Assembly (NCBI GenBank): GCA_964016885.1
Contig: OZ024740.1
Span: 131,068,001 to 131,132,000, forward strand
DNA: 64,000 bases
Reading direction: 5' to 3'
Source: Eledone cirrhosa
Taxonomy: Eukaryota
Shown: positions 1 to 64,000 of the stretch, piece by piece
How positions within the stretch are numbered: position 1 is the stretch's first letter
Layout of the letters: each line of letters begins with the position of its first letter
The notes under the pieces: model-generated
Told to the model about the DNA's origin: nothing
Databases searched by the model: none
Seen by the model: the letters and a program-made list of their open reading frames with translations, nothing else
Made by a program: the position numbers and the translations under genes

Positions 1-14
1 CAAAACCATGACCA

Positions 15-2657
15 AGAAACACCAGGATGGCGGCCGGCAGGGAATAGCCGTGTCTCTAAGGGAGGACTACCCCTCTAGTCTTGGTTGACACTCATCCTAG
101 GAGTGGTAACACGAAATGATTACCCCGTGGCTGTTAACGATAAAACGCAACAAAATAAATCCAATGTCAAATGATAAAATCTCATATCGGATCGGCCGTC
201 ACCCGGGTCAAATAGGACCGCGTCCGTCAGAGAGGAACCAGTCTGCGGTCGAAAAATCAGCTAATGGTTCAAACATTCCCATCAATTCGGAGCTGGAAAC
301 CTTCCATAACCGAAATACTCATATTGTTGGGCCTCTATGCTCACCACCAAGTAATCCAAAGAAAAAGAGAGAAAAATGGTCAAGGGAAGACAATAAAGGA
401 GTCTTGAGCTTTCTACACTGCCATGTACTACCCATCAAATCGATCGAATTACAGAACAGACGTATATCAACTGTAATAAGAAATATGTATAAAATAGAGA
501 CTATATTGACAGTAACATACAAACTAAGATACGGAGAAATAATGTTAAGAAAAAGGTACTAACTGATATAGAAATTGATCAGATCAAGCAATTAGCACAA
601 AGTCAGCGAAGGGAGTATGAAACATGTGTCAGTGACAACGAGGTAAATGTTTACACTCAGATCCCAGCGTTGGGGCGGAATCACTGACGAGAGAAAAAAT
701 TAAAGAGAGGATCGAAACATTGGTAGGAGTGCATGCTCAAGATGAATCACAAAATGAAAACAATGATATCGTAAATGATAACGAAATGAATGAGATGGAA
801 TTCGCCAACTTGTAAAATGAAATTATGATCGAATGGATGCAAATGGAAGAATCTGACATGGGTGAACGTGACACTCTCTCTAAGATCCAGAACGCCAAAC
901 AGAACCAAAGGATAATACACAAGACTAACATACCTCTCAAAAACATTATCATCATAAACAAACTAAACATTACTGATCGAAATCATATCTATTATGCATC
1001 TGATAAAGTCACCACTCACTTATGTGGAGTGAAAATGAAAAATCAAAGGAAAAATCAAAGGAATTCCCACAAGGAATTCCCACAAGAAATCGACACATTT
1101 TGCTTGATTGTTCCTATAAGCATGTCTGTTTCACTTGTTGTTTTATACTGTATTTTATTCTTAATTTTCTAAGTTTAGTTTGTTTAACAAACTACAAAGT
1201 AGGTGAACATGTTAAACAAACTAAACTTAGAAAATTAAGAATAGAATACAGTATAAAACAACAAGTGACACAGACATGCTTATAGGAACAATCAAGCAAA
1301 ATGTGTCGGCCAAAGCTGCTTTTATAAGGCGCTTTAAAAAACGATCTAGATTCTATTAGGACAATAATATGTTCAAAAACAACCAAAGAAACTTCAACAG
1401 AAAAATTGGTATGTCAACAATAACTGCTAAATCAATACCACCCAAGGAGGAAGTGCAAAAATTCTGGGAAAGGTTCTGGGCCGAAGAAATACTTCATAAT
1501 ATACATGCCCCATGGATAGACAGACAAATGAAGGATACAGCTCACCTTGATGAACAAACACGGAAACATATAAAAATATAACGGTTGAACATCTGCGTTT
1601 AACACTTAGAAAATCTAGCAAATGGAAATCCCCAGGGAAAGGAAAAACCCCAAATTTTAGGATAAGCACCTTCACAGAGTCTCATGAGCTGTTGCCCAAC
1701 TTTACAATGAAAGAGTTAAGGAGCCAGAAAAGATACCATCATGGCTAGTTAACGGCATTACATGCCTACTTCCGAAGAAAGATGAGACTAATAATCCACA
1801 AAATTACAGACCGATAACTTGCTTGACCACAATGTATAACATTTTAAAATTAGTCCTAACTGAATATACATATGAACACCTGATAACAAATGATATATTT
1901 CCCAATGAGCAGAAAGGGTGTAAACGAGGCTCATATGGATGTAAAGATCAGCTTTTGGTTAACAAAATGATACTGGTAGATTGTGATAATACACAAAAAA
2001 ATCTATCAATTGCTTGGATAGATTACAAAAAAGAATTCGATAGGTTGCTACACAGTTGCATTGAAAAGTGTTTAGAGATTTTCAAAATATCTTCCGTTGT
2101 CAGGAGGTTTTTTTCATTCAGTATGAAGACATGGAAAACGAAACTCCTTTTGAATAGTGAACAAAATCACTGGAAGCTGGAGAAGTTAATATTAATTGTA
2201 GAATCTTTCAGAGTGACTCTTTATCATACATTGTATTCCTCATCGCACTTATACTATTAAGTAAAATGTTCAATGAAACAAAACATAGATATAGAGTCTA
2301 TGATAAACCATTAATCACTTGTTATACATGGATGACCTGAAACTATTTGCAAAATATGATGAAGAATTGCAAGGGATATTATCCACTGTGGAGCAGTTCA
2401 GTGATGACATTAAAATGGAGTTTGGACTAGATAAATGCGCCAAAGCCATGTTCATCAGAGCAAAGCTGCTGAAAAGTTCAGACATTAATCTTGATCGTGG
2501 GAATGTGATATGAGACCTGATCAGTAGGAAACATACAATTATCTAGGTGTTTCTGAAGGAGACGGAATCAAGCACTCGACAATGAGGGACAGGATAACGA
2601 AGGAATGTTTTCGCAGAGTAAGAGCAATCTTAAGAGCGGAATTAAATGCAAGGAATA
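15..2657 (+). mobile_element. R4/Dong-like RLE non-LTR retrotransposon, family A, copy 1 (degenerate; 3' end deleted)
   Basis: ORF fragments with RT motifs (EQKGCKRGSYGCKDQLL, IAWIDYKK, LYMDDLKLFAK, MEFGLDKCAK); collinear with 8961-12857; fused directly to Tx1 sequence at ~2658. Confidence 0.9.
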
Positions 2658-5600
2658 GGACTCAGCTGATAGCCAGATCCGTCCTACACAGGACAGCAGG
2701 TGTTCGACATAAACCGAGTGCGTGCTGGACAGTTTTCGTCGCCATGCGCGCATCTCGGACATGCCCGCTGACGGCACCTCCATGCCTGTAGAGTTTATCT
2801 CGAAATGGCAAAGATCCTCGGTAGCACTGCCAGGCCAGGGATTTCTGAAAGTTGTCCATAGGCCCCGGGCCGAAAGTTCTTTCGAAGAGATTGGCTAGTT
2901 GATTTTCATCGACGCCTAGAGTTTCCCCAATTACGTCGTCGCTCTTCCCCTCAACTAATCCTCTATAGAAAGCCAAAGTGGAGTTTCCACCGATCACATT
3001 GCCCGATTTGTCGAGGGCTCTGCGCGCCTGAAGACATTCCAGTCTCTAAGGCACCCTCTCGGTCTTCGCTTGTCCCAGGACTGCAGCTCCGTCAAGGAGA
3101 CGAGCTGTGGAAACACGCGTCTAGTAAACGGCGATAACATCTGATCACCATCGAGGAAGAGGTGGAGATGTCGTAGGCTAAGCGCGTGTCTGCGCATCAT
3201 CAGCCAAGGCATGCCAGCCCTCCACGTAGCGGGTGTTGAAAGCAGATAGATCGCCTGACCATCGCAGCGCGTCCATTCCACAAAAAGCGAAAGAGCAAAC
3301 TTCCAGCGCAGTCAGGCGGGGCTTAGGACAAGGTACGACGGTCAGGAGGTAGTAGATGATGAACACGATGTACGCGTTAGCTACCTCCCGTTCTGTTTCC
3401 AGTTGCAGTAAACGTCCGCCAAGAGGCCTCCAAACAAGTCTGGCATCTGTACGGAAGTTCATAGGACAGACTACTAAACCAGGCGTTTTACCCTTTGTGC
3501 TGCCAGACATTGCCTCCCATATTTCAGCGGCTGTTATCGGCTTTTCGCAACACTCCGTCCTCAGTGGCCGAGAGCCGCGTCAGTCCGTCGAAGTAGACAC
3601 TTAAGTCCATCCCATAATCTGGCCCGCCGCTACCCCTGAACAGCTGAGCGAAGTGTCGCTGAAAAGCTTCACACATTTTCCCGGGATCGAGTAGCGTGCG
3701 CCCGTCGTGGTCCACCAAATACCTGATCCTGACTTTGTTGCCACGACGCGCCTCCGCCACTCGGGCCCATTGAACGGCTTTCGTCCCCTCGTGTCTGAGA
3801 GTACGCACCCTAGCTCTGACAACGCAGCCTTCGTGCTTTGCATTGAAGAATTGGTCAAGGGCCAATTTCTCCGCAATTACGTCTGTCGCGATGCCTTTGC
3901 TAAGCGCCTTGTCTAATTGTCTAACTAGTTATCACTCTGCTCTATTTTTCTCTTTTGCTAAAGCCTTACCCTAATGATCTCTATACTAATCGCTCTGTTC
4001 ATAGCAAACCACCACTTTTTGTTGGAGATGTCCCCCGTCAACGCCGCTTAAATAATTCGCTAATCCGGTCTCTGTAAGCTTTGCGCGCTGGTAAGGAGGC
4101 GTTTAGCTTCCAGTAGCCGGGGCCTCGTATATGAAGCCTATCTAAATCAAGCACACATATCACGAATGTGTGGTCCGTGTAGTTGACTATCTTGAATTGT
4201 GGACAGCCTATGCTAGACCTATCTATTTCCCTACAAAATACTCTATCTAGATATGATCTTGATGACCCTATGTGGTTTGTCCAAGCCCAAATTGGCTCAT
4301 TCGGGAAATCCAATCGGCACCTGTCAGACAGTTCAAAACGCCTGGCAGGTTGGTGAGGCCCTTGCACCCTCCTTCCCTATCCGCTAATCCCACACAGTCC
4401 TAGCTTCATCTAAGATCCCGTTCCATTCGTCGACTAACACAAAAGAGCGGAACGTTCCAAGAAAGGTCTCCAGACGCCGGAAGAAATCAGGTCGCCCTGC
4501 TCCTGTCGGGGCATTGACGGTGAATAGCCTTAGAGCTTGCCCGTCTCCGCTGGTCACGTCATGTACCACCAACTTACCTTCTGGGTCCAGGAAGATGGCC
4601 CGTATGGCGAGATCCAAACCTCTCCGAAAAAGCACAGCAACCCCTCACACGATCCAGGACGGCTGGGAGATGCGTACACATCGTAGCCGCCGAAGATCGG
4701 TGCGATGGCCCGTGTTTCGGAGATTCTGGTCTCGCTGATGGCCACTACATCTATGTTTAGTGACCTGAGGTCGTTGAGCAGGTGGCCCTGCTTTCATGAC
4801 GACCCCAAGCGACGCGCATTTATGCTGCCTAATCTGAGTGAGGTCATGTTGAAATGGAGTGGAAAAGATTTGAAAGACCACTTACCTCGCTTCTCGTAGA
4901 AGAGGGATGGTTTATGCATCCTTTTCTCTGCATTGTGGCCTCCTCCGGAAGAATGTCCTTTTAAATCCTCCTGGAGAGTGCTTGTCGGATGTCTCCGATG
5001 TCTTTGGGGAATTTTTGTTTGTGTCGTGTACGTTTTCTGTGTGATGCGAGTGATTTGTATGTGTGGGGGTGGTGTGAATCTTTGGGGTGTTGGGTAGTCT
5101 TTTTCTGTGATGCTGGTGTTGTGTTGGATGTAGTGTAATAATTGGTTGTTGTTCAAATTTAATGCTGTGTAGTGTGGATCGTTTTGGTTGATTTTTTTTG
5201 TTTGCGTTTGTTGTGGGTTTGTTTCTCTTTCGCTTTTTGGTGACGTTTGTGGTGTTGGTGGTGCTGGGGTTAATGATGATGATGGTTTGTGGTGATGGGA
5301 TTGGTGATGCTGGTGTGGATGGTGGAATAGATGTCCTAACTTTTTTGTTTGAATTTTTATTTGTTTCCCTCTGTATTTTATTTTTGGAGGGGAAGGAAGA
5401 GGATTTTTCTTTTTTGGTTTCTTTTACTTTTTTTCTTTTTTCCTGATGCCGTTTCCCTCTCCTCGTCCTCACAATATGTCTCCAGTTACGATAGGTCGGG
5501 GAGTGGAAAATCCTCCAGAAGCGTTGGTTTTGGTTGTGGCATGGTGGATGGTGTAGGCGCTGGTGCTAGTTCTGGCCCGTTGGGTGCTGGTGATGTTGGT

Positions 5601-6968
5601 TTCGCTATTGTTGCTGGGGTTGTTGCTGCTACAGTCGTTGCTACAATTTCTGCTGCTGGTGGTGTTGATGGTTGAGTCACTGGAGGGGGTAAGAAAGGTG
5701 GCCTCAACCATTTAGCCTGAGGGCAGAAAGCCCTTAGGTGGGTTCCTTCACCACAAACGACACACCTAGGCCTTCTGCCCTCGGCGATTACGGTGAGATG
5801 TATTCCATCAGTGAGGTCTATTACCGCTGGGATCTCCTCATTGCTTTTTTGGTCCGCTTGGATCAGGTGCTCCATCCCAGATCCGGACCAGCTCTCCTGC
5901 TTTTCTTTCGCTATTTCGATTATCTTGGTGTTGGCCTCGATGCCGGCTAGGAGGGCAGCCTTTAGCCAGGGAATTTAAATGGCCGGTGGAACGTGGGTCA
6001 CCCTGATCTTCACGAGTCCTTGGCCACAATAGCTTGGGACGAGTGTGAAGTCGTCATTTCTTAATTGGGCAATAGAGTGTTCTTTGGCCTCCTGTGGTGT
6101 TCCAAAGAACACATCCACGGTTCCATATTTCTGCCCACGTCTGATGTGGGGTTTTTTTGCCCACACATGTCCCAAAGCTTTTTGGATTTGGGACTCGGAT
6201 GTCCTTGCCACTCGGCGCTATTTTATGTTAATCGTCCGATAAGACACGGTGCATAGGCGCCGATGCTTCATTTTATTAGATAGAGCAGAATGGGGAGGTT
6301 GACCCTGTACCCATCTTTCTTTACCATTCACCTGGATAGCTTCGCACTTTTGTGCTGCTCTGGCAAAAGACAGGGTGGTTTTCTTATTCTCATTGTTGTT
6401 GCTGCTGTTGTTGTTATCGTTATTTTTGTTATTGTTACTTTTAGTTTCAGTTGTGGTGGTGGTGTCGTCAGTGGTATTAGGTGTGGAAGAGTCCATTATG
6501 GGTGAATCCATTTCGATGTCACGAGATAATATTTTTTTTCTTTTGTTTCTGTTGTCGCTGTGGTGGTGGTGGTGAGGGTGACTGCTTCATCACTTGCAGT
6601 CATTGGTAATGGCGGGAAATAAATGTCTGCATGAGACAAATTTAAATTATTGCTACTGCTTATATTTTAGTGTTGGCAAACGTAGTAATATTTACAATGG
6701 TCGTGTCGGTGTGAGGTGTTAGTTTGTGAGGAAGGTGTGGCTGTGAGTCGTCCATGATTCTTTAAACAGATTTTTTTTTTTGATAACTATAAAAGTTTAA
6801 ATGTTGGGCTCAAGGCCCCAATCTTTTTGATTGTCCTTTTCCGAAAGCAAATTTTGTGACCTTATAAATAGTTAACAACACAAATTTTCCATAAATGGCA
6901 ATTTTAAACAATCGAAAAGTACAAATCTTTGCCGAGCTCACGATGATACGTTTCCTAGGTATGTCGCC
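2658..6968 (-). mobile_element. Tx1/L1-clade non-LTR retrotransposon, type T1, 5'-complete; RT core and 3' end deleted
   Basis: ORF1 fragments with CVVCGEGTHLRAFC zinc knuckle (5486-5875); APE fragments (INARRL, SYLDRVF, PGYWKLNAS); ~0.9 kb RT deletion at ~3385; 5' end matches the one at 18769. Confidence 0.9.
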
Positions 6969-6976
6969 AATACTAT

Positions 6977-7023
<47 letters not shown>

Positions 7024-7067
7024 ATAATAATAATAATAATAATAATAATAGTACTAATAATAATAAT
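6969..7067 (+). repeat. Compound (TAC)n/(TAA)n microsatellite spacer
   Basis: Direct reading of sequence between two Tx1 copies. Confidence 0.97.
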
Positions 7068-7952
7068 GATTTCTTTATTAACCACAAGGGTTTACATAAA
7101 GTAGACATTAAGGACAGTGCAGGACAATACAGGACGGTACAAATGGGCATTTCTGCGTGTAAAAAAAAAAAACAGAGGATGTAACAAAAAATAACAATGA
7201 AAAATTCCCCAATAGGGGGGGATAGTTCGGAGGGACATTTGTGGAGAAAGCCCAGTAAAAGGCCACAATGACCCTGACCACCAAGGCAAGTGCCCTATCC
7301 CAGTTTTCCACCTTTAATTTACAGATATATACTCAGTGTAGGCCCATTCACTCGGGCCATTCTTGCTTCTCTCACCCATCTTTCAACAAAATGCTGGGAA
7401 GAGAGCACTTCCCTCTCTATTCTGATTTTCCTTTTCAAATGAAATTTGAAAAAGTCAATCAGAGCATCACCGAAGAGGTAAGTGCTGGTCTTCAGCCCTT
7501 TCAAACGTGTCCACCATACTATCTCTTTCGCCATGGCCACCAGACAGATAAAAACTGCCTGCCCTTCCCGGCTAAAGAAGGAGGGCGGGGCAATCCTCAC
7601 GATGGACTCAGATGATAGCCGGATCCGTCCTAAACGCGACAGCAGGTGTTCGACATAAACCCACAAGTCAGCAATTTTCGGACACTGGACGAGTGCGTGC
7701 AGGACGGTTTCGTCGCCCTGCGCGCATCTCGGACATGCCATGCAGACGGCACCTCCATGCCTGTAGAGTTTATCCCGAACTGGCAAGGCTCCTCGGTAGC
7801 ACTGCCACGCCAGAGATTTCTGGAAGTTGTCCATAGGCCCTGGCCCGAAAGTTCTTCCGAAGATATTGGCTAGTTGATTTTCGTCGACGCCTAGAATTTC
7901 CCCAAGTACGTCGTCGCTCTTCCCCTCCACTAATCCTCTATAGAACGCCGAG
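7068..7952 (-). mobile_element. Tx1-like element, 5'-truncated (ORF2 C-terminus + 3'UTR)
   Basis: ORF 7319-7960 with CPRCAQGDETVLHALVQC zinc finger; 3'UTR with AATAAA before (ATT)n. Confidence 0.92.
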
Positions 7953-8889
7953 TTAACCACAAGAGTTTACATAAAGTAGACATTAAGGACAGTACAGTAA
8001 AATTCAGGACGGTACAAATGGGCATCTCTGCGTTTAAAAAAAACAAGAAACAGAGGATGTAATAATAGAACAATGAAAACATTCCCCAATAGGAGGGAGA
8101 CTTCCGAGGGAAATTCGTGGATAAAGCCCATTAAAAAGCCACAGTGACCCTGACCACCAGGGCAAGTGCCCTCTCCCAGTTTTCCACCTTTAATTTAGAG
8201 AGACATACTTAGAGTAGGCCCATTCACTCGGGCCCTTCTTGCCTCTAGCACCCATCTTTCAACAAAATACTGGGAAGAGAGCACTTCCCTTTCTACCCTG
8301 ATTTTCCTTTTCAAATGAAATTTGAAAAAGTTAATCAGGGCATCACCGAATAGGTAAGTTCTCGTCTTCAGCCCTTTCAAACGTGTCCACCATACTATCT
8401 CTTTCGCCATAGCCACCAGACAGATAAAAATTGCCTGCCTTTCCCGGGACAATCCTCACGATGGACTCAGCTGATAGCTGGATCCGTCCCACACGCGACA
8501 GCAGGTGTTCGACATAAACCCACAAGTCACCAATGCTCGGACACTGGACAAGTGCGTGCAGGACGGTTTCGTCGCCCTGCGCGCATCTCGAACATGCCCG
8601 GCTGACGGCACCTCCATGCCTGTAGAGTTTATCCCGAACTGGCAAAACTCCTCGGTAGCACTGCCAGGCCAGGGATTTCTCGAAGTTGCCCATAGGCTCC
8701 GGCCCAAAAGTTCCTCCGAAGAGATTGGCTACTTGATTTTCGTCGACGCTTAGAGTTTCCCCAAGTACGTCGTCGCTCTTCCCCTCCACTAATCCTCTAT
8801 GGAACGCCAAGATGGAGTTTCCACCTATCACATTGCCCGATTGGTCGAGGGTTGTGAGCGCCTGAAGACATTCCAGTCTCCAGGTCCAC
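7953..8889 (-). mobile_element. Tx1-like element, 5'-truncated, abutting the previous copy
   Basis: Second copy of 3'UTR + ORF2 C-terminus (ORFs 8195-8452, 8343-8831); small deletion near 8446. Confidence 0.9.
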
Positions 8890-8950
<61 letters not shown>

Positions 8951-8964
8951 AAGAAGAAGAAGAA
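8890..8964 (+). repeat. Compound (TAA)n(GAA)n microsatellite
   Basis: Direct reading. Confidence 0.97.
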
Positions 8965-11900
8965 ATACCGGGATAGCGGCCGGCGGGGAATAGCCGTGTC
9001 TCTAGGGAAGGACGACACCTCTAGTCTTGGTTGACACTCGTCCTAGAAGTGGTAACACGAAATGTAAAGTAAATGTCTAATGATAAAATCTCATACCGGA
9101 TCGGCCGTCACCCGGGTCAAAAAGGGCCGTGTCCCTCAGAGAGGAACCAGACTGGGGTCTAAAAATCAGCTAATCGTTCAAACCTTCCCATCACTTCGGA
9201 GCTGGAGACGTCCCATAACCGGAATACTCCTACTGTTGGCCCTCCATGCTCACCACCAAGAAATCCAAAGAAAAAGAGAGAAAACGATTCAAGTGAAGAT
9301 AATAAAGAAGTCCTTGAGGCTTTCTACACTGCCATGTACTACCCATCAAATACATCGAATACAGAACAGACATATATCAACTGGAAAAAGAAACATCCCG
9401 AAAACCGAGGCCATATTGACAGTAACAAACTAGCCAATATACGAAGAAATATTGTTAAAAAAAAGTTACCAACTGATATAGAAATTGATCAGATCAAACT
9501 ATTAGCACAAAGTCAGCTAAGGGAAAATGAAACATGTGTCAGTGAAAACGAGGTAAACTGTAACACGTCGAATCCCATGGTTGGGGCGGAATCAGTGACA
9601 ACAGAACGAATTAAAGAAAGGATCGAAAAGGTGGAGGCAGTGTATGCTCAAGATGAAACTGAAAATGAAAACAATGAGATAATACATGATAAAGAAATGA
9701 GTGAGAATGAACTTGCCAACTTGCAATTGAAATTATGATGGAATGGATGAAAATGAAATAATCTGACATGGGGGAACGAGACACCCTCTCTAAGATCCGG
9801 GAACTCCAAACAGAACCAAATGATAATACACAAGACTAACATAATTCTCAAAAACATTATCATCACTAACAAACTAAATATTTCTGATTTAAATCATCAC
9901 TATTATGCATCGTCTAAAGTCACCAGTCACTTATGTGGAGTGAAAATGAAAAAAACAAAGAAATTCCCACAAAAAATCTACTTGGCAAGAGAACATCAAT
10001 CGCCACATAAACCTTCTCCGATTTGAAAGAAATGTTAACAATCTACAAAATAGGTGAACATGTTAAACAAACTAAACTTAGAAAATTTAAAAGAAAATAC
10101 AGTATAAAATCAACAAGTGACATAGACATGCTGACAGAAATAATCAAGCAAAAAGTGTCGGCCAAAGCTGCTCGTATAAGGAGCTTTAAAAAACGATCTA
10201 GATTCTATAAGGACAATAATATGTTCAAAAACAACCAAAGAAACTTCTACATAAAAATTAGCAAGTCAACAATTGGTAAATCAATACCACCCAAGGAGGA
10301 AGTGCAAGAATTCTGGGAAAAGATCTGGGCGGAAGAAAAAGTTCATAATATACATGCCCCATGGATAGACAGACAAATGAAAGATTCAGTTAACCTTGAG
10401 GGACAAAGGTGGGAAAATATAACAGTTGAACAGTTGCGTTTGGCTCTTAGAAAAAACAGCAAATGGAAATCCCCAGGAAAAGACAAAATACCAAATTTGT
10501 GGATAAATGCCTTCACAGAGTCTCGTGAGCTGTTAGACCAGCTTTCCAATGAAATAGTTAAGGAGCCAGAAAAGATACCATCATAGTGAACGGCGTTACA
10601 TTCCTACTTCCGAAGAATAATGAGACAAACAATCCCAAAAATTACGGACCAATAACTTGCTTGACGACAATGTGAAAAATGTTAACATCAGTCCTAACTG
10701 AATATACATATGTCCACCTGATAACAAATGATATATTTCCCAATGAGCAGAAAGGTGTACACGAGGCTCATATAGCTGTAGAAATCAGCTTTTGGTTAAC
10801 AAAATGATACTGGAAGATTGACATAATAGACACAAAAATCTATCAATTGCTTGGATAGATTATAAAAAAGCATTCGATAGTTTGCCACACAGTTGGATTG
10901 AAAAATGTTTAGTGATTTTCAAAATATCTCTCGTTGTCAGGAGGTTCCTGTCATTTAGTATGAAGACGTGGAAAACGACACTCCTTTTGAATAGTGAAAC
11001 AAAATCACTGGAAGCTGAGAAGTTTATATTAACTGTGGAATTTTTCAGAGTGACTCTTTACACCGATTTTATTCTGCATCGCACTTATAACATTAAGTAA
11101 AATGCTCAATGAAACAAAACGTGGATATAAAGTCTATGACAAAACCATTAATCATTTGTTCTACATGGATGACATGAAAATATTTTCTAAAGAATGATGA
11201 ACAATTGCAAGGGCTATTATCCACTGTGAAGCAGTTCAGTGATGACATTAAAATGGAGTTTTGACTAGATAAATGCGCCAAAGCAACGTTCACCAGAGGA
11301 GGGCTGCTGAAAAGTTCAGACATTAATCTTGACGAGGGGAATGTGATCAGAGAACTTGATCAAGAGGAATCTTACAAATATCTAGGTGTTTGTGAAGGAG
11401 ACGGAATCAAGCACTCGACAATGAGGGAAAGGATAAGGAAGAAATTTTACCGCAGAATAAAAGCAATCTTAAAGGGAATTGAATGCAAGGAATATGATTG
11501 TTGCCATAAATACGCTTGTCATACCAGTAGTAACCTACAGTTACAATGTCATCAACTGGTCACACACTAAGATCCGTAGGCTCGATACAAAAATTAGAAG
11601 ATTCTTAACCATGCCCTGAATGCATCACCCTAAGGCAGATACAGGTAGAATATATCTCCCTAGGAAAGAAGAAGGACGTGGGTTATTCCAGTTAGATATT
11701 GCGTTGAAAACTGCAACAATTGGATTATCTACATATCTAAGGGAATCACATGATTGGATGATCAAACTCGTTTTGAAAAATGAAAGCATCAAAAGATCAT
11801 ACTCCATTACAAAAGATGCACAAAGGTACAGTAATGGACTACACATTTCAGAAGTCCCATTTACTCTTGAAATGGAAAACACAGAAAAAGCAATGCAGCT

Positions 11901-12857
11901 AAAAGTAACTGCAAAGAAAGAACTGCTACAGAAACTGGCTAATAAATGGCAAGAAAAGCTTATGTATGGAAAATACCCAGAAAGAGATAACAATCCTGAT
12001 GTTGACAAAACTTTAACCCATCAGTGGTTGGCATCTTCTGGACTGAAATCGGAGACTGAAGGACTGATTATATCAGCACAAGATCAGTGTCTGCCAACAA
12101 CATATTAACAACCCAACATAATACAAAATAGATGCAACACATTATGCCGGGTATGTAAAAAACAACCAGAGACCATTGACCATATAATTTCAATGTGCAG
12201 TCCAATAGCCCCAACCGAATAGCTGAACAGGAATGACAGAGATGTACAAAACATATATTGGATAATGTGTAAGCATGTTGACCTGCCTCATCAAAAGAAT
12301 TGGTGGGAGCATCAAACATCTCCCATTCTTGAAAAAGATCACATCTCAATCTTGTGGTACCTTAGCATCCAAACAGACCTAAAAATAGATGCAAATAGAC
12401 CTGATATAATAATGAAGAACTTTAAAAAGAGGTTATGCCTGTTAATTGATATGTCCGTTCCAATAGACAAGAATGCATCTATAAAAACATTTGAAAAATT
12501 GAGCAAGTATAAGGACCTGGAGAAAGAAATTGGAAAAATGTGGAACTTGAGAACTAAAACAATACGTGTGGTTGTAGCCGCTTTAGGAATGTTACCTAAG
12601 AGGTCTAATGATTACTTATCGCAAATCCCAGGAAACCCGCGTTAGGGGAGAAATACAAAATATAATGCTAATTGGAACTGCCTATATACTAAGGAAGATT
12701 CTGTCAATATAAGTATATCTCACGTCTAAACACCTAAAGTTGCATGTGTGAATATGTATGTTCTTTCTTGAACATGGCAGACGTTGTTGTCTCTTGAGGT
12801 CACTGGTTGTGACTTGGTGATAACTCGTATGAACATAAAGCAAGATAAATGCAACTG
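8961..12857 (+). mobile_element. R4/Dong-like element, family A, copy 2, full-length but degenerate
   Basis: Same 5' leader as copy 1; RT fragments; HPKADTGRIYLPRKEEGRGL; CRVC..ETIDHI..C finger; RLE motif RPDIIMK..LLIDMSVP..K..KY (12265-12645); (TAA)n tail at 12858. Confidence 0.92.
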
Positions 12858-12882
12858 TAATAATAATAATAATAATAATAAT
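12858..12882 (+). repeat. (TAA)n at tail-to-tail Dong/Tx1 junction
   Basis: Direct reading. Confidence 0.97.
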
Positions 12883-13131
12883 GATTTATTTATTAACCAC
12901 AAGGATTTACATAAAGTAGACATTAAGGACAGTGCAGGACAATACAGGACGGTACAAATGGGCATTTCTGCGTGTAAAAAACAAAAACAGAAGATGTTAC
13001 AAAAAATAACAATGAAAAATTCCCCAATAGGGGGAGACTTCAGAGGGACATTTGTGGAGAAAGCCCAGTAAAAGGCCACAATGACCATGACCACCAAGAC
13101 AAGTACCCTCTCCCAGTTTTCCATCTTTTAT

Positions 13132-14283
13132 TTACAGATATATACTCAGAGTAGGCCCATTCGCTCGGGCCATTCTTGCTTCTCTCACCCATCTTTCAAC
13201 AAAATGCTGGGAAGAGAGCACTTCCCTCTCTACTCTGATTTTCCTTTTCAAATGAAATTTGAAAAAGTCAATCAGAGCATCACCGAAGAGGTAAGTGCTC
13301 GTCTTCAGCCCTTTCAAACGTGTCCACCATACTATCTCTTTCGCCATGGCCACCAGACAGATAAAAACTGCCTGCCCTTCCCGGCTAAAGGAGGAGGGCG
13401 GGGCAATCCTCACAATGGACTCAGGTGATAGCCGGATCCGTCCTAAACGCGACAGCAGGTGTTCGACATAAACCCACAAGTCAGCAATTTTCGGACACTG
13501 GACTAGTGCGTGCAGGACGGTTTCGTCGCCCTGCTCGCATCTCGGACTTGCCCGGCTGACGGCACCTTCATGCCTGTAGAGTTTATCCCGAACTGGTAAG
13601 TCTCCTCGGTAGCACTGCCAGGCCAGAGATTTCTGGAAGATGTCCATAGGCCCTGGCCCGAAAGTTCTTCCGAAGAGATTGGCTAGTTGATTTTCGTCGA
13701 CGCCTAGATTTTCCCCAAGTACGTCGTCGCTCTTCCTCTCAACTAATCCTCTATAGAACGCCAAGGTGGAGTTTCTACCGATCACATTGCCCGATTGGGC
13801 GAGGGCTGTGAGCGCCTGAATACATTCCAGTCTCCAGGCGCTCCCTCTCGGTCTTCGCTTGACCCAGGACTGCAGCTCCGTCAAGGAAACGAGCTGGGGA
13901 AATACGTGTCTAGCAAACGGCGACCACACCTGATCACCGTTGAGGAAGAGGTGGAGATGTCGTAGCCTGAGCGCGTGCCTGCGCATCATCAGCCACGGCA
14001 TGCCCAGCCCTCCACGTAGCGGGTGTTGACAACAGATGGTTCGCATGACCATCGGAGCGCGTCCCTTCCACAAAAAGCGAAAGAGCAAACGCTCCAGCGC
14101 AGTCTGGCGAGGCTTAGGACAAGGTACGACGGTCAGGCGGTAGCAGATGACAGACGCAATGTACGCGTTAGCCACCTCCGCTCTACCTTTCAGGGATAGG
14201 TTCCCCTCCGCCCATTTCTGGGTGAGATAAGCCACCCTGCTCGTCACCTCGTCCCAGTTTTTTGTCCGTCTGGAGGTCCGCAC
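13132..14283 (-). pseudogene. Tx1 ORF2 post-RT region and C-terminal zinc finger
   Basis: LSLKGRAEVAN, FLWKG, PLRGGLG and degenerate CCHC motifs. Confidence 0.88.
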
Positions 14284-15457
14284 CGAACCAGACCCCTATC
14301 AATTTAACCGGTCCGTGCGTCCAGCGACCGACGACGCTGTTGGACGGCATGGACCTGCCTCTCCAGGTGCCGAGCTGCAGGCCCACTGACTTTTCCTGGT
14401 TGATCATTGCTCCTGTCACCGCTTCGTATTCTCTTAGTGTAGTGCCGATCGCCTCGATATGTTTGGCGTTCGACACCACTACCGTGACATCGTCCGCATA
14501 TGCTGACACGGATCTCCCGCATCCTAGTTCGCGCGGGATGCCCCTCAACGTCTCCAGTTTGTGCAGTAATGGCTCGAGAGTCAATACGTACAAGAGGGAC
14601 GAGAGGGGACATCATTGGCGGACCGAGTGCATGATGTTGAACGGTTCCGACAGGTGACCGTTCACTCTCACCACAGAGCAGATGTCGCTATGCATGGCAG
14701 CGATCCAGCCTCTGAAGACGGGCCCAAAGCCAGCCGCCCTCAGGACTGCCGCTAGGTAACGATGGTCGACCCTATCGAAAACTTTCAACTGATCCAAATT
14801 GATCAAGGACCCACCCGTGCAGGATCCCTAGCTACCCTATCTACGATGTATCGCATGAGGTGTAGGTAGTCGTGGATGGATCTGTCAGGAATGGCGCAAG
14901 ACTGCGCCTCTCCCACCAGACCACCAACGACAAGCGCCAACCTCTTTGCTAGCACCTTGGCCAAAATCTTGAACTCTGTGTTTAGCAGAGTTATGGGCCG
15001 GAAATTATCTATGTTATTCCCGCTTGTTCGGATCCTTTCTCAGCAGTGCCACCGCTCCTCGGCTCACAGAACTGGGAATTCTCCAGTTCTATTGCCAGTT
15101 GCAGTAGACGTCCGCCAAGAGGCCTCCGAACAAGTCTGGCATCTGGACGTAAAGTTCATAAGGCAGACCATCCAAACCAAGCGATTTACCGCTTGTGCAG
15201 TCAGTCATTGCCTCCCTTACTTCAGCGGCTGTTATCGGCTTTTCGCAACACTTCGCCTCAGTGACCGAGAGCCGCAGCAGTCCGTCGGGGTAGACACTAA
15301 AGTCCATCCCTCGACCCGGCCCACCGCTGCCCCCGAACAGCTGAGCGAAGTGTCGCTGAAAAGCTTCACACATTTGCCCGGGATCGAGTAGCATGCGTCC
15401 GTCGTGGTCCACCAAAGACCGGATCGTGGTTCTGTTGCCACGACGCGCCTCCGCCAA

Positions 15458-16501
15458 TCAGGCCCATTGAACGGCTTTCGTCCCCTCATGTCTGAGAGCA
15501 CGCACCCTTGCTCTGACAACGCAGCCTTCTTGCTTTGCATTGAAGAATTGGTCAAGGACCATTTTCGCCGCAAGCACGTCGGTCGCAATGCCTTTGCTAA
15601 GCGCCTCGTCTAATTTTCTAACTAGTTCTCCATCTGCTCTATTTTTCTCTATTACTAAAGCCTTACTAAACCTAATGGATTCTATTCTAATCGCTCTTTT
15701 CAGAGCATACCACCACTTGTTGTTGACGATGGCGCCCGTCAAGGCCCGCTTAACTAGTTCGCTTATACGGTCTCTGTAGGCCTTGCGCGCTGGTAAGGAC
15801 GCGTTTAGCTTCCAGTAGCCGGGTCCTCGTCTATCAAGCCTATCTAAATCAAGCACACAGATCACGAATTTGTGGTACGTGTAACTGACTATCTTGAATT
15901 GGGGACAGCCTATGCTAGACCTATCTATTTCCCTACAAAATAATCTATCTAGATATGATCTGGATGACCCTATGCGATTTGTCTTAGTCCACATTGGCAC
16001 ATTCGGGAAATCCAATCGGTACCTGTCAAACAGTTCAAAACGGCTGAGCAGGTTGGTGAGGCTCTTGAACCCTCCACCCTTATCCGCTAATCCCACACAG
16101 TCCCAGCGTGCATCTAAGATCCCGTTCCAGTCGCCCACTAACACTAAAAAGCGGGACGTTCCAAGAAAGGTCTCCAGACGCCGTAAGAAATCAGGCCGCC
16201 CTGCTCCTGTCGGGGCATAGACGGCCACTAGCCTGAAAGCTTGCCCGTCTCCGCTGGTCACGTCCAGCACCACCAACTTACCCTCTGAGTGCAGGAAGAT
16301 AGCCCGTATGGCGAGATCCAAACCTCTCCGAAAAAGCACAGCAACTCCTCCCCCGATCCAGGACGGCTGGGATATGTGTACACATCGTAGCCGCCGAAGA
16401 TCGGTGCGAAGGCCCGTGCTTCGGAGATTCTGGTCTCGCTGATGGCCACTACATCTATGTTTAGTAACCTGAGGTCGTTGAGCAGGTGACCCTGCTTCCA
16501 T
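15458..16501 (-). pseudogene. Tx1 ORF2 AP-endonuclease domain fragment
   Basis: GGVAVLF, VAVYAP, LVGDWN, SYLDRLF, PGYWKLNAS motifs. Confidence 0.9.
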
Positions 16502-17069
16502 GACGACCCCAAGCCACGCGCATTTATGCTTCCTATACTGAGTGAGGTTATGTTGAAAAGGAGTGGAAAAGATGGGAAATACCTCTTACCTTACTTCTCG
16601 TAGGGGAAGGACGGTTTTTCCATCCTTTTCACTGCTTGTGGCCTCCTCAGGAAGGATGTCCTTATAAATCCTCCTGGAGAGTGCTTGCCGGAAGTCTCCG
16701 ATGTCTTTGGGTAATTTTTGTATTACTGTCATGTACGTTTTCTGTGTCATGCGAGTGATTTGTATGTGTGAAGGTGGTGTGAATTTTGGGGTTGTTGTGT
16801 AGTCTTTTTCTGTGATGCTGGTGTTGTGTTGGATGTAGTGTAATAATTGCTTGTTGTTCAAATTTAATGCTGTGTAGTGTGTATCGTTTTGGTTGTTTTG
16901 TTTTGTTTGCGTTTGTTGTGGGTTTGTTCTGTTTCACATTTTGGTGACTTTTGTGGTGTAGGTGATGGTGGTGTTGGGGTTAATGATGGTGATGGTGTTG
17001 GTGTTTGGGTTGATGGGGTTGGTGATGCTGGTGTGGATGGTGGCATATCTGTCCTAACTTTTTTGTTTG

Positions 17070-18068
17070 TTAATTTATTTGTTTCCCTCTGTATTTTGTT
17101 TTTGGAGGGGGAAGGAAGAGAATTTTTTCTTTTTTGGTTTCTTTTTTTTTTCCTGATACCGTTTCCCACTCCTCGTTGTCACAATCTGTCTCCAGTTGTG
17201 ATAGGCCGGGGAGTGGAAAATCCTCCACAGGCGTTAGTTTTGGTTGTGTCGTGGTGGATGGTGTAGGCGCTGGTGCTAGTTCTGAAGCTTTGGGCGGTGG
17301 TGGTGTTGGTTTTGCTGGTGGTGGTGGTGTTCGTTTTGCTACTGTTGCTGGGTTTGTTGCTGTTATAGTTGCTTCTGTTGTTGCTGCTACAGTTGTTGCT
17401 GCCATCTCTGCTACTGGTGGTGTTGATGGTTGTGTCACTGGGGTGGGTAGGAGAGGTGGCCTCAACCTTTTAGCCTGAGGGCAGAAAGCCCTTAGGTGGG
17501 TTCCTTCACCACAAACAACACACCTAGGCCTTCTGCCCTCGACAATTACGGTGAGGTGGCTGCCGTCAGTGAGGTCTATTACCTCTGGGACCTCCTCAAT
17601 GTATTTTTGGTCCGCTTGGATCAGGAGCCCCATCCCAGATCCGGACCAGTACTCCTGCTTTTCTTTTGCTGTTGCTATTATCTTTGTGTTGGCTTCGATG
17701 CCGGCGAGGACGGCCGCTATTAGCCAGGGAATTTCGATGGCCGGTGGAACGTGGGTCACCCTGATCTTTACGAGTCTCTGGCCACAATAGCTTGGGACGA
17801 GTGTGAAGTCGTCACTTCTTAATGGGGCCATGGAGTGTTCTCTAGCCTCCTCTGGTGTTTCAAAGAACACGTCCACGGTTCCATACTTCTTCCCACGTCT
17901 GATGTGGGTTTTTCTTGGCCACACATGTCCCAAAGCTTTTTCGATTTGGGACTCGGATGCCCGTCCCACTCGGTGCGATTTTACATTTATTGTTCGATAC
18001 GATACGGTGTATCGGCGCCGATGCTCCATTTTATTAGGTGGGGGGGGGGGGGCTGACCCTGTATCCAT
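17070..18068 (-). pseudogene. Tx1 T1 ORF1 core (RRM-like region, CX2CX4HX4C knuckle, Pro/Thr-rich linker)
   Basis: RRPRCVVCGEGTHLRAFCP; upstream VKIRVTHVPP segment typical of L1/Tx1 ORF1. Confidence 0.82.
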
Positions 18069-18769
18069 CTTTCTTTACCATTTGTTTGGCATTTTCTAAA
18101 TCCTCCTGAGTTACCGTAAATGCTTCGAACTGTTTTGCTACTCTGGCAAAACTCAGGGTGGTTTTTTTTAATGTCATTGTTGTTGTTGCTATCGTTATTT
18201 TTGTTATTATTAATTTTAGTTTCAGTTGTGGTGGTGGTGACGTCAGTGGTGTTCGGTGTGGAAGCAGAAGAGTCCATTTTGGTTGAAATTATTTTTCCTT
18301 TTGTTTCTGTTGTCGCGGTGGGGCTGGGGGTGGGGGTTGTCGCGGTGGTGACGGTGGTGGTGGTGGAGGCTTTAACACCTGCAGTCATTGGTAATGGCGG
18401 GAAATGAATGTCTGCCTGAGACAAATTTAAAATATTGCTACTGCTTATATTTTTTTTAGTGTTGACAAACGTAGTAACATTTCCAATGGTGGGGTCGGTG
18501 TGAGGTGTTAATTTGTGAGGAAGGTTTTCAGCTGCTTGGTGCAGAGGTGAATTAGCCATTTTTTTTCAAAGAAATTTGTTGATAATCATAAATGTTTAAA
18601 TTTTGGGCACAAGGCCCCAATCGTTTTGGGTGTTCTTCTTCGGAAAACAATGTATGTGCGCTTATATATAGTTAACAATAACAAATTTCCATAAATATCA
18701 ATTTTTAACAAACGGAAATAACAAACCTTTGCGGAGCTCACGATGATACGATTTACTACGTAGGTCGCC

Positions 18770-18793
18770 AATAATAATAATAATAATAATAAT
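18770..18793 (+). repeat. (TAA)n spacer between tandem Tx1 elements
   Basis: Direct reading. Confidence 0.97.
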
Positions 18794-21700
18794 GATTTCT
18801 TTATTGACCACATCAAGAAAAACATCACATACGGAACAGGACGGTACGATGTGGGTTTTGCGCGTGTAAATATTTTTATTTTTTATATAAGAAAAGAAAG
18901 AAGACATAAAACATATATATATATAAACAATAAAATGAAAATTGAAACAATGAAAAATTCCCCAATAGGGAGGAAACCTCCGAGGGTTACTCGTGGCGAA
19001 AACCACACAAAAGACCACGGCCACCCTGACTACCAGGGCAAGCGCCCTCTCTCAATGTTTCCATCTCTCAAACTACAGACGTATATTCAGAGTGGTCCTG
19101 TTCACTCGGACCATTCTCGCTACATTCACCCACCTTTCAACAAACTTGCTAGAAAGCAGCACTTGCCTCTCCACCCTGATTTTCCTCTTCAAGTGAAACT
19201 TGAAAAAGTTAATCAGGGATTCGCCGAAGAGGAAAGTGTTTGTCTTTAATCCTTTTAACCTTGTCCACCACACAATCTCTTTCGCCATGTCCACCAGACA
19301 GATGAAAACCGCCTGCCCTTCCTCCTCAAAGGAAGACGGCGAGACCATCTGCACAATGGACTCAGTCGACAACCGGATCAGTCCCACACGTGACAGCAAC
19401 TTTTCGACATAGCTCCACAAGTCAGCAATGCTCGGGCACTGAACGAGTGCGTGCACAACGGTTTCGTCGCTATGCGCGCATCTCGGACAGGATCGGTTGA
19501 CGGCACTTCCGTGCCTGTAGAACTTATCTCGAACCGGCAGCGCTCCCTCGTAGCACTGCCAGGCCAGGGATTTTTGGAAGTTATCCATAGGCCCCGGGTT
19601 GAAAGTTCTCCGGAAGAGAGCAAGCAGATGATCTTCTTCGACGCCCAGGATCTCTCCGGGAACGTTGTCGCTCTTCCCCTCCACTAGTCCTCTATAGAAC
19701 GCCGAGGTGGATGTTCCGCCGATACTGGTGCCCAACTGGGAGAGGGCAGTGAGCGCCTGGAGACATTCCGGTTCCCAAGCTTTATCTCTCTGTCTTTTTC
19801 TGACCCAGGACTTCAGCTCCGTCAAGGAGACGAGCTGTGGGAAAATCTGCCTGGCGAACGGCGACCACACCTGTTCACCGTCAACGAAGCACCAGAGATG
19901 TCGCAGCCTCAGCACATGTTTGCGCATCATCAGCCATGGCATGCCAAGTCCTCCACGCATCGGGTGTTGACAGCAGATGGAACGTCTGACCATGGGAGCG
20001 TGTCCCTTCCACAAAAAGCGGAAGAGGAGGCGCTCCATTTTGATGAGAGTTGGGCGGGCTGGAGCAAGGGACGACGGTGAGGCGGTAGCAGATGACGGAT
20101 GCGATGTACGCATTTGCCACTTCCGCCCGGCCTTTCAGGGACAGCTTCCTCTCAGCCCATTTCTGGGTGAGGGAGGCCAACCTGCTCGTCACCTCGTTCC
20201 AGTTTTTCTCCATCTGGAGGTCGGGTCCGAACAAGACCCCGAGCAATTTACCGTTCCGTCCGTCCAACGCCCCACCATGCTGTCGGACGGCATGGACTTG
20301 CCTCTCCAGGTGCCTAGCTGCAAGCCCACCGAATTTTCCTGGTTTATCTTTGCTCCTGTCACCGTTTCGTATTCCTTCAGAGCGGTGCCGAGCATCTGGA
20401 CGTGTCTGGTGCTAGACACCACCACGGTGACGTCGTCCGCGTAAGCCGACTCGGATTTCCCGCATCCTAGTTCACGTGAGACGCCCCTCATCGCCCCCAG
20501 TTTGTGCAGTAACGGCTCGAGAGCCAATACGTACAAGAGGGACGAGAGGGGACAACCCTGGCGGAATGAGCGCATGATGCTGAACGGCTGCAAAAGCTGA
20601 CCGTTCACCCTCACAACTGAGCAGATGTCGCTGTACATTGCTGCGATCCAACGCCTGAAACCGGGCCCAAAAGCGGCTGCCTCGAGGACCGCCGCCAGGT
20701 ACCGATATTACCCTATCGAATGCTTTGGATTGATCCAAGTGTATCAGGGCTCCAACCTTGCCAGGTTCCTTAACCACCCTCTCTATGATGTATCGCATGA
20801 GGTGGAGGTTGTCGTGTATGGATCTGTCCGGGATGGCGCATTTCTGCGCCTCTCCCACCAGACCCTTGACGACAAGCGCCAACCTCGTTGCTAACACCTT
20901 GGCCAAAATATTGAACTCTGCGTTCAGCAGAGTTATGGGATCTGAAATTATCAATAACATCCCCCTGGTTCGGGGCTTTTCTCAGCAGCGCCACTGCTCC
21001 CCTGCTCACAAAACTGGGAATGCTGCCGTTCTGCTGCCAGTTGCAGTAGACATCTGCCAAGAGGTCACCGAACAAGTCTGGCATAAATGCATAAAGCTCG
21101 TAGGGCAGACGATCTAAACCTGGCGATTTACCTCTTGTGCAGTTAGCCATCGCTTCCCGTATTTCACCGGCTGTTATTGGCTTTTCGCAACACTGTGCTG
21201 CGGTCGTCGAGAGCCGGGGCAGTCTGTCGAGGTATGCACTGAAGTCCATGTCCCGATCCGGGCCGCCGCCGCTCCCGAACAGTTCAGCAAAGTGCTGCTG
21301 AAGAGCTTCACACTTCCGCTCGTGTTCGAGCATCACGCACTCGTTTTGGTCAGACAAAGACCGAATTGTGGCTTTATTGCCACGTCGCGCCTCTGCCACC
21401 CGGGCCCATTGGACGGCCTTTATCCCCTCGTGGTTCAGAGCACGCGCTCTAGCTCTGACAATGCAGCCTTCGGTTTTGCGTTGAAGAATTGGCCGAGTGC
21501 CAATCTCGCCTCAAGCATGTCGGTTGCGATGCCTGTCCTAAACGTCTCTTCTAGCTTTCTGACTAGCTCTCCCTCTACTCTATTTTCTATCACTACATTT
21601 GCTAAACCTAATCGACTCTACTTTAATTGCCCTTTTCAGGGCGAACCACCACCTGTTGTTGACCACCGCTCCCGTCAACGCCCGTTTAACTAATACACTA

Positions 21701-24700
21701 ATCCGGTCTCTGTAGGCCTTGCGCGCCGGCAAAGAGGCGTTCAGCTTCCAGTAATCAGGCCCTTGTTTATGAAGTCTGTCTATGTCGATCTCACAGATCA
21801 CAAATTTGTGGTCTGTGTAGTCGACTATTTTAAATTGTGGACAACTTATACTAGCCTTATCTAGTTCCCTGCAGAATACTCTATCTAGATACGATCTGGA
21901 AGACCCGATGCGGTTTGTCAATGTCCATATTGGCACATTCGGGTGATCCAGTCGATACCTGTCTGACAGTTCAAAACATCTGAGCAGATTGGTGAGGCTC
22001 TTGCACCCTCCTCCCCTATCCACTAGCCCCACACGATCCCAGCGTGCATCCAAGATACCGTTCAAGTCGCCCACTAACACTAAAGAGCGGGACGTTCCAA
22101 GAAATATCTCTAGACGTCTGAAGAAATCTGGCGGTCCTGCCCCTGTTGGGGCGTAGACAGCTACTAGCCTGAAAGCATTGCCTTCGCTGCCGGTCACGTC
22201 CAGCACCACCGACTTACCTTCTGGGTCCAGGAACATGGCCCGTATCGCGAGATCCAAGCCTCTCCGAAAAAGGACGGCAACCCCTCCCCCCAATCCTGGA
22301 CGACTGGTAGATGCGTATACATCGTAGCCGCCGAAGATCGGTGCGAATGCCCGTGCCTCGGAGATTCTGGTTTCACTGATGGCCACCACATCTATGTTTA
22401 GTTTCTGAGGTAATTCGGTGACCCTGCTTCCAAGATGACCCCAGGCCACTTGCATTTATACTGCCTATTCTGAGTACAGCCATGTTGGATGAGAAACGGG
22501 GCAAATGAGAAAGGGTCACTTACCTTGTTCGTGTGGTGAAGGGACAGTAGAACCGTCCATTTCGCTGGTCATGGGTGTTTCCAAGAGGATGTCAGTGTAT
22601 ATCCTCTTGGTAACCGTCCCTCTGAAGTCTCCAACTGCGTTGGGGAATTTTTGTTTTAAAGGTTTGTGTTGTTCTATTGAGATTTCTATGACGCTTATGT
22701 TTGTCGGGAGAGTTCTTGGTGTTGGTGGGGTGTAGTAATTTTTTCCGTGATGTCTGTGTGCTTCTTTATATATGTTATGAGTTCTTTTTTGTATGTTTAT
22801 GGCTGTGTACTTTTTGAGGGGAGGGTTGATTTTGTTGCCGTTTTCTTCTTGTTGCTGTTTGGTGTGTGTGTCTTGTTGTGTTTGCGTTGTTGGTGTTTGT
22901 GGTGGTGTTGCTGCAAGTTTCCTTGCTGCCTTTACCCCTCTTTGTATGCCTTCGATTTTGGAGGGTGAATCTAAGGGTTTTTTCATTTTTCTTTTTTGTG
23001 GCAGACTGTTTGCCACGTCACTCCCGCCTCAAACTCCATGTCGGATTCTGTGGCGTCTGGGAAGCGTATGCTCCACGGCTGTTGGTGGTGGTAGTGGAGC
23101 CCTCTTCGGCAATGTTGTTGCTGGTGTAGCTATTTCAAATGTAGCTATTGGTGTTGCCGCTACTGATGATGCTGCTTTAGTTATCCGTGGCCTTGGTACG
23201 GGTGCTACGTACGTTGCCGTCCTACTCACCGTGGAAGGGGCTTCTTCGTGTGTTGCCTTCCTGCTCTTGGTAGCAGCGGACCAGGTTTTGGAAGGCCCTC
23301 TTCGGTGTCTTCTGCGGGCAAAAGGCCCTGAGGTGACCTTTCGACCCACAGTGATAACATTTTGGCCGCCTTCCTTCTACACTTATAGGGAGTTGGAGTC
23401 CTTCCTCAAAGTCTATGATATCGGGGATAGCCTCGATACATTCCTGGTCAGTTTGTATAAGCATTTGCATGCCTATACCTGACCAGTTCTCTCTCCCTAT
23501 TTTTCTACTTGCATCATGGTCGCCCTGTTCTCAATTCCAGCAAGGACAGACGCCGCCAGCCAAGGTATGGGCACGTCGGGTGGGACCTGGGTCACTTTGA
23601 CCCTTACAATTTTCTGCCCGCAGTAGGAGGGCACCAAGACTAACTCCTCACTATTTAGGGTTTCCAAAGTGTGAGACTTTGCTTCCTGGGGGTGGCGAAA
23701 AGTACGTATACTGTGGCGTACTTTCTGCCTCGTGTGATGTGGGTTTTGCGTGCCCAGACGCACCCCAAGGCCTTTTGGATTTGAGCCTCCGTGGCTCTCT
23801 CCACTCGATGTGAGATTTTGCTTACGGTGCGGTAAGTCACCGTTCGTAGCTGCTGGTCCTTGACAAAATCGGGTGGAGGTTTCAAGGAAACTCTATTTGC
23901 GCTTCTTGTCACCATGGCCCTTGCGCCTACCATCTCCTCCTCTGTGACTAACACTGTCTCGATATATCGGGCGACACCTGCAAAATAAGTGGTCCCTTTT
24001 TCACCAGCAACACTATTGCTGCCGCTACTGGTCTTACTGGTGGTGCTGAGGTCGCTATTACAGGTACAGTGTCATTGTTGTTCTTTTCGCTGGTACAGTT
24101 GTTGGTGTTGTTTTCGTTGATACTGTTGCTGCCGTTACTGTTATTGTGGCTGTTGTTATTATTGTTGTTTTTGTTGATACTGTTCCTACTATTATTGTTG
24201 TTGTGGCTGTTGTTATTGTCATTGTTATTGTCATTCTCGACCTTACTGCTTTTATTTTTCTTATTGTCGTTCTCGACCTTACCGCTGTTATATTTGTTAT
24301 TGTCGTTCTCGACTTTACCGCTGTTATTTTTGGTGTTGTTGTTGGTGATGTTGTTGGTGTTATTGTTGGTGTTGTTTGTGTTAAAAATATTTGTTAATTT
24401 TAAATCTGCAACACTCTTTTTTTCCTTTGTAATATTTTTATTTATATTTACCTCCGCTGGAACGCTGTCTTTTTGACATGCTGATAAAGTCTCCCTCTCT
24501 CTGTGTTGTCTGACAGCGCTCTCGCTCTTTTTTGTGTTATCCATGTTGAAATTTTTCAAAAAATGTTTTTATAACAAATACGAATACGACACTCCGTAAT
24601 GAGGTGCCGTATTATGTACTAGTCAACCCCTGTATTAGGTGGGTCACTTCTTCTAAACTTTTATCAAATTTAAAACTTAAATAAAAGGTTTAGAACAGTT

Positions 24701-24762
24701 GAAAAAGGTAAAACGTTGAAAAAGACTGGAGGCGATAAGAAGCGTGGCTTAACCAACCAATC
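18794..24762 (-). mobile_element. Tx1-like element type T2, full-length, divergent from T1, frameshifted
   Basis: Asn-rich ORF1 N-terminus (23948-24559), CYHCGSKGHLRAFC knuckle, APE 21580-22455, RT QGCPLS/YADD 20189-20638, C-terminus 19073-20113. Confidence 0.92.
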
Positions 24763-24779
24763 ATAATAATAATAATAAT
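24763..24779 (+). repeat. (TAA)n spacer
   Basis: Direct reading. Confidence 0.95.
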
Positions 24780-27700
24780 GATTTATTTATTAACCACAAG
24801 GGTCTACATAAAGTAGACATTAAGGACAGTGCAGGACAAAACAGGACGGTACAAATGGGCATTTCAGCGTGTAAAAAACAAAAACAGAGGATGTAACAAA
24901 AAAATAACAATGAACAATTCCCCAATAGGGGGGGGGGAGACTTCGGAGGGACATTTGTGGAGAAAGCCCAGTAAAAGGCCACAGTGACCCTGACCACCAA
25001 GTAAGTGCCCTCTCCCAGTTTTCCACCTTTAATTTACAGATACGTACTGAGAGTAGGCCCATTCACTCGGGTCCTTCTTGCTTCTCTCACCAATCTTTTA
25101 ACAAAATGCTGGGAAGAGAGCACTTCCCTCTCTACCCTGATTTTCCTTTTCAAATGAAATTTGAAAAAGTTAATCAGGGCATCACCGAAGAGGTAAGTGC
25201 TCGTCTTCAGCCCTTTCAAACGTGTCCCCCATACTATCTCTTTCGCCATGGCCACCAGACAGATAAAAACTGCCTGCCCTTCCCGGCTAAAGGAAGAGGG
25301 CGGAGCAATCCTCACGATGGACTCAGGTGATAGCCGGATCCGTCCTACACGCGACAGCAGGTGTTCGACATAAACCCACAGGTCAGCAATTTTCGGAAAC
25401 TGGACGAGTGCGTGCAGGACGGTTTCGTTGCCCTGCGCGCATCTCGGACATGCTCGGCTGACAGCACCTCCATGCATGTAGAGTTTATCCCGAACTGGCA
25501 AGGCTCCTCGGTAGCACTGCCAAGCCAGAGATTTCTGGAAGTTGTCCATAGGTCCCGGCCCGAAAGTTCTTCCGAAAAGATTGGCTAGTTGATTTTCGTC
25601 GACGCCTAGAGTTTCCCCAAGTACGTCGTCGTTCTTCCCCTCAACTAATTCTCTATAGAACGCCGATGTGGAGTTTCCACCGATCACATTGCCCGATTGG
25701 TCGAGGGCTGTGAGTGCCTGAAGACATTCCAGTCTCCGAGCGCTCACTCTCGGTCTTCGCTTGACCCAGGACTGCAGCTCCGTCAAGGAAACGAGCTGGG
25801 GAAATACGTGTCTAGAAAACGGCAGCCACACCTGATAACCGTCGAGGAAGAGGTGGAGATGTCGTAGCCTGAGCGCGTGTCTGCGAATCATCAGCCACGG
25901 CATGCCCAGCCCTCCACGTAGCGGGTGTTGACAGCTGATGGACCGTTTGACCATCGGAGCGCGTCCCTTCCACAAAAAGCGAAAGAGCAAACGCTCCAGC
26001 GCAGTCAGGCGGGGCTTAGGACAAGGTACGACGACTGTCAGGCGGTAGCAGATGACAAACGCGATGTACGCATTAGCCACCTCCGCTCGACCTTTCAGGG
26101 ATAGCTTCCTCTCGGCCCATTTCTGGGTGAGAAAAGCCACCCTGCTCGTCACCTCGTCCCAGTTTCTGTCCGTCTGGAGGTCCGGACCGAAACAGACCCC
26201 TAGCAATTCAAACGGTCCGTCCGTCCTGCGTCCGACGACCCTGTTGAACGGCATGGACCTGCCTCTCCAGGTGCCGAGCTGCAGGCCCACTGACATTTCC
26301 TGGTTGATTATTGCTCCTGTCACCGCTTCGTATTCTCTTAGTGTAGTGCCGATCGCCTCGATGTGTTTGGCGTTCGACACCACTACGGTGACATCGTCCG
26401 CATATGCTGACACGGATCTTCCGCATCCAGGTTCGCGTGGGACGACCCTCAACGTCTCCAGTTTGTGCAGTAATGGCTCGAGAGTCAATACGTACAAGAG
26501 GGACGAGAGGGGACATCCTTGTCGGATCGAGCGCACGAGGTTGAACGGTTCCGAAAGGTGACTGTTCACAGTCACCACAGAGCAAATGTCGCTGTGCACG
26601 GCAGCGATCCAGCCTCTGAAGACGGGCCCAAAAGCAGCCGACCTCAGGACTGCCGCTATGTAACGATGGTCAACCTTATCGAAAGCGTTCGACTGATCTA
26701 AATTGATCAAGGACCCACCGGTGCCGGGTTCCCTAGCTACCCTCTCTACGATGTATCGCATGCGGTGGATGTTGTCGTGGATGGATCTGTCGGGAATGGT
26801 GCAAGTCTGCGCCTCTCCCACCAGACCACCAACGACAAGCGCCAACCTCTTTGCTAGCACCTTGGCCAACTTTTTGAACTCTGTGTTTAGCAGCGTTATG
26901 GGCCTGAAATTATCTATGTTATCCCCTTATTCGGATCCTTTCTCAGCAGTGACACCGCTCCTCGGCTCACGGAGCTTGTGCAGCCAGTCATTGCCTCCCG
27001 TACTTCAGCGGCTGTTATCGGCTTTTCGCAACACTCCGTCTCAGTGGCCGAGAGCCGGGGCAGTCCCTCGAGGTAGACACTAAAGTCCGTCCCTCGTCCC
27101 GGCCCACCGCTGCCCCCGAACAGCTGAGCGAAGTGTCGCTGAAAAGCTTCACACATTTGCCCGGGATCGAGTAGCATGCGCCCATCGTGGCCCACCAAAG
27201 ACCGGATCGGGGATTTGTTGCCGCGACGCGCCTCCGCCACTCGGGCCCATTGAACAGCTTTCGTCCTCTCGTGTCTGAGAGCACGCACCCTAGCTCTAAC
27301 AACGCAGCCTTCGTGATTTGCATTGAAGAATTGGTCAAGGGCCAAAATCGCCTCAAGCACGTCGGTCGCGATGTCTTTGCTAAGCGCCTCGTCTAATTTT
27401 CTAACTAATTCTCCCTCTGCTCCATTTTTCTCTATTGCTAAAGCCTTACTAAACCTAATGGATTCTATTCTAATCGCTCTTTTCAGAGCAAACCACCACT
27501 TGTTGTTGACGATGGCCCCCGTCAACGCCCGCTTACACTAAAGAGGGGGACGTTCCAAGAAAGGTCTCTAGACGGCTGAAAAATTCAGGCCGCCCTGCTC
27601 CTGTCGGGGCATAGACATCCACTAGCCTGAAAGCTTGCCCGTCTCCGCTGTTCATGTCCAGCACCACCAACTTACCCTCTGGGTCCAGGAATATGCCCCG

Positions 27701-30040
27701 CATGGCGAGATCCAAACCTTACCGAAAAAGCACAGCAACTCCTCCCCCGATCCAGGACGGCTGGGAAATGCGTACACATCGTAGCCCCCGAAGATCGGTG
27801 CGAAGGCCCGTGCTTCGGAGATTCTGGTCTCGCTGATGGCCACTACATCTATGTTTAGTGACCTGAGGTCGTTGAGCAGGTGACCCTGCTTCCATGACGA
27901 CCCCAAGCCACGCGCATTTATGTTGCTTATTCTGAGTGAGTTCATGTTTAAAATAGAGTGTAAAAGATGGGAAATACCACTTACCGTACTTTTAGTAGAT
28001 GAAGGATGGTTTCTCTGTCCCTTTTCACTTGATCGTCTGGTGAAGGGACCGTTGAATCGTCCCTTCGGCTGGTCGTCGGCTCTTCTATGGGTATGTCCGA
28101 ATATACTCTCCGGTTGAGAGTCCCTCCTATGTCTCTGAAATCACCAAATGCGTTGGGGAATTTCATTTTGGTGTTCGTGTATTGTTTCTGTGCTATTTTT
28201 AGCAGTCTTATGTTCGTTGCCGTTTTGATTGGTGCTGGTATGATGTAGTTGTGCTGTGAAATGTCTGTGTATTCAATTATGTAAGTCATTAGTTTCTTAG
28301 TGTTTGTATTTATTGCCGTGCATTTGTTTTTCTGGGGGTGGGGTGTGGTTCTGCTATGTTCTTGTCGTTGTTTCTGGGTGTGGGTGTTTTGTTGTGTTTG
28401 CGATGTTGGTGCTTTGTGGCGGTGGTGTTGAAGGTGTTGTTGTTGTTGGCGGTGGGGTTGTCGCCGATTGTGATGTTTGCAGTGGAGTCTATGTTGCAGC
28501 GGCATTTGGTATTAATGTTGTTGTTGTTAATACTTCCACTGCTGCTGCTGTTCTTGATTTCCGTGGCGTGGGTATGGGTGCCACGATCCTATCATTCCTG
28601 GTTGCCGCTTGTCCTGTTGCTGGTAGCCGTGGAGCCGGTTTCGGAAGGAGGAGGGTTTCTCCTTTCTCAGGGTCTTCTCGTTGCAGAAGGCCCTGAGGTG
28701 AGTCTTCGATGCACAGTGAAAGCATTTCGGGCGTTTGCCCTCAACACTTATGGGCATTTGAGTGCCCTTATCGAAGTCTATCACATCTGGGATAGCTTCG
28801 ATGCACTCCTGGTTGGTTTGGATTAACATCTCAAAGGAGGTGCTGACCCAATCTTCTCTTACTTTTTTCTGTACTTGCAGTACAGTTGTTTTGTCCTCGA
28901 TTTCGACGAGGACAGACGCGGCCAGCCAAGAAGGAGCCATCCCGGGGTGGGGGGACTTGAGTCAGTTTGACCCTCACAATTTTTTGCCGGCAGTAGGAGG
29001 GCACCAACACCATTTCCTCGCTCCTTAGGGTCACTAAGGATTGAGCCTTTGCCTCCTGGGGTGTGGCAAAAAGCACGTCTACGGTGGCATATTTCTTGCC
29101 TCTGTGGCTCGTTCAACCTTATGGGATTGTGTGCTTACTGTACGGTACGTGACCGTACAGTGCTGTTGGGTTTCGAAACATTTTTCGGCTGCCTTGCAGG
29201 TTGCTCGGTGTCCGGTTTTCGTCACCATCTTCTTCGCTTCCTGTAATTCCTCGTTTGTCATGAGGATGGTTTCCAGGTTCTTTGCGATACCTGCAAACGA
29301 GATTGTTTTTTCTTTGTTGCTGTTGTTGTTGTTGTTGTCGTTAGAGCTGCTGTTACTTTTGTTGTTGCTGCAGGTACTACGACTACTGCCGCCGCCGCTG
29401 TTGCTGTGGTTGTTGTTGTTGTTGCAGCTGCTGCTCTTGATGTTGCTGTTTCTGCTAATGCTGTTGTTGTTTATGCAGCTGCTGATGCTGTTGTGGCTGC
29501 TACTGTTGTTTTCCTTGTCACTGTTGCTGCTGCTGCTGTTATTACGGCTGCTATTATTCATGACGTCAGACGAATGAAATGGGTTTTCGTATTTACCGCA
29601 CACCTTTTTCGTCGTTGTCGTCGTCGTCGTGGAGAAATGTTGCACGCTTTCTACGTGATTTTTCTTTACTGGCGTCGCTTGCGAAAGAGAGAGGAGAGAG
29701 GGAGAGAGGGAGAGAGACACATTTAGAGAAGGGAGGGAGAGAGACAATCTTCTCTCTGCTGTAGTGACGATTGAGGAAGAAGAAGATGGAATGAGTGGGG
29801 GTGACCTATGAAAATACTTTTTCGTAGCCATGTTTTTTTTTTTTGTTAAAATAAATATTGGGCACAAAACCCAAATAAGCGGTTATTTAACCCCGAAGGG
29901 CCAAATAGCGGGCAGAAATACCCCTCTCACGAGGAGGAGGGTGATTTTGTCTACAATTTTGTTAAAGTTTTAAACAATTGTTATAGCGGCCAAAATTTAC
30001 AATAACTTACAGAGCCGAGCCACCGTCAACCATGGCATTC
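24780..30040 (-). mobile_element. Tx1-like element type T3 (T1-like ORF2 with a different ORF1/5'UTR), internal deletions
   Basis: ORF1 begins MATKK.., knuckle CFHCASKTHLRAFC; deletions at ~26975 and ~27535; 5' end matches 46901. Confidence 0.92.
25034..26869 (-). pseudogene. Tx1 ORF2 RT domain to C-terminus (611 aa open segment)
   Basis: LDQSNAFD, RQGCPLS, YADD, terminal zinc-finger region. Confidence 0.9.
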
Positions 30041-30058
30041 AATAATAATAATAATAAT
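30041..30058 (+). repeat. (TAA)n spacer
   Basis: Direct reading. Confidence 0.95.
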
Positions 30059-31330
30059 GACATCAAGAACAAAAAAATGAAGGAATTGATGAGATCTGAA
30101 TACATTCGGAGAGTAAGGAGCGTATTAAAGTCACATCTGAACAGTAGGAATGCCATACGTGCAGTAAATTCCCGAGCTGTGTCTATTATTATGTACATTG
30201 CGGGAATTCTGAGATGGAATGTTGCTGAAGGAAATAAAATGGACAGGAAGACAAGGAAGCTATTGACTATCTACAAGATGTTCCACAAGAGGAGTGATGT
30301 CGATAGACTCTACTTAAGGAGGTCTGAAGGTGGAAGAAGTATTATCAGCATAGAGGACTGTGTTCAGATGGAGAAAATCAACCTACACAAATATGTGACT
30401 GATAGTAAGGAGCCAATGCTCAGAACTGTACTGAAGGAGAGGACAATAGACCAGGGGATGTCCAAGGAGGAAATAACAACAATGAGAAAGAGCAGCCTTC
30501 AGGAAAATCCTTTCATAGTACCTTATTTGAGAAATCTGAATTCAGAGAACCACAAACATGGAACTAGTTGAAAAGAGGAGACCTTAAAAAGGCTACAGAA
30601 TGAATGTTAATGGCTGCGCAAGAGCATACCCTCAAAACGAAGTGGTTTAAACACCATATTTACAAGGCGGAGGCTAGCCCACTGTGCAGGATATGTAGAG
30701 AGAGAGAGGAGAATGTGGCTCACATTGTATCCGAGTGTAAACACCTAGCCCAGACTCACTATAAGGGCTGGAAACATGATGTGATGGGCAGGGTGATACA
30801 CTGGCGCCTATGCAAAGTAAACAATTTACCACATTCTGAGAAGTGGTTTGAGCATAAGCCAGAGTCGGTGATGGAAAACGATCAGGTGAAGGTGCTGTGG
30901 GATTTTAACATACAGACGTCAAGAAACTGGAACACAATAGACCTGACCTGGTGGTTTTGGACAAAGTAAATAGATCGTGCCTGATTGTGGATGTGGCCTG
31001 CCCATTCGACACGAGAGTGCAAGAGAAGGAGAGGGAGACAATTAACCGATACCAGGACTTAGAGTGGGAGGTAAAAAGTATTTGGAACTGCCATGAAGTC
31101 AAAGTGGTCCCGATTGCCATAGGCGCACTAGGTATCGCAAAAGGTTTCCAGGGATGGTTAAAGAAAATTGGCGCCGCCACGCTTTTTGGAACGCTTCAAA
31201 AGGCATGCTTGTTGGGAACAGCAAGAACCCTCCGATACGTCCTGAATATCTGAGGCTGCAGGTAGTGGCTTGATATTCATTTCAACAAACTTTCCAGTTA
31301 ACTAACATCCATGACTGAGACTCAAAGAAC
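30059..31330 (+). mobile_element. R4/Dong-like element family B, 5'-truncated
   Basis: DVDRLYLRRSEGGR, CRIC..ENVAHIVSEC, PDLVV..IVDVACP (RLE); 3'UTR as at 51207-51269; TAA tail. Confidence 0.92.
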
Positions 31331-31348
31331 AATAATATTAATAATAAT

Positions 31349-34300
31349 AGTTTCTATATTGTCCACAAGTGCTGACACGAAGAAAAACATTAGAGACAGC
31401 ATAGAGCAGTACAGGACTATACAAAAAAGGTTTCGGTCGTGTAAACAGGTTATAACAAAATCGTGCTAGTAATCCAAAACAAATTCAAACAACAAAAATT
31501 CCCCAAGAAGGGGGAAACCTCCGAGGGTCACTCGTGGTGAAAAGACCATAGCCACCCTGACCATAATGGCAAGCGCCCTCTATCACTTTTCCCACTCCTC
31601 AGTCTACAGGCGTTTACTCAGAGCGGGCCCGTTCACTCGGACCAGACTCGCCACTTTCACCCACCTTTCAACAAACTTACTAGAAGACAGCACTTAACCC
31701 TCCACCTTGATTTTCCTCTTCAAGTTAAACTTGAAAAAGTTAATCGGGGATTGGCCGGAGAGGAAAGTGTCCGTCTTCAACTCTTTCAATCTTGTCCCCC
31801 ACAGAATGTCTTTCGCCATGGCCACCAGGCAGATGAAAACTGCCTACCGTTCCTCCTCTTTAAAGGAGGATGGTGTGGTTATCTGCAAAATGGACTCAGT
31901 TGATAACCGGATCCGTCTTACACGCGACAGAAGCTGTCGATATAGCTCTACAAGTCACCAATCCTCGGGAACTGAACAAGTGCGTGCAGGACGGACAGGC
32001 TCGGCAACGCACCCCGGTAGCACTTTCAGGCCATGGATTTCTGGAAATTGTCCATAGGCACCGGTCTGAAAGTTCTCTTGAAGAGAGCGAACAGCTGATC
32101 GTCTTCGACGCCCAGGGTCTCCCCGAGAGAGTCGCTCTTTCCTTCCACTATCCCTCTATAGAACGCCGAGGTGGATGTTCCACCAATCCTAGTGCCCAGT
32201 CAGTAGAAGGCTGTGGATACATTCCAGCTTCCAAGTGCTATCCCTCGGTCTTTTCCTGATCCAGGAGTGCAGCTCCGTCAAGGAGACGAGCTGGGAAAAG
32301 CGCGTCTTTCAAACGGCGATCACACCTGTTCACTGTCAAGGAAGCACCATAGATGTCGCAGCCTCAGCGCATGTTTGCACATCATCAGCGACGGCATGCC
32401 TAGTCCTGATGGATCGTCCAAATGGATCGTCTGACCATGGAAGCACATCCCTTTCACAAAAAGTGAAGTGAAGGCGCTCCATTTTGGTCAGAGTTGGGCG
32501 GCGGCAAGGTATGACGGTTAGGCGGTAGCAGATGATGGTCAATATGTACGCATTCGTCACCTCCACCCGACCTTTCAGAGACAGCCTCCTCTCGACCCAT
32601 TTCTGGGTGAGAGCGGCCGCCCTGTTTGTCACCTCGCTCCAGTTTTTCTCCATCTGGAGGTCCGGACCGAACCAGACCCCGAGCAATTTAACCGGTCCTT
32701 CCGCCCAGCGCTCCACGACGCTGTCGGACGGCATCGACTTGCCTTTCCAGGTGCCGAGTTGCAAGCCCACCGACTTTTCCTGGTTTATCTTTGCTACTGT
32801 CACCATTTTGAATTCCTTCAGAGCGGTGCCGAGCATATGGACGTGTTTGGTGCTCAACACCACCACGGTGACGTTGTCGGCGTAAGCTGACACCGATCTC
32901 CCGCATCCCAGTTCGAGTGGAGCCCCCTTATCGTCTCCAATTGGTGCATTAACGGCTCTATGGCCAGTACGTACAAGAGGGACGAGAGGGCCAAGCCTGT
33001 CGGACCTACCGCATGATTCTGAAAGGCTACGACAAGTGACCATTCACCCTCACAATCGAGCAGATGTCGCTGTACATCACAGCGATCCAGCCTCTGAAGA
33101 CGGGCCCGAAGCCGGCCGCCTGGAGGACCGCAACCAGGTACCGATGTTCCACCTTATCAAATACTTTAGATTGATCCAAGTTGATCAAAGCTCCACTCAT
33201 GCCATGTTCCTTAACCTCCCTCTCTAAGATGTATCGCATGAGATGGAGGTTGTCGTGGATGGATCTGTCCGGGATGGCGCATGTCTGTATCTCTCCCACC
33301 ATATCACAGACGACATGCGCCAATCTCTTTGCTAACACCTTGGCCAAAATCTTGTATTTTCTCAGCAGCGCCACCGCTGTCTGTCTCACATAACTGCGAA
33401 TGCTCCCGTTCTGATGCCAGTTCCAGTAAGCAACTGCCAAGAGGTCGCCGAACAACTCTGGCATATACGCATAAAGCTCGTAGGGCAGACCATTCAAATC
33501 TGGCGATTTACCCCTCGTGCACTCAGACATCGCGCTCCGTATTTCACCTGCTGTTATCGGCTTCTGGAAGCACTGCGATGCGGCCGTCGAGAGCTGCGGC
33601 AGTCCGTAAGTTATGCACCGATGTCCATACTCCGATCCGGCCGCCGCCTCTCCTGAACAATTGAGCAAAGTGCTGTTGAAAAGCCGCACACATCTGCTCG
33701 CGATCGAGCAACAAACACACGTTTTGAACAGACAAAGAGCGAATTGTGGACTTGTTGCCACGTCGCGCCTCCACCACCTGTGCCCATTGAACGGCTTTCG
33801 TTCCCTCGTGTCTTAGAGTACGCAATCTAACTCTGACAACGCAGCCTTCAAACTTTGCGGTGAAGAATTGGTCGTGTGCCAATCTCATCGCAAGTTCGTC
33901 GGTTGCGATGCCTGTCCTAAACGCCTCTTCTAGCTCTCCAACTAACTCTCCCACTACTCTATTTTCCTCTATCACTACTCTTTTGCTAAACCTTATCGAT
34001 TCTACTCTAATATCCCTTTTCAGGGTAAACCACCACCTGTTGTTGACGATCGCACTCGTCAACGTACGCTTAACTAATTCGCTAATCCGATCTCTGTAAG
34101 CTTTGCGCGCCGGGAATTACGCGTTCAGCTTCCAGTAGCCGGGCCCTTGCCTATGGAGTCTATGTATGTCAACTTCATAGATCACAAATTTGTGGTCCGT
34201 GTAGTCGACTACTTTAAATTGTGGACAACCTACACTAGCCTTATCTGTTTCCCTACATAATACCCTATCTAAATACGATCCGGATGACCTGATGCGGTTT

Positions 34301-35115
34301 GCCCATGTGCACATTTGGATAATCTAGTCTATACATGTCAGACAGTTCAAAACGTTGCTGAGTCTGTTGTACCCTCCTGCACTGTCTACTAGCCCCACAT
34401 AATCCCAGCGTGCATCTAAGATACCGTTCCAGTCACCTGTTATCACTAAAGAGCGGGACGTTCCAAGAAAATTCTCTAGACGGCTGAAGAAGTCTGGCCG
34501 TCCTGCCCCTGCTGAGGCGTAGACGGCTACTAGCATGAATGCATTACCTTCGCTGCCGGTCACGTCCAGCACCACTGACTTACCTTCTGGGTCCAGGTGG
34601 ATGGCCCGTAGTGCGAGATCCAAACCTCTCCTTAAAAGCACGGCAAACCCTCCCCCTTTCATGGACGGCTGGGAGATGCGTATACATCGTAGCCGCCGAA
34701 AATCGGTGCGAAGGGTCGTGCTTCGTAGATTCTGGTCTCGCTGATGGCCACCACTTCTATGTTTATTGACCTGAGGTCGTTGAGCAGGTGACCCTGCTTC
34801 CAAGATGATCCTAGGCCACGTACTATTATACGGCCTATCGTAACTACGGCCATGCTGCATGAGAAACAAGGTAAGTGAAAAAGAATCACTTACCTTGATC
34901 GTGTGGCGAAGGGAGAGTTGAACCGTCCCTTTGTCTGGTCATGGGTCTTTCCAAAAGGATGTCGGTGTATATCCTCTTGGTAACCTACCCTCTGAAGTCT
35001 CCAAACTACGTTGGGGTATTTTTGCTTTAAAAGTTTGTAATTTTCTATTGAGATTACAATGATGCTTAGGTTTGTCGGGATCGGGAGTTCTTGGTGCTGG
35101 TGGGGTGTAGTAATT
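31349..35115 (-). mobile_element. Tx1-like element type T4 (T2-related), 5'-truncated within ORF1, more decayed
   Basis: APE (34324-34869, 34117-34314), RT fragments (33027-33761, 32336-33043, YADN); ORF1 C-terminal remnant at 34890-35110. Confidence 0.9.
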
Positions 35116-36404
35116 TTACTACACCCCACCAACATCAATAATTGAAATAAATCCAACACCATCGACAAAACAATAATAAAAACACTAAGAAAACGAAGTG
35201 GAAACATAATGGACGAATGCCAAAGAAACCTACAAAAAATAATTATTGTACACGGAACATAATTTTCTTCATTAAAATAACGGACCACATGTGTGAATAA
35301 AGAAACTGAATATCAGCCGCACCACTACTCATAATTGCAAATCAAAAACAATATATGTAAGTAACAAACTCTATTGATTATGTTACACACACATGAATTA
35401 TAAACACAACGAAAAATGTACACAAAACAAACATACATATATAGAGACGTTCGCTCTTTGAACTTAAATAACAAATTATTTGAAGAAGAGAAACAATCGT
35501 AGACCGGATGACACACATGCCTATTTAGAGGAGTAGGTTTTGTTTAATTTGGTATTCCCTAACACGAAAATTCGACAAATTATTTTACCACTTATCTCTA
35601 CAAATAATCTGACACTAGATGTGAGAACTGCATACATATTTTTATATGTTTACCCATTACAATCGCTGCTTACATATTATTACTTGAGAAAAGAAGCAGT
35701 CATAGACTGGAAAACACAGTTTATTTCGGGGGATAAGTTCTGTTTAATCAAAAATCCGTCTAATTACTATACAATCATATCTGTGGCCGAAGATTTGAAG
35801 GGTGCATATATATTTTTTAATATTTCCCCAATACAATTCTCTTTTTTTACGTTTCGGTCAATTGTAGCTAAATTTCAGATTTTAAATGGAAAATGGACAG
35901 TTGAAAGATCACTTCTCTCTCCCACTACCATATTCACAACCAGTACTTGACACATTCACAACAGTAAATCCCCAATCTATGTTTAGACTACTGTCACTGA
36001 CTGATACCTACCTTCTTTATCAGTGTCTAATGTGTGGGTATGTACATGTATATATGGTGGCTGCCAACTCGTTTTCGAGTACGGCCACTACCTTATATCC
36101 ATGTAGGAGAACCCCTACCGATGCGTTGAACGAGTGTGACTTTTTAGTCCAGCCAGCGACTTGAAAACTCTGGTACAAACACTACACTTGTGACAATTAT
36201 TGACACATAGTGCTTTGCCTTTGGTACCATGTGACGACAAGTGCAGAGAGATCTCCAGATATAAAGCAATGCCTGTGCCGTGAAGCTTTTATAGTGAGCA
36301 AAGGTACTGCACAAAGCCAGTCCCACTCTCTTAACCAAGATGATATTTACCAAAAAGAAGAACAAGTCAACATCATTGGATACCATCAGGGTTGCAGGTG
36401 TTAT

Positions 36405-36662
36405 ATCAGAGTTTTCCTTCTCCTAGAATTCTGCCTTGACAAAGGCTAAGGGGTCATCTGTCCCAGTGATTTTGGATGGCCATTGACTCTTAAGAGCTCC
36501 TTTGCCCTTTGACAGGTTTTGTTTTTAGTCCTGCAGGATGTCTAAAGTCACCCTCCTCACCAAGAAACCTTGGTGGGGTTGCCAGTTTAGTCGCCAACGA
36601 CCCGACCATGAGACAGGTTGTACTGGGATACATGTTACCAGTAGCACCAGTGGTGACCTGAC
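36405..36662 (-). mobile_element. Possible RTE-type LINE 5'-region remnant
   Basis: TCAGAGTTTTCCTTCTCCTAG..TGCCTTGACAAAGGCTA resembles, from memory only, the reverse complement of RTE-type leaders; no coding support. Confidence 0.35.
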
Positions 36663-37045
36663 ATGTATATATATGTGTGTATATACATACGTGTTTATAA
36701 GTATGCACGTGTGAATGTATATTTACGTATGTGTATAGAGACCACACTAATGACAAAACAAAGAGGAAGAACAAAGGATACTAACATAATTACACCTCAA
36801 ACTCAAAATAGACAGAAAATGACACCGGTGAAGCAACCTCTATAAGCTACAATGCCACCCTATCAACCACCACTCCCAGCACCCCAACCCCAGCATTCAT
36901 CTCCCTGACACCACCACCAGCACCGCTCACACCGCAAGAACAGTTGAGAAAATTCTCGTACACCTCTTACAGCTGCAACAATAACAATATCAACGCAATC
37001 AACAACAGCAATGACCATAAATATACTGTTATAATAGTAATAATT

Positions 37046-37120
37046 GTTTCCACTTTAGGAACAAGGCCAGCAACCTCCCAGTGCATTACTGGTACTTTAT
37101 TTTATCGACCCCGTAAGGTT
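37046..37120 (-). mobile_element. Truncated SINE (3' part of the family at 62030 and 63685)
   Basis: Shares CAAGGCCAGCAA..CATTACTGGTACTTTATTTTATCGACCCCGTAAGG with the copy at 62030; the ACTGGTACTTTATTTTATCGACCCCGTAAGG block is also in the copy at 63685. Confidence 0.8.
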
Positions 37121-37134
37121 ATAATTGTAATAAT

Positions 37135-40100
37135 GATCTCAGTACCAGCCAGCAAATGCACTACCCAAAGAGCCGGCCAACTTTCCATGTACGTCCAATA
37201 CCATGCGTAACGCAAGCATGTACTGGGAGATGAACAAATAAAATTCAATACACAATAGCAAATCGCTTTTCCTATGGTTAATCAGGAAGCGCGTCCCTCG
37301 GGAAGGTGCGAACCTGAGAACGAAAAGTCTTCCTCTGACACAAACTCTTCTCCTACTATGGACGTGGATGGTCACTTGATCTGGAATTGCCCCAATCCGA
37401 ACCCTCCAGATCCACCACCCAAACCATCTCAAAAAGTAAAACCTAAAAGGATGAAATGGACCCGACAAGAATATAAAGAAGTAATATATGCATATTACTA
37501 TGCATTAGGTAAGCCATCACAAGACAGACACACTTTAAACTCCTACAACATCTGGAAAACTCGGAATCAAGCTAGCAGTCGTGATATAGATGGAAATAAG
37601 TTGGCACACGTAAGGGGGTATATCTTCAGAAATAATAGACTCACAGACACTGAACTAACTTCGATGAAGCAGGTTGAGGAGAATAACATACATATAAATG
37701 CTGAAAGAACTGAAGAATCTCCTGGAGATAGTAACCAGCCACAAGTCTTTACTGAAAGACCTCTACCTGACCAAAACACAAATAGGTTTGTAGAAATGAG
37801 AAGCCCTATTGAACCCGCTGAAAATAGCCAGCAGAGGGACTTAGAAACAGTAATTGAAAGCCAAACATCTGCTGAAGAACACAGGGAGACTATGAAGGAA
37901 TTAAAGCAAAAAAAATACTGAATGAGCTTGCAATAGTAAGACATTCTAGTATAAATGTTAGAGAATCACTTTAAACACTCCCAAATACAATCCACAATAG
38001 AAAACAAATTACGATTGGTAATTCTGAGACAAAAGAAATCATAGAAGAACTAGAACCTGATCTTACTGAGATAAATGAAATCATATATGCATCTGCTAGA
38101 GTAATTGAAACAAGTTGTTTACCACCAACAAAACAAAAAAAGTCGAACCTTCCAGGTAAACCAATTTGGAGGAGTAGAATCGAAAAGGAGTTTGACGTAA
38201 AGAGAGGAGAAATATTTTTATTTAGTGAGTTAACCGTTGGAAATGATATAAGATCCAAGAAGGTAAGAAAGCTAAAGAGAAAATATGGACTGTCTTCTAG
38301 AGAAGCAATAGTTTCAACAAAAGAATCTCTGAAACAAAAAGTCCAAGTAAAAGCCCAACGAATTCGTAGATTCGAGATGCGAAACAAGTTCTACAGGAAA
38401 AATAAGTTGTTCTCATCCAATGCCAAGTCATTTTATAGACAAGTAGGGAAGAAAAAATAATTATTGAAGTCCATAGAAGAAGTCGAAAACTTCTGGAATA
38501 AGATCTGGAGCGATGAGAAGACATAATACTAATGCCTGGAAAAATCCTACGCAAATTTAGAAGAACATGCGTGGGAAGACATCTTTATAGCGGACTTAAG
38601 GACAGCACTCAATAAATCTCATAAATGGAAATCACCTGATAGAGACAGGGTGCCAAACTTCTGGCTCTAGTGCACTCACAATATATTGGTCAAGCTGTTT
38701 AATGGAATTATGAAAGATCATAAAAATACACCTGATTGGATAGCAAGTGGCATTACCTACCTTCTAACAAAGAACAACGAAACGAAAGATAAAAAAACTA
38801 TCGGCCAAAAACATGCTTGTCAACCACTTATAAACTATTAACCTCTATTCTCATGGAAAAAGCATGTGTTTTTGGAGGAGAACAATCTTTTCCCCATTAA
38901 ACAAATAGGGTGCCGACGAGGTTCATATGGTTTCAACGATCAACTTATGATTAATCGTATGATCCCTGATAGTTGTCATAATAAACACAGAAATCTCAGT
39001 TCTGCATAGATCGATTATAAAAACGCCTTTGACAGCATACCACACTCATGGATTCTGAAATCACTGGACATCTTCAAAATCTCACCTGTGATCTCAAACA
39101 TCCTGAAGCACAATATGTCATTATGGAACACAAATCTCCAATTGTCTCATTCCACTGGGTACTGTACTCTGGGAATATAAACATCAACTGTGATATATTC
39201 AAAGGTGTCTCACTTTCCCCCTTTCTGTTCTGCATAGCTTTAATGCCCATTACATCCGAGCTTAATAGAACAGGGTACGGTTATAGAATTGACAACAAAA
39301 AAATAAGCCACATATTTTATATGGATGATTTGAAGCTATATTGCAAACATAATGACGAACTGGAACGCCTCTTGCGGACAGTAAAAACGTTTAGCGATGA
39401 CATCAGGAAGGAGTTTGGACTTGACAAGTGTGCAAAAGCTATTTTCAAGTAGGGGAACCTTGTCAACTCAGACTCAGTTGAATTGGATGCTGAGACAATC
39501 ATAAAGGAACTTGAGCAAGAACAAACCTATAAATACTTAGGGATTAATTAGGACTCTGGCTTAAGGCATGCAAGTATGAAAGAGAGGATACGGAAATAGT
39601 GTTACAGGAGAGTACGTGCAGTTCTGAGATCAGAACTAAACCCTCGTAACAAGGTGCTAGCCTCGGTGTAATGAACTGGAATATGAGTGACATGAAAAGA
39701 ATTGACACCAAAGTCGGTCAGCTACTGACCTGTAATAGGATGCACCACCCAAAAGCAGATGTGGATCGTCTGTACCTTCCAAGAATTCAGAGAGGCCGTG
39801 GCCTGATCCAATTTGAACTTGCTCACAAGATCACCATCTTTGGACTGGACAAATACCTTGAAACAACTAACGACTGTATGCTGAAATTTGTTGAGAAGAA
39901 TGAGAGAAGTAAGAAGCTTCATTCTATCTTGAAGGAGAGCAAAAAATATGCTACTGATCTCATGCTTGATACACCCAGGCTTGACAGACTAAAGACACTC
40001 ATGTAACTGATGCTGCTAGGCACATACAATGACTGGCAAAAGCAAAAGGGCTAGGACAATGAGAATCAAATTGGGAGCAGAAACATCTGCATGGCAAATA

Positions 40101-40890
40101 TGTTGCCCGTAGCAAACAAGCTGATGTTGACTAGAAGGACACCCATCAGTGGCCAGATAGTTCAGGGCTAAAGGTAGAGAGTGAAGGCTTCATCTTAGCT
40201 GCCGAAGACCAAAGCTTATTAACTCATAATTACCAGGCCAATGTGATGAGATACGGAATAAACCCAAAGTGCCGTTTCTGCAATGATGGGGTTGAAACTG
40301 TGGATCACTTAGTCTCTGGATGTAAAGTTTTACCACTAGAAGAATACAAATATAGACATGACACAGTTGGCCAATATCTACACTGGGTAATATGTCGACA
40401 TTAGAAAATCAAAGCTGAAGACAAGTGGTACAATCATCACCCTGAGGACTATGACTGAAGAAGGAAAAGTAACAATTCTCTGGGACTTTCCTGTACATAC
40501 TGACAGGACCATAAACGATCAACATCACAAGGTATGTTTATTGAAAGATATGAGCATCCCATGTGATCATCATATCGCGGCAAAGAGTTTGACAAGCTAC
40601 GTAAACATAACGGACTGCTTATTGACATTAAGAAAATGTAGCACCTCAAGGCGGTCACAATAACAGTGATTGTGGGAGGACTGAGTATGATCAAGAAAGG
40701 AACAGAACAATATTTACGAATGATTCCTGATTTACCCTCTCTGCACGAGTTGCAAAAAATTGTTCTATTATTTTAATAATAATCAATATGCTGTATTACC
40801 TGGCTGCCCAATGCACACTGTGCATTTATTTGTCATAGGTGTCGGGAAGACACACAGCATATATCTCAGAAACAATAATGAAAGAAAATA
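37135..40890 (+). mobile_element. R4/Dong-like element family C, near full-length, heavily degenerate
   Basis: N-terminal KRMKWTRQEYKEVIYAYY; FYMDDLKLY, EFGLDKCAK, HPKADVDRLYLPRIQRGRGL; CRFC..ETVDHLVSGC; ILWDFPVHTD. Confidence 0.88.
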
Positions 40891-40891
40891 A

Positions 40892-40927
<36 letters not shown>
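40891..40927 (+). repeat. (TAA)n at tail-to-tail Dong/Tx1 junction
   Basis: Direct reading. Confidence 0.97.
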
Positions 40928-40928
<1 letters not shown>

Positions 40929-41750
40929 TTTTCTTTATTAACCACAAGGGTTCACATAAAGTAGACATTAAGGACAGTACAGGACAATACAGGACGGGAC
41001 AAATGGGGATTTCTGCGTGTAAAAAAAACAGAGGTTGAAATAAAATAACAAAGAAAAATTCCCCAATAGGGGGGAGACTTCCAAGGGACATTTGTGGAGA
41101 AAGCCCATTAAAAGACCACAGTGACCCTGACCACCAGGGCAAGTGCCCTCTCCCAGTTCTCCACCTTTAATTTACAGACACATACTCAGGGAAGGCCCAT
41201 TCATTCGGGCCATACTTGCTTCTCTCACCCATCTTTCAACAAAATGCTGGGAAGAGAGCACTTCCCTCTCTACCCTGATTTTCCTTTTCAAATGAAATTT
41301 GAAAAAGTTAATCAGGGCATCACCGGAGCGGTAAGTGCTCGTCTTCAGCCCTTTCAAACGTGTCCACCATACTATCTCTTTCGCCATGGCCACCAGACAG
41401 ATAAAAACTGCCTGCCCTTCCAGGCTAAAGGAAGGGGGCGGGGCAATCCTCACGATGGACTCAGCTGATAGCTGGATCCGTCCTACACGTGACAGCAGGT
41501 GTTCGACATAAACCCACAAGTCAGCAATGCTCGGACACTGGACGAGTGCGTGCAGGACGGTTTCGTCGCCCTGCGCGCATCTCGGACATGCCCGACTGAC
41601 GGCACCTCCATGCCTGTAGAGTTTATCCCGAACTGGCAAAGCTCCTCGGTAGCACTGCCAGGCCAGGGATTTCTGGAAGTTGTCCATAGGCCCCGGCCCG
41701 AAAGTCCTTCCGAAGAGATTGGCTAGTTGATTTTCGTCGACGCCTAGAGT

Positions 41751-43601
41751 TTATCCAAGTACGTCGTCGCTCTTCCCCTCCACTAATCCCCTATAGAACG
41801 CCAAGGTGGAGTTTCCACCGATCACATTGCCCGATTGGCCGAGGGCTGTGAGCGCCTGAAGACATTCCAGTCTCCAAGCGCTCCCTCTCGGTCTTCGCTT
41901 GACCCAGGACTGCAGCTCCGTCAAGGAGACGAGCTGGGGAAAAACGTGTCTTGCAAACGGCGACCACACCTGATCACCGTCGAGGAAGAGGTGGAGATGT
42001 CGTAGCCTGAGCGCGTGTCTGCGCATCATCAGCCACGGCATGCCCAGCCCTCCACGTAGCGGGTGTTGACAGCAGATGGACCGCCTGACCATCGGAGCGC
42101 GTCCCTTCCACAAGAAGCGAAAGAGCAAACGCTCCAGCGCAGTCAGGCGCGGCTTAGGACAAGGTACGACGGTCAGGCGGTAGTAGATGACGGATGCGAT
42201 GTACGCATTCGCCACCTCCGCTCGACCTTTCAGGAATAGCTTCCTCTCGGCCCATTCCTGGGTGAGAGAAGCCACCCTGCTCGTCACCTCGTCCCAGTTT
42301 TTGTCCGTCAGGAGGTCTGGACCGTACCAGACCCCTAGCAATTTAACCGGTGCGTCCGTCCAGGGCCCGACGACGCTGTTGGACGGCATGGACCTGCCTC
42401 TCCAGGTGCCGAGCTGCAGGCCCAATGACTTTTCCTGGTTGATCATTGCTCCTGTCACCGCTTCGTATTCTCTTAGTGTAGTGCCGATCGCCTCGATGTG
42501 TTTGGCGTTCGACACCACTACGGTGACATCGTCGGCATATGCTGACACGGATCTTCGGCATCCTAGTTCGCGCGGGACCCCCCTCAACGTCTCCAGTTTG
42601 TGCAGTAATGGCTCGAGAGTCAATACGTACAATAGGGACGAGAGGGGACATCCTTGGCGGACCGAGCGCATGATGTTGAACGGTTCCGAAAGGTGACCGT
42701 TCACTCTCACTACAGAGCAGATGTCGCTGTGCATGGCAGCGATCCAGCCTCTGAAGACGGGCCCAAAGCCAGCCGCCCTCAGGACTGCCGTTAGGTAACG
42801 ATGGTCGACCCTATCGAAGGCTTTCGACTGATCTAAATTGATCAAAGACCCACCCGTGCCAGGTTCCCTAGCTACCCTCTCTACGATGTATCGCATGAGG
42901 TGGAGGTTGTCGTGGATGGATCTGTCGGGAATGGCGCATGTCTGTGCCTCTCCCACCAGACCACCAACGACAAGCGCCAACCTCTTTGCTAGCACCTTGG
43001 CCAAAATCTTGAACTCTGTGTTTAGCAGAGTTATGGGCCTAAAATTATCTATGTTATCCCCCTTGTTCGGATCCTTTCTCAGCAGCGCCACCGCTCCTCG
43101 GCTCACAGAGCTGGGAATTCTCCCGTTCTGTTGCCAGTTGCAGTAGACGTCCGCCAAGAGGCCTCCGAACAAGTTTGGCATTTGTACGTAAAGTTCATAG
43201 GGCAGACCATCCAAACCAGGCGATTTACCCCTTGTGCAACTAGTCATTGCATCCCGTACTTCAGCGGTTGTTATCGGCTTTTCGCAACACTCCGCCTCAG
43301 TGGCCGAAAGCCGCGGCAGTCCGTCGAGGTAGACACTAAAGTCCATCCCTCGATCCGGCCCGCCACTGCCCCCAAACAGTTGAGCGAAGTGTCGCTGAAA
43401 AGCTTCACACATTTGCCCGGGATCGAGTAGCATGCCATCGTCGTGGTCCACCAAAAACCGGATCGTGGCTTTGTTGCCACGACGCGCCTCCGCCACTCGG
43501 GCCCATTGAACAGCTTTCGTCCCCTCGTGTCTGAGAGCACGCACCCTAGCTCTGACAACGCAGCCTTCGTGCTTTGCATTGAAGAATTGGTCAAGGGCCA
43601 A
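41751..43601 (-). pseudogene. Tx1 ORF2 reverse transcriptase (616 aa open segment)
   Basis: KSPGLDG, NFRPITLLN, LDQSKAFDRV, RQGCPLS, YADD. Confidence 0.93.
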
Positions 43602-44380
43602 TTTCGCCGCAAGTACGTCGGTCGCGATGCCTTTGCTAAGCGCCTCATCTAATTTTCTAACTAATTCTCCCTCTGCTCTATTTTTTCTCTATTGCTAAAG
43701 TCTTACTAAACCTAATGGACTCTATTCTAATTTCTCTTTTCAGAGCAAACCACCACTTGTTGTTGACGATGGCCCCCGTCGACGCCCGCTTAACTAGTTC
43801 GCTAATCCGGTCTCTGTAGGCCTTGCGCGCTGGTAAGGACGCGTTTAACTTCCAGTAGCCGGGTCCTCGTCTATGAAGCCTATCTAAGTCAAGCACACAG
43901 ATCACGAATTTGTGGTCCTTGCAGCTGACTATCTTGAATTGTGGACAGCCTATGCTAGACCTATCTATTTCCCTACAAAATAATCTATCTAGATATGATC
44001 TGGATGACCCTATGCGATTTGTCCAAGTCCACATTGGTACATTCGGGAAATCCATTCGGTACCTGTCAGACAGTTCAAAACGCCTGAGCAGGTTGGTGAG
44101 ACTCTTGCACCCTCCTTCCCTATCCACTAATCCCACACAATCCCAGCGTGCATCTTAGATCCCGTTCCAGTCGTCCACTAACACTAAAGAGCGGGACGTT
44201 CCAAGAAAGGTCTCCAGACGCCGGAAGAAATCAGGCCGCCCTGCTCCTGTCGGGGCATAGACGGCCACTAGCCTGAAAGCTTGCCCGTCTCCGCTGGTCA
44301 CGTCCAGCACAACCAGCTTACCCTCCGGGTCCAGGAAGATGGCCCGTATGGCGAGATCCAAACCTCTCCGAAAAAGCACC

Positions 44381-46687
44381 TCAACTCCTCCACCCGATCC
44401 AGGACGGCTGGGAGATGCGTACACATCGTAGCCGCCGAAGATCGGTGCGAAGGCCCGTGCTTCGGAGATTCTGGTCTCGCTGATGGCCACAACATCTATG
44501 TTTAGTGACCTGAGGTCGTTGAGCAGGTGACCCTGCTTCCATGACGACCCCAAACCACGCACATTTATGCTGCCTATTCTGAGTGAGGTCATGTTTAAAA
44601 GAGAGTGGAAAAGATGGGAAAGACCACTTACCGTACTTTTGGTAGAGAGGGATGGTTTTTACATCCCTTTTCACTTGATCGTCTGGTGAAGGGACCGTTG
44701 AATCGTCCCTTCGGCTGGTCGTCGGCTCTTCTAAGAGAATGTCTGAATATACTCTTCGATTGATGGTTCCTCCTAGGTCCCTGAAATCACCAACTGCGTT
44801 GGGGAATTTCGTTTTAATGTTTGTGTATTGTTTCTGTGCTATTTTTAGCAGTCTTAAGTTAGTTGGCGTTTTGATTGGGGCTGGTATTATGTAGTCCTGT
44901 TGTGAAATGTCTGTGTGTTCAATTATGTAAGTCATTAGTTTCTTGTTGTGTGTATTTATTGCCGTGCATTTGTTTTTCTGGGGGTGAGGTGGGGTTCTGC
45001 TATGTTCTTGTCGTTGTTGCTGGGTGTGTGTGTTTTGTTGTTGTGTTTGCGATGTTGGTGCTTGTGGTGGTGGTGTTGAAGGTGTTGTTGGCGGTGGGGT
45101 TGTCGCCAGTGGTGATGGTGGTGCTAGTGTGGGTGGTGATGGTGTTGGTGGTGTTGCTGCTGTGGGTCTCTTTGCAGTAGACTTTACCCTTTTCTCATTT
45201 CTTTCCTCCCTTTTCAAAGGCGACGATGCGCTGCTTCTGCGTTTGTGCCTTCTTACGACCTTTTGCCATCCCTCTCCCACCTTACACTCCATGTCTGATT
45301 CTGTGAGGTCGGGGAGGGGTACCAGCTCCACACTTTCACTTGTTGTTGTTGGTGATGTTTGCACTGGAGTCTCTGTTGCAGCTGCATTAGGTATTGCTGT
45401 TGTTGTTGTTAATATTTCCACTGCTGCTGCTGTTTTTGATTTCCGTGGTGTGGGTATGGGTGCCACGGACCTATCGTTCCTGGTTGCCGCTTGTCCTGTT
45501 GCTGGTAGCCGTGGAGCCGGTTTCGGAAGGAGGGGTGTTTTCACCTTTCTCAGGGTCTTCTCGTTGCAGAAGGCCCTGAGGTGAGTCTTCGATCCACAGC
45601 GAAAGCATTTCGGGCGTTTGCCCTCAACACTTATGGGCAGTTGAGTGCCGTTATCGAAGTCTATCACATCCGGGATAGCTTCGATGCACTCCTGGTTGGT
45701 TTGGATTAGCATCTCAATGGAGGTGCCGACCCAATCTTCTCTTACTTTTTTCTGTACTTGCAGTACAGTTGTTTTGTCCTCGATTCCGACGAGGACAGAC
45801 GCGGCCAGCCATGAATGTGCCATTCCGGGTGGGGGGGGGGGGGGGTCAGTTTGACCCTCACAATTTTTTGCCCGCAGTAGGAGGGCACCAACACCATTTC
45901 CTCGCTCCTTAGGGTCACTACTGATTGGGCCTTTGCCTCGGGTGATGTGCGTTTTCCGTTGCCACACAGACTCCAAGGCTTTTTGTATCTGAACCTCTGT
46001 GGCTTTTTCCATCCTACGGGATTTTGTACTTACTTTACGGTACGTGACCGTACAGTGCTGTTGGGTTTCGAAAAATGTTTCCGCTGCCTTGCAGATTTCT
46101 CGGTGTCCATTCTTTGTCACCATCTTCTTCGCTTCCTCTAATTCCTCATTTGTTATGAGGATTGATTCCAAGATTTTCGCAATGCCTGCAAATGAGATTG
46201 GTTTTTCTTTGCTGCTATTGTTGTTGTTGTCGTCAGAGCTGCTGGTACTTTTGTTGTTGCTGCAGGTACTACGACTACTGCCTCCGCCGCTGTTGCTGTG
46301 GTTGTTGTTGGTGTTGCTGCTGCTAATGCTGTTGTTGTTTATGCTGCTGGTGATGCTATTGCGGCTGCTACTGTTGTTTTCATTGTCACTGTTGCTGTTG
46401 TTATTACGGCTGCTACTGCTATTATTCCTGACGTCAGACGAATGAACTGGGTTTTCGTATTTCCCGCACACCTGTTTCGTCGCTGTCGTCGTCGTCGTGG
46501 AGAAACCTTGCACGCTTTGCACGAGACTTTTCTTTTCTTTCGTCACTTGCAAAAGAGAAGGGAGGGAGAGAGACACATTTAAAGAAGGGAGGGAGAGAGA
46601 CAATCTTCTCTCTGCTGTAGTGATGATTGAGGAAGAAGAAGACGGAATGAGTGGAAGTGACGTATGACATTTCTTTTTCGTAGCCAT
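44381..46687 (-). pseudogene. Tx1 T3 ORF1 (gag-like nucleic-acid-binding protein); internal out-of-frame stretch and probable read-through past the native stop
   Basis: Ser/Asn-rich N-terminus, CFRCGSKTHLRAFC knuckle, Pro/Thr/Gln linker, conserved C-terminal block. Confidence 0.82.
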
Positions 46688-46901
46688 GTTGTTTTTTGTT
46701 TAAAATGAATATTGGGTACAAAACCCCAATAACTGGTTATTTAATCCCGAAGGGCCAAATAACGGACAGAAAGACCCCTCTCACGAGGAGGAGGGTGTCT
46801 TTATCAACAATTTGGTTCAAGTTTTAAACAACTTACAATTGTTTTAACGGTTAAAAATTACTATACCTTACAGAGCCGAGCCCCCGTCAACCATGGCATT
46901 C

Positions 46902-46937
<36 letters not shown>
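46902..46937 (+). repeat. (TAA)n spacer
   Basis: Direct reading. Confidence 0.97.
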
Positions 46938-47560
46938 CACCACGCTGTAGACGAACACAAATAAACAAACAGACACACAGGCATAAAAAAAACCCCAAAA
47001 TGAATAAGCATAAGTTTCATTGTAATGTAGTGTTCGAATGTCTGACTTAGTTTTTCCCCTCTCTTCTCTGCCCGTCCACTTGTTTCTCTCTTCATTCTTA
47101 TTTTCTTTAGGTTTTTTTTTGTTTTTTGTTTTTGTTTTTCTCTGTTTGTTTTTCTCGTTTTTTGTTGCTGTTGCTGCTGTGCTGTTTTGGTTTTGATGTT
47201 TGTTTTTTCTTTTTTCTTTTGAGTCTATCTATATATTTTGATCCTCTTTTTTAGTAGGAATTCTATAATGTGGTGGCAGCAACTAGCAGAAGCAATGGGA
47301 GACAGCAGCGGCGGTAGCGATACTGAGACAGTGGTGGTGGTGATGTCGATACCGAGGCAGTGGTGGTGGTGATGTGATCGTATTACTGTAGTGATGGTGT
47401 TGTAGCGGTGGTAGCAATGAAGGAGTGGTGGCGGCGGTGATGGTGGGATAGTGGTAGTCATGATGGCCCTTATCTGGCTGTTGTGTTTAGTGTACACAGA
47501 GAGGTGATGGGGTAGGTGGTGTATCTAGTTTCTGGTGTTGGTGAGATTGGTGTTGTTTGG
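46938..47560 (-). repeat. Diverged inverted copy of ~51580-52120
   Basis: GAATAAGCATAAGTTTCATTGTAATGTA and GCGGCGGTAGCGATA blocks are reverse complements of sequence at ~52040-52067 and ~51802-51816. Confidence 0.85.
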
Positions 47561-48091
47561 CTGTTCTATATAGTTTAGACAGAGGAGGGGGGGGGGGGGT
47601 TCTTCTTCCATTTATAGCCATTTTCTGTTTTGAATATACAACGTACAATACAAAGTTGAATATTTGAATATTTGAGTCTTATAACATATATTTTGAGTCC
47701 GAATTGTTGGGGGGCTCAAGCCGGATGCTTTACGTAGCATTTGTACTAGGAGTTGTTAATTCACAAATGATTTAAATATGTTAAAAATTCAAAAATTACG
47801 GGAGCGATTTCATGACCTTCTACCACCTCGTGCGTCTTATTCCCTTATAGCGTGGTAATAATGCCACACAAGTGCCAAATGGAACGGCGCAACCACCGGA
47901 CACGGTGAATCCACAGATGGCTATGTAACCATACATTCGCCAATCCTCGATAAGAGTGTTTAAATATCGAACCTAAACAGTTCGAATAACGGTGAAATGG
48001 AGACTAGAACGTCATGTGACAGACTCTCACCCAACAGGTGCTCCCTGGCTCAGCAGCAGGAACCTGACTGTCAACCAAGTACTGCTGGTGT

Positions 48092-50140
48092 TTGAGGAAG
48101 AAGAAGAAGGAAAGTGAGCTGGAACTGGAGGAACTGAGCAGAGAGAATAGCTTGGAGATGGAGGGTGTAGTATGCCAGACAAACGAGCCAGTGGGAAATG
48201 AAGGTGTAGAGGTCGAGAGAACGGAGGAACCACCCGAAGCAGACAATGATCTGAACACTGAAATAAATAATACCTGGAACAGAGATACGGCCGCTGAGGA
48301 GATGAATGCTGACGGGCTAGGACAAGATTCGGTTGACATCCTAAATTTAGTGGTAGAAAAATTGAACAATGATAGTGGGAGACCTATGAACCTAAGATTT
48401 GTAGACAGGAAAAAGTTAAAAGAAACAACAACTAAGGTAAACAAAGTCATCCCATACCTTGAGGCGAGGAGCCTTCACCAGTGCAACAATATCCTCAAAG
48501 CAACAGCAAATACGGTGAGGAAACTACTTGGTATAAAAGCGAGAGGAAACAACAGACAAGAAAGAGCAGAGCCTTGGTGGAAGAAACGACTGAGTGGTCA
48601 AATCAGGGAAATGAGAAATGACATTGGAAAGCTTGAGTCACTACTGAATGGGACATTAAAAAACATAGGCACTAAAAATAGACTGGAAATAAAGTACAAA
48701 ACTAGGAGGAATAAGCTAAATATTATCATAGAGGAACTGAAGCAACGCATTGTAGCAAAGAGTGCAAAAATCAGGCGATACGAGAACAGAGTCAGCCAGT
48801 ATAAACAGAACCGCATGTTCGACAACAACCAGAAGATGCTCTTTGGACAGCTTGAGGGGAAAGAAAGAGGCAACGACTTGATCCCTGAGGCGGAACAAAC
48901 TAAAACATTCTGGAGAGGAATATGGGAACAGGATGTTAGACATAATGACCAGGCAGGGTGGATTGAGACAGTACAGAGGGAGATCGGTGAGCAGGCACAC
49001 CAACAAACTGATTTGAGTATCACAGTTGAAACTCCTAAGGGGCAGGCCAAAAAACTAACCAACTGGAAATCACCAGGCCCAGATGGTGTGCAGGGGTATT
49101 GGATTAAAAATATAACATCCCTCCACTCGAAACTGACAACCATGTTCAATGACTGCTTGATGTCAGGTGAGGTACCAGAGTGGTTGACAAAAGGTACCAC
49201 AGTTCTGATAATGAAAGACCAAATCAAGGGTAATGATGTTACCAACTATATACCTATCACATGTCTGTCTGTAATGTGGAAACTGTTGACGATCATTGTG
49301 TCTGAGGAAATCTACCATCACCTCCACACAAACAACTTGTTACCGCACGAACAGAAAGGATGCCGAAAGAAGTCACGGGGTACAAAGGACCAGTTACTTA
49401 TTGATAAGATGGTAATGGGGAATTGCAGGAGGAGACACACTGATATTGCCATGGGATGGATAGACTACAGAAAGGAATTTGACATGGTGCCTCATTCTTG
49501 GATCACCAAAAGCCTGGAGATCTTCAAGGTGGCAGATAAAATCAGACAGTTGTTGGGCAAGGGTATGAGGTCCTGGGAAAGAGAGTTGACATCAACTGGA
49601 GAATCCTTGGGAAGCGTGAAGATCAAGAGAGGTATCTTCCAGGGAGATAGCCTGTCCCCTCTGTTGTTTGTCCTTGCCCTGATGCCCCTGACCAGTGTAC
49701 TGCGAAAAGTGAGAGAAGGATACGGGTTGGGAAAGGGAGGGCTTACCATCAATCACCTCCTCTTCATGGACGATCTTAAGCTCTTCGGGAAGAGTGAGAA
49801 GGAGTTGGATGTGCTTGTTGACACTGTCCGTATTTTCAGCAGTGATATATGTATGCAGTTTGGTATTAGTAAGTGTGGAGTCATTGTGATGAGGAGGGGT
49901 AGGTTGAGCAGAAGTAACGGGATCCAGATACCAACAGGTGAGATGATAAAGGAAATTGACTCTGAGGAAGGATACAAGTATTTGGGCGTTCTGGAGGCTG
50001 ATGGCATAAAGAACAAAAAAATGAAGGAATTGTTAAGAACTGAATACATTCGGAGAGTAAGGAGCGTATTGAAGTCACATCTGAACAGCAGAAATGCCAT
50101 AAGTGCAGTAAATTCTCGAGCTGTGTCTATTATTAGGTAG
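48092..50140 (+). pseudogene. R4/Dong-like reverse transcriptase (682 aa open segment)
   Basis: KSPGPDG, EQKGCRK..GTKDQLL, GIFQGDSLSP, LFMDD, YKYLG; premature TAG at 50138. Confidence 0.93.
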
Positions 50141-50541
50141 AGTGCGGGAATTCTGAGATGGTTGAACAAAAAGAAATGGATAGGAAGACTAGGGAGCTAT
50201 TAACCATCTACAACATGTTCCACAAGAGGAGTGATATCGATAGACTCTACCTAAGGAGATCTGAGGGTGGAAGAGGTCTTATCAGCATAGAGGACTGTGT
50301 TCAGATGGAGAAAAACCACCTACACAAATACGTGACTGATGGTAAGGAGCCAATTATCAGAAATGTACAGAAGGAGGGGACAATAGGCCAGGGGATGTCC
50401 AAGGAGGATATAACATCAAGGATAAAGAGCAGCCTCCAGGAAAAATCCCTTCATAGTACCTTCTTTGAGAAAACTGAATTTAGAGATCCACAGACATTTA
50501 ACTGGTTGAGAAGAGGAGACCTTTAAAAGGCTACAGAAGGA

Positions 50542-51207
50542 ATGTTAATGGCTGCGCAGGAGCAGGCCCTCAAAACGAAGTGGTTGAAACACCATATTTA
50601 CAAGGAGGAGGCTAGCCCACTGTGCAGGATCTGTGGAGAGAGAGAGGAGACTGTGGCTCACATTGTATCCGAGAGTAAACACCTAGCCCAGACCCACTAT
50701 AAGGGCTGGAGACATGATGTGATGGGCAGGGTGATCCACTGGCACCTGTGCAAAGTAAACAATTTACCACATTATGAGAAATGGTATGAGAATAAGCCAA
50801 AGGCGGTGATGGAGAACGACCAGGTGAAGGTGCTGTGGGATTTTAGGATACAGACGGACAAGAAACTGGAACACAATAGACCTGACCTGATGGTTGTGGA
50901 CAAAGAAAAAAGATCGTGTCTGATTGTGGATGTGGCCTGCCCATTCGACACGAGAGTGCAAGAGAATGAGAGGGAGACAATTAACCGATACCAGGACTTA
51001 AAGTGGGAGGTAAAAAGGATTTGGAACTGCCATGAAGTCAAAGTGATCCCGATTGTCATAGGCGCACTGGGGACTATCTCCAAAAGTTTCCAGGGATGGT
51101 TAAAGAAAATCGGCCCCTTCAAGCTTTTTGGAACGCTTCAAAAGGCATGCTTGCTGGGAATAGCAAGAACCCTCCGATATGTCTTGAATATCTCAGGCTG
51201 CAGGTAG
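50542..51207 (+). pseudogene. CCHC finger + restriction-like endonuclease domain
   Basis: CRICGEREETVAHIVSES, RHD, NRPDLMVVD..IVDVACP, PIVIGALG. Confidence 0.9.
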
Positions 51208-51269
51208 TGGCTTGGTATTCATTCCAACGGACTTTCCAGTTAACTAACATCAATGACTGAGATTCAAGG

Positions 51270-51282
51270 AATAATAACAATG

Positions 51283-51314
<32 letters not shown>
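51270..51314 (+). repeat. (TAA)n spacer, imperfect
   Basis: Direct reading. Confidence 0.95.
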
Positions 51315-54300
51315 CCAAATTTGACGGGAGCGATTGCATAACGATATATATCCAGCATGTGCGTTTTCTTCCCTTTCTTTATTTTTACTTATTTGTTAAT
51401 GTTTACTTATTTAAAACAACTGTGATAGAATAATAATTATTACAAATGAAATATAAGATTACAGTTTTAACACTCAGCAAGCGACAACGTATCACATTAC
51501 TGCATAGGGCCCGAATATTTAATATTTAATTTTGGATCAGAAATGTTATAGTCGAGAAAGAGAAAAATGGCAAATGATTTCACCACCAACACCACCACCG
51601 CCACCATCACCACTACCACGCCAAACACTCTAGTCAAGTTACCTCAAATTATATTTCTACTTCAACTTCAACACCATCTCTACAGTACTACGATCACATC
51701 ATCACCACCACTCACTTATTACCGCTACCGCCGCTTTTCTCTCCCACAACCTCCTGCTAAGTACTACTAGCACATCACCACCACCACCACTACTGCCTCA
51801 TTATCGCTACCGCCGCTATGCTCTCCCACTACCTCCTGCTAAGAGATGCATCGTAGTGTCCCCACTAAAAGAGGAAGGCATCAAAAGATATAAATAGACT
51901 GATTTGATGACCCGGTCAAAAAAAAAAAAAGAATCAAAAGAGCACAGCAGCAACGAAAAACGTAAAGAAAATAAAAAAGAAAAGAAAAACAAACAGACGG
52001 ACAGACAAGCAAGAAAACTATGTCAGAGATTCAAATATTACATTACAATGAAACTTATGCTTATTCTTTTGGATTTTTGCCTATTTGTTTGTTTGTTTAT
52101 TTATGTTCGTCTATAGCGTGATAGTGCCACGCTAAAATCACCGGAGGTGATTAAATCACCGGTGGTTAAGTATCCATACATTCACCAATCCTCGATAAGA
52201 ATGTTTAAATATCGAAACAAAACAGTTCGAGTAATGGTGAAGTGGAGACTGGAATGTCTTGTGACAGACTCTCACCCAGCAGGTACTCCCTGGCTCAGCA
52301 GCAGGGACCTGGCTGTCGACCAAATACTGCTGGTGTCGGAGGAAGAAGAAGAAGGAAAGGGACATGAACCAACTGGACGAAAGTATTGAATAGAAATGTT
52401 ATGCAATGTTACCTGAAGAGTAACCCCAGGGAAAACATCTATAGGAAACGGATGCATAACATCTGGAACGAGATTGGTCTATTTAAATTAGATGAACAAA
52501 AATTGGCCGGGCAGGCTGGGGAATCAGAACTAATGGGTGGATAAGCGAGCTGGAACTGGAGGAACTGAACAGAGAGATTAGGTTGGAAATGGAGAGTGGA
52601 GTATGACAGGCAAACGAGGCAGTGGGAAATGAAGGTGAAGAGGTTGAGAGAACGGAGAAACCATCCGAAGCAGACAATGATCTGAATGCTGAAATAAATA
52701 AGAACAGGAACAAAGATACGGCCACTGAGGAGATGAATGCTGACGGGATAGGACAAGATTTGGTTGTTATCCGAAACTTAGTGGTAGATGAAAAGAAACA
52801 ATGATAGTGGGAAACCTCTGAACCTAAGATTTGTAGACAGGAAACAGTTAAAAGAAACAACAGCTAAGGTAAACACAGTCATCCCATACCTTGAGGCGAG
52901 GAGCATTCACCAGTGCAACAATATCCTCAAAGCAACAGCAAATACGGTGAGGAAACTACTTGGTATAAAAGCGAGATGAAACAGCAAACAAGAAAGATCA
53001 AAACCTTGATGTAAGAAACGACTGAATGGTCAAATCAGGGAAATGAGAAATGACATTGGAAAGCTTGAGTCCGTACTGAATGGGAGACTAAACAATATAA
53101 ACACTAAAAATAGACTGGAAATAAAGTACAAAACTAGGAGGAAAAAGCTAAATAGTATCATAGAGGAACTGAAGCAACGCATTGTAGCAAAGAGTGCAAC
53201 AATTAGTCGATACGAGAGCAGCGTCAGTCAGTGTAGACAGAACCACATGTTTGAGAACAACCAGAAGATGCTGTTTGGACAGCTTGAAGGGAAAGAAAGA
53301 GGCAACGACTTGATCCCTGAGGCAGAACAAACTAAAACATTCTGGAGAGGAATATGAGAGCAGGATGTTAAACATAATGACCATGCAGTGTGGAGTGAGA
53401 CAGTACAAAAGGAGATTAGTGAACAGGCACTCCAACAAACTGATTTGAGTATCACAGTTGAAACTCTTAAGGGGCAGGCCAAAAAACTAGCCAACTGGAA
53501 ATCACCAGGCCCAGATGGTGTGCAAGGGTATTGGATTACAAATATAACATCCCTCCACTCGAAACTGACAACCATGTTCAATGACTGCTTGATGTCTGGT
53601 GATGTACCATAGTGGTTGACAAAAGGTGCCACAGTTCAGGTAATGAAAGACCAAATCAAGGGTAATGATGTTACCAACTATAGACCTATCACATGTCTGT
53701 CCGTAATGTGGAACCTGTTGACAAGCATTATGTCTGAAGAAATCTAAAATCACCTAAACACAAACAACTTGTTACCGACGAACAGAAAGGATGCCGAAAG
53801 AAGTCCCGTGCTACAAAGGACCAGTTACTTATTGATCAAATGATAATGAGGAATTGCAAGAGGAGACACACTGGTCTTGCCATGGGCTGGATAGACTACA
53901 AAAAGGCATTTGACATGGTGCCTCATTCTTGGATCACCAAAAGCCTAGAGATCTTCAAATTGGCAGATAACATCAGACAGTTGTTTAGCAAAAAATATGA
54001 AGTCCTGGAAAACAGAGTTAACATCGGGCTGGAGAATCCTTGGAAGGCGTGAGGATCAAGAGAGGTATCTTCCAGGGAGATAGTTTGTCCCCTCTGTTGT
54101 TTGTCCTTGCCCTGATCCCCCTGGCCATTATACAGCGAAAGGTGAGAGCAGGATACACGTTGGGAAAGGGAGAGCTTGCCATCAATCACCTCTTCGTCAT
54201 GGAAAGATATTAAGCTCTTCGGGAAGAGTGAGAGGGAGTTGGATGTACTTGTTGACACTCCGTATTTTCAGCAGTGATATATGTATGCAATTTGGTATTA

Positions 54301-55712
54301 GTTAGTGAGGAGTCCTTGTGATGAAGAGGAGATAAATTGAGCAGAAGCAACGAAATCCAGGTACCAACAGGTGAGGTGATAAAGGAAATTGATGCTGAAC
54401 AGGGATACATATATTTAGCTGTTCTGGAGGCTGATGATATCAAGAACAAATATATGAAGGAATTGATAAGATCTGAATACATTCGGAGAGTAAGGAGTGT
54501 ACTAAAATCACATCTGAACAGTAGGAATGCCATAAGTGCAGTACATTCCCGCGCTGTGTCTAATATTAGGTACAGTGCGGGAATTCTGATATGGAATGTT
54601 GCTGTACAAAAAGAAATGGATAGGAATACTAGGAAGCTATTGACTATCTACAACATGTTCCACAAGAGGAGTGATGTCGATAGACTCTACTTAAGGAGAT
54701 CTGAAGGCGGAAGAGGTTTTATCAGCATAGAGGACTGTGTTCAGATGGAGAAAAACAACCTACACATATACGTGACTCATAGTAGAGAGCCATTGCACAG
54801 AATTGTACTGAAGCAGATGAAAATAGACCAGGGGATGTCCAAGTAGGAAATAACAACAAGGAGAAAGAGCAACCTTCATGAAATATCCCTTCATAATGCC
54901 TTCTTTGAAAAGACTGAATATAGAGATTCACATACATGGAACTGGTTGAAAAGAGGAGACCTTAAAAAGGCTACAGAAAGAATGCTAATGGCTGCGCAGG
55001 AGCAGGCCCTCAAAACGAAGTGGTTGAAACATCATATTTACAAGGAGGAAGCTAGCCCACTGTGCAGGATCTGTGGAGAGAGAGAGGAGACTGTGGCTCA
55101 GATTCTATCCGAGTGTAAACACCTAGCCCATACTCACTATAAAGGCTGGAGACATGATGTGATGAGCACAGTGATCCACTGGCACCTATGCAAAGTAAAC
55201 AATTTACCACATTCTGAGAAGTGGTATGAGCATAAGCCAGAGTCGGCGATAGAAAACGATCAGGTGAAGGTGCTGTGGGATTTAAGGATACAGACGGACA
55301 ATAAACTGGAACACAATAGACCTTACCTGGTGGTTTTGGACAAAGAAAGAAGATCGTGCCTGATTGTGGATGTGGCCTGCCCATTCGACACGAGAGTGCA
55401 AGAGAAGGAGAGGGAGAAAATTAACCGATACCATGACTTAAAGTGGGAGGTAAAAAGGATTTCGGACAGCCATGAAGTCAAAGTGATCCCGATTGTCAAA
55501 GGCGCACTAGGTACTATCTCAAAAAGTTTCCAGGGATAGTTAAAGAAAATTGGCCCTGACCCGCTTTTTGAAACACTTCAAAAAGCATGCTTGCTGGGAA
55601 CAGCAAGAACCCTCCGATACGTCCTGAATATCTGAGGCTGCAGGTAGTGGCTTGATATTCATTTCAACAAACTTTCAAGTTAACTAACATCAATGACTGA
55701 GACTCAAAGAAC
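51315..55712 (+). mobile_element. R4/Dong-like element family B, copy 2, full-length, many stops/frameshifts
   Basis: Collinear with 47790-51269; retains an N-terminal segment (52357-52543) missing from copy 1; TAA tail. Confidence 0.92.
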
Positions 55713-55742
55713 AATAATAATAATAATGATAATAATAATAAT
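55713..55742 (+). repeat. (TAA)n at tail-to-tail Dong/Tx1 junction
   Basis: Direct reading. Confidence 0.95.
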
Positions 55743-57184
55743 GCTTTCTGTATTAACCACAATTGTTTACACAAAGTAGACATTAATGACAGTACAGGAC
55801 AATACAGGACGGTACAAATGGGTATTTCTGCGTGTAAAAAAAACCCAAGTACAGAGGAAGTAATAACAGAACAATGAAAAATTCCCCAATAGGGGGGATA
55901 CTTCCGAGGGCCATCGTAGAGAAAGCCCATTAAAAAAAAGCCACGGTGACACTGACCACCAGGGCAAGTGACCCCTCCCAGTTTTCCACCCTTAATTTAC
56001 AGACACATACTCAGGCTATGTCCATTCACTCGGACCATTCCTGCCTCTCTCACCCATCTTTTAACAAAATACTGGTAAGAGAGCACCTTCCTCTCTACCC
56101 TGATTTTCCCTTTCAAATGAAATTTGAAAAAGTTAATCAGGGCATCACCGAAGAGGTAAGTGCTCGTCTTCAGCCCTGTCTATCTCTTTCCATACTATCT
56201 ATGTTGCCATGGCCTCCAGACAGAAAAAGACTGCCTGCCCTTCCCGGCTAAAGGAAGAGGGCAGGGCGATCCTCACGATGGAATCAGCTGATAATCGGAA
56301 CCGTTTTACACGCGCCACAGCAGGTGTTCGACATAAACCCACAAGTCAGCAATGCTCGGACACTGGATGAGTGTATGCAGGACGGTTTCGTCGCCCTGCG
56401 CGCATCTCGGACATGTCCGGCTGACGGCATCTCCATGCCTGTAGAGTTTATCCCGAACTGGAAAAGCTCCTCGGTAGCACTGCCAGGCCAGGGATTTCTG
56501 GAAGTTGTCTATTAGCCCCGGCCCGAAAGTTCTTCCAAAGAGATTGGCTAGTTGAATTTCGTCGACGCCTAGATTTTCACCAAGTACGTTGTAGCTATTC
56601 CCCTCCACTAATCCTCTATAGAACGCCAAATTGGAGATTCCACCGATCACATTGCCCGATTGGTCGAGGGCTGTGAGTGCCTGAAGACATTCCAGTCTAC
56701 AAGTGCTCCCATTCGGTCTTCACTTGACCCAGGACTGCAGCTCCGTCAAGGAGATGAGCTGAGGAAAGACGCGTCTTGCAAACGGCGACCACACCTGATC
56801 ACCGTAGAGGAAGGGGTGGAGATGTCGTAGCCTGAGCGCATGTCTGCCCTTCCTCAGCAACGGCATGCCCGGCCCTCCACGTAGCGGGTGTTGACAGCAG
56901 ATGGACCGCCTGACCATTGGAGCCCGTCCCTTCCACAAAAAGCGAAAGAGCAAACGCTCCAGTGCTGTAAGGCGTGGCCTACGACAAGGCGCGACGGTCA
57001 GTCTGTAGTAGATGACGGACGCGATGGACGTGTTAGCCACCTCCGCTAGACCTTTCAGTGATAGCTTCCTCTCGGCCCATTTCTGGGTGAGAGAAGCCAA
57101 CCTGCTCGTCACCTCGTCCCAGTTTTTGTCCGCCTGGAGGTCCTGGCCGTACCAGACCCCTAGCAATTTAACCGGTCCGTCGGT
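55743..57184 (-). mobile_element. Tx1-like element (T1/T3-type ORF2), 5'-truncated
   Basis: ORFs 56720-57250 and 56306-56650 match the ORF2 C-terminal half; (TAA)n on both sides. Confidence 0.92.
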
Positions 57185-57203
57185 ATAATAATAATAATAA
57201 TAA

Positions 57204-57890
57204 GGGGTTGTCCAAGGAGGAAGATCAACCTTCATGAAAAATCCCTTCATAGTACCTCTTTAAGAAAACTGATATTAGAGTTACACAGATATGAAACTGG
57301 TTAAAAAGAGGAGACCTTAAAATAAGCTACAGAAGGTATGCTAATGGCTGCACAAGAGCAGGCCCTCAGAACGATATGGGTGAAAAACCATATTGTCAAG
57401 GAGGGGGCTAGCTCCCTGTATAGGATATGTTGAGAGAGAGAGAGGAAGCTGTGGCTCACATTGTATCCGAGTGTAAACACCTAGCCCAGACTCACTATAA
57501 AGACTAGAAACATGATGCGATAGGCAGGGTGATCCACTGGCATCCATTCAAGGTAAACAATTTACCACATTCGGAGAAGTGGTACGAGCATAAGCCAGAG
57601 TCCGTGATAGAAAACGATCACGTGAAAGTGCTATGGAATTTTAGGATACAAACGGACAAGAAATTAGAACACAATAGGCCTGCCCTGGTCGTTTTGGACA
57701 AGGAAAAAAGATCGTGCCTGATTGTAGATGTAGCATGCCCATTTGACACGAGAGTGCAAGAAAAGGATAGGGAGAAAATTAACCGATACCAGGACTTGAA
57801 GTGGGAGTAAAAAACGATTTGGAACTGCCATGATATTCATTTCAACAAACGTTCCAGTTAAATAACATCAATGACTGCGACTCAAAGAAA
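57204..57890 (+). mobile_element. R4/Dong-like family B, short 5'-truncated copy with internal deletion
   Basis: RLE fragment 57529-57810; ~180 bp missing at ~57835; family B 3'UTR; preceded by (TAA)n at 57185-57203. Confidence 0.9.
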
Positions 57891-58497
57891 AATCATAATA
57901 ATAATTTTTTTCGACATTTGGCATAAGGTCAGCAATTTTATGGACGTGAGAGTTCGCCATTTCATTCCATATTTCATCGGATATCGGTTTTTTTGCAACA
58001 TCACCTCACACGCTGAGAGCCGTGGTAGGCTATTTAGTTTAAGGTCGATCCTTCGATCTGACTCTTCATCGCTCCAGGATATTTGAGGGCAGTATCGCTG
58101 AAATATCGCGCACATCTGTTTGGGATGAGTATTTTTATTTTAATGGGTATCTTAAAGGGGAGAAAAGTAAATGATTTCTCTGCAAAAGATTTAATATACT
58201 CAGCTAACCATTACATTCATTTTCATCACCACCACCAACCTGACCCACAAGTAGAAATTAACTGAACAATTGTATGTAATTCACTCCAGCTACTAGCACA
58301 ATACAAATGAAATGCTATTAACAAACTGCTATTTCCTTAATTTATATTCCATCTATCCCATTGAATGCATCACCCCACTGTTTTCTCAATTCAAAAAATT
58401 CAATTTGTAATATCTTATTCACCCCACTAATTGATATATACACACCTAAATAACACATTTATTTCCCATTCATATCATTTACCATATCATATACCCT

Positions 58498-58790
58498 ATG
58501 TGAAGGCGCATGGCTTAATGGTTAGACCAGTAGTCTTGCAATCGAAAGGTTGTGAGTTCTATTCTCGGACCGGGTGATGTGCTATTTCTTTGAGCAAGAC
58601 TCTTTATTTCACGTTGCTCCAGTTTACACAGCTGAAAATGAGTACCAGCAATAGCTGGAGGTTTAACCCTGCGATGGACTGGTATCCTGTCGAGGGGGAG
58701 TCTTGTACTCTCAGTCGCATCACGTCATGATACCGGGATAAGCACCGGCCAAATGAGCCTTCTGACTTAAGACGGACTTTAGACTTACGG
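58498..58790 (+). mobile_element. tRNA-derived SINE (V-domain-like body)
   Basis: A-box-like TGGCTTAATGG, B-box-like GAGTTCTATTC, then TTGAGCAAGAC and CCCTGCGATGGACTGG..ACCGGGATAAGC blocks recognised from invertebrate SINEs. Confidence 0.7.
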
Positions 58791-60452
58791 CCTGCCCGCC
58801 CAGCAAGTGGGATGGCGTCATCGTATGGCTAAATCAGCACGCGCTGTGAACAGTGGCGCTGAGTGGCGCCGGACAGACTGGTCGGTCGAAGTGATCAAGG
58901 TGATCATTTACCATATTCATCATGATCATCACATAAAACTTCAGCTCGGTTACTAATTGCTGTCATAATCCTTATCGCATATCATTTATTTTAAAGTTAC
59001 TTTTCTCCGCACTTCTCTTTTCACAACCCTTTTCTTTCATTCCTCTCTATCTGTCTCTCCTATTGAACATTTAGCCCTCTCTTATAAACCTGCGAGTGAG
59101 CAGGTTAAACTTTATTGTAACATGTCTCCACTATACAACGTGTTAAACAGACTTATTGTCACTTTCGATTGTTGTGGCGGTGTTGATGGTATCGAGTGAT
59201 ATAATTAGGTATCAGGTATCTAATATGTCGTGCAGATCTTAGTCCCTACCGACAGGATGGAGAAAACATTGCAGAGGAAGACGGTGAATGAGACACACTG
59301 GAAGAGTGCCTCAACCTCGTGGGTCTCGCAACTGCAGGCAGCCAATTCAGAATCGGCAAAAATAACAGCTTGTTGATGTATGAATTTACCGTTTACGAGT
59401 CATATTCTAGAGCACTATAAATATGTTTTCATTATTCCGGCAATAACAAGCAACTAATATACTTGATTAGATGAAATAATCAAAATTGATATCACCTACA
59501 TACTCAAGCGGACCTATTGAAGTACACTACTGTTTCTTCAAACACGCTGACGCGTATGTGTATTTGTTTGTGCGTGTGAGTATATGCATATTCACACACA
59601 CATACATTTACACACACACACTCTTACAGATACTCTCCCACACAGCGAAGTAAATGAAACGCTTGCCGCTGTTTTGCTATAGTTTTTGCTCCATCCCCTT
59701 TTGTTCTTCTACATACACATACATTCACACAAACACACATGTGCGACAGACGGATGGATATGGCTTAAATTTATATAGAGATTATAATATATGTTGTTCG
59801 AATTTAAGACAATACGTTGTGAATGGGTGTAAAATATATTTAGAAATCCTGCAAATAATGTGCTTCTTGGTAGTGATATTTTGATAATGATGGTGATTCT
59901 ATTCATAATGATGCCACTATTAATGTTAATGGTCATTAATAATATTGAAGATGTTTCTAGTACCGGACTAGTTATCTCCGCTGCTAATAATATATATTGT
60001 ATAATATCTACATCTCAATTTTGATATATATAAATAAATCTCAACTGTGTTGCGACTCTAATTCACCTCAAATCTGGACAAACTGAAACGAACTTTGTTA
60101 ATATGTGTATAGAGAAATACTATTAACTTAACTTGAACATGCCTATGGATGTGCTATACATTTTCAAAAACAATTCAAAATACACTCCGGTTAGGAAGTG
60201 TTGTAATCTACATATAAAGGGACATATTAAATTATGACATTTATGTGATATATAACATTTAAATGATTCCGTATAAGCATGCATATTGTCAGCAGCTGAC
60301 ACTGCATATTTAAATATAGAATGAGTTGTTATATAAAGCACTAGCTGACGTACCCAATTTCACCCGGGTAAACATATTGTAAGTGATAACAGGTAAACTG
60401 AAAACGACTGTATTCGATGCGTTGTCTGGATTACAGTATGAGCCAAGACCGG

Positions 60453-60479
60453 GGTGTGTGAGTGCGCTTGTGTGTGTGT

Positions 60480-60518
<39 letters not shown>

Positions 60519-60592
60519 TGTGTGGGGGGATGTATGTGTGTGTGTGTGTGTGTGTGTATGTGTGTGTGTGTGTGTCTGTGTGTGTGTGTGTG
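60453..60592 (+). repeat. Imperfect (TG)n microsatellite inside the Helitron
   Basis: Direct reading; further (TA)n/(TG)n at 61021-61176. Confidence 0.95.
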
Positions 60593-60669
60593 ACAAAACA
60601 AAAATAGTAAAAAAAAAAATCCCAGATACACCAGATTCTTCGTTTAACTCTTCGTGCATGGTATATGAG

Positions 60670-61000
60670 GATTTTCTACGTGTTCCCACTCGTGAATAAC
60701 CAACACATAAATGTCCTTAGGGAAGAAGCGATAATCTTGTATTTAATCATACAAATTTTAAACTCTGACCCTGAGGTTTATTGATGGCAAAACTGGCTCT
60801 AACAGGGAACTGAAAACTTGAGAATGTGCATGAGAGTTCGGTAGAGGAATTGATAAACGGAAAATTGTGAATGAAAGCATTTTCTCCTTGATAATTGCCT
60901 CCAATAATAATGACCTCTAGGAAATGGTTCAACTTCCGCTTGACTGTAAAGTGTGTGCCATTGCATAGACGTAGACCGTCCACGTTTCTCAAAAGGATAA
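60670..61000 (-). pseudogene. Helitron PIF1-like helicase C-terminal remnant
   Basis: RN..LCNGT, FQFPVRASFAINKPQGQSL, then [11 protein letters not shown] after stops; matches the QFP..FA.TINK.QGQSL..HGQLYVA.SRV pattern. Confidence 0.85.
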
Positions 61001-62029
61001 TAGGAGTTCCAATCTTTCATATTATATATAGATATAGATAATCCTATATAGATATATAAATAGATGGGTATATGTATATATATATAGAGAGAGAAATAGA
61101 TAATTAAATATAAGTGTGCGTGTGAGTGTATTCGTGTGCGTGTGTGTATGTGTGCGCGTGTGCGCGTGTGTGCGTGTAAACACCCTTTCGTATCGGAGAC
61201 GCTGGCTGCGAGACACGATCATCACTTAAAACAAACACACAGAGAAAATCCATTATGGCTGATTCCCAACCTGCTAGAAATAGCATTCAGCTCTGTCAGC
61301 CTACCTAGGAGGGTATTCTTCTTTAATTTTATAAAATTAGTATTAATAAACTTTCCTGGGTAAACCCTTATTCGATTGCTGTACTTACATTTCATCTCTC
61401 ATTTATAGTATGTATAGATACTCATTTAACGCCGTAATGGTAACTGGATTGTTGGGAAGTAAAATAACCAGAGAAAACCAGACAAACCTATAAAGATACA
61501 CTACAATTTATCTAGTGGCGATATGAACAATGACGAACGAAAGAAAGCTAGAAATATTACAATTGCAAAAATATCTGTTTCTGAAGTGTATCGTCGGAGA
61601 ACAATATTTCCAAGAGAAGCATGATTTGTAACGAAATTCACGACTATTCGCGGGGACAACGTAAACATATATCTAGTAAAGTAAAACGGAATTTTCAATG
61701 CAAAGCTGAAAATAGCATAACTGATGCATAGATGCACACTAGAAAATGCAATCAGCTTTTTTTTTGGGGGGGGGGGGGGGGTTCAAGCTGACCTTAATGT
61801 CCCCCAATATACAAGATTTCAATGCAACTCTTATGACGTTAAATACAGGTCAAACATCATGCGGATCAACAACGTCTCGACAGCCTCCATTCTACTTCAC
61901 AGACAAAAAGTGACTCGTACCTCAATTCTATGACTAACCTATCAACCGATACCCTTTATTTATGATATGCATCCGTATCGGAGTGTCACAGCGTCCTTAA
62001 AAACTGCATGTGTCAGTCACATAAGTAAT

Positions 62030-62213
62030 TGTTTCTACTTTTGGCACAAGGCCAGCAATAACCCAGTACATTACTGGTACTTTATTTTATCGACCCCGTA
62101 AGGATGAAAGGCAAAGTTAACCTCGGCGGGATTTGAACTCAGACCTTAAAGGGGCGTAACTATGCTGGAAAGCATGGCGTCCGACTCTCTACCGATACTG
62201 CCAATCCACCGCC
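62030..62213 (-). mobile_element. tRNA-derived SINE (Nin/Deu-like central domain) with 15-bp TSD
   Basis: Minus strand: A box TGGCAGTATCGG, B box GAGTTCAAATCC, GCCTTTCATCC..GGGGTCGATAAAAT..GTACC; TSD AGTCACATAARTAAT at 62015-62029 and 62214-62228. Confidence 0.85.
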
Positions 62214-63684
62214 AGTCACATAAATAATGGTGTATAAGCATGATAGACCTGTTTCTACTACCTCCTCACTCTTTCCACCTTAATGCAGGTCAATTCCCTT
62301 GAAATATACCATCAGAGGGAATCTCCACGAGGGCAGATTCCCCTTAGTCCTGTGACAAGTTTACCTGGACCGAAATACTGGTAAGCACTAAGATAGAGTA
62401 AGCTAATTACTGTTCGTGGCAGGTAAATCTATAATCTGGGATGGCATATTTTATGACACGTTCTCCGTCTCCAAACTTGTAATTTCGGAATAAAATACAG
62501 ATACCACCGACTGTAATGTTGAGCAGAAAAGACAACAAAATCCTAGATCTTATCCTACCACTACTATACTTGCCGGTCAGCGGTGAGGCCTCAGGTGTTT
62601 TAGGATGCCAAGGTGATGTTTTCTCCACAAAAGGGAGGAGTGCATAACGTGGCAGGAACTCTGGAGTTATAGTGTGGGATGTGGTGGGTATCGTTTCCTG
62701 TTCTTTGGAGTAACGTATTGGCGGGCCACTGCTCACACATACTACATAGAGTGGACTGTAAAATCTATGCTAACCTTATATACTTACCTATGAATTACCT
62801 TATACAGGTGAGAACTAGATGACCCGATGTCCACATTCACACATTTGGTACACCTAGTGAGTAACTGACGTAAAATTGGAAAACGTTGCGCTGATTTTTG
62901 AAGCTCTTACACTATTCTCCCAAACCTAAAAGGCAGTGGAAACATTTATCTAAGATGCCATCCTAGTCGCCTTCGAAAACTCAAGAATGAAAGGTTCTTA
63001 GGAAGATCTTTAGACGCCTGAAAATGTTGGGATTCCTCCACATGTATAGATGGTCATTCACCTGAAACCTTGTGTTTCGTTACTGACCACACCCATCACT
63101 ACTGTCTTACATTCTTAGTACAAGAAAATGGATAGTACAGAGAGATTCAGTCATTTCTGAAACAAAAGAGTGGTTCTGCCACCCAATAAGAGACAGCATT
63201 GACATGGGTACATCATGTGACCACTGGAAAATTATTCGAAGGCTGTGGTTTCGCTAATGGTTAGCATATATATGGTCATGACGGTTATGATGGTGGTAGT
63301 GGAGTTGGCATTGTTTACTCTTGCATTCTCGTTCATTTCTTAGGCATTGTCAACGATTTAAAGCATGCTTAGTTCGTGCGCGATGTGGCTGTTCTAATTT
63401 GTGGATGCAAAATATTTGAGACAAATTTCCACATTTTCTCAGAGCAATGTATAGCACATTATCTATACTTGTTAGAAAGGCAATATGTGAAAAATAGCAA
63501 ATGTATGAGGAGATTAGTAGATGTCGATAACGAACAACAGCAATACAAATAAGAGGTATTATAGCTTTATTGTCCACGAAGATCGAAATACACAGAGCAA
63601 TACACAAAAGAGGGACAGTACTGATTTAAATAAAATGTGTAAAAAAAGATAACAGTCGATAAGTAAGAAAATCATTAATAAGTG

Positions 63685-63863
63685 TTTCTACTTTCGGAGC
63701 AGGGCTACAAAATACCAAGTACAATACTGGTACTTTATTTTATCGACCCCGTAAGGTTGAAAGGCAAAGTTAACATCAACGAGTTTTGAACTCAGACCGT
63801 AAAGAGACGTAACTATGCTAGAAAGCATAGCGTCCAACCATCTACTGATACTGCCAATTCGCC
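63685..63863 (-). mobile_element. SINE, same family as 62030-62213
   Basis: Collinear similarity over the whole length. Confidence 0.85.
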
Positions 63864-64000
63864 ATACATTTCCCCACTAGGGGGCAATACTGACCAGATT
63901 TTACTTAAGAGCCCCAAAGATATTAAATCACCCTATTCTGCAGGAGCACAACCAAATGTTCTTATCATTTTTAATCACTGCAGCATGTTAATGGTCAGAG

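Follow-up and report, generated by a model that had tools for sequence, protein, structure and literature searches.

Dong retrotransposons of the R4 clade are described as having a (TAA)n target in most insects, molluscs and cnidarians (PMC7998251, PMC3812793; also PMC1635306, PMC3774820), and a primer given in PMC3774820 places TAA upstream of the element on the sense strand. The N-terminus of R4/Dong proteins is described as being without zinc fingers and carrying a diverged SANT/Myb-like domain (PMC7998251), and for the silkworm element a 5' HDV-like ribozyme has been shown (PMC3774820). Microsatellite-specific families are also described in the Tx1 clade: Kibi on (TC)n, Koshi on (TTC)n and crocodilian families on (TTCC)n/(TTTC)n, with SINEU accompanying Tx1-Mar (PMC4494074). 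Both background claims of the original prediction, that Dong targets (TAA)n and that some Tx1 families are specific for microsatellites, are therefore in print (PMC7998251, PMC3812793, PMC4494074). In Octopus vulgaris, Dong-R4 and L1-Tx1 elements were recently active, and Dong-R4, L1-Tx1 and SINE families are abundant (PMC13282606); the available text of two octopus repeat papers (PMC13282606, PMC9115989) makes no mention of a TAA target.

We analyzed a stretch of 64,000 nucleotides (“the window”, positions 131,068,001-131,132,000) within a 3.0-Gb genome. Self-comparison, Pfam and tblastn resolved positions 1-57,905 into 16 LINE copies, which make up 99.2% of this interval (Table 1): seven RLE-type, Dong-like copies (D1-D7), all on the + strand, and nine APE-type, Tx1-like copies (T1-T9), all on the - strand, in the left-to-right order D1 T1 T2 T3 D2 T4 T5 T6 D3 T7 D4 T8 D5 D6 T9 D7. 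Count and orientation are thus as originally predicted, and the chance probability of so perfect a split between class and strand in 16 copies is 3e-5. The predicted strictness of orientation holds per copy but not for every piece, since about 900 bp of D5, its 5' UTR, together with the start of D6 are inverted and lie on the - strand. At least seven families had been proposed, a fair estimate: the three Dong families have almost no nucleotide match to one another, and the Tx1 copies form three groups (72-84% identity between groups), one of them with two different 5' ends.

Table 1. Elements and other features of the window (positions counted from its first nucleotide)
Feature	Positions	Strand	Remarks
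D1, Dong family A	1..2660	+	start of element ~217 bp beyond the left edge, which cuts its 5' UTR; 3' third deleted; RVT_1; inverted duplication of ~100 bp at 1091-1310; fused to T1 without a tract
T1, Tx1-like	2661..6970	-	5' end kept; deletions of the 3' end and of an internal piece
Spacer T1|T2	6971..7066	+	(TAC)15, (TAA)9, (TAA)4
T2, Tx1-like 3' fragment	7067..7952	-	zf-RVT; T3 joined without a tract
T3, Tx1-like 3' fragment	7953..8889	-	5'-truncated at the tract
Spacer T3|D2	8890..8964	+	(TAA)11(GAA)14
D2, Dong family A	8965..12857	+	RT, CCHC, RPD..D..K endonuclease motif; ~1 kb of 5' UTR absent
T4, full-length Tx1-like	12882..18771	-	APE, RT region, zf-RVT; (TAA)8 left, (TAA)7 right
T5, full-length Tx1-like, second family (79% to T4)	18793..24763	-	ORF1 zinc knuckle, APE, RT
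T6, Tx1-like	24779..30042	-	T8-type 5' end; internal deletions; (TAA)5 on each side
D3, Dong family B, 5'-truncated	30058..31324	+	CCHC, RLE motif; degenerate tract up to 31,347
T7, Tx1-like, third family (72-82% to others)	31348..35117	-	5' part gone at the tract-less D4 junction
D4, Dong family C	35136..40870	+	~2.2 kb 5' UTR; degenerate ORF
650-bp repeat, abundant, unrelated	36039..36690		inserted in the D4 5' UTR
SINE, 5'-truncated	37044..37118	-	in the D4 5' UTR; 16-bp target duplication; empty site in a paralogous Dong copy
T8, full-length Tx1-like	40927..46903	-	98.6% identical to relatives sampled, hence youngest of all; flanked by (TAA)11 on each side
D5, Dong family B	46937..51270	+	5' UTR 46,937-47,845 inverted; RT in a 690-aa open frame; CCHC, RPD..D..RY motif
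D6, Dong family B with 5' UTR	51314..55714	+	first 60-70 bp inverted
T9, Tx1-like, 5'-truncated	55742..57185	-	(TAA)6 at the truncated end
D7, Dong family B, 5'-truncated	57204..57895	+	stack closed by (TAA)3 at 57,896-57,904
tRNA-type SINE, full copy	62029..62215	-	outside the stack; reference for the likely Tx1 partner

The runs of at least three TAA units in the window (16 of 16) all read TAA on the + strand, and the sole (TTA)3 lies inside T4. A tract is present at 12 of the 15 internal junctions, the tracts between copies being 9-96 bp long. The expectation that every spacer tract would read TAA on this strand therefore stands for the runs themselves, but fails for three junctions without a tract, D1|T1 (2660), T2|T3 (7952) and T7|D4 (about 35,117-35,136), as well as for the first part of the T1|T2 spacer, (TAC)15, and the last part of the T3|D2 spacer, (GAA)14. 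The three tract-less junctions look like deletions, and one of these fusions carries a short shared motif; there is also no tract at the left edge, where D1 runs out of the window. GAA runs were seen again at Dong 5' junctions elsewhere in the genome. None of the LINEs in the stack lies inside the ORF of another, as had been noticed; however, smaller elements do interrupt a copy, a SINE fragment and a 650-bp repeat both sitting in the 5' UTR of D4. None of the 16 copies in the window has an unbroken ORF.

At the protein level, Pfam matched the Tx1-like ORF2 to Exo_endo_phos (E 1e-14, T5), RVT_1 (E 2e-28, T8) and zf-RVT (E 8e-9, T8), and the APE domain aligned to L1 ORF2 with the GDxN, YLD and DH motifs present. 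Comparison of a piece of T8 ORF2 with Xenopus Tx1 gave 255 bits, with human L1 ORF2 155 and with R2 56-78. The gag-like zinc knuckle of ORF1 is weak, zf-CCHC being matched at the cut-off in T5 only (E 4e-4). In an RT tree of 32 of the 240 fetched proteins, built without L1, Kibi, Koshi or Keno rows, T8 and T6 grouped with 11 unnamed proteins (support 100/99) beside the group that holds both Tx1-named rows. The predicted ORF2 domains, the score against Xenopus Tx1 and the preference for a target sequence support placing the T copies in the Tx1 clade. A metagenome scan for relatives of the Tx1-like copies found none, and Logan contigs of a second species label run along Tx1 copies.

On the Dong side, the copies match RVT_1 by Pfam, and the CCHC and RPD..D..K/RY endonuclease motifs are found in D2, D3, D5 and D6, this region being degenerate in D4 and D7; the closest solved relatives of the Dong-like protein are R2 proteins. 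The copies agree with what is expected of R4/Dong elements: a single ORF with RT, CCHC and a PD-(D/E)xK endonuclease, and no APE. Named references for Dong, R4, Rex6 and HERO were absent from at least 120 listed homologues and from the Atlas. A Dong B copy outside the window has an open frame of 1,141 codons. No zinc finger was seen in the N-terminus, which has a W..E/N...Y...W...LA..R block common to D2, D4, D6 and their homologues; Pfam gave no SANT match at E<=5 (HHpred was needed for this domain according to the text of PMC7998251). Families A, B and C hardly align to each other at the DNA level, and copies of all three co-occur. The 5' UTRs of A and B are 0.8-1.0 kb long and their first part is common to both families; Rfam gave no ribozyme family and only sub-threshold miRNA-like matches. 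The 0.8-0.9-kb pieces ahead of D5 and D6 had been considered as a DNA transposon with terminal inverted repeats, and the 35.1-37.1-kb stretch as a gap in the stack; both readings were rejected, the former being Dong 5' UTRs and the latter the 5' UTR of D4.

Across the genome, the two clades kept the polarity seen in the window. Reading 29 other loci per end with queries that contained no tract, we found that sense TTA follows Tx1 3' ends in 27/29 and precedes Tx1 5' ends in 29/29, while sense TAA follows the 3' ends of Dong A in 29/29 and of Dong B in 27/29. A de-duplicated tally over 246 stretches (1.25 Mb outside the window) gave sense TAA at 283 of 288 Dong ends, and sense TTA at 129 of 132 Tx1 ends and at 82 of 82 SINE ends; the tally counts element ends rather than independent events, and it leaves aside 29 loci from a tract-containing query, the window loci, three local duplicates and ten nested loci. 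The eight exceptions comprise seven where the tract flips from TAA to TTA and one at an inverted segment. Each genome search returned the 40 best-scoring copies, a sample biased toward young ones. Neither flanks nor orientation were random among the sampled ends, and the predicted sharing of one TAA target with fixed opposite polarity is supported well beyond the window. Among 139 LINE-LINE neighbor pairs, the geometries were Dong-Dong (65), Tx1-Dong, i.e. head-to-head (34), Dong-Tx1, i.e. tail-to-tail (28), and Tx1-Tx1 (12).

A 187-bp SINE illuminates the Tx1 side. Its head is tRNA-like, with putative A and B boxes identified by eye. Its end resembles the Tx1 3' end, in that a short hairpin (loop CTTGT) is followed by AGAAA and this by ATTAT. 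Of 253 ends, 221 retain the inner three pairs of the hairpin, and among the Tx1 families and the SINE both sides of the stem have changed (ACC/GGT and GCC/GGC in Tx1, GGC/GCC in the SINE); minimum-energy folding of single sequences gave the hairpin for T8 and not for the SINE reference. Target duplications of 8-19 bp were detected in 16 of 29 SINE copies, 13 of these 16 beginning with ATTAT; only one of the 29 has at least three TTA units at its 3' end, most of the SINEs being found in ordinary DNA. In register and orientation the Tx1 junctions agree with those of the SINE: 95 3' junctions end at ATTATT without poly(A), and 53 5' junctions follow ATTATTATT. The shared stem-loop tail with its both-side changes and the common target signature suggest a SINE/Tx1 pair, the SINE being likely mobilized by the Tx1 machinery, though with a less strict preference (ATTAT). 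Plants are known to have L1-clade LINEs and SINEs with stem-loop tails in common (PMC3472496).

Because the SINE duplications start with ATTAT, the Tx1 priming end likely lies on the TAA strand, so that the nick register can be read from these duplications without biochemistry. Target-primed reverse transcription is the established mode and is assumed here for both clades. From this mode and the junction register, Tx1 would use as its primer the TAA strand, with the end ...ATAAT, and Dong would use the TTA strand. That the two clades prime on opposite strands, as originally proposed, thus follows from the geometry provided that both use this mode, with the SINE duplications setting the register on the Tx1 side.

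The stack as a whole is very probably explained by serial insertion of 16 copies of different ages into (TAA)n, with priming on opposite strands and renewal of the tract. The following steps are proposed: i) the Tx1 APE would nick the TAA strand at T/A and prime from the ...ATAAT-3' end, and the Dong RLE would prime from the TTA strand; ii) the RNA 3' end (UUA or UAA repeats) would pair with the primer and probably helps to fix direction; iii) each insertion would duplicate 3-6 repeat units (8-19 bp), so that two usable tracts remain; iv) long tracts would collect beside old insertions, so that stacks grow, and later deletions would trim the tracts; v) the SINE likely rides on the Tx1 machinery. 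As setters of direction, enzyme specificity and RNA-primer pairing cannot be told apart from sequence.

Three other accounts of the array were weighed against serial insertion. In one, the tracts are 3' tails brought by the elements themselves, the stack is a passive pile-up in A/T-rich, low-recombination DNA, and polarity comes from the tail sequence. Dong B 3' ends do carry an element-borne degenerate CAA/TAA tail common to copies, Tx1 ends have no poly(A), and the 5' tract is present in only three of six truncated Tx1 copies (two of them one duplicated locus). Tails alone, however, do not account for tracts at all 29 Tx1 5' ends, at the random truncation points of 5'-truncated Dong copies (TAA at the break in 28/32) and within 80 bp of the 5' end in 8 of 11 Dong C loci, nor for SINE duplications that begin at a fixed motif. 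This explanation is largely refuted and we regard it as quite improbable; pairing of the tails may contribute to targeting but is no substitute for it. That the length of the array reflects an assembly mis-join through TAA tracts is more improbable still. Logan contigs break at repeats, and neither they nor RAD reads span the array; yet the tracts, being so short and lying between copies that are 4-28% divergent, are therefore spannable by reads, three junctions have no tract, a low-depth 701-bp contig (which may come from the assembly's own sample) runs from the end of D7 through the last tract into unique flanking sequence, and the same pattern recurs on many contigs.

The account to which we give least weight has the array arising by segmental or tandem duplication, or from co-mobilized ready-made element pairs. 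Local duplicates exist elsewhere, in three locus pairs (L046/L059, L079/L080, L225/L226), and two full-length look-alikes of the T6|D3 junction were found (89% and 85%); but in these the break is ~10 nt away from that of D3, in an A-rich spot, and the deletions in the adjoining Tx1 copies are different ones. For the T9|D7 junction there was no second full match among the 40 candidates scored out of 938, and no unit is repeated inside the window, where copies differ by 4-28%, each with other deletions. The copies are between 82% (T7) and 99% (T8) identical to their nearest counterparts in the sample, and older ones are found at either edge; for T5, T7 and D4 this identity is likely underestimated, few of their relatives having been sampled. 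With such differences in age and truncation, the copies are consistent with serial insertion and inconsistent with duplication, the origin that would have spoken against the original prediction.

Such stacks are frequent across the genome, where the window exemplifies on a large scale a rule that holds throughout; its standing as a special locus had been overstated. In a fixed-interval sample of 40 x 10 kb (400 kb), the families cover about 5% (Tx1-like 1.9%, Dong 1.5%, SINE 1.8%). One sampled stretch was itself a stack, and tracts of at least six units touched a LINE in seven of nine cases, six of those from this one stack. Among ten 20-kb regions centered on a Tx1 5' end, eight by our reading held at least two tract-joined LINEs and three were filled over 17.7-19.4 kb; upstream, a further stack of about 25 kb stops ~18 kb short of the window. 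From the coverage in the 400-kb sample, the rule therefore shapes repeat clustering in the 3-Gb genome, and it is relevant to annotation, assembly and insertion calling. Of the self-renewing TAA landing pad that had been envisaged, the shared target, the serial insertion and the renewal of tracts are supported by the new data; its Dong half was known already.

By geometry alone, read-through could make the transcripts of each clade antisense to those of the other, which is the basis of the originally suggested small-RNA source. A doubtful, more far-reaching possibility is that mixed arrays self-assemble through convergence of the two clades on one renewable repeat, with promoters shared where Tx1 and Dong stand head-to-head, read-through where they stand tail-to-tail, and strand-ordered small-RNA loci that would silence both clades. 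A hint in this direction is that 21 of 29 Tx1 5' ends, vs 11 of 28 Tx1 3' ends, face a LINE directly across the tract (Fisher p 0.017). If true, piRNA-cluster-like loci would be written by target choice alone.

Compared with known systems, what appears to be new is a Tx1 lineage, likely with a SINE partner, on the strand opposite to the Dong target, together with the resulting mixed stacks. A literature search carried out without Repbase, Dfam and most subscription papers found neither a TAA/TTA-specific Tx1 family nor mixed Dong/Tx1 stacks. With (TTA)n added to the targets of the Tx1 clade, two enzymes on one 3-bp repeat offer a natural comparison, in which the long-standing question of what determines site and direction, endonuclease specificity or RNA-primer pairing, becomes directly testable. 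The Dong copies resemble Dong of Bombyx mori, DongAg, DongBg and the ostracod Dong1/2 (R4 clade) in their single ORF with RT, CCHC and restriction-like endonuclease and in their (TAA)n target, but here three divergent families are interleaved with an APE clade, and the 5' UTR has a first part common to A and B. Unlike silkworm Dong with its HDV-like ribozyme, 0 of 58 family A/B 5' regions matched a strict home-made descriptor of this ribozyme that was run with no positive control.

The Tx1-like copies share with Kibi, Koshi and the crocodilian families specificity for a microsatellite, with Tx1-Mar and SINEU a SINE of weaker target preference (Tx1-mobilized in that case, and likely so here), and with the elements of the same report tandem copies that sandwich a target duplication (PMC4494074); on the other hand, sense (TTA)n is not among the targets named in the text of that report, whose figure labels or supplements may list more, and the partner here is a tRNA-type SINE with a shared 3' hairpin and no poly(A) at the junction. 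Two separate precedents exist for the sharing of a target. TRAS and SART at Bombyx telomeres are two families in opposite orientation on one short repeat, forming arrays (PMC10088271); both are R1-clade elements with one enzyme type at telomeres, whereas here APE and RLE clades share an interstitial trinucleotide repeat genome-wide. Keno (Tx1, APE) and Utopia (RLE) have converged on U2 snRNA genes (PMC4640811), but their identical 3' flanks mean that they enter a low-copy gene at one site and in one direction, while the two clades here run in opposite directions on a renewable target. Thus the Dong target, opposite-strand sharing (TRAS/SART) and the convergence of APE and RLE enzymes (Keno/Utopia) are each already known, and it is their combination on one trinucleotide repeat that sets these stacks apart.

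In Dong families A and B, whose ORFs lack DNA-level alignment, the 5' UTRs open with shared sequence, and the 5' UTR of the type carried by D5, a family B copy, is A-like in its first half and B-like in its second; UTR exchange between the two families is likely. In family C, the 5' ends (L317-L326) start with TAGG after the (TAA)n tract, as in family B, and they may fold into a nested stem.

Two family B copies in the window, D5 and D6, have an inverted 5' end that reaches the tract, and a short duplication is present at the D5 junction, a pattern as twin priming would leave. Neighbouring Dong pairs on opposite strands were found only twice among all other loci. Beside the GAA-rich Dong 5' end, (GAA)n runs arise at the 5' junctions, which are thereby a possible source of new microsatellites. 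An abundant 650-bp repeat lies in ACAT/TA-type repeats in the window and in (CATA)n elsewhere, and is possibly another microsatellite-seeking element. Separately, the interior of D1, a family A copy, holds an inverted duplication of ~100 bp that forms a long hairpin.

Positions of the features in the window and at other sampled loci
Feature	Window	Other loci
A/B 5' UTR sharing	46937-47845	L133, L175, L094:7492-9044
Inverted 5' end, D5	46937-47845	
Inverted 5' end, D6	51314-51380	
(GAA)n at Dong 5' junctions	8923-8964	L100, L131, L171, L179, L183
650-bp repeat	36039-36690	L256
Inverted duplication, D1	1091-1310	
Second stack		G000:C1:131,024,500-131,050,000 (L311, L094-L092)
TAA to TTA switch		L066, L094, L131, L233, L235
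Further Tx1 family		L084, L110, L122, L126, L143

On the same contig, ~18 kb upstream of the window, stands a second stack of ~25 kb with the same polarity as the window stack. Some tracts switch from TAA to TTA midway, which is a small inversion inside the repeat.

Outside the window, a further Tx1 family has a 3' end of its own, while its hairpin loop and TTA flank are the same as those of the window Tx1 copies. Within the window, Tx1-like copies with 92-93% likeness in ORF2 bear different 5' ends (T4 versus T6/T8; T5), and comparison of these sequences suggests 5' replacement in Tx1, as in L1.

Follow-up and report, generated by a model that had tools for sequence, protein, structure and literature searches.

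The window, i.e. the whole 64,000-nucleotide stretch of Eledone cirrhosa DNA analysed here, contains Tx1-like LINEs with the order APE, RT and zinc finger, arranged head-to-tail, all on the minus strand and with TAA tracts between them. Its features are the following.

2658-6970, minus: rearranged Tx1 copy, deleted internally near 3385, with a 5′ end of the A1 type
6971-7067: (TAC)n followed by (TAA)n, separating two Tx1 copies
7068-8889, minus: 5′-truncated Tx1 with partial tandem duplication (7068-7952, 7953-8884)
8890-8964: (TAA)11 then (GAA)14, at the 5′-truncation point
8965-12857, plus: Dong/R4-like, family C, RT and restriction-like nuclease both degraded, 3′ end at the TAA tract
12858-12882: TAA tract common to a Dong-like 3′ end and a Tx1 3′ end
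12883-18769, minus: full-length Tx1, subfamily A1, ORFs broken
18770-18793: tract common to two head-to-tail Tx1 copies
18794-24758, minus: full-length Tx1, subfamily A3, broken, ~80% identity to A1/A2 over ORF2
24759-24779: tract common to two head-to-tail Tx1 copies
24780-30040, minus: Tx1, subfamily A2, both ends present, internal deletions
30041-30058: tract with a Tx1 5′ end on one side and a 5′-truncated Dong-like copy on the other
30057-31335, plus: Dong/R4-like, family B, 5′-truncated
31331-31349: TAA tract joining the 3′ ends of a Dong-like element and a Tx1 copy
31350-35117, minus: older Tx1, subfamily A4, 72-83% identity to the others, absent from the original prediction
37041-37118, minus: 5′-truncated SINE with the common 3′ hairpin and an ATTA-starting duplication
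37996-40886, plus: Dong/R4-like, family D, degraded, mapped except for its 5′ end
40887-40927: TAA tract joining the 3′ ends of a Dong-like element and a Tx1 copy
40928-46901, minus: full-length Tx1, subfamily A2; ORF2 44592-41175 is interrupted by stops and a single frameshift, and the ORF1 frame lies within 46699-44384
40940-40952, minus: hairpin predicted near the 3′ end, with a stem of 4 bp and the loop CUUGU, and AATAAA after it at 40934-40939
44002-44019, minus: endonuclease hairpin-loop residues NRIGSS, aligning with the L1 betaB6-betaB5 loop
46902-46937: (AAT)12 tract at a Tx1 5′ end
47930-51269, plus: Dong/R4-like, family B; RT 48068-50137, CCHC, RHD and PD..D nuclease 50527-51204, tail 51270-51314
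52175-55712, plus: Dong/R4-like, family B, second copy
55713-55742: TAA tract joining the 3′ ends of a Dong-like element and a Tx1 copy
55743-57184, minus: 5′-truncated Tx1, 1.44 kb
57185-57203: tract at the 5′-truncation point, then a truncated Dong-like copy (57213-57899)
62026-62103, minus: 3′ part of a full-length SINE copy, 16-bp ATTA-starting duplication

The TAA tracts at 12858-12882, 18770-18793, 24759-24779, 30041-30058, 40887-40927, 46902-46937, 55713-55742, 57185-57203 and 8890-8922 bear out the original prediction in that TAA is present at both ends of the Tx1 copies between them (12883-18769, 18794-24758, 24780-30040, 40928-46901 and 55743-57184) and at 5′-truncation points (8890 and 57185). 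All four copies that had been called full-length have both ends, but the one at 24780 is internally deleted (5.26 kb compared with ~5.9 kb). No Tx1 copy in the window has an intact ORF2, stops or frameshifts being found in each. The tracts at 18770 and 24759 are common to neighbouring copies, and the window junctions are thus not independent. Those at 12858, 31331, 40887 and 55713 are also 3′ ends of plus-strand Dong/R4-like elements, so that Dong insertion into Tx1 tails could alone explain the tracts on the 3′ side. At 8890 the tract marks where the truncated copy with the partial tandem duplication begins on its 5′ side; the inner joint of this copy, at 7953, is without a tract.

An intact ORF2 of 1,139 aa was found outside the window with APE, RT and zf-RVT above cutoff, and Pfam Exo_endo_phos, RVT_1 and zf-RVT were above cutoff in the ORF2 proteins P0003 and P0006; weak Pfam matches to MBD, Surfac_D-trimer, GEMIN8, Glyco_hyd_65N_2 and Dit_C were below cutoff and dismissed. 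Since natural intact ORF2 copies exist, the rebuilding of APE from 44592-43678 that had been proposed is not needed. The domain order, an N-terminal APE, RT and a C-terminal zinc finger, is that of the Tx1 clade (L1 group), and the best PDB sequence match of ORF2 was human L1 ORF2p (E = 6e-52). The restriction-like endonuclease C-terminal to RT that marks Dong/R4 was not found in the Tx1-like ORF2, which has the N-terminal APE instead. A separate ORF1 with a gag-like CCHC knuckle and an RRM is a further trait of the Tx1 clade; here C-x2-C-x4-H-x4-C is visible in ORF1 (P0004, P0005 and L220), and RRM and knuckle were unmatched in Pfam at E 0.1. Two homolog searches, each scoring ~8,000 candidates, returned 9 and 12 proteins, the nearest named full-length relative being the Stylophora 'Transposon TX1 uncharacterized 149 kDa protein' (32%), a name that is a database label only. 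Relatives in metagenome contigs (37 loci) were all distant, with 21-47% identity in the best segment. From its domains the ATT family is likely a member of the Tx1 clade.

Genome-wide, (ATT)3 follows 5,279 of 6,364 exact Tx1-like 3′ ends (83%), and the ATT family is large and recently active. The 5′ junctions were studied in 181 de-duplicated copies (65 full-length, 64 truncated and 52 extending past the retrieved DNA), a sample rich in young copies and in copies from the first 57 Mb of contig C1. (ATT)3 was present within 20 nt upstream of 64/65 full-length and 31/64 5′-truncated copies (48%), against a background of 771/399,200 positions (0.19%) in 20 fixed regions of the genome, 10 kb each, the highest region reaching 0.79%. 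At this highest regional rate chance is excluded for the truncated junctions (binomial p = 9e-48). The controls at the same 64 junctions gave 1 for AAT, the opposite strand, 0 for GT/CA and 2 for TTC, and with TTC at 2 and ATT at 31 the junctions do not follow the Kibi/Koshi-type targets (TC)n, (TTC)n, (TTCC)n and (TTTC)n. Manual inspection of the 33 truncated junctions without (ATT)3 upstream traced 6 to rearrangements or a duplicate and found an ATTA duplication or a short ATT site at 7 and a truncated Dong-like end alongside another 7, leaving 13 unexplained, including 2 with TTC and 1 with AAT and a same-strand Dong-like end (L116). Two of the 31 positive junctions belong to internally deleted full-length copies and one to a tandem duplicate, and discounting these three leaves 28 of ~55 independent truncated junctions.

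Target-site duplications were found at five imperfect sites (L061, 12 bp; L075, 21 bp; L112, 15 bp; L127, 28 bp; L131, 17 bp). All five informative duplications start with (C)ATTA and their 3′ flank is without ATT past the duplication; such duplications of 12-28 bp without an added tail indicate that the tract is mostly target. Some insertions used ATTAT alone, and the target core looks like ATTAT(T). Target preference has been defined as more than 20% of flanks (PMC4494074), a level exceeded here by both the 3′ ends (83%) and the truncated 5′ ends (48%), with the 12-28 bp duplications in addition. The earlier view of the tract as a target rather than an encoded tail is thereby supported by the genome-wide 5′-truncation junctions and the ATTA duplications without extra units, as well as by the TATC-flanked sister families described below. 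To call the lineage specific for ATT is however too strong, given 33/64 truncated junctions without (ATT)3 and the ATTAT-only insertions, and what stands is a strong preference. In the comparison of empty and filled alleles, the empty site of L175 was bridged in one related organism by a single contig spanning both flanks (73 bases compared with 265 in E. cirrhosa, thus ~190 bp shorter than the filled site), but the site is known by length and not by ATT content; among the sequencing runs tried, X2 and X4 did not span these flanks. For L061 a bridging joint was not seen among the matches listed from runs X6, X7, X1 and X2, and the same-species contig has the filled junction.

In (TATC)n there are sister Tx1 families whose terminal motif and tail are the same. 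The motif common to the sisters had 10,754 matches, followed by ATTA in 8,069, and 17 of 20 hand-picked exceptions were sister-family members. Among 60 sister loci, 39 start with TATCTAT, and TATC lies upstream in 24/39 truncated ones. L208 had pointed to (TC)n as the target of the second sister family, a reading dismissed because 18/30 start with TATCTAT. The tail matches the target in every family, TATC included. The endonuclease loop is NRIGSS in the ATT families and NRSGTS in the TATC families, one change on a quick tree.

Recognisable neighbours were present in 112 of 180 3′ flanks, with Tx1 on the same strand in 53 and the opposite strand in 0, and Dong-like elements on the opposite strand in 44 and the same strand in 0. 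Families B, C and D in the window have RT, then CCHC, RHD and a PD..D nuclease, with TAA as both tail and target; these Dong/R4 motifs are visible in P0002 (family B) and in remnants of families C and D, and by them the three families are Dong/R4-like. Family B as an RTE element with a TAA tail was rejected on its C-terminal restriction-like motifs. Truncated Dong-like copies, at loci picked for Tx1, have TAA upstream in 22/40 and the ATT strand in 0/40. The opposite-orientation Dong/R4-like elements, the TATC sisters and the SINE were all absent from the original prediction.

The SINE tail had 147,222 exact matches genome-wide, i.e. at least 147,222 copies, and (ATT)3 follows in 23,048 of them (16%) compared with 83% for the LINE. 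Like the LINE, SINE copies have ATTA-starting duplications, and a CUUGU loop on a stem of at least 3 pairs was found in 233/250 LINE ends and 61/69 SINE ends. In a covariation test of 14 related sequences, the same from which the hairpin structure was derived, both bases vary in 3 of the 4 pairs, 0/500 shuffles reached the score and slid controls were lower. The SINE head has Box A/B-like motifs by eye, and ARAGORN gave 0 tRNAs in the window. The SINE is likely a partner of the Tx1-like LINE, carried by its ORF2. If it uses this enzyme, the 16% before (ATT)3 implies that the nuclease alone needs no long tract.

That the copies lie in ATT repeats, and in fixed orientation, is probably the work of the APE endonuclease, which would nick the A-rich strand at ATTAT(T) and prime reverse transcription from the cut. 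The first nick would be made close to a TpA step of the (AAT)n strand, its position being uncertain by 1-3 nt owing to microhomology with the last bases of the element. ORF2 would bind the 3′ CUUGU hairpin. The LINE DNA copies lack a poly(A) tail, and AATAAA stands just 6 nt from their end; a few read-through AUU units after AATAAA could possibly anneal, favouring long tracts in cis. Each insertion would leave ATT on both sides and so re-create the target, giving head-to-tail arrays. The opposite polarity of the Dong/R4-like elements would come from nicking of the complementary strand in the same duplex. The SINE would borrow the Tx1-like ORF2 and land at short ATTAT sites.

Targeting mainly by RNA-DNA pairing, with AUU-ending transcripts and a weakly specific nuclease that nicks AT-rich sites of which only the annealing ones are primed, is unlikely. 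The lack of poly(A) and the position of AATAAA make read-through AUU units plausible, the LINE but not the SINE lies in long tracts, and tail and target agree in each family; against this, units are not added at imperfect sites and the loop differs between ATT and TATC families, albeit by one change on the tree. Nuclease specificity and RNA pairing may act together. It is very improbable that the tract is the encoded tail of a non-specific LINE, with arrays arising from TAA-specific Dong elements and tandem duplication on the tails, as the four window tracts doubling as Dong-like 3′ ends, TAA upstream of truncated Dong-like copies and the tandem partial duplications at L012, L145, L164 and window 7953 might suggest. 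This is largely refuted by the 5′-junction counts (31/64 compared with 0.19%), and it leaves the tail-less ATTA duplications and TATC on both sides of the sisters unexplained. Passive accumulation near microsatellites has been proposed for Drosophila Waldo-A/B (PMC3812793), and the Tx1-like copies are grouped in arrays with a spacing of ~6 kb. Random insertion, with copies persisting only in ATT-rich repeat clusters via selection or low recombination, is nonetheless hardly credible, with junctions exactly at the repeat, in one strand orientation (31 compared with 1), and with the same ATT pattern in young copies 98-100% alike.

Repeat-seeking LINEs are already known, and ATT as a Tx1 target may be undescribed: it was not found in a literature search whose scope lay outside Repbase/Dfam and the supplementary Tx1 target lists of PMC4494074. 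Kibi and Koshi of teleosts, in (TC)n and (TTC)n, and crocodilian Tx1 families in (TTCC)n/(TTTC)n (PMC4494074) are likewise Tx1-type APE LINEs preferring microsatellites, but their targets are pyrimidine-rich whereas those of E. cirrhosa are ATT and, in the sisters, TATC, the comparison being by target and not by phylogeny. Dong, DongAg and DongBg target TAA (PMC3812793), the same microsatellite, and Dong-like families B, C and D sit on the same window tracts; the R4 clade has a restriction-like nuclease (PMC4640811), whereas the Tx1-like element has APE, two ORFs and the opposite orientation. At this locus two unrelated nucleases would work on one duplex, each from its own strand. Xenopus Tx1L, whose endonuclease is sequence-specific in vitro (PMC1950540), and human L1 agree with the E. 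cirrhosa enzyme in APE scaffold and catalytic residues and in having a hairpin loop of 9 residues at the L1 position, but loop sequence and target differ, and the E. cirrhosa DNA copies are without a poly(A) tail.

As to how APE-type LINEs change target, loop grafting between the distant L1, Tx1L and R1Bm endonucleases did not transfer specificity modularly (PMC1950540). Two natural intact endonucleases of the ATT and TATC families, 61% identical and in one genome, make the determinants directly testable. Tentatively, and with rather more doubt than confidence, octopods may harbour an undescribed, still-active Tx1 radiation that switched target from ATT to TATC through changes at a small number of endonuclease residues, with one RNA hairpin retained throughout, and whose ATT branch converged on the target of Dong from the opposite strand and carries an octopus-specific SINE burst. 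If true, the ATT branch helps to seed and lengthen tracts of its own target. SINEs are the main repeat class in the group of the host (PMC8967140), and the common hairpin names a likely carrier for this one. Stringent LINE/SINE pairs with a 3′ stem-loop are known from zebrafish ZfL2 (PMC4176376) and from a monocot L1 lineage with maize and sorghum SINEs (PMC3747384), SINEU/Tx1-Mar being another pair (PMC4494074). They resemble the present one in the common 3′ hairpin, whose loop is conserved while its stem varies and covaries, and in a SINE with the target motif of the LINE, but here the putative carrier is a Tx1 that targets a microsatellite, and the SINE numbers at least 147,222 copies.

Self-comparison and Pfam searches show the window to be a stack of LINEs. 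Its minus-strand Tx1 copies encode APE, RT and zf-RVT domains, and none of them is unbroken. Between them lie plus-strand elements with an RT followed by CCHC, RHD and PD..D motifs, which we take to be Dong/R4-like. Beyond the five Tx1 copies of the original prediction, the elements are:

2658-6970, minus strand, Tx1 copy
7068-8889, minus strand, Tx1 copy
31350-35117, minus strand, Tx1 copy
8965-12857, plus strand, presumed Dong/R4-like element
30057-31335, plus strand, presumed Dong/R4-like element
~37996-40886, plus strand, presumed Dong/R4-like element
47930-51269, plus strand, presumed Dong/R4-like element
52175-55712, plus strand, presumed Dong/R4-like element
57213-57899, plus strand, presumed Dong/R4-like element

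At window positions 6971-7023, and at loci L010 and L112 elsewhere in the genome, the tract units have shifted from TAA to TAC/TAG, yet still flank Tx1 ends. Runs of (GAA)n/(TTC)n lie beside TAA tracts, in many cases where a Dong-like element has its 5′ end (window 8921-8964; L053, L057, L120, L122, L124, L141), and a near-perfect inverted repeat of 218 bp (1091-1308) lies within a Dong-like family C copy.

The original prediction held that the TAA tracts are an insertion target and not just an encoded tail. Four of the window's 3′-side tracts double as Dong-like tails, so the window by itself cannot tell the two apart. Genome-wide (3.0 Gb), a 28-base Tx1 3′ motif has 6,571 exact matches, and (ATT)3 follows directly after 5,279 of 6,364 exact terminal matches (83%). 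Both ends were mapped at loci from two best-hit searches and most of the first 100 pattern matches on contig OZ024740.1; de-duplication reduced the 214 mapped ends to 181, comprising 65 full-length copies, 64 called truncated and 52 reaching beyond the fetched DNA. An ATT tract lies upstream of 64 of the 65 full-length copies, the lone exception having an interrupted tract. Since co-transcription as part of the 5′ end could also account for this upstream ATT, the proper test comes from the truncated copies. (ATT)3 occurred within 20 nt upstream of 31/64 of these, against a background of 0.19% in 20 fixed 10-kb regions, and controls at the same junctions gave 1/64 (opposite strand) and 0/64 (GT/CA). 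On inspection by hand, 3 of the positives and 6 of the negatives were judged to be rearrangements or duplicates and set aside. Of the roughly 55 truncated junctions that remain, 28 have a tract and 7 show either a short ATT site or an ATTA duplication; another 7 adjoin a truncated Dong-like end, and 13 are without explanation. At five imperfect-site copies, duplications of 12-28 bp start with (C)ATTA and the 3′ flank past the duplication lacks ATT; the remaining rows of the duplication scan carry no information, since they represent pure tracts or neighbouring copies in tandem. Truncated-copy junctions and tail-free duplications together upheld the prediction in that the tract is mostly an insertion target, with a minimal site that appears to be ATTAT(T). 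We regard the ATT preference as almost certainly real as a pattern, and endonuclease-led targeting as its probable mechanism.

The comparison of empty with filled alleles, proposed with the original prediction, yielded one empty site. At L175, a 166-bp insertion, a single contig of one related organism spans both flanks with 73 bases, against 265 in E. cirrhosa, and is empty as judged by length; an empty allele was also sought at L061, with no result.

Relaxing the terminal motif gives 10,754 matches, and ATTA comes next in 8,069 of them. Among 20 exceptions chosen from the matches listed, 17 belong to sister families, ~70-74% identical to the ATT family over ORF2, and 3 are ATT-family copies with altered flanks. 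The sister copies lie at:

L207-L223 and L227-L286, contig OZ024740.1, TATC-flanked sister families, ORF2 intact in L220 and L222

Two sister motifs gave 1,210 and 1,176 matches. At 30 loci per motif, 14 of the first set being already among the 20 exceptions, ends start with TATCTAT in 21/30 and 18/30. TATC lies upstream of 12/19 and 12/20 truncated copies, with clean duplications in several; truncation calls are less sure in the second family because its reference is a rearranged fragment. A common terminal motif with different flanks on both sides means that the flank goes with the family. In a quick tree (SH-aLRT support only) the TATC families group together as a single clade (100), whose sister is ATT subfamily A5 (99); the remaining ATT subfamilies fall outside, a topology suggesting that the ATT target may be ancestral to TATC; the A5 copy appears continuous. 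In the ATT subfamilies, the loop aligned to the L1 βB6-βB5 hairpin reads NRIGSS, two decayed copies having the variants NRIRSS and NRIVSS; in the TATC families it is NRSGTS or NHSGQS. The difference is a lead rather than a correlation because it is one change on the tree. Loops grafted between distant enzymes did not act as modules, according to PMC1950540. Several sister copies (L218-L220) lie within a ~59-bp satellite, at a TATC-AATAT junction.

Past the tract, a neighbour was recognisable in 112 of 180 Tx1 3′ flanks. In 53 it is a Tx1 copy on the same strand and in 44 a Dong-like 3′ end on the opposite strand; the others are SINEs, 14 in the same orientation and 1 in the opposite. One 5′ junction, at L116, has a Dong-like end on the same strand. 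Truncated Dong-like copies have TAA upstream in 22/40 and ATT in 0/40, the TAA count being enriched because loci were picked for Tx1. Target-primed reverse transcription is an established mechanism and, if assumed here, would have the Tx1-like enzyme nick one strand of the shared duplex and the Dong-like enzyme the other. At L165, L169 and L173, truncated Tx1 and Dong-like copies stand head to head with short microhomology and no tract, possibly through later deletions.

A 184-bp SINE has 147,222 exact tail matches, with ATTA next in 129,507 (88%) and (ATT)3 in only 23,048 (16%). SINE ends in the 20 fixed regions start with ATTA in 9/13 and have duplications of at least 8 bases in 7/13. A CUUGU loop is common to the SINE tail and all Tx1 subfamilies, on varying stems (AACC/GGUU, GCC/GGC, GGCC/GGCC, UGGC/GCCA); with a search pattern excluding the stem, at least 3 stem pairs are kept in 233/250 LINE and 61/69 SINE ends. 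Three of four pairs vary on both sides among 14 aligned ends, scoring above 500 shuffles and slid controls, a score that is not a probability as the ends are related sequences. Stringent LINEs bind stem-loops of this type (PMC4176376, in part), and the Tx1-like ORF2 may be what mobilises the SINE; a full-text literature search found no octopus SINE that had been paired with a Tx1 element. The contrast between LINE and SINE flanks suggests that the nuclease recognises a short motif and that the LINE's long-tract enrichment has a further cause, for example pairing between RNA and DNA in cis, or renewed insertion of the LINE into existing arrays of its own copies.

The microsatellite-targeting Tx1 families known so far have, in the available text of PMC4494074, the pyrimidine targets TC, TTC, TTCC or TTTC, in contrast to ATT here; TAA is given as the target of Dong in a portion of PMC3812793. 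No ATT- or GATA-targeting Tx1 was found by full-text literature search, and the Repbase/Dfam catalogues may hold an ATT family. A relative at 57% identity, named from Argonauta hians, nests inside this lineage in the quick tree, and the O. vulgaris annotation names L1-Tx1 and Dong-R4 families as recently active (excerpt of PMC13282606).

Among 186 fetched loci, ORF2 is unbroken in several and both ORFs in some; one intact ORF2 protein (P0003; 1,139 residues counted from Met) has human L1 ORF2p as its best PDB match. Subfamilies A1 and A2 are 97% identical in ORF2 and only 41% in their ORF1 cores, and differ in 5′ UTR and ORF1 (window 16585-18769 versus 44600-46901; L039, L162), which suggests a putative 5′ module exchange. 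A splice-donor-like sequence (AAGGTAAGT) ends ORF1 right at the stop (window ~16560-16575; L039 3615-3630). Tx1 3′ ends are partly tandem-duplicated with no tract between at window 7953, L012 and L145, and in three units with a tract present at L164.
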